Shown here: piece by piece, positions 1 through 53,606 of the stretch
How positions within the stretch are numbered: the first letter of the stretch is position 1
Layout of the letters: the number at the start of each line of letters is the position of its first letter
From: a virus
Taxonomy: Duplodnaviria; Caudoviricetes
DNA length: 53,606 nucleotides
Direction: 5' to 3' (one strand)
IMG/VR virus record: IMGVR_UViG_3300017971_002684
Span: 1 to 53,606 of that record
Program-made: the position numbers and the translations under genes
The notes under the pieces: generated by a model
Databases searched by the model: none
Told to the model about the DNA's origin: nothing
The model's input: the letters and a program-made list of their open reading frames with translations, nothing else

Positions 1-2577
1 CCGGGCATAGAGGTCTATGACCGGCAGGGGCTCATGGTTTTCACTCCAGGCGGCGGCAACACTACCGGCATTTTGTCCGGGCGCGTGAGCACGCGGCTTG
101 TGGGCTCTCCGGTGGGTTCTCCTCTCCCAGACTATGGCATTTGGCTTGGTATTCAGGTTCTTGGCTCCCCAACGGACTATGTGTTTGTGGGCTACGTCAA
201 CACCACAGGCCACCCAGCCCGCATTGTGCATGGTGAGGTGATTGCCGGCGTTGTGACCATCCATGCCTTTGTCCCTGTGCCTCCCACAACGCAAGAGGCA
301 GAGGTTGCCATCAACTATGATTCTGTGGGCTTGACCAGCACTGCCTACGTTAGCTTTTCCCCCATTGCAGAGGACTATACAGGACCGTCCTGGAGCCCCA
401 TTGGACCACCTGTGGCGCTGGGACCAGCTTGGGCAGGGGTTCCGCCTGCCGTCCCCCGCATCCATGCCACATTCCCCGCCGGAGCCTCTCCAGATGACCC
501 CCACAACATCAGTGATGTGAGGGTGGAAGTGGGCGGCGGCACATGGGAGGGAGAGGAGCAGGCGTCTTGGTTCCTGGAGACGCTGGACGGGACCAACCCG
601 GATGAGTTGGCAGGGCTTGGTGACGTGTGCCCAGATGAACTGCTTGTGTGCTGGGAGCGTGATGGGACCGGGGCTTGCCACATCACCCTTGTAGACACAG
701 ATGACCCGGCAGACCCCAAGATGTGGCGGCGGTGGAAAAACTATGGGATCTGGAAGGACTGGCAGCGCGGCGCACAGCCGCTCTGGAGCCCTGGCTGGCT
801 GGATGCTGATGAGGGATTGATTGCCATCACGCGCAACACACGCGGGCACCTGACAGGCGCGGCTCCGGGAGATGAGCAAGGGGAGATTTGGGTCTTGTCC
901 TTGCGCTGGGACCGCACCATTGTCTTCACGGTGGACGGTCTTGGGGGCTACATTGCCCTGTTTGACCAGACCACCGGGCGCGTGCTCAGGGACGTGGGAT
1001 CGTGGGGATCACGGCGCTGGTTCAACCATGAAACCTTTCAGCCACAACACCCCTATGATGGGCGCTACTCCCCCACCTCCGTCTTTGTAGGCACGCTGAA
1101 CAACCGCATTTCAGAGGACGCAGCGCCAGCCCTCACCTATGATGTGAAGGTGGGCAGGGGGGATGATGGTGAACTGTATCTTGGCTATGGGATTCAAGCC
1201 ATTCCAGCCTCCTGGCCTGGTCCAGGCAACTACTATGCTGGTGTGATCCGCATGGAGCAGGGCAACACCCCGGCAGCTTTCCCCCGGTGGATGCTACGCA
1301 AAAATGACTCCGGCTTCAACATCTGGGATGAGTCAGATGAGGCGTGGGTTGTGGTGGGGCTCTCCTATGCGCGGGCGATCTGGTGGTTGCAGGCGCGTGA
1401 GGATGGAGCCTTTGGACAGATTGAGGGAGTGCTTTGCCGCAAGGATTTCACTGGGCTGGCGGCGGACAACTTGATCACGGCTCCCTACACAGAGGACACT
1501 GCTTGGAACGCCACGGACCAGTTTGGCGGCATGGGGTTCAATCTGCACCTGATGGACTCCAGCCCGGTTGGGGATGACGTTGTGCTGGTCACTTCCGGCT
1601 TCTTTGCAAACAGCCACTTGACGGCTCTATGGTACAACAAGACAACGCCTGCCATCTCTGTGATCAAGACCTTTGCGCCACCCCGCTCACTGGAGCAGGT
1701 GGGACACAACTTGAGGACCATCCCCACAGCTCAAGAGTACCCCCGGTGGTTCCACTACCTTCTGGCTGAGACAGAAGACGCCAGAAAGCTGTGCAGGATA
1801 GCCGGGAGCGGAGCCCAAGGGGCAGACTCCCAGTTGACTGTCTTGGGTGGCTTTTGGCTTGCCTACGGGCAGTGGACGGGGCTTGTAGAGCAGGGCTCCA
1901 ACCACACCATTTTGCGGGGAGCAGTGATTGACCGGGATGACTTCACGTTGACGGTCCAGGGGCGCATTGTTCCCCCCTTCAAAGCAGGCTATGGGTTCTC
2001 TGCTTTCAGCAACATGCAGGCGTCCCAACGGTTCTCCTATGAGATAGGCGTGATTGGAGAAAAGCGCACGGGTGCAGTGATCCGCATCCTGTTCACTGGG
2101 GCAACATCCATCCAGATCGCCGGAGCCATTATCTTTTTGGATGGCAGCGGCTTGCAGTCAACGGTCAATGTGGTGACAGCGCCCACGCAACTGCTTCAGC
2201 TTGGCGGGGATCTGCGGTTCAGGATCACGCGCACAGCCAACACCATCACCCTCTACTACTTTGACCCAGGGCTGTCCACATGGGTCCAGCTTGCCCAAAA
2301 AATTGCATCCCGCATCCCTCTAGTGCCCTACATGGCAGTGACCCTTGAGGATGTGGTTGGTGGCCTTGCATGTGGCATGGGAATTGAGGTAGAAAAGTTG
2401 GAGTTGACAGGGACGGCACAGCACTTCTCCAGACCCGTTGATTTTGCCACTCTGCCCTCTCAGATGGCGGGCGTGGGTGGCGGAGCGGTTTTCCGGGAAG
2501 CCATCCCCACAGACCTTGCAGGCAGCTTGGTGGCTTCTGACACCTGGCTTTTCCCCGGACTGATGCCCAGACCGTAG
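1..2577 (+). CDS. Large putative virion structural protein, probably 5'-truncated
   Basis: Frame is open from base 1 to TAG at 2577 (track starts at ATG 34). Beta-rich G/W/P composition; lies in a structural cluster. No diagnostic motif. Confidence 0.6.
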   Translation, partial: PGIEVYDRQGLMVFTPGGGNTTGILSGRVSTRLVGSPVGSPLPDYGIWLGIQVLGSPTDYVFVGYVNTTGHPARIVHGEVIAGVVTIHAFVPVPPTTQEAEVAINYDSVGLTSTAYVSFSPIAEDYTGPSWSPIGPPVALGPAWAGVPPAVPRIHATFPAGASPDDPHNISDVRVEVGGGTWEGEEQASWFLETLDGTNPDELAGLGDVCPDELLVCWERDGTGACHITLVDTDDPADPKMWRRWKNYGIWKDWQRGAQPLWSPGWLDADEGLIAITRNTRGHLTGAAPGDEQGEIWVLSLRWDRTIVFTVDGLGGYIALFDQTTGRVLRDVGSWGSRRWFNHETFQPQHPYDGRYSPTSVFVGTLNNRISEDAAPALTYDVKVGRGDDGELYLGYGIQAIPASWPGPGNYYAGVIRMEQGNTPAAFPRWMLRKNDSGFNIWDESDEAWVVVGLSYARAIWWLQAREDGAFGQIEGVLCRKDFTGLAADNLITAPYTEDTAWNATDQFGGMGFNLHLMDSSPVGDDVVLVTSGFFANSHLTALWYNKTTPAISVIKTFAPPRSLEQVGHNLRTIPTAQEYPRWFHYLLAETEDARKLCRIAGSGAQGADSQLTVLGGFWLAYGQWTGLVEQGSNHTILRGAVIDRDDFTLTVQGRIVPPFKAGYGFSAFSNMQASQRFSYEIGVIGEKRTGAVIRILFTGATSIQIAGAIIFLDGSGLQSTVNVVTAPTQLLQLGGDLRFRITRTANTITLYYFDPGLSTWVQLAQKIASRIPLVPYMAVTLEDVVGGLACGMGIEVEKLELTGTAQHFSRPVDFATLPSQMAGVGGGAVFREAIPTDLAGSLVASDTWLFPGLMPRP

Positions 2578-2594
2578 CTATTAGGAGCTAATAA
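2578..2594. promoter_or_regulatory. Palindromic motif copy (no upstream box)
   Basis: CTATTAG-GAG-CTAATAA. Confidence 0.8.
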
Positions 2595-2595
2595 C

Positions 2596-3189
2596 ATGCT
2601 CATCACAGACACCTTCCCCGCGCCCACCTTGGATGACGCCAAGTGGAGTGACCAGCAGACGGGCTCCGTGGGCTTGGTGATAGGCTCCCCCTCAGATGGT
2701 GTCTACCCCCAGAATGTGGATGATGACGGTGATGAGGTGGTGGTCTTGTCAGAGGGCAAAATCTCCGTGCCGGCGGGGCAGAGTTTTGACCAGAGCATCT
2801 TCTATGAAAATGTCTACACAGACCCAGACCAGTCCATTGTCCTGTTCCTGGGGTGGCGCACCTATCAGCAAGCCCCTTCAGGGAACCCTGCTTTTGGCAT
2901 AGACGCCTCTTTGGCAGTTCTCCCTGGTCCAGCCTACTACTTCCAAAAAAGGACGTTTGAGAGCGACACAGAGACGCGGGACAACATCATTGAAGATGAA
3001 CTGGAAGGGGCAGATGGTGGGTTCCGCATGGAGCGCATTGGCAGCAACTACTCCCTCTACAGGCACAACGGAGATGACTGGGAACTTCTCCAGACGGTCC
3101 ACTTCCCCCACACAGACACAGGCTATGTGATCTTTGGCGTCTTTGCCGTCAACCCCGTGCTGTCCTTCCCTTGGGTTTTGCAAACATGA
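2596..3189 (+). CDS. Hypothetical beta-rich (lectin/LamG-like?) virion protein
   Basis: 197-aa ORF; AGGAG RBS lies inside the upstream palindrome. Fold is a guess. Confidence 0.6.
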   Translation: MLITDTFPAPTLDDAKWSDQQTGSVGLVIGSPSDGVYPQNVDDDGDEVVVLSEGKISVPAGQSFDQSIFYENVYTDPDQSIVLFLGWRTYQQAPSGNPAFGIDASLAVLPGPAYYFQKRTFESDTETRDNIIEDELEGADGGFRMERIGSNYSLYRHNGDDWELLQTVHFPHTDTGYVIFGVFAVNPVLSFPWVLQT

Positions 3190-3203
3190 TGTAGGAGGCT
3201 GAG

Positions 3204-4004
3204 ATGGCTACGGAAATCTATGTGTTGCATCCAGGCGTGGGGCAGAACCGTGCGGGGGAGGGTGCAACGCTGCGGGCGGAAGAGGGCACCTCTTTCAAGT
3301 ACATGATGCAGGAGTTCCCGCCCTCTGCGGACAAGGAAACAGACCTGCACGGTGTTGTGGTCCCGCCCAACCTGCTCACAGGCGTCTCTGACAAGGTGCT
3401 GTTCCGGGCTGTCTTCAGGCAGGTCACAGCAGGCTCAGGAAACACCAACATCACGCTCAAGTGGCAGAACATAGCCCCACCAGATGGACGCCACACAGCT
3501 ACACCCAGCCCTGGAGCAGACTCCCCCCAGACATGGGCAGCGCCGGGGGCAGATGATGAAGAGGCGGTGGAGTTTGAGGAGAACGCCTCCCTGTTTGCTA
3601 CGGGGGAGGAACTGCTCTTGCAGGTGGGGCGTGAGGTGGCAGGCCAGACCTTTGCGGGCACCATTGCCCTGGTCCGGATAGACATTGAATTTCCCATTGT
3701 TGGAGGCGGGGGCGCGGGCTTGTGGACGGACGGGGGCGCTCACATCTACCCGTCCGCAGGCGCGGGCAAAGAGGTGTCCGTGGGCAAGATCACCGCACCA
3801 ACGGCTCCAGGCGCGATCATGGAGGTGGCTGGCGGGCACTTGCAGGTGGGTGGCACATGGAACGGACCCCACTTCATCATGGGCACACCACCAAATGACT
3901 GGCACTTCTGGATTGACCCCAACGTGGGGACCGGCGTGCTGCGGACAAAAAAGACTGCGCCCCTCAGTGTTTCTGATGGAGACATTGTTGGTTCCCAAAG
4001 CTGA
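3204..4004 (+). CDS. Putative tail-fibre-associated protein
   Basis: 266 aa, AGGAGG RBS. GGGG linker then a 'LWTDGG..IY' segment typical of fibre modules; ends in GSQS like the next gene. Confidence 0.55.
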   Translation: MATEIYVLHPGVGQNRAGEGATLRAEEGTSFKYMMQEFPPSADKETDLHGVVVPPNLLTGVSDKVLFRAVFRQVTAGSGNTNITLKWQNIAPPDGRHTATPSPGADSPQTWAAPGADDEEAVEFEENASLFATGEELLLQVGREVAGQTFAGTIALVRIDIEFPIVGGGGAGLWTDGGAHIYPSAGAGKEVSVGKITAPTAPGAIMEVAGGHLQVGGTWNGPHFIMGTPPNDWHFWIDPNVGTGVLRTKKTAPLSVSDGDIVGSQS

Positions 4005-4067
4005 GGTTGACAACACACCCTTCCCAGTGGCATTATCCAGTCAGGGAAAACACATCACATCCCATCC

Positions 4068-4091
4068 GTTCTGTTCTGTTCTGTTCTGTTC
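4068..4091. repeat. (GTTCT)x4.8 pentamer tandem repeat
   Basis: gttctgttctgttctgttctgttc read directly in the intergenic gap. Confidence 0.9.
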
Positions 4092-4134
4092 ATTGGAAAA
4101 AATCCTCTATCCTTGCTAGCAGGAGGAAATACTC

Positions 4135-7100
4135 ATGTCTGATTTTCTTGGAATGGGCGCCTATGCAGGCCAGACACAGTACACGGTGAGTGACCCGTAC
4201 TATTCTGGTGATCCCGGTGCCTACAATCACGGTCAAATTGCTACAGACCAAGCGCACACCGTCCATTACGGTGACGCCAACCTCCACATGGGCGCTATTG
4301 ACTCAGACCAAGCAAGCGGAACGCTCCTGATTGGTGTGGTCAACGCTGGTGCTATCCAGTTTGGCGGTGGCTCCACAACCCTTGTCTTTGCCGGTGACAT
4401 GACCGTTTCAGGCAACCTGACAGTCCAGGGCTCATCCATCACCTCCCAAGTGGAGGAAGTGGTTGTCTCTGACAATCACTTTTTCATGAACTGGGACTAC
4501 TTGGGGCTTGTGGCGGAAACAGGCGGTATGGTGGTCAACTACCTTGCCACTTCAGACCAGTCCACAGTTGTTGCTATGCCTGCGGAAGTGACGCTCACTG
4601 GAACGGTGTCCGGCACGGTGGGAACTGCGGCGATCACAGGCGTTGGCACAGCATTCACCACAGAGTACACGGTTGGTGACTGGATGGTCATTGACACAGC
4701 CGGTGACGGCAACGGGCGTGAAGCCCACATCATCCAGACCATCACGGACAACACCAACATTGTGCTTGCCTCCAACCTGTACGCCACGCACGCAGGAGAG
4801 ACGCACTCCCGCAACGTGGTCCCCGGTGGTGGGTTCATCCCTGCCGGACTGGACAACGCCTACTGTGCTCTGGACCCTAATGACTCTGAAACCTTCACCT
4901 ACTCCGCCACGGACCTTGTGGCTGTCTCCTACGCCCAGCAGTCCACCAACAACGGCTTGTATGAGGTGTTGAGCCAGACCGTTGTTGAGCTCACGCGCAC
5001 AGGCACGTTGAGCATCACCTCCGGCACGGATGCGATCACAGGCGTTGGTACAGCGTTCACCTCTGAATATCAGGAAGACGGCTGGATTGTCTTGGACGCA
5101 GATGGCGGCGGCAACGGGCGTGAGATTCACCAGATCGCTACCATCACCAATGACACCTCCATGACCCTCTATACCAACGCAACCAACAACCATGCGACAG
5201 AGGATCACTCTGAAATTTCCTCCACCTTGCAGGTCAAGGGTGTTGGGCAGACCTCCACCGTTGAGGACTTCACGGACACTGATTTTGTTGAGGAAGACGG
5301 TGTGGCGCCTGGTGGTATTCCCTTGATCGGACATGTGAATGTGTCCGTCTTGCGGGCAGGCACAGACGGGATTTGGGAGACGGGCATTGGCAACCAGACA
5401 GCCCTGTCTTTTTCCGATCTGGCCTCAGCTACGGGGATCACCCTCAACTCTGTCTACCAAAACAACGGCAACACCGTTCTCTTGGATGACGGCTCTGGCA
5501 CCATTGTCTACCGGGACAACGGGATCACCTCTCTGTACGCCACCCAGTATGAGAACACCGTCAAGGCCACCTTTGGCACGGACAACAATGACGGGCAGAT
5601 CCACTTCACCCCGGCGGGCAGCTTTTACGTTGAAACCCTTGCTCATGACGGGACGCTGGATGAGGGCTCCAAAGACCTGCACGTCCGCACGGGAGTAGTG
5701 ACCAACCCTGGCAGTAGCGCCTCTGGCTCTCTCACCATGAACACGGGTTCTGTAGGGACGGATGGAACGTCTTCCGGCGGCGTGCTCATCTACTCCGGGC
5801 TTTGTGATGGGTCTTCCCAGTCCGGCAATGTGGAAGTGTACTCTGGCAACCAACCCCAAGACAGTGTGGCGGCTTCTGGCTACATCAAACTTTACACAGG
5901 CACCTGTCAGAACGGTGACTCCGGCGTGGCTGAACTGTACTCTGGCAACGTGACGGACGGGGGCGGTTCTGCTGACTCTGGTGACATTTCTGTCTACTCT
6001 GGCACGGTCCAGGGCGGTGAGTCTGGCACGGTTGACATCTACACAGGCAATGCCTCCAACGTAGGCACCTCTGGCGCAATGACCCTGAAGACCGGGACCA
6101 CAACGGTTGGCGGCACCACGGGCAACATTGACATCTACACGGGTGACGGTGTGTCTGGGATCACGGGTAACGTGAGCATCCGCACCGGCTCCGCCTCTGG
6201 TGCAGCCAACACTGGCGATCTGTTCCTCTACACGGGCTCTGGGACCACCCCGGCGGCTGATGGTGACGCCTATCTAGAAGCCTACAACATCTACATTGGC
6301 AAAGCCAACAACCGGCTTGCTGCGGCGCTGAACAGTATTCAGATCGGAAATGACAACGCCACGGCTCCTTCTGTGACCATCTATGGACCGGACAACACTG
6401 CTGCCGCCATCACCATTGCAGAGGGTGGCGGGACCACCTACATGGTCTTTGATACCACGGACGCCAGTGAGCAGATTGAGATTGAGCAGAACACCCGCAT
6501 GGTGGACAACAAGCGGTTCTATGTTGGCACGGATCTTGACGGGTTCTGGTACACGGACAACGCCACCGCCTACTTTGCCACCAAAGCTGTGGACAGCACC
6601 AACTCCATGCCCATCTCTTCCATCACAGGCAACACCACCACCAGTGGCAACTCTGGAGCCTACACGGTTGCATCCGGCAACGCTGCAACGGCTTCTGGCG
6701 CAGTGAGTCTCTATTCTGGGACAGCTTCGGGTGGCCTGAGTGGCGCTGCCACCCTCTACACGGGCACGGGCACCACGGGCACCGGGTTGATCAACATCTA
6801 TTCTGGCAATGCTTCTGCAGGACCCAGTGGTGCGGCAACCCTGGCAACCGGCTCTGGTACAACCGGAACCGGTATCATGACCTTGGGTACAGGTAACGCT
6901 TCTGCTGGGACCAGTGGGGCGGCAGTCCTGTCTTCTGGTGGTGGTACTTCAGGGACCGGTTTGGTATCCCTCAGCTCAGGCAATGCCAGCGCGGGTGGCA
7001 GTGGTACAGCGGCGGTCTACTCCGGCAACGCAACGGGCGGCAACTCCGGTGATGTGAGCATCTACTCCGGGACGGCTGCGGGCAACACCTCTGGGGATGT

Positions 7101-7392
7101 CAACATCACATGCAGCGCAACCGCCACCACGCAGGGTGATGTGAACGTTACTGCCAACTCAGTGATCTATGCCCTTGGGGCAACTTCAGACCAGATCGTC
7201 CTGGACGCCGGCACCAACGGCTTTGTGCTGGAGTGGGAAGATGTATCAGCCAATGACCCCAACACGGACGCCCGCGTGAAGGACGCTGGCTCCATTCTCA
7301 TCTGGCGGAACGACGGCTCACGCGGTGTCTCTGTGTGGGTCAACACGGACGGCACAGGCACCGGCTGGGTCTTGATCGGGAGCCAGTCCTGA
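4135..7392 (+). CDS. Tail-fibre-like repetitive protein (G/T/S-rich)
   Basis: 1085 aa, AGGAGG RBS. Duplicated ~56-aa module (AITGVGTAFT.EY...NGRE.H.I.TIT) and many ~14-15-aa SGxVxxYSG/TG repeats. Confidence 0.7.
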   Translation: MSDFLGMGAYAGQTQYTVSDPYYSGDPGAYNHGQIATDQAHTVHYGDANLHMGAIDSDQASGTLLIGVVNAGAIQFGGGSTTLVFAGDMTVSGNLTVQGSSITSQVEEVVVSDNHFFMNWDYLGLVAETGGMVVNYLATSDQSTVVAMPAEVTLTGTVSGTVGTAAITGVGTAFTTEYTVGDWMVIDTAGDGNGREAHIIQTITDNTNIVLASNLYATHAGETHSRNVVPGGGFIPAGLDNAYCALDPNDSETFTYSATDLVAVSYAQQSTNNGLYEVLSQTVVELTRTGTLSITSGTDAITGVGTAFTSEYQEDGWIVLDADGGGNGREIHQIATITNDTSMTLYTNATNNHATEDHSEISSTLQVKGVGQTSTVEDFTDTDFVEEDGVAPGGIPLIGHVNVSVLRAGTDGIWETGIGNQTALSFSDLASATGITLNSVYQNNGNTVLLDDGSGTIVYRDNGITSLYATQYENTVKATFGTDNNDGQIHFTPAGSFYVETLAHDGTLDEGSKDLHVRTGVVTNPGSSASGSLTMNTGSVGTDGTSSGGVLIYSGLCDGSSQSGNVEVYSGNQPQDSVAASGYIKLYTGTCQNGDSGVAELYSGNVTDGGGSADSGDISVYSGTVQGGESGTVDIYTGNASNVGTSGAMTLKTGTTTVGGTTGNIDIYTGDGVSGITGNVSIRTGSASGAANTGDLFLYTGSGTTPAADGDAYLEAYNIYIGKANNRLAAALNSIQIGNDNATAPSVTIYGPDNTAAAITIAEGGGTTYMVFDTTDASEQIEIEQNTRMVDNKRFYVGTDLDGFWYTDNATAYFATKAVDSTNSMPISSITGNTTTSGNSGAYTVASGNAATASGAVSLYSGTASGGLSGAATLYTGTGTTGTGLINIYSGNASAGPSGAATLATGSGTTGTGIMTLGTGNASAGTSGAAVLSSGGGTSGTGLVSLSSGNASAGGSGTAAVYSGNATGGNSGDVSIYSGTAAGNTSGDVNITCSATATTQGDVNVTANSVIYALGATSDQIVLDAGTNGFVLEWEDVSANDPNTDARVKDAGSILIWRNDGSRGVSVWVNTDGTGTGWVLIGSQS

Positions 7393-7395
7393 GCC

Positions 7396-7412
7396 CTATT
7401 AGCAACTAATAA
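7396..7412. promoter_or_regulatory. Palindromic motif copy (no upstream box)
   Basis: CTATTAG-CAA-CTAATAA. Confidence 0.8.
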
Positions 7413-7443
7413 CCCTCCTACCATTCTGCTCCTTTTCCACTGT

Positions 7444-7495
7444 GTGTGGGGGGTGTGGGAACCATCCCCCTCCCCCTACCCCACACCCCCCACAC
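7444..7495. terminator. Strong hairpin (16-bp perfect inverted repeat, 20-nt loop); possible terminator or RNA-processing stem
   Basis: GTGTGGGGGGTGTGGG (7444-7459) pairs with CCCACACCCCCCACAC (7480-7495), downstream of the fibre gene. No classic U-tract. Confidence 0.55.
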
Positions 7496-7516
7496 GCCTC
7501 CTCCTTCACTCAGCAC

Positions 7517-7546
7517 TTGCCCTTTGGGCTGTCTTTCCCCTATAAT
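7517..7546 (+). promoter_or_regulatory. Putative sigma70-type promoter
   Basis: TTGCCC-18 nt-TATAAT upstream of the 7619 gene. Confidence 0.5.
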
Positions 7547-7618
7547 CAGGCTTGTTTTTAGTTCTGTTGACGTTGGAGGGGCTTGCCCTCCACCCTACCC
7601 GCAAAAGGAAACACACAC

Positions 7619-8245
7619 ATGAGCAAGAAAAAGAAGAAACGCAAAGCAGGACAGCAGGCTCCCCCCTCTCCCCAAGACCAGCGCAAAATGGCGGCAATCA
7701 AGCAAAAAAAGGAGTTCATCAAGGGGCTCATGCAAGCCCAGAGCATGGTGGTCTTCACCCCTGGGCAGAACTTCAGCTTTTTTGGCATTCCCAACGAACG
7801 GCTCCTTGAGTTTTTGCTCCGGGAGGTCTATGGCTGGGACGGGCGCAATGTCATGTTCCAGAAGATTCTTGCCAAGCTGGAGGGACCAGCCCAACCGGCA
7901 CCAGACCCCGCAACCAAGGAGCTGGATGACATGCTGGAGGAGGTGGCTGGGGAGTTGGATGAAGATGATGTTGAGGACGCCACAGGCGGCGCTGAGGATG
8001 ATGAAGAGGACGGAGATGACTCAGGGGATGAAGAGGATGAAGAGGACGCTGAGAGTCCCTCTGAGCCCCCTGCAAAAGTGCTCCCCATTGACCCCAAGCA
8101 AGCCCCCCTACCCAAGCCGGTGAAGCCCGCAGGCAACGGTGACGCCCACCCCTCTCCCCAAGAGGAGATTGCCCGCCTTGAGGCGGCGCTGGCAGAGTAC
8201 AAAAAACAAGCGGCAGAGGGCACGCAAGATCCCGCCGCAGAGTGA
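7619..8245 (+). CDS. Hypothetical protein with basic N-terminus and long acidic tract
   Basis: ATG 7619 after AAGGA. Begins MSKKKKKRK; D/E-rich low-complexity middle. Confidence 0.7.
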   Translation: MSKKKKKRKAGQQAPPSPQDQRKMAAIKQKKEFIKGLMQAQSMVVFTPGQNFSFFGIPNERLLEFLLREVYGWDGRNVMFQKILAKLEGPAQPAPDPATKELDDMLEEVAGELDEDDVEDATGGAEDDEEDGDDSGDEEDEEDAESPSEPPAKVLPIDPKQAPLPKPVKPAGNGDAHPSPQEEIARLEAALAEYKKQAAEGTQDPAAE

Positions 8246-8253
8246 GATGACTC

Positions 8254-10086
8254 ATGGCGTTTGTCTTCAAAAACTACTCCCTCACGTTCCCTGGGGCGGG
8301 CGTTGCCACCCCTTTGGACATCACGGTCCATGTGCAAGCCACAGACCGCTACACGGCTCTGAGAGGCGTTGCCCAGTCCGTGGTGGTCCAGATCGCCACC
8401 CCCCAGCTTCTTTTGCTCCCACTGGACTATGACGGCTTTGTGGTGGAGCGTTCTGATGACGGTGGGATCAACTGGTCCCAGGTGTCCGGCGTGGTGCGTG
8501 ACTCCTTCTTTTGGGTGGACGCGCCCGCGCCCGTGGGCACGCTGCGCTACCGCGCCCGGATGCGCGTTGCCGTGGGCACGCTGTCTTCTCCCGGCTCAGA
8601 GGTGGAAGTGGTGGTCAACCAGTGGGGAGACGCAGATGAGATGGGGCTGTCAGAGGTGGACGTTGCCAACGGCAACATCTTGACCCGGCTCCCCAGGGCA
8701 AACGCCTTTCCCGTAGGCTTTGACGGAGAGCCCCACACGGGCATGAGCGTGGCAGAAGGGTCTATGGCTGGGGGGCATGGGGAAGGTGCCTGGTACGTCC
8801 GTTCCAGGGAGTTTGAGCCCCCGCGTGTGTACGGGCACGCCCCCGCCTGTGGCACGCCAGCCGTACCCCTGCCGCTCACGGTCATCACCCTCAAGTTGCA
8901 AGACCTGCCTTACCCCACCGGGGGCTCCGGGATAGATGACACCCAGACGGTCATCTGGCTGGGCGTCACCTCCCAGTCCGGCGGCGCTCTGCTAAAGGTG
9001 CGGGACGGAGCCACCCAACCCAACGCCCCCACCATCACCTGCGCCGTGGTGCCTGGAGTGGACCCCCTGCTGGATAGGGATGTGACCATCACCGTTCCAG
9101 CCGGGTACATCAACCCCCTGGACACCGTGACGGTCAAGGTCTTTGTGGTTGACCTGGATGGCAACGTGACCACGGACCTCTGTGAGTTTGTGATGGAGTA
9201 CAGGGATGATGTCCCGCCGGTCATCAGTGATGAAGACCCGGAGTGCGGCACGGGCGTAGACGCCTCTGACAGCCGCAGGGTGCGCCGGGACACCTCCTTC
9301 TCCTTTGAGGTCACAGACCCGGACACAGGCGTTGACACAAGCACGCTGGACGTGTTCTATGGTCCCTCCTCCTCTGGACCCTGGACCCAGGTGCTCAACA
9401 ACGGCACAACGTGGCTGGGGGGCTTCACGGGCTCCATCATCCCCATCACAGATGGCTATGAGGTGACGGTCAACCGCCCGGTGGCGGACCCCCTCTGGCC
9501 TGCGGACAGCGTGGTCTGCTTCCTGATTCAGGTGGATGACAACCAGGGGAACAGCGCGGAGAAGACCTGTTGCTTCCGCACAGAGGACGTGATCCGCATC
9601 ACCCGGATCGTCCCCATAGCAGAGGACATTCTCTTTGTAGAGTTCAACGTCCCCCTCTCCAACGATCACCCCCTACGCAACGCCCAGAACTATGCCATCA
9701 GCCCCCTGGAGGCGGCGGACCCCGTGACGGTCAAAGAGGTCTTGCCCCATCAGTTTGAAGAGGCTGCGGACCCGGAAAACCCCTTCACGCGCTTGGGCGC
9801 GGGCGATCCGGCGTTCATCTACCTGCACACCACCCCGCAGACCCCGTGGGCAACCTACCAACTCAGCATCACCCCCAACGAGCTACAAGATCGCTACGGG
9901 TTGGATGTGCCCGCCCTGTCAGGGGATTTCCGTGCCAAACGCACCAAAGTTGATGAGCACCGGGACACCCACAACCAGCCCCTTGCCCGTGATGACTCTT
10001 CCCACCGGCGGCTCTTGATCGGGATAGCCCACGCGGATGAGGTGATCGGGGGCAACTTCATCTCAGATGATTTTGAGGAAGAGTGA
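8254..10086 (+). CDS. Putative virion protein with Ig/FN3-like domains
   Basis: 610 aa. 'VVERSDDGG.NW...YRAR' FN3-like segment and repeated P-C-G...D..GVD Ig-like modules. Confidence 0.6.
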   Translation: MAFVFKNYSLTFPGAGVATPLDITVHVQATDRYTALRGVAQSVVVQIATPQLLLLPLDYDGFVVERSDDGGINWSQVSGVVRDSFFWVDAPAPVGTLRYRARMRVAVGTLSSPGSEVEVVVNQWGDADEMGLSEVDVANGNILTRLPRANAFPVGFDGEPHTGMSVAEGSMAGGHGEGAWYVRSREFEPPRVYGHAPACGTPAVPLPLTVITLKLQDLPYPTGGSGIDDTQTVIWLGVTSQSGGALLKVRDGATQPNAPTITCAVVPGVDPLLDRDVTITVPAGYINPLDTVTVKVFVVDLDGNVTTDLCEFVMEYRDDVPPVISDEDPECGTGVDASDSRRVRRDTSFSFEVTDPDTGVDTSTLDVFYGPSSSGPWTQVLNNGTTWLGGFTGSIIPITDGYEVTVNRPVADPLWPADSVVCFLIQVDDNQGNSAEKTCCFRTEDVIRITRIVPIAEDILFVEFNVPLSNDHPLRNAQNYAISPLEAADPVTVKEVLPHQFEEAADPENPFTRLGAGDPAFIYLHTTPQTPWATYQLSITPNELQDRYGLDVPALSGDFRAKRTKVDEHRDTHNQPLARDDSSHRRLLIGIAHADEVIGGNFISDDFEEE

Positions 10087-10088
10087 TT

Positions 10089-10105
10089 TTATTAGCTTCT
10101 AATAG
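10089..10105. promoter_or_regulatory. Palindromic motif copy (no upstream box)
   Basis: TTATTAG-CTT-CTAATAG. Confidence 0.8.
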
Positions 10106-10118
10106 AGGAGAAAGACCC

Positions 10119-10646
10119 ATGCCCTCCTATGTGATTCTCAAAGCCCGCAACATGCCCCAGAGGCTCCAGAAAGCCCTCACGGGGCTCATCCATGATGAAT
10201 TCCATGCCCTGACTACCTACGCCCATCAGGCGTCCATCATGGAGGGCTACGGGCACCAGCGCCTTGCCCAAAAATTCCAGGAAGAGGTCCGGGAGGAACT
10301 GCACCACGCCATGCTCCTGATGGACCGGCTCAACCTCTTTGCCTCCCCGCCCAACCTCAACAAGCCCAAGCCCGTCAAGACCCTCATCTCCCCCAAGGCC
10401 ATGCTCCAACACCAGCTTGAACTGGAAGAGGAAGCCATTGCCAGCTACAACAAAGCCGTTGCCCTTGCCCGCTCCCTGGAAGACAACGCCACCAAGGATC
10501 TGCTCACCGCCATCCTACAGGATGAGGAGCACCACTATGACTGGCTGTCCGCCCAACTGGACCGTATTGCCCAGATGGGCTTGGAGAACTACCTCTCCCA
10601 CATGGGACAGCCCCACATCACCGTTGAGGTGGAAGAGGAAGACTGA
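10119..10646 (+). CDS. bfr: Bacterioferritin-like (ferritin superfamily) protein
   Basis: Di-iron motifs DEF, EELHH, ELEEEAI and DEEHH; C-terminal 'MGLENYL'. GAGGAG RBS favours ATG 10119 over track start 10083. Confidence 0.85.
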   Translation: MPSYVILKARNMPQRLQKALTGLIHDEFHALTTYAHQASIMEGYGHQRLAQKFQEEVREELHHAMLLMDRLNLFASPPNLNKPKPVKTLISPKAMLQHQLELEEEAIASYNKAVALARSLEDNATKDLLTAILQDEEHHYDWLSAQLDRIAQMGLENYLSHMGQPHITVEVEEED

Positions 10647-13228
10647 TGCCCCTGGACATTGCCAACGTCCCCAACCCCCTGTTCACCTACAACCAACGCT
10701 CCGCCCTGGAGGCGCTCCGGCGCATGTTCCTATTGAGATGGTCCACCGGGAAGTACCTGACAGCCAACGCTGGCAACTATGGGCTCTCACGCCCTCCCCT
10801 GGGCTTTTCTGATGATGACATCTTCCGCGCCTGCGCCCAGGTCATCATGGCGCACCACAAGAACATCCTGGACCCCATCCGCCTCCTCTGTGAAATCATC
10901 CTGGGACCGGCTGAAGACCTCTGGTTCCAACTTGCCCAAAATGAGAACGCTGGCAGACCCTTCCTCCACCTCAAGCCCTACGGGCACTACTTCACCTACT
11001 CCAATCTGGTAGGCGGACCCCCCAACCCCGGAGAGCGCCTCTCCGCCACACACCCCAAAACTGGCACGGTTTTTGACATCCTTGCCGTCCACCTGGACAC
11101 CGCCCGCTCCCGCCTCTGGTTCAACTTCATCCGCTCCAAGCCCGCAGACCAACTCCTGGAGCCAGGGCTCTCCTTCACCGGAAACCAAACCGGCGTCTCA
11201 CTCAAGAACGCCTCAGAGGTCTTCCAGCGTGACCTGGACGCCCTTCCCATCTATGCTATGTTTACCCTCTACAACCCCAAACCGGCGGACCCCCTGGACC
11301 CCTCCCTGGATGCGCTGCGGGAGGACGGAATTTTCATTTCCCCTGATGCTACAAGGGGTTACGCCAGATTGAGTCAGCCCCTCACCTCCGCGCACGCCCA
11401 AGATGACCTGCTCTACATCAAAGGCGGATGCTGGGAACTGTACGCCCCAAAAGCCCGCAGCTTCTACATCAAGGTCACTTGCCCAGAACTGTACCCGTCA
11501 CAACTCCCCGGCAACTCCTACCTGCACGCTAACCCCTGGATTGCCTCTGAGACACAACGCCCCCTTGCACCGGGAGACACAAACGTCTACATCCAAAACC
11601 TTTTCACTCTCAACACGGATTTGCTAACCTTCCCAAGAATCCTTTTTATCGATCCGGATTTTGAAGCCAAAAACACACTTTCCGGGTCAAGGTTTTTGAC
11701 GGTGACAGCGTTCAATCCAACGTCACGGGTCTTCACCCTGTCTCTCCCCATCCCGGCAGGCGTCCACTATCCCAGAGGGACCAAGGTGAAGTGGCTCCAG
11801 CACTTGACAGGGCAGACCAGTGGCGTGACCTCTCCAGGGGCTCAGGTGATCGTGGCACGGCTGAATGAACCTCATCCAGAGGGTGTGTGGGTGGTGGACC
11901 CAGGGGGGGGTAGTGAGGAGAAAGTTTTTGTGGTGGGGAGTTCTTATCAGGTGCGGCGGCTGGTGGCACCGTTGGTGAGTGGTTCCAGTGTAGTGGTGGA
12001 GGTGGACAGACCGTTTGAGGATGTGGACCTGAGCCAGACCACCCACTTGGAGGTGTTGGACACCTTGGGGACTGGTGGCTTGGTACAGATTCAGAGCATC
12101 AGTGGGAGGTTCATCACGTTGACAGGGGTGGTGGGGTTCAGCATAGACACCACCACGGTCCTTGCATCCGTGGGGTTGGTGGACAGTGCGGGAGCCAGTC
12201 TCTTGACGCTGGACCCGGCAACTCCGGTGCAGGGGTTGCACGGGGGGGCAACGGCACTGGCGTACTTCTTGGGGTTGGCGGGAGGCTTGGAGCCAACGTG
12301 GGCGGACCATTTACCTGTGGCTGGGTATCCGCCCGCTACGCCGGACGGGCGGCACCCTGGACCGTACTTGTTTGAGCCCAGCCGTGACGCTGCGTACAAT
12401 GAACAGGGGAGTGGGTTGGTGCGTGCGGAGTTGGACACCACGGACCTGAATGACGGGCGGCTCTACATGGCGCGGACGCAGCTTGCGGAGCGCCTGGACC
12501 CGCAGACAGCGCCGATCTTGTTCACCGTGACGGTGGGTGGGATCAAGCATGAGATACGGGCGATCCGTGTGGTGGATGCGTCCTTGTTGCCCAGTCAGGT
12601 CATCATGAACGCTTGGAAGGTTCACCCGGACAACCCGGACCCTGGCCTGCCTATCCGTGTGGTGGTGGCGGCAGAGGGGCAATTTGGGCGCACTCCTGTC
12701 TACTACTGGGGTAAGGGGTTCAGTGTCTCTGGGACGGAGAATCTGGTCTATTTGAGCGGCGTGCAGCGCATCCACTTGGCGGGGACGGAGGTGGCAACGT
12801 ACCACACGCACCTGCCCATCAAGGCGGTGAGCCCAGCCAGCAACCCGTGGGGCGCGGACCCTGGCTTTGACACTGGGGAGGGGCAGGTTTTGGTGGACCA
12901 CGGCTTTTCTGTAGAGGAGACGGTGGAGTATGACAAGCTGAACAAGGTGAGCAACACGCAGGCCACCCTGGAGTTTGAGCGTGGCTTTGTCCCGCAGCAT
13001 GGGCATGACCCGTTCAAGGTGAGCAACCTGGAGCCCCTGATTGCCTTGGGGGTTCCGATAGTCCGGGGGGACCAGCAGGCCATCCCCAGGGTGGATGGGT
13101 TCTCTTTCCCGTTCTACTTGGGCGGCAACGCTGCCTATTTCCGTCTGCGCTTTGTGATGGATTTGGTGCGTGCTGCGGGAGTGGAGGTGACGTTGCTGGA
13201 TGACAAAGACCGTGTGATCCCCGTGTAG
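10646..13228 (+). CDS. Putative baseplate-wedge-like structural protein
   Basis: 860 aa, TGATG-coupled to bfr. C-terminal 'LRFVMDLVRAAGVEV' resembles baseplate wedge termini. Confidence 0.5.
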   Translation: MPLDIANVPNPLFTYNQRSALEALRRMFLLRWSTGKYLTANAGNYGLSRPPLGFSDDDIFRACAQVIMAHHKNILDPIRLLCEIILGPAEDLWFQLAQNENAGRPFLHLKPYGHYFTYSNLVGGPPNPGERLSATHPKTGTVFDILAVHLDTARSRLWFNFIRSKPADQLLEPGLSFTGNQTGVSLKNASEVFQRDLDALPIYAMFTLYNPKPADPLDPSLDALREDGIFISPDATRGYARLSQPLTSAHAQDDLLYIKGGCWELYAPKARSFYIKVTCPELYPSQLPGNSYLHANPWIASETQRPLAPGDTNVYIQNLFTLNTDLLTFPRILFIDPDFEAKNTLSGSRFLTVTAFNPTSRVFTLSLPIPAGVHYPRGTKVKWLQHLTGQTSGVTSPGAQVIVARLNEPHPEGVWVVDPGGGSEEKVFVVGSSYQVRRLVAPLVSGSSVVVEVDRPFEDVDLSQTTHLEVLDTLGTGGLVQIQSISGRFITLTGVVGFSIDTTTVLASVGLVDSAGASLLTLDPATPVQGLHGGATALAYFLGLAGGLEPTWADHLPVAGYPPATPDGRHPGPYLFEPSRDAAYNEQGSGLVRAELDTTDLNDGRLYMARTQLAERLDPQTAPILFTVTVGGIKHEIRAIRVVDASLLPSQVIMNAWKVHPDNPDPGLPIRVVVAAEGQFGRTPVYYWGKGFSVSGTENLVYLSGVQRIHLAGTEVATYHTHLPIKAVSPASNPWGADPGFDTGEGQVLVDHGFSVEETVEYDKLNKVSNTQATLEFERGFVPQHGHDPFKVSNLEPLIALGVPIVRGDQQAIPRVDGFSFPFYLGGNAAYFRLRFVMDLVRAAGVEVTLLDDKDRVIPV

Positions 13229-13310
13229 CTCTTGCCTTTTTCCTCTTGACACAGAAAAGCCCTTGCAAAGACTCTCCTTTTTTTGCGATCAAATTTTTTG
13301 ATCGGATCGT

Positions 13311-13345
13311 GAAAAAAGTGGTGGCGTGCTATTAGTTTCTAATGG
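13311..13345 (+). promoter_or_regulatory. Box + palindrome element
   Basis: GAAAAAA-N11-CTATTAG-TTT-CTAATGG. Confidence 0.8.
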
Positions 13346-13450
13346 AGGTCATCCTGTTGGCGCGTGTTCCCTGCGTTCAGGTTTCGCTTGGCACACGCTG
13401 GCAGGAGGACAGATGTAGGAGAACCTTGACAAATGAGGAAAAGCGGCAGG

Positions 13451-13643
13451 TTAGGTCCAGGCAGTCCCCGGCTCCACCCCGGCGGATTTGGTGCCGGTGG
13501 TTTTGGTTTGCTGACACAGGTTGTCTGGCGTGCTCTTACAGGATGGGCTGATTTGTCAGAGGCAGTCCTGGGAAAGCTGTAGGAGCGGGGAGCCGGCGCC
13601 GTTGGCTCCGCCCCTTGATGCAACCTGCCCCTGGTGGACCTAA
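13451..13643 (+). ncRNA. Candidate structured RNA of unknown family
   Basis: Closing stem TTAGGTCCA/TGGACCTAA; internal stems GCTCTTACAG/CTGTAGGAGC and GGAGCC/GGCTCC. Lies in a ~500-bp region without a convincing gene. Confidence 0.4.
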
Positions 13644-13724
13644 GTGGTTGAAAAGAGGCGTGGGGGAATTCTGACAGGCTTTTGAGAGGCATGTTTTTGG
13701 TGGCTTGACAGCAGGAGGAAAGAG

Positions 13725-14177
13725 ATGACACCCCAAGAGGCTGAAGCCAAGAGGTTTTTCTACCGTGGCAGAGTGCGCTCTGTCTATGATGGTGACACAG
13801 TACGCATGGACATTGACCTGGGCATGGGGGTGTGGGTCCAGAACCACAGCATCCGCCTGTGGGGGATAGACACCCCAGAGATACGGACCAAAGACCCAGA
13901 GGAGAAGAGGAGGGGCTACAACGCCCGTGATGCGCTCCGGGAGATGGTGCTGGGGGAGAAGGTCTACATTGAGACGTTCAAGGACAAGAGCGGCAAGTAT
14001 GGGCGTCTGCTGGGGGTCATTTGGGCAGACCTGGAGCCAACGCAGGAGCAGGGCTCCGGCGGGCTCCTCAACGTCAACCTGCAACTGGTGTTGTCTGGTC
14101 TGGCAGAGCCCACAGAAAAGCGTTACATTGAGGCAAAGAAAGCCCACATTGAAGTAGAGAAGGGGTTGCAGGCATGA
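13725..14177 (+). CDS. Thermonuclease (SNase-like) family nuclease
   Basis: VYDGDT, IRLWGIDTPE and KYGRLLG motifs; GGAGG RBS. Confidence 0.9.
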   Translation: MTPQEAEAKRFFYRGRVRSVYDGDTVRMDIDLGMGVWVQNHSIRLWGIDTPEIRTKDPEEKRRGYNARDALREMVLGEKVYIETFKDKSGKYGRLLGVIWADLEPTQEQGSGGLLNVNLQLVLSGLAEPTEKRYIEAKKAHIEVEKGLQA

Positions 14178-15517
14178 GGTACTTCTCAGGCTGTTCAGGG
14201 ATTGGCAGTGAGCATGTGGCATGGGACCGGCTGGGGTGGGAGTGCGCCGGGTTCTGTGAGATAGAGGAGTTTCCCTCAGCCGTGCTTGCTCACCACTATC
14301 CCAACGTCAAGAACTATGGTGATTTTACGGAGTTGACAGATGAGCAAATCCAGGGACTCAGATCCGCCGGTCCAGTTGACCTTCTTGTTGGGGGCACCCC
14401 CTGCCAAAGTTTCTCAGTTGCCGGACACAGAAGAGGACTGGATGACTACCGTGGCTCACTGGCGCTCAGATTTGTTGAGCTTGCGGATCGCCTTGGAGTC
14501 CGTTGGATTGTCTGGGAAAACGTCCCAGGAGTGCTCAGTGTTGATGAGGGACAGGCTTTTGGAGCCGTCCTTGGGAAAATGGTTCAGCGCGGGTATGGGT
14601 TCACCTACAGAGTTCTGGACGCACAGCATTTTGGAGTGCCCCAAAGACGCAGAAGAGTCTTTGTTGTCGGACATTCTGGAGGAGACTGGAGAGCATCTGC
14701 TGCGGTACTGTTTGAGTCCCAAGGCTTGCCAGGGGATACTGCGGCGGGCGGAAAAGAGGGGGCGCATCCTGCCCCCTCCGTTGGAGGCGGCTCTGAAAAT
14801 GGTGGCGGAGAGAGAGGAGGAGTGATGTCCTTTGACACCACCCAGATCACCTCTCCTGGCAACTATTCCCAGCCAGACTATGGCAAGCCCTGTCATTCAC
14901 TGGCTTCTGGAGCGCACGTCCCGTCTGTGGCTATGGCGCTGACAGCAAATGACAATGGGCGGGACGCCACAGAGAACACCTGCCCCACGGTGCGGGTTGG
15001 AGCCCAGCCTGCCGTGGTCCCAGACAAATCCTATGCCATGAATGCCAAGAGTTTCTACCAAAACCCCACGGTGGAAACCTACATCCCTTTCAATGAGCAA
15101 GCTGGCACGCTGGGCGGAGCCTCCCAAAGCGGGGGCTTCCGTACCACGGACCTGGACAACTCTGGGGCGTTTGTGCAGGCGTTTGCCATGCGCGGGCGGG
15201 ACGGGGAGAACATGCCAGAGGTGCATGGGGACGGGCAGACCACCTCTCCGGTGCGGACAGAAGGTGGGAGTGGGCGGGACTATGTGGGCTTGTTGAATCA
15301 AATCCGGCGGCTGACACCGCTTGAGTGTGAGCGGCTCCAGGGCTTGCCGGACAACCACACCAGGGTTCCATTCAAGGGCAAGGACGCCTCAATGTGTCCA
15401 GACACCCCCCGCTACAAGGCGGTGGGGAATGGCTTTGCTGTGCCCGTTGTGCGGTGGCTGGGTGAGCGCATCCAGATGTTTGAGCGGCTGGTGGCGCAGG
15501 GCAAGATCCGGCGGTGA
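14174..15517 (+). CDS. DNA cytosine-5 methyltransferase
   Basis: Motif I (SGIG), IV (GGTPCQSFS), VI (ENV), VIII (QRRRRVF), IX (RRLTPLECERLQG) and X (GNGFAV). Confidence 0.93.
   Translation: MRYFSGCSGIGSEHVAWDRLGWECAGFCEIEEFPSAVLAHHYPNVKNYGDFTELTDEQIQGLRSAGPVDLLVGGTPCQSFSVAGHRRGLDDYRGSLALRFVELADRLGVRWIVWENVPGVLSVDEGQAFGAVLGKMVQRGYGFTYRVLDAQHFGVPQRRRRVFVVGHSGGDWRASAAVLFESQGLPGDTAAGGKEGAHPAPSVGGGSENGGGERGGVMSFDTTQITSPGNYSQPDYGKPCHSLASGAHVPSVAMALTANDNGRDATENTCPTVRVGAQPAVVPDKSYAMNAKSFYQNPTVETYIPFNEQAGTLGGASQSGGFRTTDLDNSGAFVQAFAMRGRDGENMPEVHGDGQTTSPVRTEGGSGRDYVGLLNQIRRLTPLECERLQGLPDNHTRVPFKGKDASMCPDTPRYKAVGNGFAVPVVRWLGERIQMFERLVAQGKIRR
14340..14825 (+). CDS. Nested +1-frame ORF in the C5-MTase (possible second polypeptide)
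   Basis: 161 aa, GGAG upstream of ATG. Carries 'LSDILEE...YCLSPKACQGILRRA', a segment of the kind seen after motif VIII in C5-MTases. Confidence 0.55.
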   Translation: MSKSRDSDPPVQLTFLLGAPPAKVSQLPDTEEDWMTTVAHWRSDLLSLRIALESVGLSGKTSQECSVLMRDRLLEPSLGKWFSAGMGSPTEFWTHSILECPKDAEESLLSDILEETGEHLLRYCLSPKACQGILRRAEKRGRILPPPLEAALKMVAEREEE

Positions 15518-15531
15518 TTAGAAACTAATAG
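15515..15531. promoter_or_regulatory. Palindromic motif copy (no upstream box)
   Basis: TGATTAG-AAA-CTAATAG, overlapping the C5-MTase stop codon. Confidence 0.8.
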
Positions 15532-15539
15532 GAGGAGGC

Positions 15540-17075
15540 ATGGCACCCGGAACAACGGAGCCCAAGGCAACGCTCCATCTTGGTGATTGCATTGAAGTTT
15601 TGAGTGGGTTGCCCCCAGAGTGTGTGCAGGCGTGCGTCACGGACCCGCCGGCAGGCATTTCCTTCATGGAGCGGGACTGGGATGATGACAAAGGGGGAAG
15701 GGATGAGTGGATTGAATGGCTCACAAAGGTCATGCGGGAGGTCTACCGCGTGCTGGTGCCTGGAGCCCATGCCCTGGTGTGGGCTCTCCCGCGCACAAGC
15801 CACTGGACCGGCATGGCGCTGGAGAACGCAGGCTTTGAGATTAGGGACCGCATCAGCCACATCTTTGGGCAGGGCTTCCCCAAAAACCACAACGTGAGCA
15901 AGGCGCTGGACAGGATCGCCGGGGCAGAGCGTGAGGTGGTGGGGGTTGTGGCAGGAATGGGGAAACAGAACCCGGAGTGGAACGGAACGGCAGCAGGGCG
16001 GGCGGAAAACTACTTCAAGCCGGAGTATGAAGCCACAGCCCCAGCTACCCCAGAGGCAGAGCAATGGGACGGCTGGGGCACGGCGCTCAAGCCCAGCACA
16101 GAAGACTGGTGGCTTGCCCGCAAGCCCTTCAAGGGCAGCGTGGCTTCCAATGTGCTGGAGTGGGGGACCGGAGCCATCAACATTGATGGGTGTAGGATTT
16201 CACTACAGGGGCAACCATCCCCATCCGCAGAGCGCCGCAAGAGCACCCCCCTCATCAACTACAAAGACGGTGGGCGCTGGCCTGTCCGTACCAGCCCAGA
16301 AACCTTCTCCCAGGAGCGTCCCTCTGAGCAGTTGGGGCGCTGGCCTGCTCATTTCATTTTGAGCCATCACCCAGAGTGCAAGCAAGTAGGAGAAGATGAC
16401 TGGGACTGCCACCCAGATTGCCCGGTGAGGCAGCTTGGGGAGCAGACACAGGGGCAGAGATGTCAAAACCCCTCAAGGACTGGTACAGCTTTTTCCCATG
16501 ATGGTCTGTTCATGCCAGGGCAACCAGACAGGCAACCTCTCCAGCATGATGATGGTGGTGGTGCTTCCCGGTTCTTTTTGAACCTGCCCCCTGTGGACCC
16601 GGACCCTTTCTACTACTGCCCCAAGGCAAATCCAAAGGAGAAGGAGTTGGGCTGTGATGACCGGGATGAGGCGATCTGCAACGACGGGCGCAAAACCAGC
16701 ATAGACAACCCCTACCAGCGTGGTGACACCATGCGGAAAAACGTCCATCCCACCGTCAAGCCCCTGAAGTTGATGCGGTATTTGTGCAGGCTCATCACGC
16801 CCCCTGGAGGCACCGTGTTGGACCCTTTCATGGGATCTGGGAGCACAGGCATGGGGGCGCTCCAGGAGGGCTTCAGCTTCCTTGGGATTGAGCAACAAGA
16901 GGAGTTCTTGGACATTGCCCGCAAGCGGATTGCTTGGGCTCTTGAACAGGCTCCTTTTGAGGAGAAAGAGCGGACCTTGCAGGTGGTCACACAGGATGAA
17001 GACGGGCAGGAGCAGGCAGAGGTGGAGGTCAAAGAAGACCGGCGCCCTGCACAGCAGTTGTCTTTTTTCAAGTGA
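15540..17075 (+). CDS. DNA amino-methyltransferase (N6-A/N4-C, beta class)
   Basis: GDC, TDPPAG, HPTVKP and DPFMGSGSTG motifs; GGAGG RBS; C-terminal QLSFF. Confidence 0.9.
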   Translation: MAPGTTEPKATLHLGDCIEVLSGLPPECVQACVTDPPAGISFMERDWDDDKGGRDEWIEWLTKVMREVYRVLVPGAHALVWALPRTSHWTGMALENAGFEIRDRISHIFGQGFPKNHNVSKALDRIAGAEREVVGVVAGMGKQNPEWNGTAAGRAENYFKPEYEATAPATPEAEQWDGWGTALKPSTEDWWLARKPFKGSVASNVLEWGTGAINIDGCRISLQGQPSPSAERRKSTPLINYKDGGRWPVRTSPETFSQERPSEQLGRWPAHFILSHHPECKQVGEDDWDCHPDCPVRQLGEQTQGQRCQNPSRTGTAFSHDGLFMPGQPDRQPLQHDDGGGASRFFLNLPPVDPDPFYYCPKANPKEKELGCDDRDEAICNDGRKTSIDNPYQRGDTMRKNVHPTVKPLKLMRYLCRLITPPGGTVLDPFMGSGSTGMGALQEGFSFLGIEQQEEFLDIARKRIAWALEQAPFEEKERTLQVVTQDEDGQEQAEVEVKEDRRPAQQLSFFK

Positions 17076-17109
17076 TTGAGTAGACTGTCTGGGGAGATGG
17101 AGTTGACCT

Positions 17110-17126
17110 GTATTAGTTTCTAATAG
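17110..17126. promoter_or_regulatory. Palindromic motif copy (no upstream box)
   Basis: GTATTAG-TTT-CTAATAG. Confidence 0.8.
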
Positions 17127-17146
17127 ACCACCTTTGGGGTGATATC

Positions 17147-20100
17147 ATGGCAAAAAGACCCAACTATGTGCCCACAGAGCGGGTGGACCTGGATGATTTT
17201 CTCTACTCTGTGGCAGACTATCCCTTCAACTTGCAGTCAGACATGAACCGTGCTGTCCTGGGAGCCGGCGTCCTGGAGGGCTTCCGCGTGCGCGTTCTGG
17301 AGCAGTCCGGCGCAAACAAGGGGCGCATTGAGATATCCAACGGGCGTGCCCTGGACTGGGGCGGGCGGTTCCTCAATGCAGAGACAGGGACCATTGCAGA
17401 GCAGGTGGTGCTGTCAGGAGTGGAACAAGAGTTCTGGGTTGAAGTGGAAATCCTGTTCATTGACGCGGACAAGGACGCACGCGCCCTGTGGGATGCGCTG
17501 ATTGACAACACGGCTCCCCTGCCAGACGGGCAAGAGGTGAGCGTCCCGCGTGTGCCAACGCGCAAGATCCCCACCTGGAGGATCAAGCAACCCATCCGCT
17601 CCAACCCGGCAGACAAGAGAACGGAGTCAGGCTACAACCCGGTGGGGTTCTCCCCTTCCACAGAGCATCTGGTCCGGGTGGCTTGCATCCGTACCAACTC
17701 AAGCGGTCACATTGTCTTTGGCTCCCCAGATGATGATGAGTTTGGGAATGCCATTGTGACGCGGGCAACGGCTGAGGGTTCCTCCCGCAAGTTCATCCAG
17801 GCACCTGGGCTGGGGGAGCCCACCCAGCAGGACACCAGCGGCTTTGATCTGGTCTATGGCTACAAGCATTCAGACCAGCGCAACATGTTTTTCTCCCCCC
17901 TCCTGCCGCCCGGACCTTTGGGCTTTTCTCCCCCTGGAGACATTGCAGGCTCCATCTACAACGGCATGTGGATGAGGGACATGGGGTCTTGCCTGGACCA
18001 CTTGATGACCCAGATCGGGCAGATCAAGGACGGGGCTGGACCCACGGATTTTGGGCAGTACCATGATGGACTGGTCCAGGAGTTTGGACCCAACCTGGAG
18101 TACCTCACGCTCAAAGAGGTCTATGACAACTCTTCCTCTGGCTCCCCCTTCAATGTGGACCCAGACCAGTTCATTGGATGCACCATTCAGGTCACTAGCG
18201 GGCACTGGGCGGGCTTCTATGCAGAGATACAGAACAATGAGCGCACAGCCCTTGACGGCACCACAAAGCTGTGGCTGGGGCGCAAGAGCGGCATTCCTGA
18301 GTGGAGGGATGGCATAGCTGGCAACCCAACATGTAGGGTGGTCCAGCACAAGCAAAAGAACTGGCTGGCGCCGCCCACGCCGGACTCTGCCAACCGGGGG
18401 CTCAACGCCCTGGACACTGAGGTTGTGGGAGCCCGCACAGACTACTGGTCCAACATAGGTTTCACCTACCTACGCAACCGGCTGGATGCAGGGAAGCTGG
18501 CAACCTTGACTGTAGCGCCGGAGGACACCCCCGATCTGACAACGGGTGATCCTTCCACCGCAGGCCACCCCAGGGCGGACGTGTTCTATGACAATGCTAA
18601 CATCAGAGCCACCGTCAAGGCGGTGGCAGAGGACAAGGGAGGGCGCATCCACTTCAGGCAGGGAACCTATGACTTTGTGGACCAGGAGCCTGCCACAACT
18701 GTTTTTGAGCTCTCTGGGGCAGAGGGTGTCATCTTTGAAGGGGAGGGACCAGACAAGACCATCCTCAAGTACATCAACACTTCCAGCCCAGTGGAAACCC
18801 GGACCATCTTCAGTTTGGCAAACTGCCAGGACATCATCTTTAAGGACATGAAGTTTCATTCCACTGGCACGCCATTCCAGATGACCGGATGCAGCAGGAT
18901 CTTTTTCATCAACTGTGAGTTTGAGGGGGATTTTGTGGACGCTGACACCCCCGTTGTGGACCTGGGGAGCGCCCTGTTTTGCCTCTTTGACTCCTGCCGG
19001 TTCTATGTGGTTGGGGAGGGCTTGAGTGCCTCCTCTTTTGGTGCCAGCATGATGCGCTACTGCCGCTTTTTCCAGCGCACGGCTTTGTCTACCCAACTCA
19101 AGTACGCTGTGGATCTTGGCAAGGTGGAGTTTTCCCATGTGGAGCACAACTACTTCAGCGGGTACTCCTCAGAGGCAGGAGTGCAGTGTGAGAACTTCAC
19201 CTCTTCCCACTTCAACAACAACATCTTTGCCAGCACAGTGGCAAGCGGTGGTGACGGGCAGTTCTATGTTTGGAGCAGGGTGGAGTATTCCTTGATCGTC
19301 AACAACACCATGCGGAATGACTCCTCTGTGGCAGACAACCAGACCTTTGCCGCCATGAAGCTGAACCGGGTAGTCTACAGCAAGGTGGAGGGGCTCATCA
19401 TCACAGGGGTCAAAGGGGGTGTTTCTATCACTGACAGCTTCACCTATTCCTATATGGGCAACATCCGGGCGGCGCTGACACCGGACGCTCTGGGGATCAC
19501 TGTGGGCGGGACGTTTGAGAACAGCGTGATAGACAGGTGCTATCTGCGCCATGACGGTGGAACTTCTGCAAGGGGGATCTACCTGACAGGCAGAGTCTAC
19601 AACGGCTTTGTGGTGGGCAATGATATCCGTGGGTCCGCCAGCATTGGCAACGCCATTGAAATAGCTTCCAATGATGTGAACAACGCAGTCATCAAGGGCA
19701 ACATCATAGACACTGTGAATGGTGGGATCTACATCAACGGAGCCACCAGTGGCACGTCCCTGTTCATCCATGACAATCTGGTCCGCAACTCCAGTGTGGC
19801 GGCGTTTTATTTCAAGTTCAACACGTTCATGGAGCATGTGTCCATTGTAGGCAACAAGGCTCCAGGAGTGTCCAACCTTGGAATGGCATTTGATGTGACG
19901 GGCACAAACCTTGGGCAGTTCCTCATCAGTGGCAACACCATTGTTGCCACGGGCAGGGCGCTGGAGGTTCTGTCCACCAGTGGTGGCTACATGATTTACA
20001 GTCAGATCACCAACAACCTGTTCTCCTCTGCCAACTACAGTCCTGTGGCTATTGGAACTACTGCCACCAGTGCCGTGCCCACCTCCACAGGTGCCCCAGG

Positions 20101-20803
20101 CACCTCTTTTGAATTCCAGTCATCTCTTTTCAAACACAACATCTGTCATGCTTCTGGTTCAACCCTGGGGAACCTCTGGTTTGCGTACCTGGACAAGGCT
20201 GTGGTGGACAACAACTTGGTGGTGGGGAACCAAGTGACCCGCTCTTTGCAGGTTGTTGAGTACCTTCAAGACTCTTCCATCAGCCTCAACATGGTGCAGG
20301 CATGGACCAATCCTGCAAGCGGGATCTACCTGGAAACCAAATCAGACGGGAAAGTGCGGCTCATTGGCAACCATGTGATGGTAGAGCGGACGGGCGCGTC
20401 TGGTATCAAGGGGATCTATCTCTATGGGACTGCCACGGCGGGCGGTCATGTGGTAGCCAACAACCAGTGCTTTGGTCCAGGCCAGTCAGAGACGGGCTCC
20501 CGTGGTTTTGACCTTGCCAACATCCAAAGCAGTACCATTGTTGGGAACTATGAAGAGGACTTCCAGTCTGGCTACCATTGCCGTGACGCTGACAACTGTA
20601 TGGTGTCTGGCAACATGGCAAAGAACAATGATGACACTGTGGGCTACTATGTGTTTACAGACGCCACCCGTTGCCGTGGCGGCAGCTTGATCACAGGAGT
20701 CAGCGGTGTGCCGGCGGCTCCCACGGGCTTCTTTGGTGATCCGGGTCCGGGAGCCGGTGACGCCCGGAACAGCATCAGTCCATACAACATGTGGGCAACA
20801 TGA
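17147..20803 (+). CDS. Tailspike/tail protein with right-handed beta-helix (pectin-lyase-like) domain
   Basis: 1218 aa. 'GGRIHFRQGTY...VIFEGEGPDKTIL' beta-helix cap followed by many I.GN/N.. repeats. Confidence 0.75.
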   Translation: MAKRPNYVPTERVDLDDFLYSVADYPFNLQSDMNRAVLGAGVLEGFRVRVLEQSGANKGRIEISNGRALDWGGRFLNAETGTIAEQVVLSGVEQEFWVEVEILFIDADKDARALWDALIDNTAPLPDGQEVSVPRVPTRKIPTWRIKQPIRSNPADKRTESGYNPVGFSPSTEHLVRVACIRTNSSGHIVFGSPDDDEFGNAIVTRATAEGSSRKFIQAPGLGEPTQQDTSGFDLVYGYKHSDQRNMFFSPLLPPGPLGFSPPGDIAGSIYNGMWMRDMGSCLDHLMTQIGQIKDGAGPTDFGQYHDGLVQEFGPNLEYLTLKEVYDNSSSGSPFNVDPDQFIGCTIQVTSGHWAGFYAEIQNNERTALDGTTKLWLGRKSGIPEWRDGIAGNPTCRVVQHKQKNWLAPPTPDSANRGLNALDTEVVGARTDYWSNIGFTYLRNRLDAGKLATLTVAPEDTPDLTTGDPSTAGHPRADVFYDNANIRATVKAVAEDKGGRIHFRQGTYDFVDQEPATTVFELSGAEGVIFEGEGPDKTILKYINTSSPVETRTIFSLANCQDIIFKDMKFHSTGTPFQMTGCSRIFFINCEFEGDFVDADTPVVDLGSALFCLFDSCRFYVVGEGLSASSFGASMMRYCRFFQRTALSTQLKYAVDLGKVEFSHVEHNYFSGYSSEAGVQCENFTSSHFNNNIFASTVASGGDGQFYVWSRVEYSLIVNNTMRNDSSVADNQTFAAMKLNRVVYSKVEGLIITGVKGGVSITDSFTYSYMGNIRAALTPDALGITVGGTFENSVIDRCYLRHDGGTSARGIYLTGRVYNGFVVGNDIRGSASIGNAIEIASNDVNNAVIKGNIIDTVNGGIYINGATSGTSLFIHDNLVRNSSVAAFYFKFNTFMEHVSIVGNKAPGVSNLGMAFDVTGTNLGQFLISGNTIVATGRALEVLSTSGGYMIYSQITNNLFSSANYSPVAIGTTATSAVPTSTGAPGTSFEFQSSLFKHNICHASGSTLGNLWFAYLDKAVVDNNLVVGNQVTRSLQVVEYLQDSSISLNMVQAWTNPASGIYLETKSDGKVRLIGNHVMVERTGASGIKGIYLYGTATAGGHVVANNQCFGPGQSETGSRGFDLANIQSSTIVGNYEEDFQSGYHCRDADNCMVSGNMAKNNDDTVGYYVFTDATRCRGGSLITGVSGVPAAPTGFFGDPGPGAGDARNSISPYNMWAT

Positions 20804-20929
20804 TGAAAGTGTGCTACAACAAAGGAAACCTGCTGGTTTCATCCTAAACAGGTTTCTTGTCTTGGTTTCAGAATGCCCACCTACCTTGCCTTTGGTGGGC
20901 ATTCTCATTTGTTCTGTTGGAGTTCTGTC

Positions 20930-21553
20930 ATGAGTGACCAAAAGAGAATCATCACGGACACTTCCCAGTCCACCCCTTCTCCCTTCCAGAAAGATCCGCC
21001 TGGTGTCATTCAGGTGCGCTCCATTCAGGGGCACACCTACTTCCTTGGGTTGCGTGAGATTATCCCAGAGGATTTGATGTGGCGCAGGCAAAACTCCAGG
21101 GTTCCTGCGCTTGTGTGCTTGCAGAAGGACAATAGCTGTGACTGTCCCTATGGGTGCGTGAAAAAGATGAGTGCCCGGTGCATCTGGCTGTTCCGGCGGC
21201 GTCCCAAGCTGAAGCAGATCATGATCTGCATCAAGCGGGAGGAGTCAGAGTTGCAGCGCCCACTCCCACCTTTCCGGCACACAATGGGGATGGTCCGCCC
21301 GTACACAGTGGAGGACATGGAGAAGGGGATCAGCCGCTACAGGCATGAGCGCATGATGCGGGAGCAGTTTGAAGACCAGTTCCAGCGCAAGGTGCCACGC
21401 ATCTGGATTGTTCGCATCCCCTCCAACTTCACTGAACAGCCACAGCCCTACACCATTTTCAGGGGCAACTATGACGGGCTGTGTCAGGCACTCAAGCCAT
21501 CATACCCAGAGGACATTCTGGTGGACGTGAGCTACTGGTCTGGTTCTTTCTGA
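20930..21553 (+). CDS. Hypothetical protein
   Basis: ORF; GGAG precedes ATG 20930. Cys cluster C..CDCPYGC. Confidence 0.6.
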   Translation: MSDQKRIITDTSQSTPSPFQKDPPGVIQVRSIQGHTYFLGLREIIPEDLMWRRQNSRVPALVCLQKDNSCDCPYGCVKKMSARCIWLFRRRPKLKQIMICIKREESELQRPLPPFRHTMGMVRPYTVEDMEKGISRYRHERMMREQFEDQFQRKVPRIWIVRIPSNFTEQPQPYTIFRGNYDGLCQALKPSYPEDILVDVSYWSGSF

Positions 21554-21576
21554 AAAATTGCCCTTCTGTCTACTAA
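21552..21576 (+). promoter_or_regulatory. Box + half-site element
   Basis: GAAAAAT-N11-CTACTAA. Confidence 0.65.
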
Positions 21577-21613
21577 GTTACTCCAGACAACAAAACCAGC
21601 ACAGGAGGTGTGC

Positions 21614-22192
21614 ATGAGTGCAAAACTTGGAGGAAAAGCTGGGGACGGGCTCCCCCAGATTGGCGGAAAATCAGGAAAAACAACAATCCCCAGAGCGGCG
21701 CCACCGCCCGTGAAGATGACAGACAAGACCCGTCCTGCCACAGTGGACCCAGCCCAGCTTGTGAACATTGATGACATTCCGGCTCTGTTCAAGACCATTG
21801 AGCGCATGATGCGGGGGTTGCGTGACCTCAACGCAGAGATGTTGCTGAGGATGGGCTCTGGGGAAGAGGTGTGGCTGGTGCCAGCGTACACACAGGAGCC
21901 AGGGGAGGACGGGCGCAAGGAAATTTCTTTTGAGGATGCTGCCAAGATCACGGTGCTCTGTGCATCCTTTGGTGGGACAGTGGAGTCCTTGCGCTTTCTG
22001 AGCCCAGAGGAGCGTGTGACGCCCCCAGAGGAGCCAGAGCAGGATGATGACGCCTCCCCGCCTCCACCGCCCCTTCCTGGAGCCTCTGCGTCCTCTGTGA
22101 AGGTTTCTGTGGAGTGTGCAGACCCGGAAGACCCCCCAAAAGACGGACCAGAGAAGGTGGACACCAAGAACCAGGGATCGCTTTTTAGCTGA
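21614..22192 (+). CDS. Hypothetical protein with C-terminal QGSLF clamp-binding-like motif
   Basis: AGGAGG RBS; follows a GAAAAAT-box promoter. Confidence 0.7.
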   Translation: MSAKLGGKAGDGLPQIGGKSGKTTIPRAAPPPVKMTDKTRPATVDPAQLVNIDDIPALFKTIERMMRGLRDLNAEMLLRMGSGEEVWLVPAYTQEPGEDGRKEISFEDAAKITVLCASFGGTVESLRFLSPEERVTPPEEPEQDDDASPPPPPLPGASASSVKVSVECADPEDPPKDGPEKVDTKNQGSLFS

Positions 22193-22199
22193 GTCCTCT

Positions 22200-22234
22200 G
22201 AAAAATTGCCTTTGTTCGTATTAGGTTCTAATAG
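22200..22234 (+). promoter_or_regulatory. Box + palindrome element
   Basis: GAAAAAT-N11-GTATTAG-GTT-CTAATAG. Confidence 0.85.
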
Positions 22235-22256
22235 GCAAGGTAAAACGGAGGTGAAA

Positions 22257-23048
22257 ATGATTGAGCAACAACTACAGTTTTCAGAGCAAAGCGTCAAGAT
22301 GGCTTTGAGTTCCAAGAGGTTCCTGGCTGAGGCGTGTGTGGAGACGGTCCTGATGGAAGCTGACTTCCCCCACATTCTGGAGCAGGTGCGCGGGTGGGAT
22401 TTGACCCGGAAAAAGCGCACGATCATGAATGTGTTGAAGACCCACACTCCAGCAGAGTGTGTTGATTTCAGGGGCTTGCGGATGTTCTCCACCACAGAAT
22501 GGTGGATTGCCATTGTCAAGTTGACCCCCACGTTCAGCACAGGACTGCGGAAGGACCAGGACGTGTTCCTGCTTTTGCGCGGCTGGAACAACGTGCATGG
22601 CATTGCTGTGGACTGTCCGTCTTTTGGGACCAAGGACATGCTGCAAGAGGAGATGGCGGAGAAGATTGAGCCCAAGCGTGACAAGGGCTACAGGGTGATC
22701 TTTACGCTGGAGAACCTTGCTCTGGGGACGGGTGGTGTTGCTCTGCCCGCCATTCCTGGCCTTTCTGAACCAGTGCCGGACCCCACCCTTTCATCCGTTG
22801 AGGAACTGATGAAGTCTGTGGATGAGGATGAGGAGGAAGAGGTCACACTGCCGCCCAAGGCTTCCAAGAAAAAGCCCAAGGTCAAAAAGAAAAGCGCCTC
22901 CAAGAAAAAGAAGGATGAGGAGAAGGTGAAGGTGGATGAGACACCGCAGCCATCCCCAGAAGAGGCGGACACTGCCCAGGAAGAGATGGAGCGCAAGAAG
23001 CGCCTGCGGGAAAAGATGAAAAAGAAGAGGAAAGAAAGTGAGTGGTAA
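22257..23048 (+). CDS. Hypothetical protein with SEW C-terminal tag
   Basis: GGAGG RBS before ATG 22257; ends RLREKMKKKRKESEW. Confidence 0.75.
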   Translation: MIEQQLQFSEQSVKMALSSKRFLAEACVETVLMEADFPHILEQVRGWDLTRKKRTIMNVLKTHTPAECVDFRGLRMFSTTEWWIAIVKLTPTFSTGLRKDQDVFLLLRGWNNVHGIAVDCPSFGTKDMLQEEMAEKIEPKRDKGYRVIFTLENLALGTGGVALPAIPGLSEPVPDPTLSSVEELMKSVDEDEEEEVTLPPKASKKKPKVKKKSASKKKKDEEKVKVDETPQPSPEEADTAQEEMERKKRLREKMKKKRKESEW

Positions 23049-24618
23049 ACTGAAACTACACATCCGCCCAGAGCGGTCTTCCATTCTGGAGGGGCTCAAC
23101 GCCAAGGCTCACAGCATTGTGAAGACCCTCTGCCGGTTCCGCCCCAAAGGGTTCCGGTTCTCTGAGAAGTACAAGAGGGGGCTCTGGGACGGGTGGATCA
23201 ATCTGGCAAAGACCTATGGCGTCAACAAGACCTACTTCCCCACGGGGCTGGCTCCGCAGGTCTACCAACTTCTGGAGAATGAGGGAGTGCGCCCCCAAGT
23301 AGAGAACCTGCGCGTCAAGCCCTCTCCTTCCCGCAAGCCTTTGGTAGATGATCTGGATGGGATCACGTTGCGTGACTACCAGGAGGAACTGGTCCTGTCT
23401 ATCACGGAGCCCACCATGATGTCAGACGGGATCTTCTCCTCCGTGGGTCCGGACTACATTCACATTTTTGATGGAACGGGGAAGCCCACGCACTACCGCA
23501 ATCCAGGGATGGGGATTTGGGACTCTGCCACCGGCTCCGGCAAGACGGAAGCTGCCGCCATGTTGGTGGGAAGACTGGCTGTCCCTACCCTCTTTCTGGT
23601 CTATGGAAATGACCTTGTGACCCAGACAGCAGAGCGGTTCCGTGCCCGCCTTGGCACCTGGATGAGGGACCAGGGTGTCCGTGTTGGAGTGACCATTGAC
23701 GGCAACCTCAACACAGGGTTCATCACCGTGGCGTCCAGTGCAACGCTGGCGGCGCTGGTCAAAAACAATGACAAAAAGACATTAAACTGGCTCAAGACAA
23801 TCCAGTTGCTCATCCTGGATGAAGCCCACCAGGGCGCAGCAGACCGGGTTCAGAACGTGGCAGGCAAGTGTCCAGCCTACTACAGGATCGGGATGAGCGG
23901 GACGCCCCTGAGCCGCTCAGACGGGCAAGACCTGAAGATTGTAGGAGCCTTTGGAGATGTGACTGTGAAGATCACCAACGCCCAGATGCTTGAGAAAGAA
24001 GTGATCCCCCCTGCCAAAATCTACCTGTTTCCAGTCAAGGGGGACATCAAAGCCCCCCGTGGGACGCCCTGGGATCGCATCTATGAGGATGGGGTGGTCT
24101 ATCATTCCCCCCGGAACCTGCTTATCATCCGGCTGGTCCAGCGTGCCTATGCAGAGGGCAAGCGTGTGCTGGTCATCTTCAAGCGGCACGCCCACGGGGA
24201 ACTGCTCTCCCAGCTTCTTTGGTGTGAGGAAGACGTGCATGGTGAGCACACATTCATCCCCCATGAGGTGTTGCAGGGCACCCCCATCCAGCATGAGCGT
24301 GTGGACGGGCGTGATGCAGAAGACCACCGGCAGGATGCGATCAAGCAGTTCCGGGCGGGGATCTTCAAGGTCTTGTTGGCTTCAGAAATTTTCAACACCG
24401 GGCTGGATATCCCGGAGGTTGACGTGTTGATCAATGCGGCTGGCTCCAAAGAAGTGATCCCGGTCAAACAGAGGCTTGGCAGGGGGCTCCGTGGTGACAG
24501 CTTGGAAATGTATGATTTTGCAGACCTACAGCACAAAACCCTTGCCTCACATGCGCGGGAGCGGCTGCGTATCTATCAGGGGGAGTCCTGCTTTGAGGTT
24601 TTGCCAGGAGAGTTGTAG
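23038..24618 (+). CDS. Superfamily 2 DEAH-box helicase (UvsW/XPB-like)
   Basis: LRDYQ, ATGSGKT, DEAH, SGT, GLDIPEVD and QRLGRGLR motifs. Confidence 0.92.
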   Translation: MSGKLKLHIRPERSSILEGLNAKAHSIVKTLCRFRPKGFRFSEKYKRGLWDGWINLAKTYGVNKTYFPTGLAPQVYQLLENEGVRPQVENLRVKPSPSRKPLVDDLDGITLRDYQEELVLSITEPTMMSDGIFSSVGPDYIHIFDGTGKPTHYRNPGMGIWDSATGSGKTEAAAMLVGRLAVPTLFLVYGNDLVTQTAERFRARLGTWMRDQGVRVGVTIDGNLNTGFITVASSATLAALVKNNDKKTLNWLKTIQLLILDEAHQGAADRVQNVAGKCPAYYRIGMSGTPLSRSDGQDLKIVGAFGDVTVKITNAQMLEKEVIPPAKIYLFPVKGDIKAPRGTPWDRIYEDGVVYHSPRNLLIIRLVQRAYAEGKRVLVIFKRHAHGELLSQLLWCEEDVHGEHTFIPHEVLQGTPIQHERVDGRDAEDHRQDAIKQFRAGIFKVLLASEIFNTGLDIPEVDVLINAAGSKEVIPVKQRLGRGLRGDSLEMYDFADLQHKTLASHARERLRIYQGESCFEVLPGEL

Positions 24619-24620
24619 AG

Positions 24621-25847
24621 ATGACCAAAGAAGTAGAAGGACAGCCGTTGGAAATCACCGCCGGTGCCGCCATCCTTGGGGAGAATGAGGCGGAGTCAAA
24701 GGAACTGGCGATCAAATCTGCCGCCACCATCATCATGCTGGATGAGGGGTGCAACATGGAGGAGGCGCTGGTCAAGGCGCGGCAGCAGATCACCCCCCAG
24801 ATTACTCCTCAGCCACCTCCAGAGGAGCCCCCAGTCCCACAAAATGAGGAGGTGGAGGATGCTGTGCTGATTGAGGCGGAAGAGGAGTGGGAGGAAGAGG
24901 AGTGGGAGGAAGAGGAACTGGAAGAGGAGCGCCCCCCGGTGGAGGTCTACTCCCCTGATGAATGGCAGCAGACCAGCACCGGGCACATGGCTGGGGAGCC
25001 CCTGGAACAGGCGGAAGATGACGGGCTCATTCCTGCCCAGGTTGTGGAGGCGTACAGGCCAGATCCCAAGACCCCCACCTGGGGTGTGGGCAAGCACGGT
25101 GAAGCCATCATCCTCTTTGAGGGGTGTAGCTGGCACAAGAATGAGGACCAGTGGTATTGCAATGACCTGACAGTGCCAGAGGATGAGGTTCCGCCTGTTC
25201 TGGAGGAGTTATGGGGCACAACGTCAAAGCCCGCAGAGCACAAGCCTGGAGAGCCCTGGCTTGGACCCAGCACCACCAAAAGTTCCCGCATGACCATCCA
25301 CTTTGAGGGGGAGGAGTGGTTCTACTCAAAGAAGCACATGCAGTGGTTTAGGGACGGCAAAAAGGTGGAAACAACGGAGGTGCCTGGTGTTGTGCGGGGC
25401 TATTTGGGGGCAGTCCACAAGGAAGCCAGAGCCATCCACCGGGAGAGCCCACCACCGTCCACAATGGTAGAAGAGGGGGAGTTGGAACTGGCTGGAGGGC
25501 TCCTGGAGTATGAGAAGGAGATGATTGGCAGAGCGGTAGCAAAGCCGATCCTGCCGGACTGGGTTCTGCGGACAATGGCAGTGACCTGGAGCCGGTGTCT
25601 TTCCGCCATGCAGGAGCGTGGTGAGTGGCAGGGAGCCCTGGCAAAATCCTTTCAGGCGGAAGCCTACCCTGACGGCTCCCTGATGCTCTCTCCTTTTGCT
25701 ATGCCCTCTGGTGTGGTCATTGTCACAGATGAAGACATCCGCGCCCCTTCCCGTGCTGCGGTAGCCCCCACCCCCTACACTGAGCCTGCCGCAGCGTCCA
25801 CCCCCAGCCGTGGCAAGAAAAAGCGCCGCAAGCTGTCCCTGGACTAG
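24621..25847 (+). CDS. Hypothetical acidic protein
   Basis: 408 aa, RBS present. Two similar 'I.FEG..W.....QW' segments; basic C-terminus. Confidence 0.7.
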   Translation: MTKEVEGQPLEITAGAAILGENEAESKELAIKSAATIIMLDEGCNMEEALVKARQQITPQITPQPPPEEPPVPQNEEVEDAVLIEAEEEWEEEEWEEEELEEERPPVEVYSPDEWQQTSTGHMAGEPLEQAEDDGLIPAQVVEAYRPDPKTPTWGVGKHGEAIILFEGCSWHKNEDQWYCNDLTVPEDEVPPVLEELWGTTSKPAEHKPGEPWLGPSTTKSSRMTIHFEGEEWFYSKKHMQWFRDGKKVETTEVPGVVRGYLGAVHKEARAIHRESPPPSTMVEEGELELAGGLLEYEKEMIGRAVAKPILPDWVLRTMAVTWSRCLSAMQERGEWQGALAKSFQAEAYPDGSLMLSPFAMPSGVVIVTDEDIRAPSRAAVAPTPYTEPAAASTPSRGKKKRRKLSLD

Positions 25848-25881
25848 AAAAATTCTGTCTTTTCGTATTAGATTCTAATAG
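25847..25881 (+). promoter_or_regulatory. Box + palindrome element
   Basis: GAAAAAT-N11-GTATTAG-ATT-CTAATAG. Confidence 0.85.
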
Positions 25882-25908
25882 ACCACCCCAAGACACAGGA
25901 GGTGAACC

Positions 25909-26367
25909 ATGCCCACTGTAGACATGGTTTTTGTGTGGCAAGATACCCCCGGAAAGATCAATGTGATCGTGCCGGTTCCCAACTCCCCCATCTGGATGAC
26001 CTGGCTGGAGAGGCAGGACGCCTCTTTGCGCCGGTGGGTTGACCCCCCTGGCTACTGGGTCTTTGATGAGTCCCTGCAACCGTCCCTCAATGAGCGGTTC
26101 ATTGCTTCCGGGTGGTTTGTGAATCACGGTCCACCAATGGGATGGTCCACCGGACCAAGCAATCACCGTGTGTTGGGTCCACCCACACTTGTCCCGGACA
26201 ACTACAAGACCCTGCACCTGCTTCCCTCTGCTCCAGAGGAAGTTGTCAAGGCGGCATACAAGGCGCTGATGAGGCTGGGGCACTCTGACAAGACCAATGG
26301 CTCAGATGAGCGGGCAAAGGCTCTCAATGAGGCGCGTGACGCCATCTACAAGGAGCGTGGTTGGTGA
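25909..26367 (+). CDS. J-domain (DnaJ-like) protein with HSD in place of HPD
   Basis: C-terminal 'YKTLHL.PSA..EVVKAAYKALMRLGHSDK....ALNEA'; AGGAGG RBS. Confidence 0.75.
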   Translation: MPTVDMVFVWQDTPGKINVIVPVPNSPIWMTWLERQDASLRRWVDPPGYWVFDESLQPSLNERFIASGWFVNHGPPMGWSTGPSNHRVLGPPTLVPDNYKTLHLLPSAPEEVVKAAYKALMRLGHSDKTNGSDERAKALNEARDAIYKERGW

Positions 26368-27029
26368 AGTGGCCTGACAAGGATGTGGTGGTTCCACAGG
26401 AGCCTCCACCCAAGAGGGAAAAGAAAAAGCGGGGGCTGTCCGTACAGGAGAGAGAAGAGGTGGTCCAGAAGGTCTGCTCCCAAGCTGTGGCGCCGCCAGC
26501 CCAGAAGCACGCCCAGCCCAGACGGGCGGCAAAGCAGGTGGCTCAACTCTACTCCCAGAAGCACGCTCTCTACCACCGGCACCGGGCAACTTCCTGGCAA
26601 AGAGCCATTGAGAACCGTGGCGTGCTGGGGTGTTGTGCCAAGGTAGTGGCGCAGGCTGATGTTCTCCAGGTTGAGGTTGAGGACTATGTGGAAGCCCAGT
26701 TCTGGTGGTTTGACACCGCTTTTGGGCGGGCTCCCAGCTACAAGGAACTGGCTGGACCAAAGGCCACCTACAGGTGGAAAGCATGGCGCGTGGCGCGTGT
26801 GCATGGAGAGGCGCACCAGAAGACTGTTCATGTGGCAACCGGCGGCACGTTCAACCCCCAGGATACTTCTGTGGCAGATGAACTGGAAGCTGAGCTGAAG
26901 ACGCTGGAGCGGCTGGTGAGGCAGTGGGGCTCAGAGGAGGAGGTCTGGAGACTCATGGGGGACCAAGGTGTGTTCTCAGATGCGTTCATGCAGACCCGCC
27001 CGCTTTGGGTGAAAATGACTGAAAAATGA
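26364..27029 (+). CDS. Hypothetical protein
   Basis: GTGA overlap with the upstream stop; ~221 aa. Confidence 0.65.
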   Translation: MKWPDKDVVVPQEPPPKREKKKRGLSVQEREEVVQKVCSQAVAPPAQKHAQPRRAAKQVAQLYSQKHALYHRHRATSWQRAIENRGVLGCCAKVVAQADVLQVEVEDYVEAQFWWFDTAFGRAPSYKELAGPKATYRWKAWRVARVHGEAHQKTVHVATGGTFNPQDTSVADELEAELKTLERLVRQWGSEEEVWRLMGDQGVFSDAFMQTRPLWVKMTEK

Positions 27030-27322
27030 GGGAGGATGAGATGACCCCAGAACAGATGTTTGAGGCGGCTGATGCTGCCCGTGTTAAGCTGCAAGACGAA
27101 CTGGAAGACAAAGGAATTGACGCCTATGTGTTCCTGGAGTTGCAGGTCACACCCTATGGCTTGATCGTGGTGCCCAACTTTGATGCTCATGGGACCATGC
27201 AGCAAGCCGTTGGGTTGGTTCAACTTTTGGACCGGCAACTGACAAGTTTTTTAGGATCGGATCGCTTGTTTCAAGGGGTGATGGTGACAACCATGTTCAT
27301 TGAGAAGTGCCGGGAGGAGTAG
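27026..27322 (+). CDS. Hypothetical protein
   Basis: ATGA-coupled small ORF. Confidence 0.6.
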   Translation: MREDEMTPEQMFEAADAARVKLQDELEDKGIDAYVFLELQVTPYGLIVVPNFDAHGTMQQAVGLVQLLDRQLTSFLGSDRLFQGVMVTTMFIEKCREE

Positions 27323-27583
27323 TTGGGGAGGCATACCTTGACCCGGCTGGACCAAGCGGTCAACCACTTCATTGCCGTGTGCCAACAGCAGGGCTTTGGC
27401 TTCCTGGGGGACGGGAAGGGAGTGAGTGTTGGTGGCTACTACAGGAATGATGGTGGGAAGGAGATTTGGGTCTACATGGACCCACGCTGGAGCCCCCAAC
27501 AGCGGGATGATTTTGTGAGCTTTTTCATGCTTGAGGGCTTAGTGCTGGACTGGCAAGGGTTCCCCCTCAAGATTAAGAAATAG
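27323..27583 (+). CDS. Hypothetical protein
   Basis: Fills the gap between neighbours; start uncertain (TTG). Confidence 0.5.
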   Translation: MGRHTLTRLDQAVNHFIAVCQQQGFGFLGDGKGVSVGGYYRNDGGKEIWVYMDPRWSPQQRDDFVSFFMLEGLVLDWQGFPLKIKK

Positions 27584-27595
27584 GAGACAAGAGGC

Positions 27596-28231
27596 ATGGC
27601 AGAGGACCAAGACGGCAAGCGTGAGGCGCTGGGTGTGGATGACTGGGGCTGGACAAAACCCAAGATCAAGGTGCCCAACTACCGGGATCTGCAACTCTAT
27701 GGTGGTGAGGACAAGAATGTGGAGGTGGAGCCTGCTAAGAGTACAGAGCAGAAGATGGCAGCACAAATCCGGGTGTTGCAGCACAACAACACGCGCCTGG
27801 AGGCGCGTGTGGCAGAACTGGAGCAGATGCTCTATGGCAAGCCTGCCCGGTCTATCATCCAGCCAAGAGTGACCGGCTTTGGCAAGACGCATGACCTGTG
27901 GGAAGGTGATGGGGTGGTGGTGGCTTTGCCTCCAGAGGGCACACCAGAAGACAGCACCGTTGCCATGAGCAGGCAGGTTGGGCTTTGGGCGTCCCGTCAA
28001 AGATTCTCTGTTCTGGTTGGGGTGGCGTCTAAAGGTGAGGAGCACAGCAAGGTGGAAATGCCCCTGGTGCCTGGTGTTGTGCAGGAGTGGTGGGCTCATG
28101 AACACAAGCGGGGCGTTGCTGTCTACAAAAGCCCTGCTTTTTCAACTGTAGAGGAGTATGACAAAGAAGACTCCTTCCGCAGTGAAGTGCTGGGGCGTCC
28201 ATACTTTGAAGATGAGGAGGACACATCATGA
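27596..28231 (+). CDS. Hypothetical protein with coiled coil
   Basis: 211 aa, GAGG RBS. Confidence 0.65.
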   Translation: MAEDQDGKREALGVDDWGWTKPKIKVPNYRDLQLYGGEDKNVEVEPAKSTEQKMAAQIRVLQHNNTRLEARVAELEQMLYGKPARSIIQPRVTGFGKTHDLWEGDGVVVALPPEGTPEDSTVAMSRQVGLWASRQRFSVLVGVASKGEEHSKVEMPLVPGVVQEWWAHEHKRGVAVYKSPAFSTVEEYDKEDSFRSEVLGRPYFEDEEDTS

Positions 28232-28818
28232 TCTGGGTCTACATCAACTGGTGGCTGGTTCTGGCGCTGTTTGTGCCGTTCTGGCTTTTGCAGAACATCA
28301 TCCATGAAATATCCCACGGGCTGGTGGTGTTCAGCCGGGGCTGGGGGTTCCAAATCTACCCGGTGTTTCACTGGGCACACAGGGACAATGGGCGGGCACG
28401 CTACTTCTGGAACCCTCCCCCGCGTCAGCAACGCAAGGTGGGGGAGTGGCAGTGGTATTTTGCCCGTGTGGTCTACAAGCAGGATGAGGGGGCAAAAGAC
28501 ATCACTCCCAAGGGCTGGCTTTTGGTTGCCCTGGCTCCGCGCATCACCAACACCATGTTGATGGTAGCCATGTTTGTGGACCACCAGATGACCCGCCCAG
28601 ACTCCTCCCTCCAGACCATCTATGCACTTTGTGGAGCCTGCCAGTTGGTAGATGGTCTTGCTGGTATCCTCTCCATTTTCTGCTGGTGGGAAGACCGCAA
28701 ACACACAGACATTTGGCACATCTATGAGCGGAGTGGGCTCTCCAGGCGCACCATTCAGATCCTTGCTGCCGGGTGGTTTCTTTTGATGGCTGTGATTTTT
28801 TGCGCCCCTCTCTACTAG
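28228..28818 (+). CDS. Membrane protein with HExxH motif (M50-like zinc peptidase candidate)
   Basis: Hydrophobic segments, IIHEISHG, 'VALAP' and a downstream 'TD'. Confidence 0.6.
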   Translation: MIWVYINWWLVLALFVPFWLLQNIIHEISHGLVVFSRGWGFQIYPVFHWAHRDNGRARYFWNPPPRQQRKVGEWQWYFARVVYKQDEGAKDITPKGWLLVALAPRITNTMLMVAMFVDHQMTRPDSSLQTIYALCGACQLVDGLAGILSIFCWWEDRKHTDIWHIYERSGLSRRTIQILAAGWFLLMAVIFCAPLY

Positions 28819-28838
28819 CTTCTGTCAGGAGGCTACGC

Positions 28839-29243
28839 ATGAACTACATAGAAATGATGGAGTATCTGGTGGAGGTGATGGGGCAGGCGGCAGCGCAGGC
28901 CACCGTCACCCTACCTCATTTTTGCCTGAAGGGTATTCTGGGGGCGCTCCGGGCCGACTGCCAGGAGTCTGCCCTGATTCTGGAGAATCTGCCGGAGGAC
29001 AAGCTGCGTGAGTTGATCCTGGACAATGATGAGCGCAACAAGGTGCTGACTCCCTTTTTCACAATGGTCTTTTTTGTCCGGACGTTGATGGACCTGAAGC
29101 TGGTGAAGGATGACGGGATGACGTGGTTTGCCAAGATTGTGTTCCAGATTCAGCCGCTCTTGGTGATGGCAACCCAGATGATGGCGGAAGGGATTTTGAC
29201 GGAGCCCCTCTGGGAGTACCAGACAAAGGAGTTTGAAGCATGA
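28839..29243 (+). CDS. Hypothetical protein
   Basis: AGGAGG RBS before ATG 28839. Confidence 0.65.
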   Translation: MNYIEMMEYLVEVMGQAAAQATVTLPHFCLKGILGALRADCQESALILENLPEDKLRELILDNDERNKVLTPFFTMVFFVRTLMDLKLVKDDGMTWFAKIVFQIQPLLVMATQMMAEGILTEPLWEYQTKEFEA

Positions 29244-29431
29244 CGGTTCCTGTCAGGTTGGTAGCCCTGCTCAAGCAGATAGGCGGTGGGCAGGTCAAAC
29301 GTCCCAACAGTTTGGAGGAGTTAATCCAGGAGGCACGTCAACGGGGTTTTGATGACGTTGCCAACTGGTTGGAAGCCAACCCAGCTCAGTTTGAGTTTTG
29401 GATGGCTGCGATTGCAACCGCCCCCAAGTAG
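29240..29431 (+). CDS. Small hypothetical protein
   Basis: ATGA-coupled 63-aa ORF. Confidence 0.55.
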   Translation: MTVPVRLVALLKQIGGGQVKRPNSLEELIQEARQRGFDDVANWLEANPAQFEFWMAAIATAPK

Positions 29432-29453
29432 GGGGCAGAGGAGTCTTTTTACT

Positions 29454-30836
29454 ATGTCAGTTCCAAGTTACCATTTGCTGGAAGAGGAGGTGCAGTTGGA
29501 CATTCTGCGCCTCATGGCAACGGACCCGGTGTTTTCCAATGCGGCGGGGCACTGGGTGGACCCGCTCTACTTCCCCCGTGATGTTCACCAGGAAGTGGCG
29601 CGGATGATGCTGGAATTCTACAAGACCTATTCCATGCCCCCCACGCACTCCCAGGTCCAGTCCATGCTGCGGGAGAGAGTCAGCTATGGGGCAATCCCCA
29701 AAGAGGACGCCAGCAGGCTGCAAGCCCTGCTCAAGCGCATCTATGATGAGCCCCTCTCTGGAGCCCGTGAGTACACCCTGGACACCATTCAACGCTTTGC
29801 CCGCCACCGCTCTTGGGAGCAGGCCATTGAAGCCAGTCTGCCCTTCCTGGAGGCTGGTGAGTATGACAAGGTGGATGAGGTTATGCTGGGGGCTCAGTCT
29901 GCTGTGGTGGACATGGACGCTGGGGGCTACTGGTTTTTTGAGGCTCAAGAGGAACGCCAGCGCCGGCGGGGCACGGAGGATGAAAAGAAGGTCTACCCCA
30001 CGGGCATTCTGGAGATTGACTTTCACCTGCGCCGGGGTGGATTGGTCTACCCAGAGGTGGGGATCTTCATGGCTCCCAAAGGGAAAGGCAAGAGCATTGG
30101 ACTGGGGCAGGTGGCGCGGCGTGCCATCTTTGAGGGTGGCAAGGTGGCGTTTTACAGCTTTGAGATGGCAACGGACCAGTGTGCAGACCGCATGGACTCA
30201 GGCTTCACGGGCGTACCCATGTGGGAGTTGAAGCAGGATGAGGAGACGCTGCAAGAGCGGCTTTCCACCATAGGGCAGCGGTTCCCCATGTCATTGATGA
30301 TCAAAGAGTATCCCACCAAGAGCAGGACCATTGATGATATCCGGCGTCACCTCAAGACCCTGGAGCGGGTCCACAGGTGGAAGCCAGACATGATTGTGGT
30401 GGACTATGCTGGGATCGTCAAGCCCAAGGTGTTCCGGGACCAGCGCCACATTGAGTTGCAGGAAATCATTGAGGACTTCCGTGGGCTCTGCGGGGAAATG
30501 CAGTGTGTGGGGTGGACTGCCGCCCAGATCAACCGGAGCGGAGCCAAGAAGGAGACTGCGGATGGCACAGATGCAGCGGCAAGCTGGGACCAGTTAGCCA
30601 CGGCAGACTATGTGTTTGTGATCAACCAGACCCGTGAGGAGCGCACCAGGGATGAACTGCGCCTGTTTGTGGACAAGGCGCGGGATGGGCGCAGTGAGAT
30701 CACCATTGGACCGCTCCAGTGTGATTTTGCCCGGATGACACTTGCCCGCAGGAGCGGAAAGACCCCCAAGCAGTTGCGTGCAGAGTACAAGAGGCGGAAG
30801 GAGGAAGCACGGCTGAAAAAAGAGGAAAAGAAGTGA
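29454..30836 (+). CDS. dnaB: DnaB-like replicative helicase
   Basis: Walker A APKGKGKS, SFEM, IVVDYA, AAQINR and KARDG motifs; GAGGAG RBS supports ATG 29454. Confidence 0.9.
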   Translation: MSVPSYHLLEEEVQLDILRLMATDPVFSNAAGHWVDPLYFPRDVHQEVARMMLEFYKTYSMPPTHSQVQSMLRERVSYGAIPKEDASRLQALLKRIYDEPLSGAREYTLDTIQRFARHRSWEQAIEASLPFLEAGEYDKVDEVMLGAQSAVVDMDAGGYWFFEAQEERQRRRGTEDEKKVYPTGILEIDFHLRRGGLVYPEVGIFMAPKGKGKSIGLGQVARRAIFEGGKVAFYSFEMATDQCADRMDSGFTGVPMWELKQDEETLQERLSTIGQRFPMSLMIKEYPTKSRTIDDIRRHLKTLERVHRWKPDMIVVDYAGIVKPKVFRDQRHIELQEIIEDFRGLCGEMQCVGWTAAQINRSGAKKETADGTDAAASWDQLATADYVFVINQTREERTRDELRLFVDKARDGRSEITIGPLQCDFARMTLARRSGKTPKQLRAEYKRRKEEARLKKEEKK

Positions 30837-30869
30837 AAATTTGCCCGTGAGTCTATTAGTTTCTAATAG
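30835..30869 (+). promoter_or_regulatory. Box + palindrome element
   Basis: GAAAATT-N11-CTATTAG-TTT-CTAATAG. Confidence 0.85.
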
Positions 30870-30883
30870 AAAGGGCAAAGGAA

Positions 30884-31927
30884 ATGAGTTTTGACGCACG
30901 TTCATTTTTGGCTGCACACGGCATTCCTTACAAGCTGTCACAGGGCGGGAGCGGAGATGAAGCCCGTATGCCTTGCCCAGTCTGTGGCGGCTCCAAAAAT
31001 CCTTTTGCAATCAACTTCTCCAAGGGCACGGCTGTCTGCTACAGGTGCCAGTGGGTTCCCAAAGACCCCAAGGATCTGGTCCAGCAGTTGACCCACTGCA
31101 ATCCATTCCAAGCAGAGGTGATCGCCCACAAGTTCCGTGGGGACAGGGGGCGCTCCGGCGGCTCCTTCACTGCGGCGGTGCGCTCCCGGCTCTCTGGGGG
31201 AAAGATGCGTGGGCAGATACCCTCAGCCCAGGAGCCGGTCCATGTGGAAGAGAAACCCCCCTTGGAGTGGCCTGCCAGCTACTACCCACTTGGACACCCG
31301 GATATCCCAACTGTGAACGCCTATGCCTTTTCACGGGGCTTTTCAATGAAGCTGATGGTGCGGCTGAGGTTTGGGGGGTGTCTCTTTGGCAGGTATGCAG
31401 GTTGCTTGGTGATCCCAGCTATGCACGGGGATGAGCTGATGTTCTGGCAGGCGCGTGATGCGCTCAACCGGGAGAACTTCCCCAAGTACCGCTCTCCCAA
31501 AGGGTACTCACCGGCGGTCTGCCTGTTCAACCTGGATGAAGCCACAACCTACCCGGAGACGGTGATCTGTGAGGGTGTTTTCTCAGCCATGAGGGTGGGG
31601 CAGGATGCGGTTGCCTGCTTTGGCAACAAAATCAGCAGGCACCAGATCAAATTGCTGATGGACCGTGGCGTGACCAGGGTGGTTTTGTGTTTTGACCCGG
31701 ACACATGGACACTTCCAAGGGCAGTCATTGAGCGGGGAATTGTGGGGATGAAGCCCCCCATCTACAATGCTATGATGTTCTTGATGGACGCCTTTGAGCA
31801 GGTGCGTGTGGTGAAGCTGAAGGACGGTGATCCTGATGACACAGGCCACCCCAAAATGCGGGAACTGATTGACAACGCCCCAGTGGTAAAAACACGCGCA
31901 GACATGGCGCGTTTGATGATGTCTTGA
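30884..31927 (+). CDS. DnaG-like primase
   Basis: Zn finger CPVC..CYRC, KY, and TOPRIM motifs ICEGVFSA and FDPD. Confidence 0.88.
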   Translation: MSFDARSFLAAHGIPYKLSQGGSGDEARMPCPVCGGSKNPFAINFSKGTAVCYRCQWVPKDPKDLVQQLTHCNPFQAEVIAHKFRGDRGRSGGSFTAAVRSRLSGGKMRGQIPSAQEPVHVEEKPPLEWPASYYPLGHPDIPTVNAYAFSRGFSMKLMVRLRFGGCLFGRYAGCLVIPAMHGDELMFWQARDALNRENFPKYRSPKGYSPAVCLFNLDEATTYPETVICEGVFSAMRVGQDAVACFGNKISRHQIKLLMDRGVTRVVLCFDPDTWTLPRAVIERGIVGMKPPIYNAMMFLMDAFEQVRVVKLKDGDPDDTGHPKMRELIDNAPVVKTRADMARLMMS

Positions 31928-31937
31928 GGAGGATGTG

Positions 31938-33209
31938 ATGGGATTGGAATTGACGGCAGAAAGGGACCGGCTCATGGAAATTTCGGCTCTTGCCGGCGGC
32001 ATAATTGTGAAGCAAGAGGACAGCCTGTTTTCCAGGGTATTGCTCAAAAAGGAGGACGGAGCCCTGCGTTTGGAGGCGGGGAATGTTGAGTTGTTTCACC
32101 AGGCTACACTCCTGGGAGAGGATGTGGAGTCCACAGAAGGGGAGGTGGCAATCCTCTACAAGGATTTCATGAGCGTGGTCAACTCCATGCCCAAGGGCAA
32201 GGTCAAGGTCTTGGAGCAGGGGAAAGAGGTGCGGGGCAAGCCCGTGCTGACAGTGAAGGGACCAAAGCGGATCAAGTTCAACCTTGTCTACCAGCCAGAA
32301 AAGAAGCCCGCCCTGGGCTTCCCCAGTTTTGACTCTGTGCAGACCTTTGGTGATTTTTCAGTGGATTTTCTGCGGACCCTGCTGGAGATTCTGAGCCCAG
32401 TGACCCAGAAGGGAAAAGAGGACTACAAGCGGTTTGGGGTCCGGGTGGAGCGGGTTGACGGGGGGCGCCACCTGCGGATGGTGCTGACAGATGGGCACCG
32501 GCTCATCCTGGTGGATGGTGATGCTTCTGCGCCAGAGGAAGACCCCTTGACGGATGGGATCATCTTTCCCCCGTCCTTTGTCACCCAGCTACAACGGATC
32601 TGCCAGGTGCTCCCTCCAGATGAGACACTGGGGCTGTTCCTTGGGCGTGAAGGAGGGCAGAAGTTCTTTGTCATAGAGTACAAGGCAGAAGGGCTCTGCT
32701 ACTTCACAGCGTGCCTTGAGAATGAAGCCTCAGCTTTTCCGGAATACAAATCCATCTCCTTCAGCCAGGTGGGGCGCTACCACGTTCTTGATTGCAGAGG
32801 GTTGCAGGAAGCTGTGGGACGCCTGACACCGTTGACCAACGTGGGGGATTTGACCTTTGTCCCTGAAGAGGACGGGGGCTATGTGGCAGTGCAAGGGGTC
32901 CGCAGCAGGGCACTGTTCAGCCGGGAAGAGGTGGAGATGGAGCGCACGTTGGGAGCGCAAAGGGGCACCTACAGCTTGGTTGAACTGGAGGAGGCGGAGC
33001 AACTGCGGATGGGAGTGGACCTGGGCTACTTTGCAGACGCCCTGAAGACGCTCCACACGCCCAAGGTTGCCCTGGGGATGACCTCACCCCTGGAGCCTCT
33101 CTTTGTCATTCCTTATGTGGACGCTGCGGCAAACCTGCCGGGTTTTGTGCAGAACCACATCCATGTCATCATGCCTGTGAGGGCTGACTGGAACCAGGAG
33201 GAGCCATGA
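31938..33209 (+). CDS. dnaN: DNA polymerase III beta sliding clamp homologue
   Basis: TDGHRL, FPEY and C-terminal IMPVR motifs; GAGGAGG RBS. Confidence 0.85.
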   Translation: MGLELTAERDRLMEISALAGGIIVKQEDSLFSRVLLKKEDGALRLEAGNVELFHQATLLGEDVESTEGEVAILYKDFMSVVNSMPKGKVKVLEQGKEVRGKPVLTVKGPKRIKFNLVYQPEKKPALGFPSFDSVQTFGDFSVDFLRTLLEILSPVTQKGKEDYKRFGVRVERVDGGRHLRMVLTDGHRLILVDGDASAPEEDPLTDGIIFPPSFVTQLQRICQVLPPDETLGLFLGREGGQKFFVIEYKAEGLCYFTACLENEASAFPEYKSISFSQVGRYHVLDCRGLQEAVGRLTPLTNVGDLTFVPEEDGGYVAVQGVRSRALFSREEVEMERTLGAQRGTYSLVELEEAEQLRMGVDLGYFADALKTLHTPKVALGMTSPLEPLFVIPYVDAAANLPGFVQNHIHVIMPVRADWNQEEP

Positions 33210-33640
33210 TTTGCCCAGTCTGTGGAGCGTTGATGTTTACCCCTGAGCCTGCCTACCTCTTCAAAGACAAAGAGTTCAATGTCCCAGAAGACAAGGTGCT
33301 GTCTGGCTGTCTGTGCTGGGTTCAGGTGGAGGAACTGGAGAACGCCTATCAGGTGGTGAAGGAGACGTTGGCAAGGACCGTGAGGGAGCACCTCTATGGG
33401 GAGACGTGGGATGAGATTTTGGAGGAGGTGGGGCAGATGGCTCCAGGCACACCCATCCGGGAGTTTGTCTTGCGGAAGCGGACCCTGCTCACGCGGGCGC
33501 GTGACAAGATTCAGGAGTTGCGCGGCAAGGAAGCTGAAACCCGCCATGTTGCTCAGGCAAAGAAGACCGCCCGCAAAAAAGGCATTAGTGGCAAAGAGTT
33601 GAGCCTGCGGGAGTTCATGGACAGCTTTGATCCCAAGTGA
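33206..33640 (+). CDS. Hypothetical protein (N-terminal CxxC)
   Basis: ATGA-coupled, 144 aa. Confidence 0.65.
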   Translation: MICPVCGALMFTPEPAYLFKDKEFNVPEDKVLSGCLCWVQVEELENAYQVVKETLARTVREHLYGETWDEILEEVGQMAPGTPIREFVLRKRTLLTRARDKIQELRGKEAETRHVAQAKKTARKKGISGKELSLREFMDSFDPK

Positions 33641-33642
33641 GC

Positions 33643-33668
33643 AAAAAATCCCCGTTGCTTGTCTCTAA
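33643..33668 (+). promoter_or_regulatory. Box + TCTCTAA variant element (upstream of tRNA)
   Basis: AAAAAAT-N11-GTCTCTAA. Confidence 0.65.
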
Positions 33669-33678
33669 GAGTGGCAGA

Positions 33679-33808
33679 CGGCTGGTAGCTCAATGGGAAA
33701 CAAGAGCGCCACTGCATCAGGACGCTGGTAGGTTACTCCAGCGTGATGGCGCCCATGCTGGAGCGGCTGAAGAGGTGGCAGATGCGGGTTCGACTCCCGT
33801 CCAGCCGG
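33679..33808 (+). tRNA. tRNA-like gene (probable GAA/Phe anticodon) with 53-nt insert in the anticodon arm
   Basis: Acceptor CGGCTGG/CCAGCCG, D stem GCTC/GAGC, anticodon stem CCACT/GGTGG, T arm GCGGG-TTCGACT-CCCGT; loop-like CTGAAGA at 33767-33773. No encoded CCA. Confidence 0.7.
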
Positions 33809-33843
33809 AAAGACCATGACCCAACACAAAGGAGACAAAATCA

Positions 33844-34134
33844 ATGCGTGACCCCTTTGCCAACTATGACGCTTGGAAGACAGCCTGCCCCCCAGAACCC
33901 CCGGAGCCCCCAGAGCAAACCTTCACCTACAATGAAGAGGATGAGGTCTGGGAATGGACCTGTGAGGACGGCTCCTCTGGCACCGTTTACCTGCTCCCGG
34001 AAGCTGATGAGGATGCTCTGCTGGAAGCCAGCTATGATGACTGGCTGGGACAGGCCAGTGCTGCGGCAGAGGAAGAGTATGAGCGGGAAGCAGAGGGCAT
34101 GTATGAAGACTGGGAAGAGTGGGGGAGCAAATGA
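33844..34134 (+). CDS. Small acidic hypothetical protein
   Basis: AGGAG RBS; E/D/W-rich. Confidence 0.65.
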   Translation: MRDPFANYDAWKTACPPEPPEPPEQTFTYNEEDEVWEWTCEDGSSGTVYLLPEADEDALLEASYDDWLGQASAAAEEEYEREAEGMYEDWEEWGSK

Positions 34135-34580
34135 AGCCAAAGATGTTGATGGTTGAGCATTCTGGCTGCATGACCCAGTTGGTGGGGCATGAGGGGATGG
34201 GCAAGACAGAGATGTGGACAAGGATACTTGCACAAGCAAAAGGAGAAGACGTGAGCGGGAAAAGCAACGGCTCCAATGACCCCTGGATGAGTTACCTGAC
34301 AGAAAACTGCCCCCCGGAGACGGAGGAAGATCGCGCCTTGACGGAAGCAGAGGAGAAGGAGTGGTTGGACAAAGTGGAAGCTGATGCGGACGCTGAGATG
34401 GAACACCTCTTCAAGACATTGAAGTTTTCCAGCTTGCAGTGGGATGCTGAAGAGGAAGCATGGTACTTCTATGAAGAGACGCACGGCATAGAGGGCTGGG
34501 CGCGGGCTCCCCTGGCGTGCTCCCAAGAGGAATTGCTGGAAGCCTGCAAGAAAGAGTGGGTGGAGTGCCAGATCCCCTGA
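34131..34580 (+). CDS. Acidic hypothetical protein
   Basis: ATGA overlap with the previous gene. Confidence 0.6.
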   Translation: MKPKMLMVEHSGCMTQLVGHEGMGKTEMWTRILAQAKGEDVSGKSNGSNDPWMSYLTENCPPETEEDRALTEAEEKEWLDKVEADADAEMEHLFKTLKFSSLQWDAEEEAWYFYEETHGIEGWARAPLACSQEELLEACKKEWVECQIP

Positions 34581-34636
34581 GCCCCTGACAAGCCCTACCA
34601 GATCCGATCCGATCCTGCTACTTCCAAACAAATCCC

Positions 34637-34662
34637 AAAAAATCCCGGTTCCTCAATTCTAA
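34637..34662 (+). promoter_or_regulatory. Box + TCTAA variant element
   Basis: AAAAAAT-N11-AATTCTAA; first 19 nt identical to 34999-35017. Confidence 0.65.
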
Positions 34663-34709
34663 GTCTTAGCGAACCTGACACCAAGACAAGACATGGAGGT
34701 CAAAACATA

Positions 34710-35000
34710 ATGTATCTTGGAACTTGTATCATCACTGTGATTCTTTTTTGGGTGATCCGCAAGGTTCGCTATGATGCTTCTTGCCCGTTGCAGACCGGCG
34801 CTGGGCTCTCTGTCCTTTTGATTGTCCTTCTGCCAGTCAGCCACCTTCTTGGGCACGTCCTTGATCTTCCCCTGGTGGGAATGGACCTGCTCTGCATCAG
34901 CATCCTGGGGCTGGTAGCCATCATCAAATCTGTCAAGCAAGGTCCGGTTCTCCTGACTGTTCCCGCAGCTTGGCACCTTCTCTTCTGGACTACAATCTAA
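34710..35000 (+). CDS. Small membrane protein
   Basis: 96 aa, mostly hydrophobic; GGAGG upstream. Confidence 0.6.
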   Translation: MYLGTCIITVILFWVIRKVRYDASCPLQTGAGLSVLLIVLLPVSHLLGHVLDLPLVGMDLLCISILGLVAIIKSVKQGPVLLTVPAAWHLLFWTTI

Positions 35001-35024
35001 AAAATCCCGGTTCCTCATCTCTAA
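34999..35024 (+). promoter_or_regulatory. Box + TCTCTAA variant element
   Basis: AAAAAAT-N11-ATCTCTAA. Confidence 0.65.
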
Positions 35025-35058
35025 ACACAAGGCAGAACAACCATTTTTGGAGAAAGAC

Positions 35059-35418
35059 ATGGACCCCCAAGCAATACTTGAAGCCATAGGCAACTACCAA
35101 GAGACTGGCAACCCCTTGGATTTTGAAGTGACCCCCCGCGTGGTGCTGGCTCTTGCCAAACACCTGCACAAGCTGGAGCGGGAAGACCGCACCCTCACCT
35201 TCTGTGACTGCTGCTTCATTGAGAACCCCAAGGTGCGGGCGGTGGGCTACAGTGACGGTGTTTCCTTCCATGTGGAAGATGATGAGACGCTGTGTTGTGG
35301 CGGCGCTGTCCGTGATGGCAGCGGGCTTGTGTGCCACTTGGAGGAAACCTACCTGGACACTGATGAACTGTGGGAAGCCTATGAACTTCTCAATGACATT
35401 GACCAAGACAACCAATAG
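35059..35418 (+). CDS. Hypothetical Cys-containing protein
   Basis: GGAG RBS before ATG 35059. Confidence 0.65.
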   Translation: MDPQAILEAIGNYQETGNPLDFEVTPRVVLALAKHLHKLEREDRTLTFCDCCFIENPKVRAVGYSDGVSFHVEDDETLCCGGAVRDGSGLVCHLEETYLDTDELWEAYELLNDIDQDNQ

Positions 35419-35430
35419 ACGGAGAAACCA

Positions 35431-35700
35431 ATGAAACTGAAAGACTACATGAGAAACCAGATGCTCCAAGACAGTGGAGCCCTGGATGGCATTTGCAAGG
35501 GCTGTGGCGCTGATGATGATGACCTTTGTGTGTGTGACCGCACCTTTGAGATTGAAGCCGCAGGCGTGACCGGAGAGTGCAAAGGCGTTGAGGTCTTTGC
35601 TGAGTTTGTTCCGCGCCCCCAAGAAGAGGAAGCCATCCGCAAGCTGAACGTGGGCTTTGCCTGCAAGTTTGGTGATGAGATGGTGCGCCGCACCGCCTGA
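35431..35700 (+). CDS. Hypothetical small Zn-binding-like protein
   Basis: CKGC...CVC; GGAG RBS. Confidence 0.65.
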   Translation: MKLKDYMRNQMLQDSGALDGICKGCGADDDDLCVCDRTFEIEAAGVTGECKGVEVFAEFVPRPQEEEAIRKLNVGFACKFGDEMVRRTA

Positions 35701-35724
35701 AAAATCCCCTTTCCCTGTCTCTAA
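35699..35724 (+). promoter_or_regulatory. Box + TCTCTAA variant element
   Basis: GAAAAAT-N11-GTCTCTAA. Confidence 0.65.
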
Positions 35725-35762
35725 GCGTGAGCAAGAACTTTTTCAATAGGAGAAAAAAGACT

Positions 35763-36155
35763 ATGACCACCAACGTCAACAACAATCCCCAGCCCCAAGA
35801 CGCCCCCGTTGCCGTGATGAAAGACTCCCAGCTCAACAAGCTGGCTGGCCTGCTCATGGGCTACTACAACGGCAAACCTGGAACCATTGAGATTGTGATG
35901 GATACCTGTGGCAAGTGGCCTGCCACCCGCTACTATGAGGATGTCAACCGGGTCATTAAGGCTGAGGACGCCTCCTACTTCCTGCCCCTCCTGGAGCAGA
36001 TCGGCGTCACCAACACCCAGGGTTCCCCTGTTGGACCCAAGCTGGAGCGTGCTGCCCGGTTGGTGGGGCTCCACATCAACATCCGCTACAGTGACACCAC
36101 AGGCCAGGATGAAATCCGCCTTTCCCATGACCCTGATCAATTCATTGAAGAGTGA
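35763..36155 (+). CDS. Hypothetical protein
   Basis: AGGAG RBS before ATG 35763. Confidence 0.65.
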   Translation: MTTNVNNNPQPQDAPVAVMKDSQLNKLAGLLMGYYNGKPGTIEIVMDTCGKWPATRYYEDVNRVIKAEDASYFLPLLEQIGVTNTQGSPVGPKLERAARLVGLHINIRYSDTTGQDEIRLSHDPDQFIEE

Positions 36156-36188
36156 AAAATCCCCTTCCCGCCTATTAGATTCTAATAG
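36154..36188 (+). promoter_or_regulatory. Box + palindrome element
   Basis: GAAAAAT-N11-CTATTAG-ATT-CTAATAG. Confidence 0.85.
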
Positions 36189-36207
36189 AGAAAGGAGGTG
36201 GCTTGTC

Positions 36208-36792
36208 ATGCCAACCTTGAACCCTATGACCATTGAAGAGGCTACAGACGCCAGTTTGAGAGGGGAGAACTGGTTCCTCTACATGATTTGTGTCACAGCC
36301 AAGAGCAACAAGTTCTGGGCAACCTGGGGCAACGGTACGGAAACCAGTTTTGTGCGCTATGGTGCCCGTGGCGGGACGCCCACCACTATCATCAAAGACA
36401 AGAACTACAGCTTCAAGACTGCACTCAAGAAGATGAACCGCAAGAAGGACCACTACATCATGCCTGCGGACCCGGAGAAGGTGCTGGAGTGGGACAGCGG
36501 AACCCTCAGCTTTGAGGCGCAGCTTGCGGACCCACCCCCCCCGGCAGCTACCGCTATGGCGGCAACCCCCAAAGGGACGGTTGAGGTCAAGGCGCGGCGC
36601 AAGCGGAAGACCCGCAGGGCTGGAGGAGCGGCGGAACAGTTTGCCTACAAGCAGGGCAAGAAGGTGGAGGAGTCACTGGACCTGGACCGGGTGGTCATCA
36701 AAGATGAGCCTGCCAAGCCGGAGGAAACCCTCTCCCCAGAGGAGCGTCTGCGGCGGAAAATGAAAAAGAAACAACGGGCTTCAGAGTGGTGA
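36208..36792 (+). CDS. WGR-domain-like protein with SEW C-terminal tag
   Basis: AGGAGG RBS; 'KSNKFW...VRYGARG' resembles a WGR domain; ends RLRRKMKKKQRASEW. Confidence 0.65.
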   Translation: MPTLNPMTIEEATDASLRGENWFLYMICVTAKSNKFWATWGNGTETSFVRYGARGGTPTTIIKDKNYSFKTALKKMNRKKDHYIMPADPEKVLEWDSGTLSFEAQLADPPPPAATAMAATPKGTVEVKARRKRKTRRAGGAAEQFAYKQGKKVEESLDLDRVVIKDEPAKPEETLSPEERLRRKMKKKQRASEW

Positions 36793-36802
36793 TCTTTTTT
36801 GT

Positions 36803-36837
36803 GAAAAATTCACCTTCCGCCTATTAGTTTCTAATAG
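36803..36837 (+). promoter_or_regulatory. Box + palindrome element
   Basis: GAAAAAT-N11-CTATTAG-TTT-CTAATAG. Confidence 0.85.
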
Positions 36838-36865
36838 ACCAAGACAAGGCAAGATGGAGGAAACC

Positions 36866-38056
36866 ATGAGTGTGAAAAAGGAACCTGTGGCAGTTGAGCC
36901 TGCCAGCCGTGAGGATGAGAAGACCGGGGGTGTTGCAGCAGAGGTGAAGTATAGCAGTGAGGGTTTGCCCGTGTGCCGTCTGTGCGGTGAAGCCATCCGG
37001 GAGATGGCTCCCCACATTGAGAAGATGCACGGCATGTCACCAACGGACTACCAGGAACGCTATCCGGACTGGCCTTTGGAGCCCCTGACACTGGGCGCTG
37101 CCATCCGTGAGGGCTCCCTCTCCTACCTGGACCGTCCCAAAGAGCAGTACAGTGTGCTGGAAACCTTTGGGTTCTACTGGAATGAGAAAAAGAAAAAAGA
37201 CAAGATGGTGTGGGGCTACAAGAGCCCAGGACCGCTCACTCCACCCATTGATCCCACCTATGTCTTCAACCCGGAATACACGCCGGTCTTGCTCCTGGGG
37301 CTCCACAAGCGCAACAAGGTGCTGTGCTACGGTCCCTCTGGGTCCGGCAAAACGTCCATTTGGCAGCAGATCGCTGCCAGACTCAACTATAACTGTGTCC
37401 GCATCAATTTTGACGCTGGCATCAGCCGTGCAGACCTTGTGGGGCAGTGGATCGTCAAGGGCAAGGAGATGAATTTTGCCCACGGCATTCTCCCCAAAGC
37501 CATGCTCCTGCCGGGGACCATCATCATCTTTGATGAGTGGGACTCCATCTCTGAGGAGTGCAGCTTTGTGCTTCAGCGCCCCCTTGAGGAGCACAGCCAG
37601 TTGATGCTGCTTGAGAAGGGTGAAGAGGTTGTCACACTCCATGAGGACAACCTGATTGTGGCAACCGCAAACACCGCAGGGCTCGGTGATGACACCGGGC
37701 TCTACAGTGCAGGCACGCGCATCCAAAACTTTAGTCAGATCAACCGCTACCAGCTTTGTGTCATCATGGACTACCTTCCGCCGGAAGAGGAAGCCAAAAT
37801 CCTGCTCAAGCGGTTCCCTGATGATGTTGACCAGGATGAGGCAGAGATGATGGTAGCTGCCGCCAACCTCATCCGTGAGGCGTTCCAAAACAAGCAGTTG
37901 TCCACCCCCATTTCAACCCGTGACGTGGTGAACTGGGCGGAAAAGTACGCAGTGTGGGGCAATCCGCTCCGGGCGGCAACGTACTGTTTCATCAACCGCT
38001 CCCCCATTGAAGACCGTGAGACGCTGCAAAAACTCATCAAGAGGGTCATGCCATGA
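36866..38056 (+). CDS. CobS/MoxR-like AAA+ ATPase with N-terminal zinc finger
   Basis: GPSGSGKT, IFDEWD and ATAN motifs; N-terminal CRLC..H...H GMS..DY..RY. Confidence 0.88.
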   Translation: MSVKKEPVAVEPASREDEKTGGVAAEVKYSSEGLPVCRLCGEAIREMAPHIEKMHGMSPTDYQERYPDWPLEPLTLGAAIREGSLSYLDRPKEQYSVLETFGFYWNEKKKKDKMVWGYKSPGPLTPPIDPTYVFNPEYTPVLLLGLHKRNKVLCYGPSGSGKTSIWQQIAARLNYNCVRINFDAGISRADLVGQWIVKGKEMNFAHGILPKAMLLPGTIIIFDEWDSISEECSFVLQRPLEEHSQLMLLEKGEEVVTLHEDNLIVATANTAGLGDDTGLYSAGTRIQNFSQINRYQLCVIMDYLPPEEEAKILLKRFPDDVDQDEAEMMVAAANLIREAFQNKQLSTPISTRDVVNWAEKYAVWGNPLRAATYCFINRSPIEDRETLQKLIKRVMP

Positions 38057-39786
38057 GGCAACAAGAGGTCTATGAGTCCAGCTTGGAGAAGGTGTCACGC
38101 ATCCTCAGTGATCGCTATGACATCCGGGTGAGCCACCACGGAGACAAGTGCTACACGGACGGGCGCAACATTGTGCTGCCAGCCATCCCAGAGGACGCCC
38201 CAGAAGGGCTCCTGGAGGCAATGGAGGGCTACCTGGACCATGAGACAGGGCATGTCATCTTTGATGACTTTGAGGTCTTGAAGCAAGTGCTGGACCCTTT
38301 TACCCGCATGTGGACCAACGCTTTCTGTGACCCCCGCATCCGTCACCAGATGGAAGACAAGTGGAGGGGGTGTGGCAAGAACTTCCGTGCTGCCGCAGAT
38401 TTTACCTTTGAAAAGCGTGTGTTGCCCAAGTGGGAGGAGTCCAGCGATCTGATGAACTTGATCCGCACTTGCATCTACTACATGGAAGAGGAAGTGGAAA
38501 AGCTCAAGACCATCCCCAACTACAAGGAATGGTTGAGGAAGATCAAGCCCCTTCAGCCAGCTTTAAAGATGGCGCGGGAGGCTGGTGACACCCTTCATTC
38601 CCTTGCGCTGGCCTGCTGGGTTGTCCGCACAATGGGCAGAGAGCCAGAACTGGGAGAGATACCAGAGCCAGAACCGGGCTTCCTTGAGGAACTGTTCAAG
38701 AAGCTGGGAGCCATGCTCCCGCCTATGGGTAGCGGCAAGGAACTGGCTGAGGAGTTTGCTGGAGCCTCTCCAGAGGAAGCTGAAGAGGTAGCAAAGGAGT
38801 TGGAGAGCGCCACGGCAGAGGCTATCAGTGAAGAGTGCGGTGGGTTCACCCACCATGATGTGCGGGGCATGACGGACTACTATGTGCCCTACTCTACCAG
38901 CCACGATCAAGTTGAAGTGGTCCCGCCTGGAGACAAGAAGGTGTTTTTGAAGGATTTGGATGAGGTCCGCAAAAACAGTGGCGTGTTGACCCGGCACCTG
39001 CGGACCACCCTTGTTGCCCGTGCCCAGTCATGTTGGGAGTATGAGAAGAGTTCTGGTCAACTGAACCCACGCGCCTTTCCGCGCCTGCTCACCCAGGGAT
39101 ACGCCAAGGTGTTCAAGCAACGGTCTGTGGGGGAGGTTCTGCACGGGAGGGCGTGCCTTTTAGTGGACCAGAGTGGCTCCATGCGGTGGGGACGCAAGTA
39201 CAAAGAAGCCCGCAGGGCGTCAACCATGTTTGGTGAGTTTCTGGACAAACTAAACATCCCTTTTGAGATTCTGGGGTTCTCCACAGTCAGCTTTGATGAT
39301 GAGGAGGAGCGGTATGCCAACGCCTCTGAGGAGGACCAGCAGAGGTACACACGCTGGGGAGACATGCGGATTGATATCTACAAGCAATTCCATGAGTCTT
39401 TCCAAAAGGTTGGGCACCGGCTCTCTCACATGAACGCCTACTGCCACAACTATGACGGAGAGGCAGTCCGGCTGGCAGGCCAGAGGCTCTTGCTTGCGCG
39501 GCGTGACCCCAAGGAGCGGCTGATTCTGTTTGTGTTCAGTGATGGACGCCCAGAGCAGGCGGTCCCTGACTACCAGCCCCACCATCAACGCTACCTGCAC
39601 CGGGTCATTGAAGACCTGACACTGCGGGGAGTTGAAACCATTGGAATAGGGATTTGTGACTCCAGCGTTGAGAACTACTACCCCAGCAACATAGTGATCA
39701 CGGACCCGGCAGACCTGATGAGCGCCCAGTTCCTCAAATTGAAGGAGGTTCTGATGGCAGGAAGAGGGGGGAGGCGGCGGAGATAA
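38053..39786 (+). CDS. CobT-like vWA-domain protein
   Basis: N-terminal HETGH; MIDAS DQSGSM and FSDG; ATGA-coupled to the AAA gene. Confidence 0.85.
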   Translation: MRQQEVYESSLEKVSRILSDRYDIRVSHHGDKCYTDGRNIVLPAIPEDAPEGLLEAMEGYLDHETGHVIFDDFEVLKQVLDPFTRMWTNAFCDPRIRHQMEDKWRGCGKNFRAAADFTFEKRVLPKWEESSDLMNLIRTCIYYMEEEVEKLKTIPNYKEWLRKIKPLQPALKMAREAGDTLHSLALACWVVRTMGREPELGEIPEPEPGFLEELFKKLGAMLPPMGSGKELAEEFAGASPEEAEEVAKELESATAEAISEECGGFTHHDVRGMTDYYVPYSTSHDQVEVVPPGDKKVFLKDLDEVRKNSGVLTRHLRTTLVARAQSCWEYEKSSGQLNPRAFPRLLTQGYAKVFKQRSVGEVLHGRACLLVDQSGSMRWGRKYKEARRASTMFGEFLDKLNIPFEILGFSTVSFDDEEERYANASEEDQQRYTRWGDMRIDIYKQFHESFQKVGHRLSHMNAYCHNYDGEAVRLAGQRLLLARRDPKERLILFVFSDGRPEQAVPDYQPHHQRYLHRVIEDLTLRGVETIGIGICDSSVENYYPSNIVITDPADLMSAQFLKLKEVLMAGRGGRRRR

Positions 39787-39789
39787 CAC

Positions 39790-39818
39790 TTGACTCCCTG
39801 GGGTTCTTGGAGTAGAAT
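39790..39818 (+). promoter_or_regulatory. Sigma70-type promoter
   Basis: TTGACT-17 nt-TAGAAT. Confidence 0.7.
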
Positions 39819-39915
39819 AGGGGGGTCATTTGAAAGCAGGAATGACGCAGGAAAAACACAGGAAAAGTTTTTAGTTGGTGCCTACCCTTTTTGTTCAGGC
39901 ACCTGGAGGTGAAAG

Positions 39916-40614
39916 TTGCCTACCACACAAACCAAGACCACGGATCTATCCCAACCAACAAACATCACCCCAGAGGCAGCGTTCAAGCTGTTTGTGGACA
40001 AGTACGGCTTGTGGGTCAAGCGGCAAGCTGGCGTGGTGTCCCGCTCCCGTGGTGAGGACGCTGATGACGTTGAGCAAAAGCTACTCATGAAAGCATGGAA
40101 CGCTGCCCAAGACCCCAACTTTGACCCAGCCAAGGGCAAGACCCTCCTGGGGTGGATGTGGCAGAAAGTGCAGTTCTCCACAGCCAACCTTCTCCGGACC
40201 AAAGGACACTCTGAGCATGAGGTTGTGGGTGTCCAGGACCATGAGGAGATGGGAGCCTCCCTGGATGACCTTGACGGGCGGGCGTGCTGGGATCTGCTCT
40301 CCCCGTCCCGTTCTCTTTCCAGCAGACACCGGCGCCAGGAGGCTGTCAACCTGTTCCAGAAGGTGCTCCGGGTGGTGGACAAGCTGCCTGCCAAGTACCG
40401 TGCCATCATGCAGGAAATGCTGGAGCCATCTGATGCTTTCACAGAGCACATGGATGAGCGCATGGCTGATGGTGCCTACACCACGGCATGTTTTGAGATG
40501 TGTGGGCTCAGTGACCTGAAGGAGTTCACCGGCGCATCCAACTTTGACATCCGTGTTGCCATCCAACTTCTCCGGGACAAGATCCCAGAACTGCGGGAGT
40601 TTGTCAGCCGTTGA
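39916..40614 (+). CDS. Sigma-factor-like protein
   Basis: 'DADDVEQKLLMKAW...FDPAKG...W' resembles sigma region 2; 'VDKLPAKYRAI' resembles the region 4 start. GGAGG RBS with TTG start. Confidence 0.65.
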   Translation: MPTTQTKTTDLSQPTNITPEAAFKLFVDKYGLWVKRQAGVVSRSRGEDADDVEQKLLMKAWNAAQDPNFDPAKGKTLLGWMWQKVQFSTANLLRTKGHSEHEVVGVQDHEEMGASLDDLDGRACWDLLSPSRSLSSRHRRQEAVNLFQKVLRVVDKLPAKYRAIMQEMLEPSDAFTEHMDERMADGAYTTACFEMCGLSDLKEFTGASNFDIRVAIQLLRDKIPELREFVSR

Positions 40615-41222
40615 CCCTGAGACGCTACAAGTGCCAGTCATGTGAATTGCTCTTTGCTTCAGATGAGGTGCCGGAACTGTTCAGCACCAAGACCCATCTG
40701 TGCGCCCGGTGTCACTGGCTTCAACAAAATGACCTGCGGCGTGTGAGGTTGCCTGAGTGCTTTGGATTGAGCTATGATGGCATGGAGTTGCTTTGCACCC
40801 GCCGGTGCCTGGTCACAAAAGGCTGTTTGATTCAGTTCATAGACCAGAAAGCTGTGGGGTGGTCCCTGGACATTGACGCCCGCTACAACCGGCGCAAAAA
40901 GGCCACCCTGCAACAGCACGCAGTCTACATCCTCCGGGCGCTGGGGCGTCCCATCCATGTGCAAGACCTTGCCCCTCTCATTTACAAGGTGACTGGCGGC
41001 AAGTTTGCCTTTGGTGGTGAGACGCACTGGCGGCAGAGGCTTTCAGACCTGCTGCAAAGATGTTCTGATGTGGCACATTTGGGTGATAACTTCTTTGTGT
41101 GGGTGGCTCTTTGGGAACCCGGAAGGGACTCAGGGATGGTGGGCTACTCACAGAAAAAGCGGCGGGTTGCATTGACTCCAGTGGAGCAAATCTTTGAGGT
41201 TGAGGAACAAGAGGAGGTATAG
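40611..41222 (+). CDS. Cys-rich protein with possible winged-HTH
   Basis: CQSC and CARC; 'ILRALGRPIHVQDL' segment. Confidence 0.6.
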   Translation: MTLRRYKCQSCELLFASDEVPELFSTKTHLCARCHWLQQNDLRRVRLPECFGLSYDGMELLCTRRCLVTKGCLIQFIDQKAVGWSLDIDARYNRRKKATLQQHAVYILRALGRPIHVQDLAPLIYKVTGGKFAFGGETHWRQRLSDLLQRCSDVAHLGDNFFVWVALWEPGRDSGMVGYSQKKRRVALTPVEQIFEVEEQEEV

Positions 41223-41642
41223 ATGGCCTGGAAGGTGTATGACTACTATTGCCATGAATGTGGCACCAAAGAGGAGCGGCTGGTCAAGGCAAACTGCATA
41301 GATGAGGAGGTCTGTGAGTCCTGTGAGGGGCTTATGGATCGGCTCCCGTGTGCGCCCGTTGGGTGGATCAAAGACCCGGCACGGACAGCCATGCAGCTCA
41401 AGAAAAGATCCCATGACCAGACCCAGCGTTGTTTGCGGAAGGGTATCCCCTTGGATGACCCCTCTTCCCTTGCCAATGTGGACCCAGAGTGGCGCAACCG
41501 GACCCGTGCCAAAAACACCAGCCGGGATACAATCAACCAGCACCGCTACGATCATCTGGGCTGGGACCAGAAGCCCACGGCTGAATTCCATCTGGGGGGT
41601 GGTGACGATCTGACAGACGTGAATCTGAAGCCAAAAGAGTGA
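41223..41642 (+). CDS. FmdB-like zinc-ribbon protein
   Basis: YDYYCHECG...CESC..MDR; GGAGG RBS. Confidence 0.7.
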   Translation: MAWKVYDYYCHECGTKEERLVKANCIDEEVCESCEGLMDRLPCAPVGWIKDPARTAMQLKKRSHDQTQRCLRKGIPLDDPSSLANVDPEWRNRTRAKNTSRDTINQHRYDHLGWDQKPTAEFHLGGGDDLTDVNLKPKE

Positions 41643-41644
41643 GG

Positions 41645-41661
41645 CTATTAGGAACTAATAC
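41645..41661. promoter_or_regulatory. Palindromic motif copy (no upstream box)
   Basis: CTATTAG-GAA-CTAATAC. Confidence 0.8.
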
Positions 41662-41708
41662 CAAGGGGGCGCAGGAAAATCACAGGAAAAAAAGAAGGAG
41701 ACACAGGA

Positions 41709-42659
41709 ATGCAAGAAGCACAGCAAGATTTTGAGACAAAACAGATGACGCTCTTTGCTAAGGGCAACCGCAAGAGGGCTTGTTGGGAGGCTCTCCAGCG
41801 CATGACACAGCCCAGGGACGCCCGGACCCTGGCTGGCATTTTGGACGCCCCAGAGAGCGCCGTGGCAGCGTCCCTGGGCGATCTGTACCTGTCTTTCTAC
41901 ACGCAGGGCAACATCAAGCGTGAGAAGGGGAAAGACAAGCGGATGAACTACTGGCTGGAAGACAAGACCCAAGCCTACCCTGGGCTCATCCATGCCCGCC
42001 GGGGAGAAGTTGAGGAGAAGGTGATCCGGTGGCTGGCAGATCGCGCCAGAGAGGACGTTCAGATCGGAGCCCGCCGGTGGTGGGGCATGTGGCAGATTCA
42101 GGAAGCCATCAACAACAAGAACCACTTCTCTGGCACCCAGATCAAGAAGTGGCTGGCCTGCAAATATCTGGTCCGGCGTGAAGACAAGCTGGCGTTTGGG
42201 CGCAAAGGCCAGACCATCTGGGTCTACCGTTGGGGGAGGCGTAGGGATGACGCTGGACTGCCTGAGTCCACCACTATGGCGCAGCACGGCTTTGAAAAGG
42301 CCATTGCTGCCGTGAAGCCCACAGAGGAGCAGAAGGTGGTCCCTCTGGTTCAGCCGGACAAGCGTGAGGTTGCGTCCCGTCTGCTGGAGAACAAACTCCA
42401 GAACACGGAAGCCCAGGCAGCAGAGAAGGGCAAAGCCATCAACACCTTGCAGGACCAGCTTGCAACCAAGCGCATGGAGAACCTGGCTCTTGGGGAGGAC
42501 GTTGACCGGCTGGAGAAACTGGCAGAAGCCCAGGATGCGGTTGACCAACAGCAGGAGCAAATCCTCCAGTTGACGGAAGCAAACCAGGATGAGGAGCGGC
42601 GCAAAGCTGCCCTGCTCCAGAAACAGAAGGAGTTGAAGGAGAAGTTGGGGCTCCTCTAA
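41709..42659 (+). CDS. Hypothetical protein (possible HTH plus C-terminal coiled coil)
   Basis: 316 aa; N-terminal QMTLF. Confidence 0.7.
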   Translation: MQEAQQDFETKQMTLFAKGNRKRACWEALQRMTQPRDARTLAGILDAPESAVAASLGDLYLSFYTQGNIKREKGKDKRMNYWLEDKTQAYPGLIHARRGEVEEKVIRWLADRAREDVQIGARRWWGMWQIQEAINNKNHFSGTQIKKWLACKYLVRREDKLAFGRKGQTIWVYRWGRRRDDAGLPESTTMAQHGFEKAIAAVKPTEEQKVVPLVQPDKREVASRLLENKLQNTEAQAAEKGKAINTLQDQLATKRMENLALGEDVDRLEKLAEAQDAVDQQQEQILQLTEANQDEERRKAALLQKQKELKEKLGLL

Positions 42660-42708
42660 CCCCCCAGCACAGTTCTGTTCTGTTCACCCACCTATCAGGA
42701 GAGTTCCC

Positions 42709-42995
42709 ATGATCAAGCTAGTTGAACCCCGTGTGGAGTTGTTGACTCCACCCACTGAGATCGCGTCCTTATCCGCTTTCTTTCCTTGTGCCTGCTGAAG
42801 GAACTGCATACACTGGCTCCGTGCCTTTTTGATGACCTCTTGGAAGCCTTGGACAAACTGCGCCAGAATGGGGAGGGGGTTGCCACGGCATTCATGAAGT
42901 GGGTAGAGGAGCCGGTGGACCAACCCTTGACCCTCACGGAAGCTGCCCAGGACTCCCAAGGGTTTTTGTGTGGATACAAACCCCCAAAGGAGTAG
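42709..42995 (+). pseudogene. Possible thyX relic with large internal deletion and frameshift
   Basis: RBS plus MIKLVEPRVELLTP, then in another frame IRFLSLCLLKELHTLAPCLFDD; these resemble the ThyX N- and C-termini. Confidence 0.4.
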
Positions 42996-42999
42996 GAAC

Positions 43000-43704
43000 A
43001 TGGAAACATCTCTCCCCCCTTGTTGGATTGACCCACCGGATGGTCCGCCCCAGCGCATCATTGTTGAGGGGCTGATTGGAGCCGGGAAGACCAGCCTTTC
43101 CAAAGCCCTGTCTGTTTTGACTGGCTACCACCTCATGGAGGAGCCCGTTGAGGACAATGAACTGCTCCCCCTCTTCTATGAAGACCCGGAGCGGTGGGGT
43201 TTTGCTATGCAGGTGAAGATGCTCACAAGCCGTCTTGCAATGGAAAAGGCGGCAACCTACATGGTCCAGGCAGGGCTGGTCCAGGGAGCCATTGCAGACC
43301 GCTCTCTGGGGGGAGACACCGTGTTTCTGGAGGTCAACTCCATCATTGGCAACATCTGTCCCCAAGAGCGTGACCTGTACCTCAACCTCTATGAGCAGAT
43401 GAAGATCACATGCCCCTACCCGGACGTGGTGCTCTATCTGCGTGTATCACCAGACGTGATCCGGGAGCGCATCCGTGACCGTGGGCGTGAGTTTGAACTG
43501 CCTTTGACGGAAATGGAGAACAACTACCTGGAACTGCTGGAAGAGGCATACTCCCGCTTTTGCTCTGCCATGACCCGCCACACAACGGTTGTCATGCTGG
43601 ACTGGGATGAGTTTTTGCCAGTGGAGGACGTGTGGTGGCAGGTGCTTGAGCAGTGGGACCAGGAGAACCAGAACCGCCACCAAAAGCGGCTCATGCGCTG
43701 GTAG
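43000..43704 (+). CDS. Deoxynucleoside kinase (dNK family)
   Basis: EGLIGAGKT, EEPV, DRS and RIRDRGREFE motifs. Confidence 0.9.
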   Translation: METSLPPCWIDPPDGPPQRIIVEGLIGAGKTSLSKALSVLTGYHLMEEPVEDNELLPLFYEDPERWGFAMQVKMLTSRLAMEKAATYMVQAGLVQGAIADRSLGGDTVFLEVNSIIGNICPQERDLYLNLYEQMKITCPYPDVVLYLRVSPDVIRERIRDRGREFELPLTEMENNYLELLEEAYSRFCSAMTRHTTVVMLDWDEFLPVEDVWWQVLEQWDQENQNRHQKRLMRW

Positions 43705-44388
43705 GTGGCAAAGGAAAGAGCAGTGATCAAAAAAGGCTTCTTGTTTGAGATAGAGGGACCAGATGGTGTGGGGAAGACTACCCTGTTCCACCTGCTCCAA
43801 GAGCAAATTGACATGTGGCGCTACAAGTTTGAGAGCCACAACTCTGTGGGGGTAGTCCTGGACTCAGAGCCCACCTTTCTCCAGCGTGAGCTGTCCGCCA
43901 CGCCCAAAGAGAACTGGCTCCGCCACCTGTTCCTGTTTTGGCTCCAGCGGCGCATGGCGTTCAGCGGCAGGTGGGGAGAGATGTTGGACCGCAACAACAT
44001 CTTGCTGAAGGATCGCGGCGTGGTGTCATCCTGTGTCTACCAAGCCCTGTGTGGGGACATTGACCCCCTCTTGATTCTGGACGCCCACAGTGATGACATT
44101 GTGTTGCCTAACCTTTGCGTGCTCCTGCGTATCTCAGAGGAGACAGCCCAGCGCCGGTTGAAAGCACGGGGGAAGGTCCGCAACGGGAGTCTGGATGATT
44201 TTGACCGTGACGCCCGGTTCCAGGCACAGGTCCGGCAACTGTACCACAACATCATGGGCATTCCCCGGTTCCGCTCCTTTTGTGTGGAGGTGATGGCTGA
44301 GGACTCCCCCCAGGAGGTTTGTGATGCGGTTTGGGCAGTTGCGGAGCCACGCCTCAACAAGTGGCACAAAGACCTCTATGAAGAGTGA
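43705..44388 (+). CDS. tmk: Thymidylate kinase-like dNMP kinase
   Basis: EGPDGVGKTT, EP and DR...S..YQ motifs. Confidence 0.85.
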   Translation: MAKERAVIKKGFLFEIEGPDGVGKTTLFHLLQEQIDMWRYKFESHNSVGVVLDSEPTFLQRELSATPKENWLRHLFLFWLQRRMAFSGRWGEMLDRNNILLKDRGVVSSCVYQALCGDIDPLLILDAHSDDIVLPNLCVLLRISEETAQRRLKARGKVRNGSLDDFDRDARFQAQVRQLYHNIMGIPRFRSFCVEVMAEDSPQEVCDAVWAVAEPRLNKWHKDLYEE

Positions 44389-44411
44389 AAAATTCCCTCC
44401 CTGCCTACTAC
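44387..44411 (+). promoter_or_regulatory. Box + half-site element
   Basis: GAAAAAT-N11-CTACTAC. Confidence 0.6.
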
Positions 44412-44448
44412 ATTCCTATGAACAAGACAAGAACACGGAGGCAAGCAC

Positions 44449-45069
44449 ATGAAAGCTGAAGGATTGACCATCATCCTGGATGTGCAGGGAGAAGACATTG
44501 ACCTGAAAGCACAGCTTGATATCAATGAAGCCAACCTGATGGGGGAGTTGGCAAGCCAGCCCGCGTGGTACGCCTACTGGGCAAGCCTGCTGGCTCAAGC
44601 CAACCTGGACCTGGAGCATGAGAAGGGGGAGTTTGACAGCTTCAAGGCTGAGATTTCCGCAGAGATACGCAAGCGGCTGGTCCGTGATGAAAAGAAGGTC
44701 ACGGAGAAGATGGTGGAGACAGAGGTGTTCATGGACACCAGGATTGCTGCCAAGAAAGCCAAGTTGCTGGAGAAAAAACGGGCTGTGGCGTACCTGTCTG
44801 TGGCAGAGAAAGCCTTTTCCCAGCGCATGAAAGCCCTGGAGACAATGGGGTTTCTGGAGGGGCGCCAGAGGGACGCCTCCCGCACGCCGGGGCAGGAGAC
44901 AGCCACCGGGCGGAACAGTGTGCAGGCCACCAGCAGGCAGGAGTTGCAACGGGAACTTGACAACATGAGTAACGGCTCCAGCACGCCGGACAACCCGGAC
45001 CCGGAACTGGATTTTGTGACCGTTGATCCGGCTATCTGTCCCCATCCTGGGGGGCGCAAAAAAAAGTGA
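44449..45069 (+). CDS. UvsY-like recombination mediator candidate
   Basis: Helical protein with 'L.I.E.NL..E...QP..Y..W' and 'KVTEK.VE'; sits beside SSB and recA. Confidence 0.55.
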   Translation: MKAEGLTIILDVQGEDIDLKAQLDINEANLMGELASQPAWYAYWASLLAQANLDLEHEKGEFDSFKAEISAEIRKRLVRDEKKVTEKMVETEVFMDTRIAAKKAKLLEKKRAVAYLSVAEKAFSQRMKALETMGFLEGRQRDASRTPGQETATGRNSVQATSRQELQRELDNMSNGSSTPDNPDPELDFVTVDPAICPHPGGRKKK

Positions 45070-45078
45070 TCTTTTTGT

Positions 45079-45113
45079 GAAAAATTGCTCATCCCCATAC
45101 TAGATTCTAGTGA
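45079..45113 (+). promoter_or_regulatory. Box + palindrome element with symmetric substitutions
   Basis: GAAAAAT-N11-ATACTAG-ATT-CTAGTGA. Confidence 0.75.
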
Positions 45114-45125
45114 GCCAGGGGGGAT

Positions 45126-45170
45126 GCAGGAAAAACACAGGAAAAACCAAGGAAAAACAAAGGAGAAACC
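45126..45170 (+). repeat. 11-nt-period AGGAAAAAC leader repeat (x4)
   Basis: CAGGAAAAACA CAGGAAAAACC AAGGAAAAACA AAGGAGAAACC ATG. The first 20 nt also occur at 39847-39866 and, with one mismatch, at 41671-41690. Confidence 0.85.
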
Positions 45171-46364
45171 ATGAGTGAACATGACTTGGATTTTGTTGGT
45201 GTCAAGACTGAAGACGTTGCCCATTGGAAAAAACAGGAAAAGCCCAAAAAGAGCCAGAGCCCGGTGGCATGGATCACCCTGAAGGACGGTGATGAAATGC
45301 TCCTGCGGTTGCTGCCGCCCTGGACCTCTGAGGGTTATCACGCCCACAAGCCGCACCTGCGGACCTTCCAGCACTGGGATGTTGGTGCCAAGAAGGAACG
45401 GGTCATCTGCCCCCAGAAGGTGACAGATGACATGCCCATTGAGACGGTCCCTTGCTACATCTGTGAGCAGGTGGAAATGCTGTTCAAGACCGGCAATCCC
45501 CTGGATGAGCAGAAAGCCCGCCGGATGCGGGCAGGCCAGTCCTTCATCTACCAGTGCGTTGACCGGGATGACCCGGAGTGGACGGAGTATGATGATCAAG
45601 CCAAGGAAAAGCCGGAACTGGTAGGCACGCCCAAAATCAAGTTCCTCCGGTTGCCGTGGCAGGGACACAGCCAGATCCTTGACTTCTTTGCGGACCCGGA
45701 CTATGGGGAGATTTGCCACCCTCTGAACGGGCTGGACATCAAGGTGAGCCGCTCTGGTTCTGGGCTGGAAACAGAGTACAACATTCTGCCAAAGCGCCAC
45801 AATAGCCCCCTGCTTGCCCTTCCCAGTGGCGATCCTGACATCCCCGCCATCAAAGGCGTACTGGGCAAGATGGACCAGTTGGACGATCATCCCTTTTTCC
45901 GTTACAAGGACTATCAGCAGACCCGCGCCATCTACTTGGGCAAGACGGAAGAGGCGGGAGAGAGCACCGGGCAGGTCACTGGTGGGACCAGCCACCCTGC
46001 CCTTCCCCCGCACCAGCAAAGCGTTCCGTACAATGAATGGGTCCAAAAGGCGCAGGCTTCTGAACTGGAAGCCATGACCCATGAGCAGGTTGCAACCTGG
46101 GGCGGCTGGCAGGTAGAGCAGATCCCTGAGTGCTACGCAAAAGAGGTGAACCACACGGACTCTGGCTGCGCGGCTTGCCCCCTTCATGTTCCCTGTGCAG
46201 TGACCTACCACGCGGAGCACGGCAGCTACAGCATCAGTGCGGACCCGGTTGCCACGGGCGGGAAGCCCCTCCCCAAGATTGGTGGCAAGGCCAGCACCAA
46301 CGGTGAGGTTTCTGGTGGCGTGGCTGAGATGACCGCCATGCTGGACGCCAAAGCCAAAGAGTAA
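45171..46364 (+). CDS. gp32-like single-stranded DNA-binding protein
   Basis: LRLLPP, ICP...PCYIC Zn site, and G.DI...RSG.GLETEY motifs. Confidence 0.75.
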   Translation: MSEHDLDFVGVKTEDVAHWKKQEKPKKSQSPVAWITLKDGDEMLLRLLPPWTSEGYHAHKPHLRTFQHWDVGAKKERVICPQKVTDDMPIETVPCYICEQVEMLFKTGNPLDEQKARRMRAGQSFIYQCVDRDDPEWTEYDDQAKEKPELVGTPKIKFLRLPWQGHSQILDFFADPDYGEICHPLNGLDIKVSRSGSGLETEYNILPKRHNSPLLALPSGDPDIPAIKGVLGKMDQLDDHPFFRYKDYQQTRAIYLGKTEEAGESTGQVTGGTSHPALPPHQQSVPYNEWVQKAQASELEAMTHEQVATWGGWQVEQIPECYAKEVNHTDSGCAACPLHVPCAVTYHAEHGSYSISADPVATGGKPLPKIGGKASTNGEVSGGVAEMTAMLDAKAKE

Positions 46365-46406
46365 CCACCCCCTCTTCCTCCCAGCCCTTTTTCTCTCCCT
46401 TCCCAG

Positions 46407-46441
46407 AAAAAATTCCCCCTCTTTGTATTAGGTTCTAATAG
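46407..46441 (+). promoter_or_regulatory. Box + palindrome element upstream of recA
   Basis: AAAAAAT-N11-GTATTAG-GTT-CTAATAG. Confidence 0.85.
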
Positions 46442-46465
46442 ACACCAAGACACAGGAGTTGCGTG

Positions 46466-47521
46466 ATGACCAAGAAAAAAGATGAACCCAAAAAAGGACT
46501 GTCAACCCTTCCGCCGGAGGATGCGCCAAAGAAGCCCCTTTCTGAGAAGGACAAAGCCATCCAACTTGCGATCACTGCCGTTGAAAAGCAGTTTGGGCGC
46601 GGGACGATCATGGACATGGGCAAGACCACCCGTGAGGAGGTGCCGGTGATCCCCTCTGGTTCCTGGGGGTTGGACCGGGCGCTGGGCATTGGTGGCTACC
46701 CGCGTGGGCGCATGATAGAGGTTTTTGGACCGGAAGCCAGCGGCAAGACCACCCTCACCCTGCACATGATCGCAGAAGCCCAGAAGACCGGCGGGCGGGC
46801 TCTCTTTGTGGACGCAGAGCACGCTCTGGACCCGGACTATGCAGAGAATGTTGGCGTCCGCATGGATGAACTGCTTTTGACCCAGCCGGACTATGGAGAG
46901 CAGGCGTTGGAGATTGTGGACCTGATGGTCCGTTCTGGTGGCTTTGACATTGTGATTGTGGACTCTGTGGCGGCGCTGGTCCCCAAGGCGGAACTGGAGG
47001 GGGACATGGGGGACACCCATGTTGGATTGCAGGCGCGGATGATGAGTCAGGCCATGCGGAAGCTGGCGTCTGTGGCAAGCCAGCACAAGACTGCTATTGT
47101 CTTCATCAACCAGCTACGCAAGAAGATCGGAGTCATGTTTGGCAACCCGGAGACAACCACCGGCGGTGAGGCGCTCAAGTTCTACTCCTCTGTGAGGTTG
47201 GATATCCGCAAGATTGGAACCATCAAGCGGCGGGATGAGGTGATCGGATCGCAGGTGCGCGTGAAGGTGGTCAAAAACAAGCTGTTTCCACCGTTCAAGA
47301 CCGCAGAGTTTGACATCATCTGGGGCAAAGGGGTCAACCGGGTGGGGGAGGTTTTTGACCTGGCCTGCCAGTTTGACATCATTGAGAAAAGAGGCTCCCA
47401 CTACAAGTTTGGCACGGATGCGCTGGGGCAGGGCAGGGACAACGTGTGTGCCGCCTTGCAGGAGGAGCCTGACATGCTGGAGCAGATTGAGAAATCTGTC
47501 AAAGAGAAACTGGAGGAGTGA
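46466..47521 (+). CDS. recA: RecA recombinase
   Basis: [27 protein letters not shown] and [21 protein letters not shown] motifs. Confidence 0.98.
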
Positions 47522-48684
47522 TGAAAGCAAAATCTGCCCGCTTTTTGGTGCTCAGTGACCTGCACGCCCACACCCACAAGCGGTTCTCTCACGTCAACCA
47601 AGAGGGAAACAATAGCCGGTTGCAGGTAGCCCTGGACGTGTTGCGCTACATCCCCCAGCTTGCAAAGCGCCTGGGCGTGCGGGATGTGTTCTTTGCCGGT
47701 GATCTGTTTGAAACCAAGGGGCGTGTGCCGGTCAAGGTGATGAACGCAGTCTACAGGGAACTGTACCAGTGGGGGGAGGCAGACCTGCGCCTTGTGATGA
47801 TACCAGGCAACCACGATCTGGCGGTGCGTGACGGCTCAGAAACAGCCATACAGGTCTTTGGAGCCCTCAAGGGTGTCAGCACCTACGTTGCGCCCCATTC
47901 AACGCTCTGGGGGCTCTCCCGTGAGCCACAGGTGGCATTGCGGTGCGTACCCTACCGGGACCATTTCACAGAAGAGGATTTTGCTGTGCCAGAGTTTGCA
48001 CCGGGCACTCCCCGCATTTGTCTGGCTCACGGGCTGGTGCGTGGGAGCCGGTTCATGCCCCATGATGAGACACCAAAAGAGGTTTGGGAAAAGGCACATG
48101 GGCAGATCCGTCCATCCTGGCTGGACGGTTTTGACGCTGCCATTGTGGGTCATGTTCACCTTCCACAAGTGCTGGGAGCCCGTCAACACATTCTGGTCCC
48201 AGGACAGCCATACCAACAACACCCCTATGATGCAGGACAGCGCCGCAGTGCGTGGCTTGTGGAAGTAGAGGGGGGCAGGGTGAAGTTCACCCCTCACCCC
48301 ATCCCCTGTCTTCCTGAGTTCTTTCTTGCTAAATTAACAGGTGATTGTTCCTTGGAGTGTCCCGTTGACCTGGAGATCAATGGGAACATCATTCTGCTCC
48401 AGCCAGAGGACCACACCGTGCTGGACAGCGTGATGAAGGAAGCCAAGGAGAGGCTCAATTCTTTAGGAGCGGCGCATGTATCAATCACACCCCCAGCATT
48501 GGTTGACCCCTTGGGTGAGCAAGCTCATGAAATTAGGCTTGAAATGGATACCAACCAACTACCTCAAGACGTTCTGGGCAACGTGCTGTCTTCAGGTCTT
48601 GTTCCGCTTAGAGGGTTTGCCCCACAAGAACTTCAAAGTGAGGGTGAAGAGATACTGAAGGAGGCTGCACAGGAGGATCAATGA
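47521..48684 (+). CDS. SbcD/Mre11-like nuclease (gp47-like)
   Basis: SDLH, AGDLF, GNHD, AHG and GHVH metallophosphoesterase motifs. Confidence 0.9.
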   Translation: MKAKSARFLVLSDLHAHTHKRFSHVNQEGNNSRLQVALDVLRYIPQLAKRLGVRDVFFAGDLFETKGRVPVKVMNAVYRELYQWGEADLRLVMIPGNHDLAVRDGSETAIQVFGALKGVSTYVAPHSTLWGLSREPQVALRCVPYRDHFTEEDFAVPEFAPGTPRICLAHGLVRGSRFMPHDETPKEVWEKAHGQIRPSWLDGFDAAIVGHVHLPQVLGARQHILVPGQPYQQHPYDAGQRRSAWLVEVEGGRVKFTPHPIPCLPEFFLAKLTGDCSLECPVDLEINGNIILLQPEDHTVLDSVMKEAKERLNSLGAAHVSITPPALVDPLGEQAHEIRLEMDTNQLPQDVLGNVLSSGLVPLRGFAPQELQSEGEEILKEAAQEDQ

Positions 48685-49220
48685 GTGACAAGGACCAATC
48701 TTCAGTTCCCCTCTTCCGTGAAATCATGGAGGATCTGGAGAAAAAAGGAGAAAAGGATATGCAAGAGAAAGAGCGTCCGGCGGTCAAGCCACCGTTGGAG
48801 CCAGAGACAGAAGAAACCCCCGTCAACTTGGACAATGTGCCCGCAGTGGTGGAGATAGACTGGGATGAGGATGATGGCAGCACCAGTGGGATCATCCTCT
48901 ACCGTGATGGGTCTGTGCAAACCAAGGGCAGCTACACACCTGGGCGGGCGGCGCAGGAGTTTTTTGAGGCACTGAGTGACCAGCATCCCTTCAAGTTGTT
49001 CAGCGCCCAACTTGAGGCTGTGCCCGCAGACTGCCCCATCCTGCTGGTCAAAGACCCTGGGGGTGTCTATTCCGGTGAGGACATGGAACTGCTGGGCACC
49101 TATTTGGCAAGCAAACACCCAGAGATGACCATCCTCTTTGTTCCCGCAGATGTGACCATTGAGGCTCTCTCAGAAGAGACAATGGAGTTTGCAGGCTGGC
49201 AAAAAAAGCCCGTCCAGTAG
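48681..49220 (+). CDS. Hypothetical protein
   Basis: ATGA-coupled, 179 aa. Confidence 0.65.
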   Translation: MSDKDQSSVPLFREIMEDLEKKGEKDMQEKERPAVKPPLEPETEETPVNLDNVPAVVEIDWDEDDGSTSGIILYRDGSVQTKGSYTPGRAAQEFFEALSDQHPFKLFSAQLEAVPADCPILLVKDPGGVYSGEDMELLGTYLASKHPEMTILFVPADVTIEALSEETMEFAGWQKKPVQ

Positions 49221-49230
49221 CCATCCCCGT

Positions 49231-49265
49231 GAAAAATTCAAAATCAGCGTATTAGCTTCTAACAG
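49231..49265 (+). promoter_or_regulatory. Box + palindrome element
   Basis: GAAAAAT-N11-GTATTAG-CTT-CTAACAG. Confidence 0.8.
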
Positions 49266-49342
49266 GAGAGGTCTGCCTGCCGCAGAGCAAACAGGAGTAG
49301 CAGGGCAGCAGGCAGACCACAACTTTGTTTCAGGAGGAGGTG

Positions 49343-50113
49343 ATGACTGTACCAACGGATGACCTGATGGTGTTTAGAACCCTTGGGTGCCCCATTGTGG
49401 ATGTTGGGATCGTGGGTCCAGAGTCAAGCGGGATGCGCGGCTCAGAGAACGGGCACCTGTTCATCTCTGTGCCTCTGGAGCATACACAGCCCAGGAGCAT
49501 ACACTGCTGGGATGGGGCTACACATCAATGGGTGGCGGTGGGGAACTACAATGAGTTTGCAGACAAGAAGCTGCGCCATGCTACGCTTGCCCGTATCCGT
49601 TGCATTCTGGAAGGGCGCCCGCCCATCTGGGCAGAGCGCACCTACCCCTACAATGGAAGTGAACTGGGACCAGCGGAGCCTCCCTCCCCGGAGCCCTCCG
49701 GTGGTGCTTTCCGCTCAGAGGGAGAGTTGTCCCCAGTGGAAGAGGAGCCCAAGCCCAAGCTGAGGCGCGGACCCCGGTTCCCCTTTGGTGCGTCTCAAGG
49801 CACCTTGTATGAAGACCCGGAGACGGGCGTGGTCTACAAAAAGGGAGGGATGGGGTGGACCCGGTGGGGGCACAAGGACGATCCACACGTTCAGCCTGGG
49901 ACCACGGAATTCACGGAGCCAATCCCCTCATGGAAGACCATTGATGAGGTGCGGGCAGAAGAGGGCTTGCCTCCACTGAAAGAGGCGTTGGGGGGACAAC
50001 AGACATTGGTGGCTGCGGGTCCGCCCCAAGTAGCCAGGGAAGACCCAGAGGTGGAGAAAAAAAAGCGCCTGAAGGAGAAGATGGCAAAGAAGAGAAAGGA
50101 GAGTGAGTGGTGA
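49343..50113 (+). CDS. Hypothetical protein with SEW C-terminal tag
   Basis: AGGAGGAGG RBS; ends RLKEKMAKKRKESEW. Confidence 0.7.
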   Translation: MTVPTDDLMVFRTLGCPIVDVGIVGPESSGMRGSENGHLFISVPLEHTQPRSIHCWDGATHQWVAVGNYNEFADKKLRHATLARIRCILEGRPPIWAERTYPYNGSELGPAEPPSPEPSGGAFRSEGELSPVEEEPKPKLRRGPRFPFGASQGTLYEDPETGVVYKKGGMGWTRWGHKDDPHVQPGTTEFTEPIPSWKTIDEVRAEEGLPPLKEALGGQQTLVAAGPPQVAREDPEVEKKKRLKEKMAKKRKESEW

Positions 50114-50574
50114 GCGCACCAAAGCAAAAACAAAAGAAGATGACCAAGTGGCAGCAGTATGCAATAGACAACCCCTACCACCGGCTGACAGGAGATATCC
50201 CCAGGGGGTGTCACCGCAGGATCGGCAACTACTCTGTGCTGGTGACGGTGGACCTGTTCCCTGATTTTTCCATCATGCCGGACTGGGAAATGCCGGAACA
50301 GCCAGAGTGGCATGTGTCCCTGAGCGTGATGCTGGGGCTCATCAAGGAAGGACCATACAAGGGACTACCCATGAGCCCGCCTCTGTACGGATGGGGAGAT
50401 GAACTGTGGCACCGGGCAATCCAACAGTGCAAGGCCATCTTGCAGAAGGTGGGTGATGAAGAGGGCTCCTACTGGATGGGGGAGACGTGCTCCCTGCACT
50501 ACCGGAAGCCTCTGACGGATGGTGAGATTGCCATGATCCCACCGGAGTTGCTGTCCAAAGCAAAGCCAAACTGA
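50107..50574 (+). CDS. Hypothetical protein
   Basis: Overlaps the upstream stop; 155 aa. Confidence 0.6.
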   Translation: MVSAPKQKQKKMTKWQQYAIDNPYHRLTGDIPRGCHRRIGNYSVLVTVDLFPDFSIMPDWEMPEQPEWHVSLSVMLGLIKEGPYKGLPMSPPLYGWGDELWHRAIQQCKAILQKVGDEEGSYWMGETCSLHYRKPLTDGEIAMIPPELLSKAKPN

Positions 50575-50591
50575 CTATTAGTTTCTAATAG
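50575..50591. promoter_or_regulatory. Palindromic motif copy (no upstream box)
   Basis: CTATTAG-TTT-CTAATAG, immediately after a stop codon. Confidence 0.8.
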
Positions 50592-50600
50592 GGAGCCAAG

Positions 50601-52517
50601 ATGATTCAGATCACAAAATTGTGTATTGAAAACTTTCTTTGTTTTGGCAAGGTTGAAGTTGATTTGCAAGGGGCTGGCCTGGTGGGGGTCTGCGGGATCA
50701 ATGAGGATGACCACACAGCAACTTCCAATGGCGCTGGCAAATCCTCTCTGCTGGAAGCCCTCTACTATGGACTGTATGGTCACACCATCCGCTTTGGCAA
50801 GAGCAGGCTGGCAGGGCTCATCCGCCGGGGAAAACAGCATTGCAAGGTGATGGTTCAGTTCCAGGATGAGCACAAGACCCACTATCAAGTGAGCAGGAAG
50901 AGGAGTCCCACCAGCGTTGTGACCAGCCTCAAGAGGAGCGCAGACAGCAAGGTCTGGGCAGATGTGCCCTACCAGGACAAGAAAGACCTGCAAGCCCAAC
51001 TGGTGAACATCCTGGGCGTGAGTGCAGACCTCTTCCGGCAGGTGGTCCTGTTTGGACAAGGGGGGATGCCCAGGTTCAGTGAGTTGTCAGACAGTGCCAA
51101 AAAAGAGCTCATAGAGGAGATTCTGGGGCTCCACATCTATGACCGGGCTCTGGCTATCAGCCGGGAGAAAGAGCGGCAAGAAAGGCGGGAGAAGGACTCC
51201 CTGGAGGGCAAACTGGCGCAGTTCACTGGCATTGCCCGCAACTCCCAGGAGACACTGGAGCGGCTCCGTCAAGGGAAGGGGACGTGGAAGAGGGAGAAGG
51301 AAGCCAAGCTGGTAGAGTTGGGAGCACGCCGTGCCAAACTGCAAGAGGGACTGGGAGAGGAGAAGGAGGAGGCGCGGACGGTTCTGGAGAACGCTGTGGA
51401 GGTCATAGGTAAGGAAATTGTTAGCAGACAGGAGGAGATTGACCAGATCACAGCCCAGCGTGAGAAAGCCCTCCAAGCCTTTCAGGAGTCCCACCAGGAA
51501 TTGACCAACGTGAAAGCCAAACAGGACGCCCGCTATGCCTTTTTGCAGCAGGAGCATGAGCGCATGGACCGCCTGCGGTTTGATGGCATTTGCCCCACCT
51601 GCAAACGCTCCACAGAAGGGCTGGAGATTGAGGGGGAGGAGGACATTCAGCAAGCCCTGCTATCAGCCCGCCATGATGTCAGCCAGACCAAGCAACGCAT
51701 TTCCGATCTGGAGCAGGCATGGAAGGTCTTCTCCAGCCGTGAGGATGCAAAGAAAAAGGAACTGGGGCAACAGGTCCGGGAGTACCAGGAGCGGCTCCAG
51801 AGGGTCCAGAAGGAACTGTCTCTGTCTGCCTCCAAAGAGGTGATCCGGCGCCATCTGCAAGATGTTGGAATGGAGATTCAGGAGTTGCGCGGCAAAGGGT
51901 TCCCCCAGAGTGAGTTGCTTGAAGCCAATGAGGAGAGCCTCTTGAAGTGGAAAGAAAAGAAAGAGGTTTTGCAAAAGGAGATTGACCAGGCACAGCTTTC
52001 CATCAACCGGCTCAAGGTGCTGCAAGAAGTGTTCACCACAACCCGGTCACTGCTGCTTGAGAATCTGCTGGGGGAGGTGAACCAACGGCTGGCAGAGTAT
52101 TGCTACACCCTCACACATGGGGAACTGTCCGCCACCATCTCCGCCCAGAGTGAGACAACCTCTGGGGAGAAGAGGGAGAAGGTGTCCGTGCAGGTGAGCC
52201 ACGCCACCGGGGGAGAGGACTATGTGTCTTGTAGTAGTGGTGAGCGGCGGCGGCTGGACCTGCCTATTGCTCTGGCTCTGCAAGATTTGGCAGCACGCCG
52301 GGGGCTGGGGGTGGGCTTGACCCTGCTGGATGAGGTCTTTGAGAATGTGGACGCAGCAGGGGCGGAAGGAATGAGGGAACTGGTCCTGGAAGCCAGCCAG
52401 CGCCCACACTCTCCCACGGTCCTTGTCATCAGCCACAATGAATCACTCATGGAAGGGTTCCCATCTTTCTGGTATGTTACCAAGAGGGATGGGAAGACAC
52501 AGGTGGAGGTATCATGA
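50601..52517 (+). CDS. SbcC/Rad50-like ATPase (gp46-like)
   Basis: SNGAGKSS, coiled coil with CPTC zinc hook, SSGE signature, LLDEVF and ISH. Confidence 0.93.
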   Translation: MIQITKLCIENFLCFGKVEVDLQGAGLVGVCGINEDDHTATSNGAGKSSLLEALYYGLYGHTIRFGKSRLAGLIRRGKQHCKVMVQFQDEHKTHYQVSRKRSPTSVVTSLKRSADSKVWADVPYQDKKDLQAQLVNILGVSADLFRQVVLFGQGGMPRFSELSDSAKKELIEEILGLHIYDRALAISREKERQERREKDSLEGKLAQFTGIARNSQETLERLRQGKGTWKREKEAKLVELGARRAKLQEGLGEEKEEARTVLENAVEVIGKEIVSRQEEIDQITAQREKALQAFQESHQELTNVKAKQDARYAFLQQEHERMDRLRFDGICPTCKRSTEGLEIEGEEDIQQALLSARHDVSQTKQRISDLEQAWKVFSSREDAKKKELGQQVREYQERLQRVQKELSLSASKEVIRRHLQDVGMEIQELRGKGFPQSELLEANEESLLKWKEKKEVLQKEIDQAQLSINRLKVLQEVFTTTRSLLLENLLGEVNQRLAEYCYTLTHGELSATISAQSETTSGEKREKVSVQVSHATGGEDYVSCSSGERRRLDLPIALALQDLAARRGLGVGLTLLDEVFENVDAAGAEGMRELVLEASQRPHSPTVLVISHNESLMEGFPSFWYVTKRDGKTQVEVS

Positions 52518-53299
52518 CAACAAAGTATTTGGGATCACATCAACTGGTCACTGAAATAGGCGGCTTCATTCAGCTTGGGGAGGAGTTTGATCTGGAGGGG
52601 CACAGGTTTGCTCCAGGCACGGTTGGCAAGGTGGCGCAAATCTATGGACAAAGGGCAGGCAGGACAGAGTGCCGCATTGTCATCACTGAGGGACGCATCC
52701 TACCAGAGAACGGGCAGTTTTCTCACTATGGAGGGCATGAGGTTGGGCACAAGGACATCAACCCCGGCGTAGTGGGGGAGGAAGACCCCAACGCTGCCCC
52801 CCTGGACACCCGCAGCGCCAAGGAACGCTTTGAGATGGGGCATGAGGCTGTCCAGCAACAAGGCGGGCGGGATTTTGTGGATCGTGACCCGCGCCCGCGC
52901 ACGGGCAGGAACAGCGCCCCTGTGAACAGCCAGTTGCCTCTGGTGGACCCGCGCATGGGCTCACAAGGGAGCCGCATCATCACGCGGGACCAAATGCCAG
53001 CCCCCAACCCAACCACCGTGGCTATGAGGATGAGCTTTCCTACACCCCAGCGGCAAGCGGGTGATGTGATCGCCACGGAGGAGTTTGCCCAAGCAATGGG
53101 GCGGCAGATTGATCATTCAGGAGAGGCAGAGATACCCATCCCACAGGGGCGCAAGCGCAGGGGCATGTTCAGGGGGATGAGCGTTGCCCGTCCCAACCCG
53201 CATGACGCAACCACCCAAGCGCGGCTGCAAGATGACCATGTGCGGGGGATAGGCAAAGGGGTTTCTGTAGACATCACCGATCCATCACGGAACACTTGA
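52514..53299 (+). CDS. Hypothetical protein
   Basis: ATGA-coupled; GGAGG RBS. Confidence 0.65.
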   Translation: MTTKYLGSHQLVTEIGGFIQLGEEFDLEGHRFAPGTVGKVAQIYGQRAGRTECRIVITEGRILPENGQFSHYGGHEVGHKDINPGVVGEEDPNAAPLDTRSAKERFEMGHEAVQQQGGRDFVDRDPRPRTGRNSAPVNSQLPLVDPRMGSQGSRIITRDQMPAPNPTTVAMRMSFPTPQRQAGDVIATEEFAQAMGRQIDHSGEAEIPIPQGRKRRGMFRGMSVARPNPHDATTQARLQDDHVRGIGKGVSVDITDPSRNT

Positions 53300-53324
53300 G
53301 TTTTTGCAGTGGTGTGGGTATAGT
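53296..53324 (+). promoter_or_regulatory. Sigma70-type promoter
   Basis: TTGAGT-17 nt-TATAGT, preceded by AACAC like the 39790 promoter. Confidence 0.55.
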
Positions 53325-53378
53325 GGTGGGAGATTCAGTTGAGTCACCAATGGTGATGTTGTTCTGTTAGAGGTCAAA

Positions 53379-53606
53379 ATGCGATTCACTATCTACATAG
53401 ATCCCCAAGCCAAAGAGCGTCCCCGGTTCAACCCCTTCTCTAAGCAGGTCACAGCCTACACGCCCAAGAAGACCACGGAGTTTCAGGAAGAGGTCCGGCG
53501 GGTGGTGACGCTGGAATTCAGCAAGACCAGAGAGTTTCCCATCTACCCTGGTGGTGTTCCTCTTGAGGTGAATGTGGATTTGGTCTTCAAACGCATTGGT
53601 AAGTTC
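53379..53606 (+). CDS. rusA: RusA-like Holliday junction resolvase, 3'-truncated
   Basis: Not in the ORF track. Translates MRFTIYIDPQAKERPRF...AYTPKKT.EF...PLEV; GAGG RBS. Confidence 0.8.
   Translation, partial: MRFTIYIDPQAKERPRFNPFSKQVTAYTPKKTTEFQEEVRRVVTLEFSKTREFPIYPGGVPLEVNVDLVFKRIGKF

Follow-up and report, generated by a model that had tools for sequence, protein, structure and literature searches.

The stretch of DNA analysed here (the window) is a 53.6-kb piece, positions 1 to 53606, of the incomplete genome of an uncultured tailed phage. Its DNA originates from sediment and seawater metagenomes; two public runs, X1 and X2, look like duplicate deposits of a single data set, and the window may come from either of them. 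The features discussed below are collected in Table 1, in which, as throughout the text, a TCG or CGA triplet is termed free if it is embedded in neither GATCG nor CGATC. The stop of a Staphylococcal-nuclease (SNase)-like gene overlaps the start of a C5-cytosine methyltransferase gene, so that the nuclease gene and the two methyltransferase genes make up a single block.

Table 1. Coordinates of features in the window and the basis of each assignment.
Feature	Position	Strand	Basis or remark
Staphylococcal-nuclease-like endonuclease gene	13725..14177	+	Pfam SNase 3.5e-13; PHROG 452 1.5e-26
C5-cytosine DNA methyltransferase, 447 aa	14174..15517	+	Pfam PF00145 5.5e-47; TIGR00675
Probable N6/N4 (beta-class) DNA methyltransferase, 511 aa	15540..17075	+	Pfam PF01555 3.7e-29; PHROG 67
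Candidate tRNA-Ser(GCU), 40-nt intron	33679..33808	+	ARAGORN, introns allowed (-i)
TCG/CGA depletion, both strands	1..53606	.	24 free vs ~1232 expected; 79 GATC-embedded at expected rate
Free TCG, n=11	6727, 11649, 13384, 14667, 21412, 22216, 25863, 31983, 33790, 34766, 37683	+	word count
Free CGA, n=13	2964, 5195, 7311, 7795, 9879, 13056, 16682, 27097, 28955, 29409, 33791, 34670, 53382	+	word count
Free TCG, Ser codon	31983..31985	+	C at 31984 reads T in public-run contigs
Sole ATCGAT in window	11648..11654	+	present as ATCGATC, hence overlaps GATC

Both methyltransferase matches lie above their curated Pfam cut-offs (161 bits vs 22 for PF00145; 103 bits vs 26.7 for PF01555). The translation of the C5 enzyme contains PCQ, ENV, QRRR and GNG motifs, with an HhaI-like N-terminal half and a long variable region of ~230 aa. 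The N6/N4 enzyme matches RsrI, CcrM and DpnA chains over the SAM-binding part only; its motif IV is DPPAG, without the aromatic residue of the DPPY type, and D35, P36 and P37 are invariant in 25 of 25 aligned homologues, the majority consensus of which is also DPPAG. The N6/N4 enzyme is a candidate for the GATC-modifying activity considered below, with the qualification that homologues occur in phages lacking any GATC (4 of 80 loci), so that the family is not uniformly GATC-specific.

The window is genuinely, and very strongly, depleted of TCG and CGA. Its + strand was found to contain 57 TCG against 425 expected, and 46 CGA against 586, under a first-order Markov model; 46 of the 57 TCG are in GATCG and 33 of the 46 CGA in CGATC, leaving 24 free sites. 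In 200 codon shuffles preserving protein sequences and codon usage per gene, the expectation was 483±17 for free TCG (11 observed) and 749±19 for free CGA (13 observed), i.e. 24 against ~1232 overall, a depletion of ~50-fold. Relative to the shuffles CGA/TCG is the most depleted 3-mer (0.08), TAA/TTA being second (0.24). The near-absence of both triplets outside GATC, as described in a sequence-only reading of the window, is thus confirmed, and the example positions given there are all among the 24 free sites, its 27096 being our 27097.

That reading left room for the loss to lie in the 4-mer TCGA alone; the counts reveal that it goes beyond this. With both strands counted against composition, TCGA was observed 4 times (402 expected), TCGC 42 (535), TCGG 29 (535) and TCGT 28 (402); counted as free sites, TCGC (8), TCGG (6) and TCGT (7) compare with expectations of about 400–535. 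The remaining NCGN words are at 0.78–0.95 of expectation, with the exception of the palindrome ACGT (180 of 402). The 5' flanks are likewise all alike (free ATCG 4, CTCG 2, GTCG 7, TTCG 11). The + strand of the window holds two TCGA.

All genes are on the + strand, yet TCG and CGA are equally depleted, and the residual free sites have no orientation bias (11 vs 13). The four codon-junction classes are all depleted 36- to 91-fold (observed over shuffle expectation, 4/363, 3/110, 2/135 and 7/604), including xxT|CGx (3 vs 110±8, 36-fold) and xxC|GAx (7 vs 604±15, 86-fold). Within codons, TCG accounts for 7 of 986 Ser codons and CGA for 2 of 1005 Arg codons, and in non-coding DNA there are 1 and 2 free sites against 45 and 52 expected from composition. 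The equality of strands and phases, together with the non-coding depletion, implies recognition at the level of the duplex. The bending of codon choice around the word, also proposed from the sequence, is evident in the junction counts: TTC|G occurs once vs 215 for TTT|G, GTC|G once vs 129 for GTT|G, and CTC|G once vs 119 for CTT|G, and C-ending codons make up 1% of the 2246 codons before GA-codons, vs 17–22% before GC, GG and GT codons.

These junction classes bear directly on mutational erosion, in which T(m5C)G would deaminate to TTG while GATC methylation blocks the methyltransferase. CpG depletion by 5mC deamination occurs in vertebrate genomes, where it is roughly 5-fold, and in some CpG-methylating bacteria; the window resembles it in that a CpG word is low while TTG/CAA and TCA/TGA are high. 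Indeed, no words exceed the codon shuffles by more than CAA/TTG and TCA/TGA (1.29 each), which are one transition away from TCG/CGA; synonymous third-base escapes predict this excess equally. A C5 methyltransferase is encoded, and the sole difference across the 20 kb compared with X1 and X2 is a C>T change at 31984, within a free TCG, as deamination would also predict. In xxT|CGx, however, deamination of either CpG cytosine changes an arginine and escape is at the preceding T, yet the loss is 36-fold; the same argument applies to the 86-fold loss of xxC|GAx provided that methylation is confined to the TCG strand. Unlike CpG depletion, the loss in the window is equal at non-synonymous positions, leaves other NCGN words near expectation and, at ~50-fold, far exceeds that in vertebrates, and there is clear site selection elsewhere in the genome. 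Because xxT|CGx is as depleted as the other classes, selection on the word is favoured; erosion as the main cause, one of two interpretations offered in the sequence-only reading, is not supported and we consider it extremely unlikely.

The exemption at GATC is as pronounced as the depletion itself. In codon shuffles, GATC is expected 258±10 times (204 observed), GATCG 64±6 times (46) and CGATC 47±6 times (33), so that the embedded sites are not depleted beyond GATC itself. Of 103 TCG on both strands, 79 are preceded by GA, where the baseline is 6% (p=5e-74), in agreement with the excess of GATC context proposed for the surviving sites; among 3- to 6-base words starting with TC, ATC or C, TCG is the only one dependent on GATC overlap. 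All but 4 of 83 ATCG are GATCG, whereas CATCG is absent (41 expected), AATCG is found twice (13 expected) and TATCG is nearly absent too, which implies that the exemption requires complete GATC. Once GATC is present, a following G is as frequent (79/408, 19.4%) as after C in non-T contexts (0.194).

The adenine targeted by a Dam-type enzyme in CGATC is the sole adenine of the TCG:CGA duplex. There is a precedent in NruI, which is blocked by Dam methylation at TCGCGAtc and whose cognate M.NruI modifies the outer A of TCGCGA (PMC2890505), the Dam adenine in CGATC being likewise the A of CGA. Were the C5 methyltransferase GATC-specific, its m5C methyl group would similarly fall inside TCG. We infer that GATC in the phage DNA is modified, either by one of the two methyltransferases that the phage encodes or by a host enzyme.

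The exemption is also relevant to the proposal that TCG or CGA is the PAM of a host CRISPR system, with the phage reducing its targetable sites. PAMs have 2–5 bases, function in both orientations and have effects that scale with dose, which fits with the tolerated residual sites. Published PAM depletion in phages is, however, weak, and the benefit per site would be tiny relative to ~50-fold selection; as the full GATC exemption is also left unexplained, a PAM origin appears remote in the extreme.

Site avoidance in the window is not limited to TCG/CGA. Of 64 six-base palindromes, 45 are absent, implying that the window is under intense restriction pressure; CTAG is at 0.07, GGCC at 0.13 (44 of its 45 copies being AGGCCA/TGGCCT) and several asymmetric 6-mers do not occur at all. 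There is no avoidance of GATC as such, and the window has 13 copies of TGATCA while AGATCT, GGATCC and CGATCG are all missing, a pattern we take to match the blocking of BclI, but not of BamHI, BglII or PvuI, by Dam methylation. The absent palindromes (0 of ~275 expected) differ from the triplet (24 of 1232; Fisher p=0.014). Since an enzyme for which one cut kills should remove the 24 leftovers, which are in both orientations, the agent acting on the triplet must be leaky or dependent on site density. The closest opposite-strand free sites are 96 bp apart, the TCGA in the tRNA gene excepted.

With dozens of sites avoided, the TCG loss might be composite, i.e. the sum of losses of Dam-sensitive 4- to 6-base targets (TCGA, TCGCGA, ATCGAT, TTCGAA, CTCGAG, GTCGAC and others). 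The GGCC pattern is comparable and possibly itself composite, the other flanks fitting GGNCC, YGGCCR, AGGCCT and TGGCCA. Further, Dam methylation that overlaps their TCG-containing sites blocks TaqI (TCGA) and ClaI (ATCGAT) as well as NruI. For NruI this is stated in PMC2890505. Unlike these enzymes, which read 4–6 bases, the window avoids TCGC, TCGG and TCGT as strongly as TCGA, and all the 3' and 5' flanks are depleted alike; at least four separate Dam-blocked 4-base specificities would thus be required, and a single 3-base word is more economical. We therefore regard a composite origin as quite unlikely.

On balance, we somewhat favour the proposal that the genome has been shaped by a host nuclease which reads TCG:CGA and is blocked by GATC modification. 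The agent, which we infer to be a nuclease and to belong to the host, would be a DNA-cutting or -nicking defence, of one or several hosts, that reads the asymmetric three-base TCG:CGA and is blocked by a methyl group within it. Modification of GATC would place such a group in the word at GATCG/CGATC: in a Dam-type variant, CG(m6A)TC would carry it on the triplet's only adenine, and in a GAT(m5C)-type variant the methylated cytosine would be the C of TCG. Sites beyond the reach of GATC modification would have been lost through synonymous changes. Of the two interpretations in the sequence-only reading, a short-target defence blocked by GATC methylation is thus the better supported.

Comparison with known systems reveals partial likenesses. 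As in phage palindrome avoidance, words have been removed synonymously, irrespective of strand and frame; unlike in such cases, the word has 3 bases and is non-palindromic, ~1200 sites have been removed, and 24 are left whereas classical targets are at zero. Type III and other single-strand-modifying systems have short asymmetric m6A targets, those known being of 4–6 bases, and their cleavage is inefficient and dependent on site number, as that of the proposed agent would be. The window's word is similar in being asymmetric, with a sole adenine, on one strand, whose methylation would protect; it differs in having 3 bases and in the lack of orientation bias among the residual sites.

A nuclease or nickase of the phage's own might alternatively be responsible, a frequent cutter that shreds host DNA, with the phage having lost TCG/CGA and methylating the copies in GATC. 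The SNase-like gene lies in an operon-like block with both methyltransferase genes; SNase-type nucleases are, however, known as non-specific. A nickase would tolerate sparse leftovers, and opposite-strand free sites are at least 96 bp apart, with the exception of the tRNA TCGA. Support for such an arrangement, and equally for the favoured host agent, comes from chloroviruses, in which nickases that read asymmetric 3-base targets, Nt.CviPII (^CCD) and Nt.CviQII (R^AG), occur naturally together with cognate methyltransferases (PMC3017599). These resemble the proposed agent in their asymmetric 3-base target and cognate methylation, but are encoded by algal viruses, degrade host DNA and read other words. 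No homologue of chlorovirus-type nickases was found beside the methyltransferases in Pfam, PHROGs and PADLOC searches of this incomplete genome, the SNase-like gene being the only nuclease there. Nor was a restriction-type nuclease recognised (45 proteins with Pfam, 30 with PHROGs, 43 with PADLOC), a weak argument given that the window is part of a genome. A phage owning a cognate methyltransferase would need no purge of 1200 sites, and we consider an own nuclease unlikely.

A two-step scheme, in which a promiscuous methyltransferase of some hosts marks TCG/CGA, a Type IV nuclease of others cuts, and GATC methylation stops the marking, would account for avoidance of a word rather than a palindrome and for the tolerated residual sites, many Type IV enzymes requiring two marked sites. 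Formally, the data allow it; nevertheless, it requires two further activities and a postulated inhibition, and nothing here singles it out, which makes it very unlikely in our view.

The trait is restricted with respect to relatives. The TCG depletion is missing from all 191 comparator loci of phages or metagenomes (189 distinct), whose TCG observed/expected ratios are never below 0.71, and from three cultured-phage regions (0.63–1.02); the overall range is 0.63–1.38, against 0.10 for the window. The closest helicase relative (44% identity) has a value of 0.80. Thus, with its relatives undepleted, the depletion is not lineage-wide. Closer relatives exist, at the level of proteins with 53–68% identity. 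The literature searched yielded neither a report of TCG/CGA avoidance nor a restriction or defence enzyme directed at TCG/CGA, nor any 3-base bacterial enzyme. To our knowledge, no restriction or defence enzyme targeting TCG/CGA has been described.

One pair of free sites has an evident context. The sequence-only reading placed the site at 33790 in a tRNA T-loop, an assignment that stands in part: ARAGORN with introns allowed gives a tRNA-Ser(GCT), whereas default ARAGORN and Rfam returned nothing at 33679–33808. The minimum-free-energy fold of the candidate contains the cloverleaf (z -2.7), and its T-loop, GGTTCGACTCC, contains two of the free sites, TCG at 33790 and CGA at 33791; this TCGA is a site retained by function.

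The window is strongly depleted in the asymmetric trinucleotide TCG and its complement CGA, which the sequence-only reading had described as almost absent except where they overlap GATC, and our counts confirm that description. On the + strand, TCG occurs 57 times against 425 expected under a first-order Markov model and CGA 46 times against 586; GATCG accounts for 46 of the former and CGATC for 33 of the latter, leaving as free sites only 11 TCG and 13 CGA. In 200 synonymous-codon shuffles within each gene, which keep the proteins and codon usage, free TCG numbered 483±17 (mean ± sd) and free CGA 749±19, with 258±10 for GATC (204 observed), 64±6 for GATCG (46 observed) and 47±6 for CGATC (33 observed). 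Free sites are thus depleted about 50-fold, and sites embedded in GATCG/CGATC no more than GATC itself. Over both strands, the base after GATC is G in 79 of 408 instances (19.4%), and the base after C in non-T contexts is G at a frequency of 0.194. Relative to the codon shuffles, no 3-mer is as depleted as CGA/TCG (0.08), TAA/TTA coming next (0.24).

The loss extends beyond TCGA alone. Over both strands, TCGA stands at 4/402 (observed over composition expectation), and TCGC (42/535), TCGG (29/535) and TCGT (28/402) are also low; ACGC, ACGG, CCGC, CCGG and GCGC reach 0.78–0.95 of their expected numbers, and the palindrome ACGT stands at 180/402. Several Dam-sensitive enzymes with 4–6-base targets could together produce a loss of this kind, but with all flanks alike depleted such a composite is uneconomical, and we rate it as distinctly unlikely. 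The 3,083 non-coding bases hold 1 free TCG and 2 free CGA, against 45 and 52 by composition, and the depletion is equal on both strands although every gene sits on one strand. An explanation via codon pairs or translation was rejected, the antisense word and non-coding DNA being equally depleted. Misreading of modified TCG as TTG was likewise rejected, because T·CGN (the point marks a codon boundary) would then become Cys, Trp or stop codons; open reading frames cover 95% of the window. One long stretch carries no free TCG/CGA at all (see the table), the mean spacing elsewhere being about 1.6 kb. With regard to TAA/TTA, 148 copies were observed against 621 in the shuffles; TA stands at 0.65 of the shuffles, and codons before A-starting codons end in T in only 2-6% of cases.

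The excess of GATC context among the survivors, also proposed from sequence alone, proved equally firm. GATCG accounts for 79 of the 83 ATCG counted over the two strands; CATCG is absent against 41 expected, AATCG occurs twice against 13, and the exemption requires the complete GATC. All 3–6-base words beginning with TC, ATC or C were scanned to see whether they depend on having GA, G or GAT in front of them; only TCG and its extensions did so strongly (p=5e-74), and no tie to GATC was found for TCATGA or TCCGGA, which can overlap it. A protein with 'TCG unless preceded by GA' as its sequence preference is hard to picture, and the natural reading is that a modification placed on GATC explains the exemption. 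In the GATCG:CGATC duplex, the adenine targeted by a Dam-type enzyme is the sole adenine of TCG:CGA; m5C enzymes acting on GATC exist, and for these the methylated base would be the C of TCG. The NruI system offers a direct precedent for shielding of a TCG-containing target by GATC overlap: the base methylated by M.NruI is the outer A of TCGCGA, and NruI is blocked at TCGCGAtc once Dam has methylated it (PMC2890505). GATC itself is not avoided in the window; TGATCA is retained in 13 copies, and AGATCT, GGATCC and CGATCG are absent. This pattern matches the Dam sensitivities of the corresponding enzymes, BclI being blocked by Dam and BamHI, BglII and PvuI not, and supports, without proving, the presence of modified GATC in the packaged DNA.

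Erosion by 5mC deamination had been put forward as an alternative cause, and the codon-phase classes count against it. Compared with 100 codon shuffles, free sites were observed at 4 against 363 for xTC·G (embedded, 28/48), 3 against 110 for xxT·CG (11/14.5), 2 against 135 for xCG·A (13/17) and 7 against 604 for xxC·GA (17/27). The xxT·CGx class is decisive: deaminating either CpG cytosine turns Arg into Cys, Trp, stop, His or Gln, so purifying selection should retain these sites, and instead they were lost, through changes at the third position of the codon before; only 2% of the 766 CGN codons follow a T. The xxC·GAx class argues likewise, if the TCG strand alone is methylated; 1% of the 2246 GA-codons follow a C, against 17–22% of GC, GG and GT codons. 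Deamination does fit the words in greatest excess over codon shuffles, CAA/TTG and TCA/TGA (1.29 each), which are transition neighbours of TCG/CGA, and also a C>T change at the C of a free TCG, the sole difference over the compared region between the window and contigs from two public runs. Their labels read sediment and seawater metagenome; the two runs appear to be a single data set deposited under two entries, and either could be the source of the window. Selection with synonymous escape, however, predicts both observations too. Erosion alone cannot produce the pattern, and deamination as its cause is very improbable.

We therefore turn to selection, and put forward tentatively, as quite possible though short of probable, that the host range of this marine or sediment phage includes a defence nuclease or nickase whose whole target would be asymmetric TCG/CGA, a cognate CG(m6A) methyltransferase probably accompanying it; the phage would have rewritten about 1200 sites and would be using GATC methylation in place of the mark that protects the host. 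As the most likely mechanism, a nuclease or nickase met by the phage would read double-stranded TCG:CGA and fail on a methylated triplet; unable to methylate every TCG, the phage would have removed some 98% of the sites beyond GATC modification and retained those covered by it. A two-step arrangement, in which a methyltransferase acts first and a methyl-directed nuclease follows, seems less likely than either the composite of Dam-sensitive enzymes or the phage's own host-shredding nuclease, itself an unlikely agent; depletion of a CRISPR PAM is as improbable as deamination, and the remaining weight falls to causes not yet thought of. Compared with classical enzymes the agent appears leaky: free sites remain in both orientations, 24 in all, against none of about 275 expected copies of the 45 absent six-base palindromes (Fisher p=0.014). 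A density-dependent mechanism would fit such leakiness, e.g. a nickase producing breaks only where opposite-strand sites lie close, or an enzyme requiring two sites. Natural asymmetric 3-base nickases with cognate methyltransferases are described for chloroviruses (PMC3017599).

The genome is under heavy restriction pressure more generally. Among six-base palindromes 45 of 64 are absent, CTAG (9 sites) and GGCC (45 sites) stand at 0.07 and 0.13 of Markov expectation, and the asymmetric 6-mers GGTCTC/GAGACC, CTGACC, GAAGGC, CGTGTC, ATTGGG and GATTCC are missing where 12-27 copies were expected; taken together, these gaps resemble a list of the sites that restriction enzymes of the host target. 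The GGCC sites comprise 25 AGGCCA, 19 TGGCCT and 1 other, with nine of the ten possible duplex flank classes empty or nearly so. GGCC could be a second case of a short word exempt in one context, or several targets, of the GGNCC, YGGCCR, AGGCCT and TGGCCA kind, could add up to the pattern.

Nothing that we examined shares the depletion. The comparators were 80 viral contigs with N6 methyltransferase homologues (36–45% identity), 15 viral and 80 metagenome contigs with helicase relatives (best, 44% identity on a 144-kb contig) and, for kinase relatives, 16 viral contigs. In this set of 191 loci (189 distinct) the TCG observed/expected ratio ranged from 0.71 to 1.38 (median 1.04), against 0.10 for the window by the same measure, and three regions of cultured phages of Microcystis, Pseudanabaena and Roseobacter gave 0.63, 1.02 and 0.95; no shared depletion was found in either set. 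This points to host-range-specific pressure as the cause, rather than a trait of the replication machinery or methyltransferase family. Megablast of 10 kb of the window against cultured phages gave no match, the best cultured-phage helicase matches are at most 29% identical, and neither viral-contig scans with the helicase, DnaB-like protein and a 610-aa protein singly nor a search of species genomes with a helicase alignment found relatives. Closer relatives occur as proteins only (deoxynucleoside kinase, 53–68% identity, 12 proteins; N6 methyltransferase, 55%). The host is not inferable from RecA, which matches proteins from many phyla at ~60–64% identity, or from methyltransferase matches in cultured phages of many host phyla (31–55%). 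Many of the helicase's nearest relatives (P0243-P0258) are much longer (589-1076 aa, against 526) and align in 2-3 separate stretches, which suggests inserted elements, e.g. inteins, in the relatives and not in the window copy.

The specificity of the methyltransferases was not readable from NCBIfam, PDB sequence matches or PADLOC. Four of the 80 loci with N6 methyltransferase homologues have no GATC at all, so the family is not uniformly GATC-specific, and GATC modification could be the work of a phage or a host enzyme. In an alignment (A1) of the N6/N4 methyltransferase with 24 homologues, D-P-P of motif IV is invariant; the motif is DPPAG in the majority consensus and the window protein, the usual aromatic residue being absent. 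A cluster of Cys residues (C280, C290, C294) is also conserved. Within this gene, the public-run contigs contain a joint skipping 118 bases, and loose ends where summed depth is raised (11 against 7.5); this may reflect a variable insert or related genes of other phages.

Word avoidance and protection by Dam overlap are each already known. Full-text searches of open-access papers gave no report of an asymmetric three-base target from which GATC contexts are cleanly exempt, and to our knowledge no three-base specificity has been described for any bacterial system, the target being shorter than any known bacterial restriction specificity. It is quite possible, though short of probable, that the pattern reveals a class of defence with very short targets that has not been described before. 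Word avoidance in a phage is a fossil record of the nucleases it has met, and the 50-fold loss of a trinucleotide that is cleanly spared within GATC implies that whatever selects against it reads three bases, offering a testable case of a phage using general GATC methylation as partial stand-in for a host's specific mark. The agent, if found, would represent a novel ultra-frequent cutter or nickase, and would demonstrate that selection by systems of this kind is measurable in nature. By the signature (TCG observed/expected below 0.2, survivors in GATC), further phages that share the host could be picked out of metagenomes.

The window is one contig of 53,606 bases (57% G+C) and the whole record for this genome. 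Its 53 mechanical + strand open reading frames cover 95% of it, and profile searches gave a phage replication and nucleotide-metabolism gene set; PHROGs added a tail-fibre match, 22 of 30 scanned proteins having no PHROG family. No capsid or terminase gene was found in the window, which is thus part of a larger phage genome. Among the sequencing runs, none of RNA is listed as carrying the window sequence.

Positions of features in the window
Feature	Position	Strand	Basis or remark
SNase-like nuclease	13725-14177	+	profile searches
C5 methyltransferase	14174-15517	+	profile searches
N6/N4 methyltransferase	15540-17075	+	profile searches
Block of these three genes	13725-17075		
UvsW-like helicase, DnaB-like helicase, primase, clamp-like protein			profile searches
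AAA+/VWA pair, CobS/CobT kind			profile searches
Sigma-like protein	39916-40614		profile searches
Deoxynucleoside kinase; thymidylate kinase			profile searches
RecA; SbcCD-like pair			profile searches
Helicase compared with longer relatives	23038-24618		
Joint, loose ends and raised depth in N6 methyltransferase gene	15946-16065		public-run contigs
Loose ends	16060, 16093		public-run contigs
Wider stretch of the same observation	15669-16335		
C>T in free TCG	31984		
Region compared with public-run contigs	13001-33000		
Stretch without free TCG/CGA	37684-53381		last 15.7 kb before 53382
GGCC sites (examples)	208, 1214, 2362		
Candidate tRNA-Ser(GCU)	33679-33808		ARAGORN intron mode
TCGA in its T-loop	33790		
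Motif near TATTAGNTTCTA	10087, 13327, 15519(-), 17108, 22216, 25863, 36170, 36819, 41649(-), 45095, 46423, 49247		

The leftover TCGA that the sequence-only reading had placed in a tRNA T-loop lies in a candidate tRNA-Ser(GCU) with a 40-nt intron in the anticodon loop. The assignment was borne out in part: the candidate was called only by the intron mode of ARAGORN, and Rfam and default ARAGORN missed it. At least this leftover site is retained through its function in the candidate tRNA. A further motif, near TATTAGNTTCTA, occurs in 12 copies against 0.29 expected. The + strand carries 10 of the copies, and several immediately precede genes. The motif resembles a promoter or regulatory element of a phage; the window also encodes a predicted sigma-like protein.

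Follow-up and report, generated by a model that had tools for sequence, protein, structure and literature searches.

A shared Ser-x-Trp carboxy-terminal tail on small phage proteins: a candidate docking motif

The stretch of DNA analysed here (the window, 53 606 nucleotides, positions 1–53 606 of the Caudoviricetes record IMGVR_UViG_3300017971_002684) encodes three proteins that end in closely similar peptides closing with Ser-Glu-Trp, and the locus raises the question of what such a shared terminal peptide does. Well-studied phages use portable terminal docking peptides to organise replication, capsid loading and proteolysis. A sequence-only reading had proposed a portable tag on unrelated cargo and an undescribed system; the motif does appear to be undescribed, no account of it or of WGR-plus-tail phage proteins being found in full-text searches of one open-access library, but there is precedent for portable C-terminal docking peptides. 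Our preferred explanation, to which we assign a probability of about 0.45, a little short of even, is that the tail is a short linear docking motif, the constant part of an adaptor-like set of proteins, and is read by one shared putative protein partner in each phage.

Tails and heads of the window proteins

The tagged genes and their tails, the latter based on ORF reading, a six-frame scan, 15-mer scoring and codon comparison, are as follows.

22257–23048, + strand: tagged gene of family B, 263 residues; predicted folded, confidently modelled WGR-like head (1–155), predicted disordered linker (~159–233) and predicted tail helix (237–260)
36208–36792, + strand: tagged gene of family A, 194 residues; predicted WGR-domain head (about 1–95), then linker and tail
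49343–50113, + strand: tagged gene of family C, 256 residues, between sbcD-like and sbcC-like genes; head with no assigned fold
22995–23048, + strand: tail of gene 22257 with stop codon, KKRLREKMKKKRKESEW
36739–36792, + strand: tail of gene 36208 with stop codon, EERLRRKMKKKQRASEW
50060–50113, + strand: tail of gene 49343 with stop codon, KKRLKEKMAKKRKESEW

The ORFs ending at 23048, 36792 and 50113 close with RLREKMKKKRKESEW, RLRRKMKKKQRASEW and RLKEKMAKKRKESEW, respectively, as originally reported, and exactly these three in the window have the C-terminal pattern ...RL.xKM.KK...SEW. Exactly three ORFs of at least 30 residues terminate in SEW in a six-frame scan; the sole further SEW in the window is internal to a minus-frame ORF (28544–28843). 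The three C-terminal 15-mers score 70, 61 and 52 against one another (BLOSUM62, ungapped), compared with 22 for the runner-up C-terminal pair among the 48 called genes and a top score of 30 among 200 000 random internal 15-mer pairs. Their likeness is far beyond chance. Identical residues with synonymous alternatives use different codons in 4 of 9, 5 of 13 and 4 of 7 cases (for example AGT versus TCA for serine), which argues that the tail is under selection at the peptide level, as had been claimed. The preceding 40 residues contain Pro, Glu and Lys at combined fractions of 0.55, 0.35 and 0.35 against a background of 0.18, in keeping with the linker described earlier. GGAGG sites precede the assigned ATG starts, with the longest-ORF starts lying further upstream, and window positions 49745–52113 recur with 100% identity in a second assembly (L027).

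Among the three window proteins only the tails align by BLASTP (E values of 2e-4, 1e-7 and 0.004). An AF2 model of the gene 22257 product, computed on a four-sequence alignment (pLDDT 71.2, with head blocks at about 85–95), places the head with confidence and predicts a disordered linker after it and a helix at the end. For the gene 49343 product, which is weakly similar to one tagged protein of the related record G002 (E = 2e-4), a single-sequence AF2 model (pLDDT 47.5) is confident only for a helix at residues 235–255.

The gene 36208 product gives no match to the Pfam WGR family (PF05406), even at E values up to 10, and a six-frame PF05406 search of the record returned 0 matches. All eight of its homologues (E values of 3.6e-9 to 9e-4, 29–42% identity) match Pfam WGR at a lenient E of up to 1, with a best value of 1.7e-6; three of them re-scanned singly score 13.7–19.1 bits, under the curated cut-off of 22 bits. 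The family A profile, with the conserved pattern KFW...YG.xG..G...K.F...KGY, matches the N-terminal domain of 2ra8_A with an E value of 1.8e-7. Profile comparison and transitivity place gene 36208 in the WGR family. In VIA-align, the head modelled for 22257 aligns with WGR structures (2ra8_A, Z = 6.0, r.m.s.d. 2.0 over 66 aligned residues; PARP3 2eoc, Z = 5.9; PARP1 2cr9, Z = 5.9; 4dqy_C, Z = 5.3); these are four of the top ten rows, the best of which is an unrelated chain with a Z of 6.3, and values below 8 count as middling. A Foldseek search of this head against the PDB gave no match at E values up to 0.001; its top BFVD match is a WGR_MMR_like phage protein (E = 3.2e-3), four of ten Atlas rows are WGR clusters (TM 0.37–0.42) and hhalign relates families A and B with a probability below 20%. 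These weak structural matches suggest that the head of 22257 may have a WGR-like fold.

The description of the bodies as unrelated thus stands at the level of sequence; structurally it is qualified, 36208 being a WGR protein and the 22257 head perhaps resembling one. The same holds for the notion of a portable tag on unrelated cargo, since an extra tagged gene in a relative (G1_2278) is also a WGR paralogue (hhalign probability 89%). Because these three look WGR or WGR-like, some of the tagged proteins may be old paralogues that share head, linker and tail, and not unrelated cargo with a tag pasted on. If most heads were WGR-like, common descent would account for the co-occurrence of head and tail, but not for the tail being the best-kept part.

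The tail in related phages

Three related phage records, collinear with the window at 35–59% protein identity, carry two, five and about ten tagged genes. C-terminal enrichment in homologues had been named beforehand as a check on the idea, and the outcome favours it: the tail is present in all eight remote homologues of gene 36208 and in all four members of family B, i.e. the window gene and three further members (G002, G003 and P0014). Run against 393 proteins, an HMM built solely from WGR-family tails placed each of its 13 best matches flush with the C-terminus, nine of them in non-WGR proteins, and the best nine matches among 4852 six-frame segments were all terminal and within tagged genes. 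Genes ending in [ST]xW number 3, 2, 8 and 5 in the four records, against 0.075, 0.022, 0.30 and 0.23 expected.

In a logo of 25 tails, Leu occupies position −14 in 19, a hydrophobic residue position −10 in 23, Lys or Arg position −7 in 25, Ser position −3 in 22, Asp or Glu position −2 in 18 and Trp position −1 in 25, the last being the criterion by which the set was selected. Conservation of the tail is position-specific and not a mere matter of composition. The net charge of the tail ranges from 0 to +7 among 20 tagged proteins, so that charge alone is not the conserved property. BLASTP on the bodies sorts the 20 tagged genes of the four records into four families and eight singletons; hhalign joins the singleton G1_2278 to the WGR family, leaving about 11 groups with no mutual sequence similarity. 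Several tagged proteins of the relatives have no hydrophobic-poor linker.

The tails also show genome-specific dialects. Within families A–C, tails of different families from the same genome score 59.1 (n = 7) and orthologous tails from different genomes 32.3 (n = 10), with 135 of 20 000 label permutations reaching the observed value; the numbers are small and the window itself supplies most of the signal. This likeness within genomes could come from old gene conversion instead of co-evolution with a reader.

Gene context and competing explanations

The window holds 15 sites with the palindrome yTATTAGnnnCTAATAG (29 strand-matches versus 0.15 expected), eight of which, by inspection, show a GAAAAAT-like box 11–12 nt on the 5′ side. 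As had been observed, the tagged genes are first in line behind three of the eight boxed sites, with boxes at 22200, 36154 and 49231 (palindrome search and inspection).

22198–22234, + strand: GAAAAAT box and palindrome TATTAGGTTCTAATAG, 5′ of 22257
36152–36188, + strand: GTGAAAAAT box and palindrome TATTAGATTCTAATAG, 5′ of 36208
49229–49265, + strand: GTGAAAAAT box and palindrome TATTAGCTTCTAACAG, 5′ of 49343

The remaining boxed promoters of the window serve recA, primase, cobS, a J-domain gene and one small ORF, and box-less palindromes accompany tail-fibre, ferritin, methylase and large NosD-like genes. The suggested co-regulation is borne out, in that the tail genes have their promoter class in common with replication genes. 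A stable hairpin is predicted in the 111-nt leader between the 49229–49265 site and 49343 (MFE −38.8 kcal mol−1, z = −3.0). Gene 22257 lies directly 5′ of a UvsW-like helicase gene, whose GTG start (23038) falls within it, and family B precedes this helicase in three of three genomes, with the same position in G002 and G003. Gene 36208 is monocistronic, with a box-plus-palindrome site on either side, and lies just 5′ of cobS–cobT, as does the WGR gene in three of four records. Family C follows sbcD in two of two cases, and one tagged gene of G002 lies 5′ of dnaB.

On the docking explanation, the tail would be a helix of about 17–20 residues ending in a free Ser-x-Trp carboxy-terminus, and the tagged proteins would be small clade-specific adaptors, each with a variable folded head (in at least two families a DNA-sensing fold that is WGR or WGR-like) and a constant tail, in most but not all cases preceded by a hydrophobic-poor linker. 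One shared protein partner would read all the tails of a phage and evolve together with them. We infer protein binding by the tail and a free carboxylate within the epitope, and we place its action in time and space from the genes around it: because the tagged genes interleave and share a promoter class with replication and recombination genes, the putative partner would most likely be active in the replication phase, as a phage-encoded component or a host hub.

The tail might instead bind nucleic acid, its Lys/Arg-rich helix and the charged linker adding DNA or RNA affinity to WGR-type heads and its terminal Trp stacking on exposed bases. The window tails (net +5 to +7), several Lys-rich linkers, the WGR or WGR-like heads of two families, the contacts of WGR with DNA breaks in PARP1–3 (from structure entry titles; 4dqy is PARP-1 on a DNA double-strand break) and the setting among recombination genes would all fit. 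We nevertheless regard this as unlikely: nine of the 20 tagged proteins have tails with a net charge of only 0 to +2, the acidic residue found at −2 in 18 of 25 tails is, beside a free carboxylate, unfavourable near phosphates, generic binding does not require a fixed Leu −14, hydrophobic −10, Ser −3 and absolute terminal position, and DNA leaves the genome-specific dialects without explanation. A signal for capsid loading, with the terminal helix bound to the procapsid interior and the tagged proteins packed and then injected, is somewhat less likely still. Scaffolding-protein C-termini and encapsulin cargo peptides bind shells from the inside, and cargo, flexible linker and C-terminal peptide is the layout of cargo-loading systems; the tagged proteins, being small orphans with no enzymatic domains, resemble many proteins that are internal or injected, and a Trp in a C-terminal motif docks the disordered adaptor McdB to a protein shell (PMC11321042). 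Against this, the tagged genes sit in the replication/recombination module with its promoter class, not behind box-less palindromes, and no protease site is conserved before the tail, position −12 being Glu in only 10 of 25. Among the genes of the window and G002, no capsid, scaffold or prohead-protease gene was recognised for comparison of tails.

We judge it about equally improbable that the tail is a degron or unfoldase handle, read by a host AAA+ protease or remodeller for common timed turnover or adaptor tethering of early or middle proteins. ClpX recognises basic C-terminal tags of the MuA type, and its adaptor SspB consists of a domain, a long linker and a C-terminal tethering peptide; the strictly C-terminal position of the tail agrees with the requirements of a degron, but a helical conserved stretch of at least 14 residues exceeds typical degrons. 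It is also conceivable that the peptide has no function and is a by-product of gene conversion or of a translational-coupling cassette, which would combine a purine-rich ribosome site with a GTG or TTG start made by the Glu/Asp-Trp codons. Tail DNA carries the ribosome site or start codon of the next gene in two of the three window genes; downstream ORFs start within the tail codons of 22257, of 49343 (GTG at 50107) and of three of the 16 tagged genes of relatives (overlaps of 7 nt), and a further eight of the 16 have gaps of 0–24 nt (two abutting, six at 13–24 nt). Since tail DNA often overlaps signals of the next gene, some nucleotide constraint is mixed in. However, 36208 is followed by a promoter and not by a coupled gene, and yet encodes the same peptide in different codons, conservation reaches 14 residues upstream and outlasts 60–75% divergence of the bodies, and the synonymous differences speak against recent conversion. 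The by-product explanation is largely refuted already, and we give it very little credence.

A more specific reading, which we consider a long shot, makes the tails handles for phage CobS–CobT, with WGR-headed, fast-evolving adaptors aiming the AAA+ motor at DNA-bound or other targets; in the CobT von Willebrand domain, the metal-ion adhesion site would receive the free Ser-Asp/Glu-Trp carboxy-terminus. In three of four records, cobS is immediately preceded by one or two tagged genes, the DxSxS site of the window CobT is intact and invariant in four of four orthologues, and cobST is among the gene pairs common to all four tail-bearing records. The support is thin because gene order may be one inherited arrangement. 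If true, the viral 'cobST' of this clade would remodel clients by means of an address code, instead of, or in addition to, helping a cobalt chelatase.

If the docking explanation holds, the tail would be a clean, lineage-wide and apparently undescribed docking peptide, present several times per genome and with a dialect in each. Its epitope would be precise and testable, with Ser-x-Trp-COOH preceded by a helix in which Leu, Met/Ile and Arg hold fixed positions. Its reader, once found, would give a first functional handle on about 11 groups of orphan proteins and a first role for stand-alone viral WGR domains, and could lead to a small transferable tag with which to recruit proteins during phage infection.

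Comparison with known systems

The WGR family (PF05406; PARP1–3, PDB 2RA8) probably includes the 36208 head, by profile, and the 22257 head may have a similar fold; the phage heads differ in standing alone with no catalytic domain, and the tail is not described for the family. The tails fit the class I PDZ- or PTS1-type ligand pattern [ST]-x-hydrophobic-COOH, with Ser or Thr at −3 in 23 of 25 and Trp at −1 in all 25; on the phage side, no PDZ or TPR reader is present among the Pfam matches of 49 window proteins or of 113 proteins from G001–G003 (108 from G002).

McdB is a mostly disordered, charged adaptor of a single family, with very low sequence identity outside a C-terminal motif; docking to its target, the carboxysome shell, requires this motif with its invariant Trp, and the protein partners a ParA-type ATPase (PMC11321042). 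Both motifs are C-terminal, carry an invariant Trp and sit on adaptors or putative adaptors, but the McdB Trp lies near and not at the C-terminus, in either R(V/I)WPD or a D-rich stretch of ten final residues, and with this different consensus we rejected the McdB motif as an identity for the tail (PMC11321042). Pfam scans of the window and G002 proteins found no ParA-type gene.

Encapsulin cargo peptides, C-terminal coat-binding helices of phage scaffolding proteins and the T4 capsid targeting sequence resemble the tail as portable terminal peptides that bring diverse cargo to one shell. Encapsulin peptides have another consensus, and the genes here have a replication-gene context and promoter class. 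The T4 sequence is N-terminal and cleaved at L/I-x-E, and was rejected, the motif here being C-terminal in every case with Glu −12 after Leu −14 in at most 10 of 25. SspB, with its ClpX-binding tail, and F-box proteins likewise combine a variable head, a linker and a constant element that docks on one machine, but have no homology to the tagged proteins.

Sliding-clamp motifs (QL[SD]LF; T4 gp45-binding C-termini) offer the parallel of one terminal motif on many unrelated proteins for one hub, with no sequence resemblance to the tails. A β-clamp-binding motif was rejected, 0 of 25 tails containing a QL[SD]LF-like pentapeptide; clamp-motif-like ends are found on two other window proteins (QQLSFFK and NQGSLFS), and the phage clamp gene of the window was not found in G002 or G003, both of which have tails. 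Clamp- or SSB-type hubs have enzymes as clients, whereas the recognised enzymes of these phages lack the tail, except that one methyltransferase has a weak variant.

In G001 and G003 the gp32-like SSB has the classical tip (DDDIPF/DEDIPF) as a separate system, which weakens the SSB tip as a claim of membership; it was rejected as an identity, the tails being basic or neutral, ending in S-x-W on non-SSB proteins and having no acidic run to I-P-F. T7 gp2.5 and gp4, two unrelated replication proteins, have interchangeable acidic C-terminal tails ending in Phe. In the SSB tip and these T7 tails, as proposed here, a domain and a disordered linker lead to a C-terminal peptide that docks through its last aromatic residue and free carboxylate; those peptides are acidic and belong to a hub or to enzymes, whereas the tail described here is predicted to be a mostly basic helix with a Ser-x-Trp end, carried by small orphan proteins.

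The C-terminal tail and its distribution

Re-reading of the ORFs reproduced exactly the coordinates and tail ends that the sequence-only reading had given for three genes whose products share a C-terminal peptide ending in Ser-x-Trp (the tail):

22257–23048, tagged gene of family B
36208–36792, tagged gene of family A (WGR)
49343–50113, tagged gene of family C

A six-frame scan of the window found no fourth ORF ending in SEW. The terminal 15-mers of the three products score 70, 61 and 52 against one another (ungapped BLOSUM62), compared with 22 for the next-highest pair of ends among the 48 called window genes (BLOSUM62) and a maximum of 30 for 200,000 random internal 15-mer pairs. Identical residues that have synonymous codons are encoded differently at 4/9, 5/13 and 4/7 positions in the three gene pairs; as had been noted, the serine codon is AGT twice and TCA once. 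Because synonymous codons differ at identical residues, selection keeps the peptide and recent gene conversion of the tails is unlikely.

An exhaustive phmmer search with 36208 identified eight homologues (29–42% identity), and all eight carry related tail ends (e.g. ...RKKRSEW, ...RRKSSDW and ...KRRAKAEW). Three viral records retrieved through the family-A alignment were analyzed as complete records: G001 (13.4 kb, estimated completeness 8%), G002 (143.9 kb, 89%, about 200 genes) and G003 (104.7 kb, 65%). G002 and the window share gene order over 26 genes (protein identity 24–59%, mostly 30–59%). Six-frame scans gave two tagged genes in G001, five in G003 and, in G002, six clear cases and four weaker variants.

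Tail ends in G002
Clear: ...RRMSEADW, ...KRASRSEW, ...RRREEKTEW, ...KRREEDSEW, ...KKREENSDW, ...RRREEESDW
Weaker: ...SKW on three paralogues; ...SYSRW on a methyltransferase

A family-B profile search retained three of 7,459 candidates, namely the query, its G003 orthologue and P0014, a new member from elsewhere that is also tailed (...GKRKVESDW). A search of 185,579 species genomes (bacteria and archaea) yielded no relative of the WGR family, and tblastn against phages gave no match for 22257 or for the WGR homologue P0003. Word-indexed protein searches returned only the query, both for 36208 (214 candidates) and for the last 50 residues of 22257 (12 candidates); the latter search missed even the tagged 49343 and therefore has poor sensitivity for tails. 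A degenerate DNA pattern (K-M-x-K-K-x3-S-E-W-stop) had no match in viral contigs. A slightly looser one gave 49 loci in metagenome contigs, of which L027 alone is genuine; the resemblance of L016, an antitoxin-like ORF, and of L026, a low-GC bacterial ORF, is due to chance. Locus searches built on UvsW found none, and those built on CobT yielded no records beyond the same three relatives. The tail is clade-wide.

The anticipated enrichment at C-termini was borne out by an HMM trained on nine WGR-family tails alone: its 13 best matches among the 393 proteins called in the four records all lie at distance 0 from the end, and nine of them are in non-WGR proteins. On 4,852 six-frame stop-to-stop segments, the best nine matches are all terminal and all in tagged genes. 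Gene ends of the form [ST]-x-W exceed expectation from the internal rate in each of the four records (3 versus 0.075, 2 versus 0.022, 8 versus 0.30 and 5 versus 0.23).

Sequence logo from 25 distinct tails
−14: Leu, 19/25
−10: Met/Ala/Ile/Leu, 23/25
−7: Lys/Arg, 25/25
−3: Ser, 22/25
−2: Asp/Glu, 18/25
−1: Trp, 25/25 (selection criterion)

The tail had been described as a basic helix. The helix is upheld by AF2 prediction, both in the family-B model and in the single-sequence model of 49343, of which it is the sole confident element. 'Basic' does not hold as a trait of the motif and fits the window dialect better, as the last 17 residues of tagged proteins carry a net charge of between 0 and +7. 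Tails of different families (A–C) in the same genome have a mean similarity of 59.1 (n = 7), compared with 32.3 (n = 10) for orthologous tails across genomes; when genome labels were shuffled within families the observed value was reached in 135 of 20,000 trials, although the numbers are small and the signal is mostly that of the window. This dialect pattern would fit a genome-specific reader or old homogenization alike. As a whole, the initial observation is confirmed and considerably strengthened.

Heads of the tagged proteins

BLASTP aligns only the tails of the three window proteins, in agreement with the earlier statement that their bodies lack sequence similarity. With tails removed, 20 tagged proteins fall into four families and eight singletons.

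Families of tagged proteins
A: WGR family, four genomes
B: 22257 and orthologues
C: 49343 and one G002 gene (weak link, E = 2e-4)
D: three G002 paralogues

Profile–profile comparison gave a single link, between family A and the singleton G1_2278 (89% probability). Against Pfam and PHROGs, the three window tagged proteins and 13 further ones matched no family, except for a methyltransferase PHROG for G2_43222. The product of 36208 alone does not match the Pfam WGR model; it is assigned as a WGR protein because its homologues match that model (8/8 with E no higher than 1 and a best value of 1.7e-6; one-by-one re-scans of three of them scored under the curated threshold) and the family profile matches the WGR-type N-terminal domain of PDB entry 2RA8 (E = 1.8e-7).

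The family-B model (AF2, four sequences) has a mean pLDDT of 71, with the head (residues 1–155) mostly above 85. It superimposes on 2ra8_A with a Z score of 6.0 (r.m.s.d. of 2.0 over 66 residues), on PARP3 with 5.9 and on PARP1 with 5.9 and 5.3; these WGR entries all rank in the top ten among 48,161 chains, beside unrelated entries of similar Z. In a search of predicted viral structures a phage WGR_MMR_like protein came first (E = 3.2e-3), and WGR clusters make up four of ten Atlas neighbors of the model. Foldseek against the PDB returned nothing for the 22257 model. For the body of 49343, the single-sequence AF2 model was unusable and the Atlas gave nothing. Two of the three window heads thus probably share a WGR-like fold, as judged from profiles and models, so the tagged set may in part be an old paralogue family in which the heads have diverged past sequence recognition and the tail has been retained. 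Whether or not the heads are paralogues, constraint is strongest on the tail. The proposal of unrelated cargo on a portable signal is partly supported: a portable, selected C-terminal signal exists, but the cargo is probably not wholly unrelated.

Genomic setting

The window, a whole IMG/VR virus record of 53,606 bp (linear, GC 57%, estimated 33% complete), is from a large tailed phage without cultured relatives. Megablast of window 22000–40000 against GenBank phages gave no match, and no GenBank phage has a large terminase more than 29% identical to that of the nearest relative. L027, a 15,061 bp metagenome contig, is a second assembly of the same phage (100% identity to window 49745–52113) and, if collinear, would carry the genome ∼11 kb past the end of the window. 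An Rfam scan of the window found no family.

Window genes identified from Pfam or PHROGs
23038–24618, UvsW-like helicase
29349–30836, DnaB-like helicase
30884–31927, primase
31935–33209, beta clamp
36854–38056, CobS
38053–39786, CobT
39916–40614, region-2 sigma factor
42970–43704, deoxynucleoside kinase
45171–46364, plus strand, gp32-like SSB
46463–47521, RecA
47518–48684, SbcD-like
50601–52517, SbcC-like
Also present: a thymidylate kinase, two DNA methylases and one ferritin

The longest ORF of 44388–46463 (minus strand, 44595–46220) is spurious; homology to G002 identifies the true genes as 44449–45069 and the SSB, both on the plus strand. CobS has ∼140 additional N-terminal residues with a weak Ros/MucR-type zinc-finger match (residues 38–70, E = 0.0026). 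Ends resembling clamp-binding motifs occur on an N6/N4 DNA methylase (15540–17075, QQLSFFK) and an orphan protein (21608–22192, NQGSLFS). A terminal W is found on five of the 50 window genes in all (0.9 expected), the deoxynucleoside kinase (...KRLMRW) among them. A small conserved protein with a C-terminal J domain (window 25909–26367, G002 115525–116001) ends in ...KERGW or ...QERGW; its HPD motif, present as such in G002, reads HSD in the window. G002 (L055–L062) also encodes an intein-bearing family-A DNA polymerase, a TnpB/IS605 OrfB-like protein, ArdA, a B12-dependent RNR and a 1,005-residue protein in which DnaJ CXXCXGXG zinc fingers are repeated; relative to the window, it carries a 14 kb insertion that separates the family-C tagged gene from sbcC.

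Fifteen intergenic sites in the window carry the palindrome yTATTAGnnnCTAATAG, with 0.15 matches expected.

Palindrome sites in the window
2578, 7396, 10090, 13330, 15516, 17111, 22219, 25866
30854, 36173, 36822, 41646, 46426, 49250, 50576

The 16 bp element precedes the ribosome sites of genes on the plus strand by 0–30 nt (for 49343, it lies 93 nt 5' of the gene), and by inspection a GAAAAAT-like box precedes it by 11–12 nt at eight of the 15 sites. Each tagged gene is indeed the first gene after such a box-plus-palindrome promoter, accounting for three of the eight; the remaining five serve recA, primase, cobS, the J-domain gene and one small ORF. Palindromes without a box precede tail-fibre-like, ferritin, one methylase and large NosD-like genes. 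As RNA, the palindrome regions are no more stable than shuffles (z of −0.3 to −1.3), and a consensus sigma-70 scan found nothing at box or palindrome sites. The window palindrome is absent from the relatives, which carry others: GTTAGG(A/T)CCTAAC in at least eight upstream regions of G002, in addition to a GTCAGAAAAAG box in six, and a TTCAGTGACTGAA-like motif in three upstream regions of G003. These differences suggest an element, operator or promoter, that is lineage-specific and co-evolves with a phage factor; the palindrome was set aside as a target of the tail, as it is missing in the relatives. A long leader (49266–49342) separates 49343 from its palindrome and contains a GC-rich hairpin (111 nt stretch, MFE of −38.8 kcal/mol, z of −3.0; one of 200 shuffles is equally stable).

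Gene order around the tagged genes recurs. In the window, G002 and G003 the gene immediately 5' of the UvsW-like helicase belongs to family B; the WGR gene is 5' of cobS–cobT in the window, G001 and G003, with a second tagged gene in between in G001 and G003; sbcD is followed by family C in the window and G002; and one G002 tagged gene precedes dnaB. No recognized enzyme bears a clear tail. Docking of the tails on the MIDAS face of phage CobT is a speculative idea; this face is described as free in the CobST motor structure (bioRxiv 10.64898/2026.10.09.757910), and the published view of viral cobST is hijacking of host CobN (PMC8651126). The phage beta clamp was set aside as a partner as its gene was not found in the available parts of G002 and G003, and an alignment of the gp32-like SSB revealed no cooperativity motif resembling the tail at its N-terminus.

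Possible role of the tail and known systems

Four features of the tail, namely its strictly terminal placement, its [ST]-x-aromatic-COOH core, the hydrophobic positions fixed along one helix and the dialects, suggest that the free terminus would be recognized by a protein pocket; they do not suggest generic charge-driven binding. The arrangement of head, linker and tail is that of tethered adaptors. On these grounds we tentatively favor a docking motif that a single partner would recognize in the replication phase, at a probability of roughly 0.45. A tail that binds nucleic acid is an unlikely alternative.

A signal for loading into the capsid and a handle for degradation or unfolding are each slightly less probable again. 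That the tail is a by-product of translational coupling or gene conversion is very improbable: its DNA does double as the start region of the next gene in two of the three window cases, and often in the relatives, but 36208 keeps the peptide although no gene is coupled to it. The classical bacterial SSB docking tip exists alongside the tail as a distinct system, because the gp32-like SSBs of G001 (L069 9071–10255) and G003 (23652–24920) end in DDDIPF and DEDIPF, respectively; the window (45171–46364) and G002 orthologues lack this tip.

Full-text searches of open-access literature found no account of this tail, nor of phage proteins that combine WGR with it. Analogues of a docking motif of this kind include the SSB tip, the tails of T7 gp2.5 and gp4, clamp-binding motifs, the terminal peptides of encapsulin and scaffolding-protein systems, the T4 capsid targeting sequence, and the SspB and MuA tails, with ClpX as reader. 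The nearest published analogue in the open-access literature searched is McdB, in which a C-terminal motif with an invariant Trp is needed to dock a mostly disordered adaptor on carboxysomes (PMC11321042).
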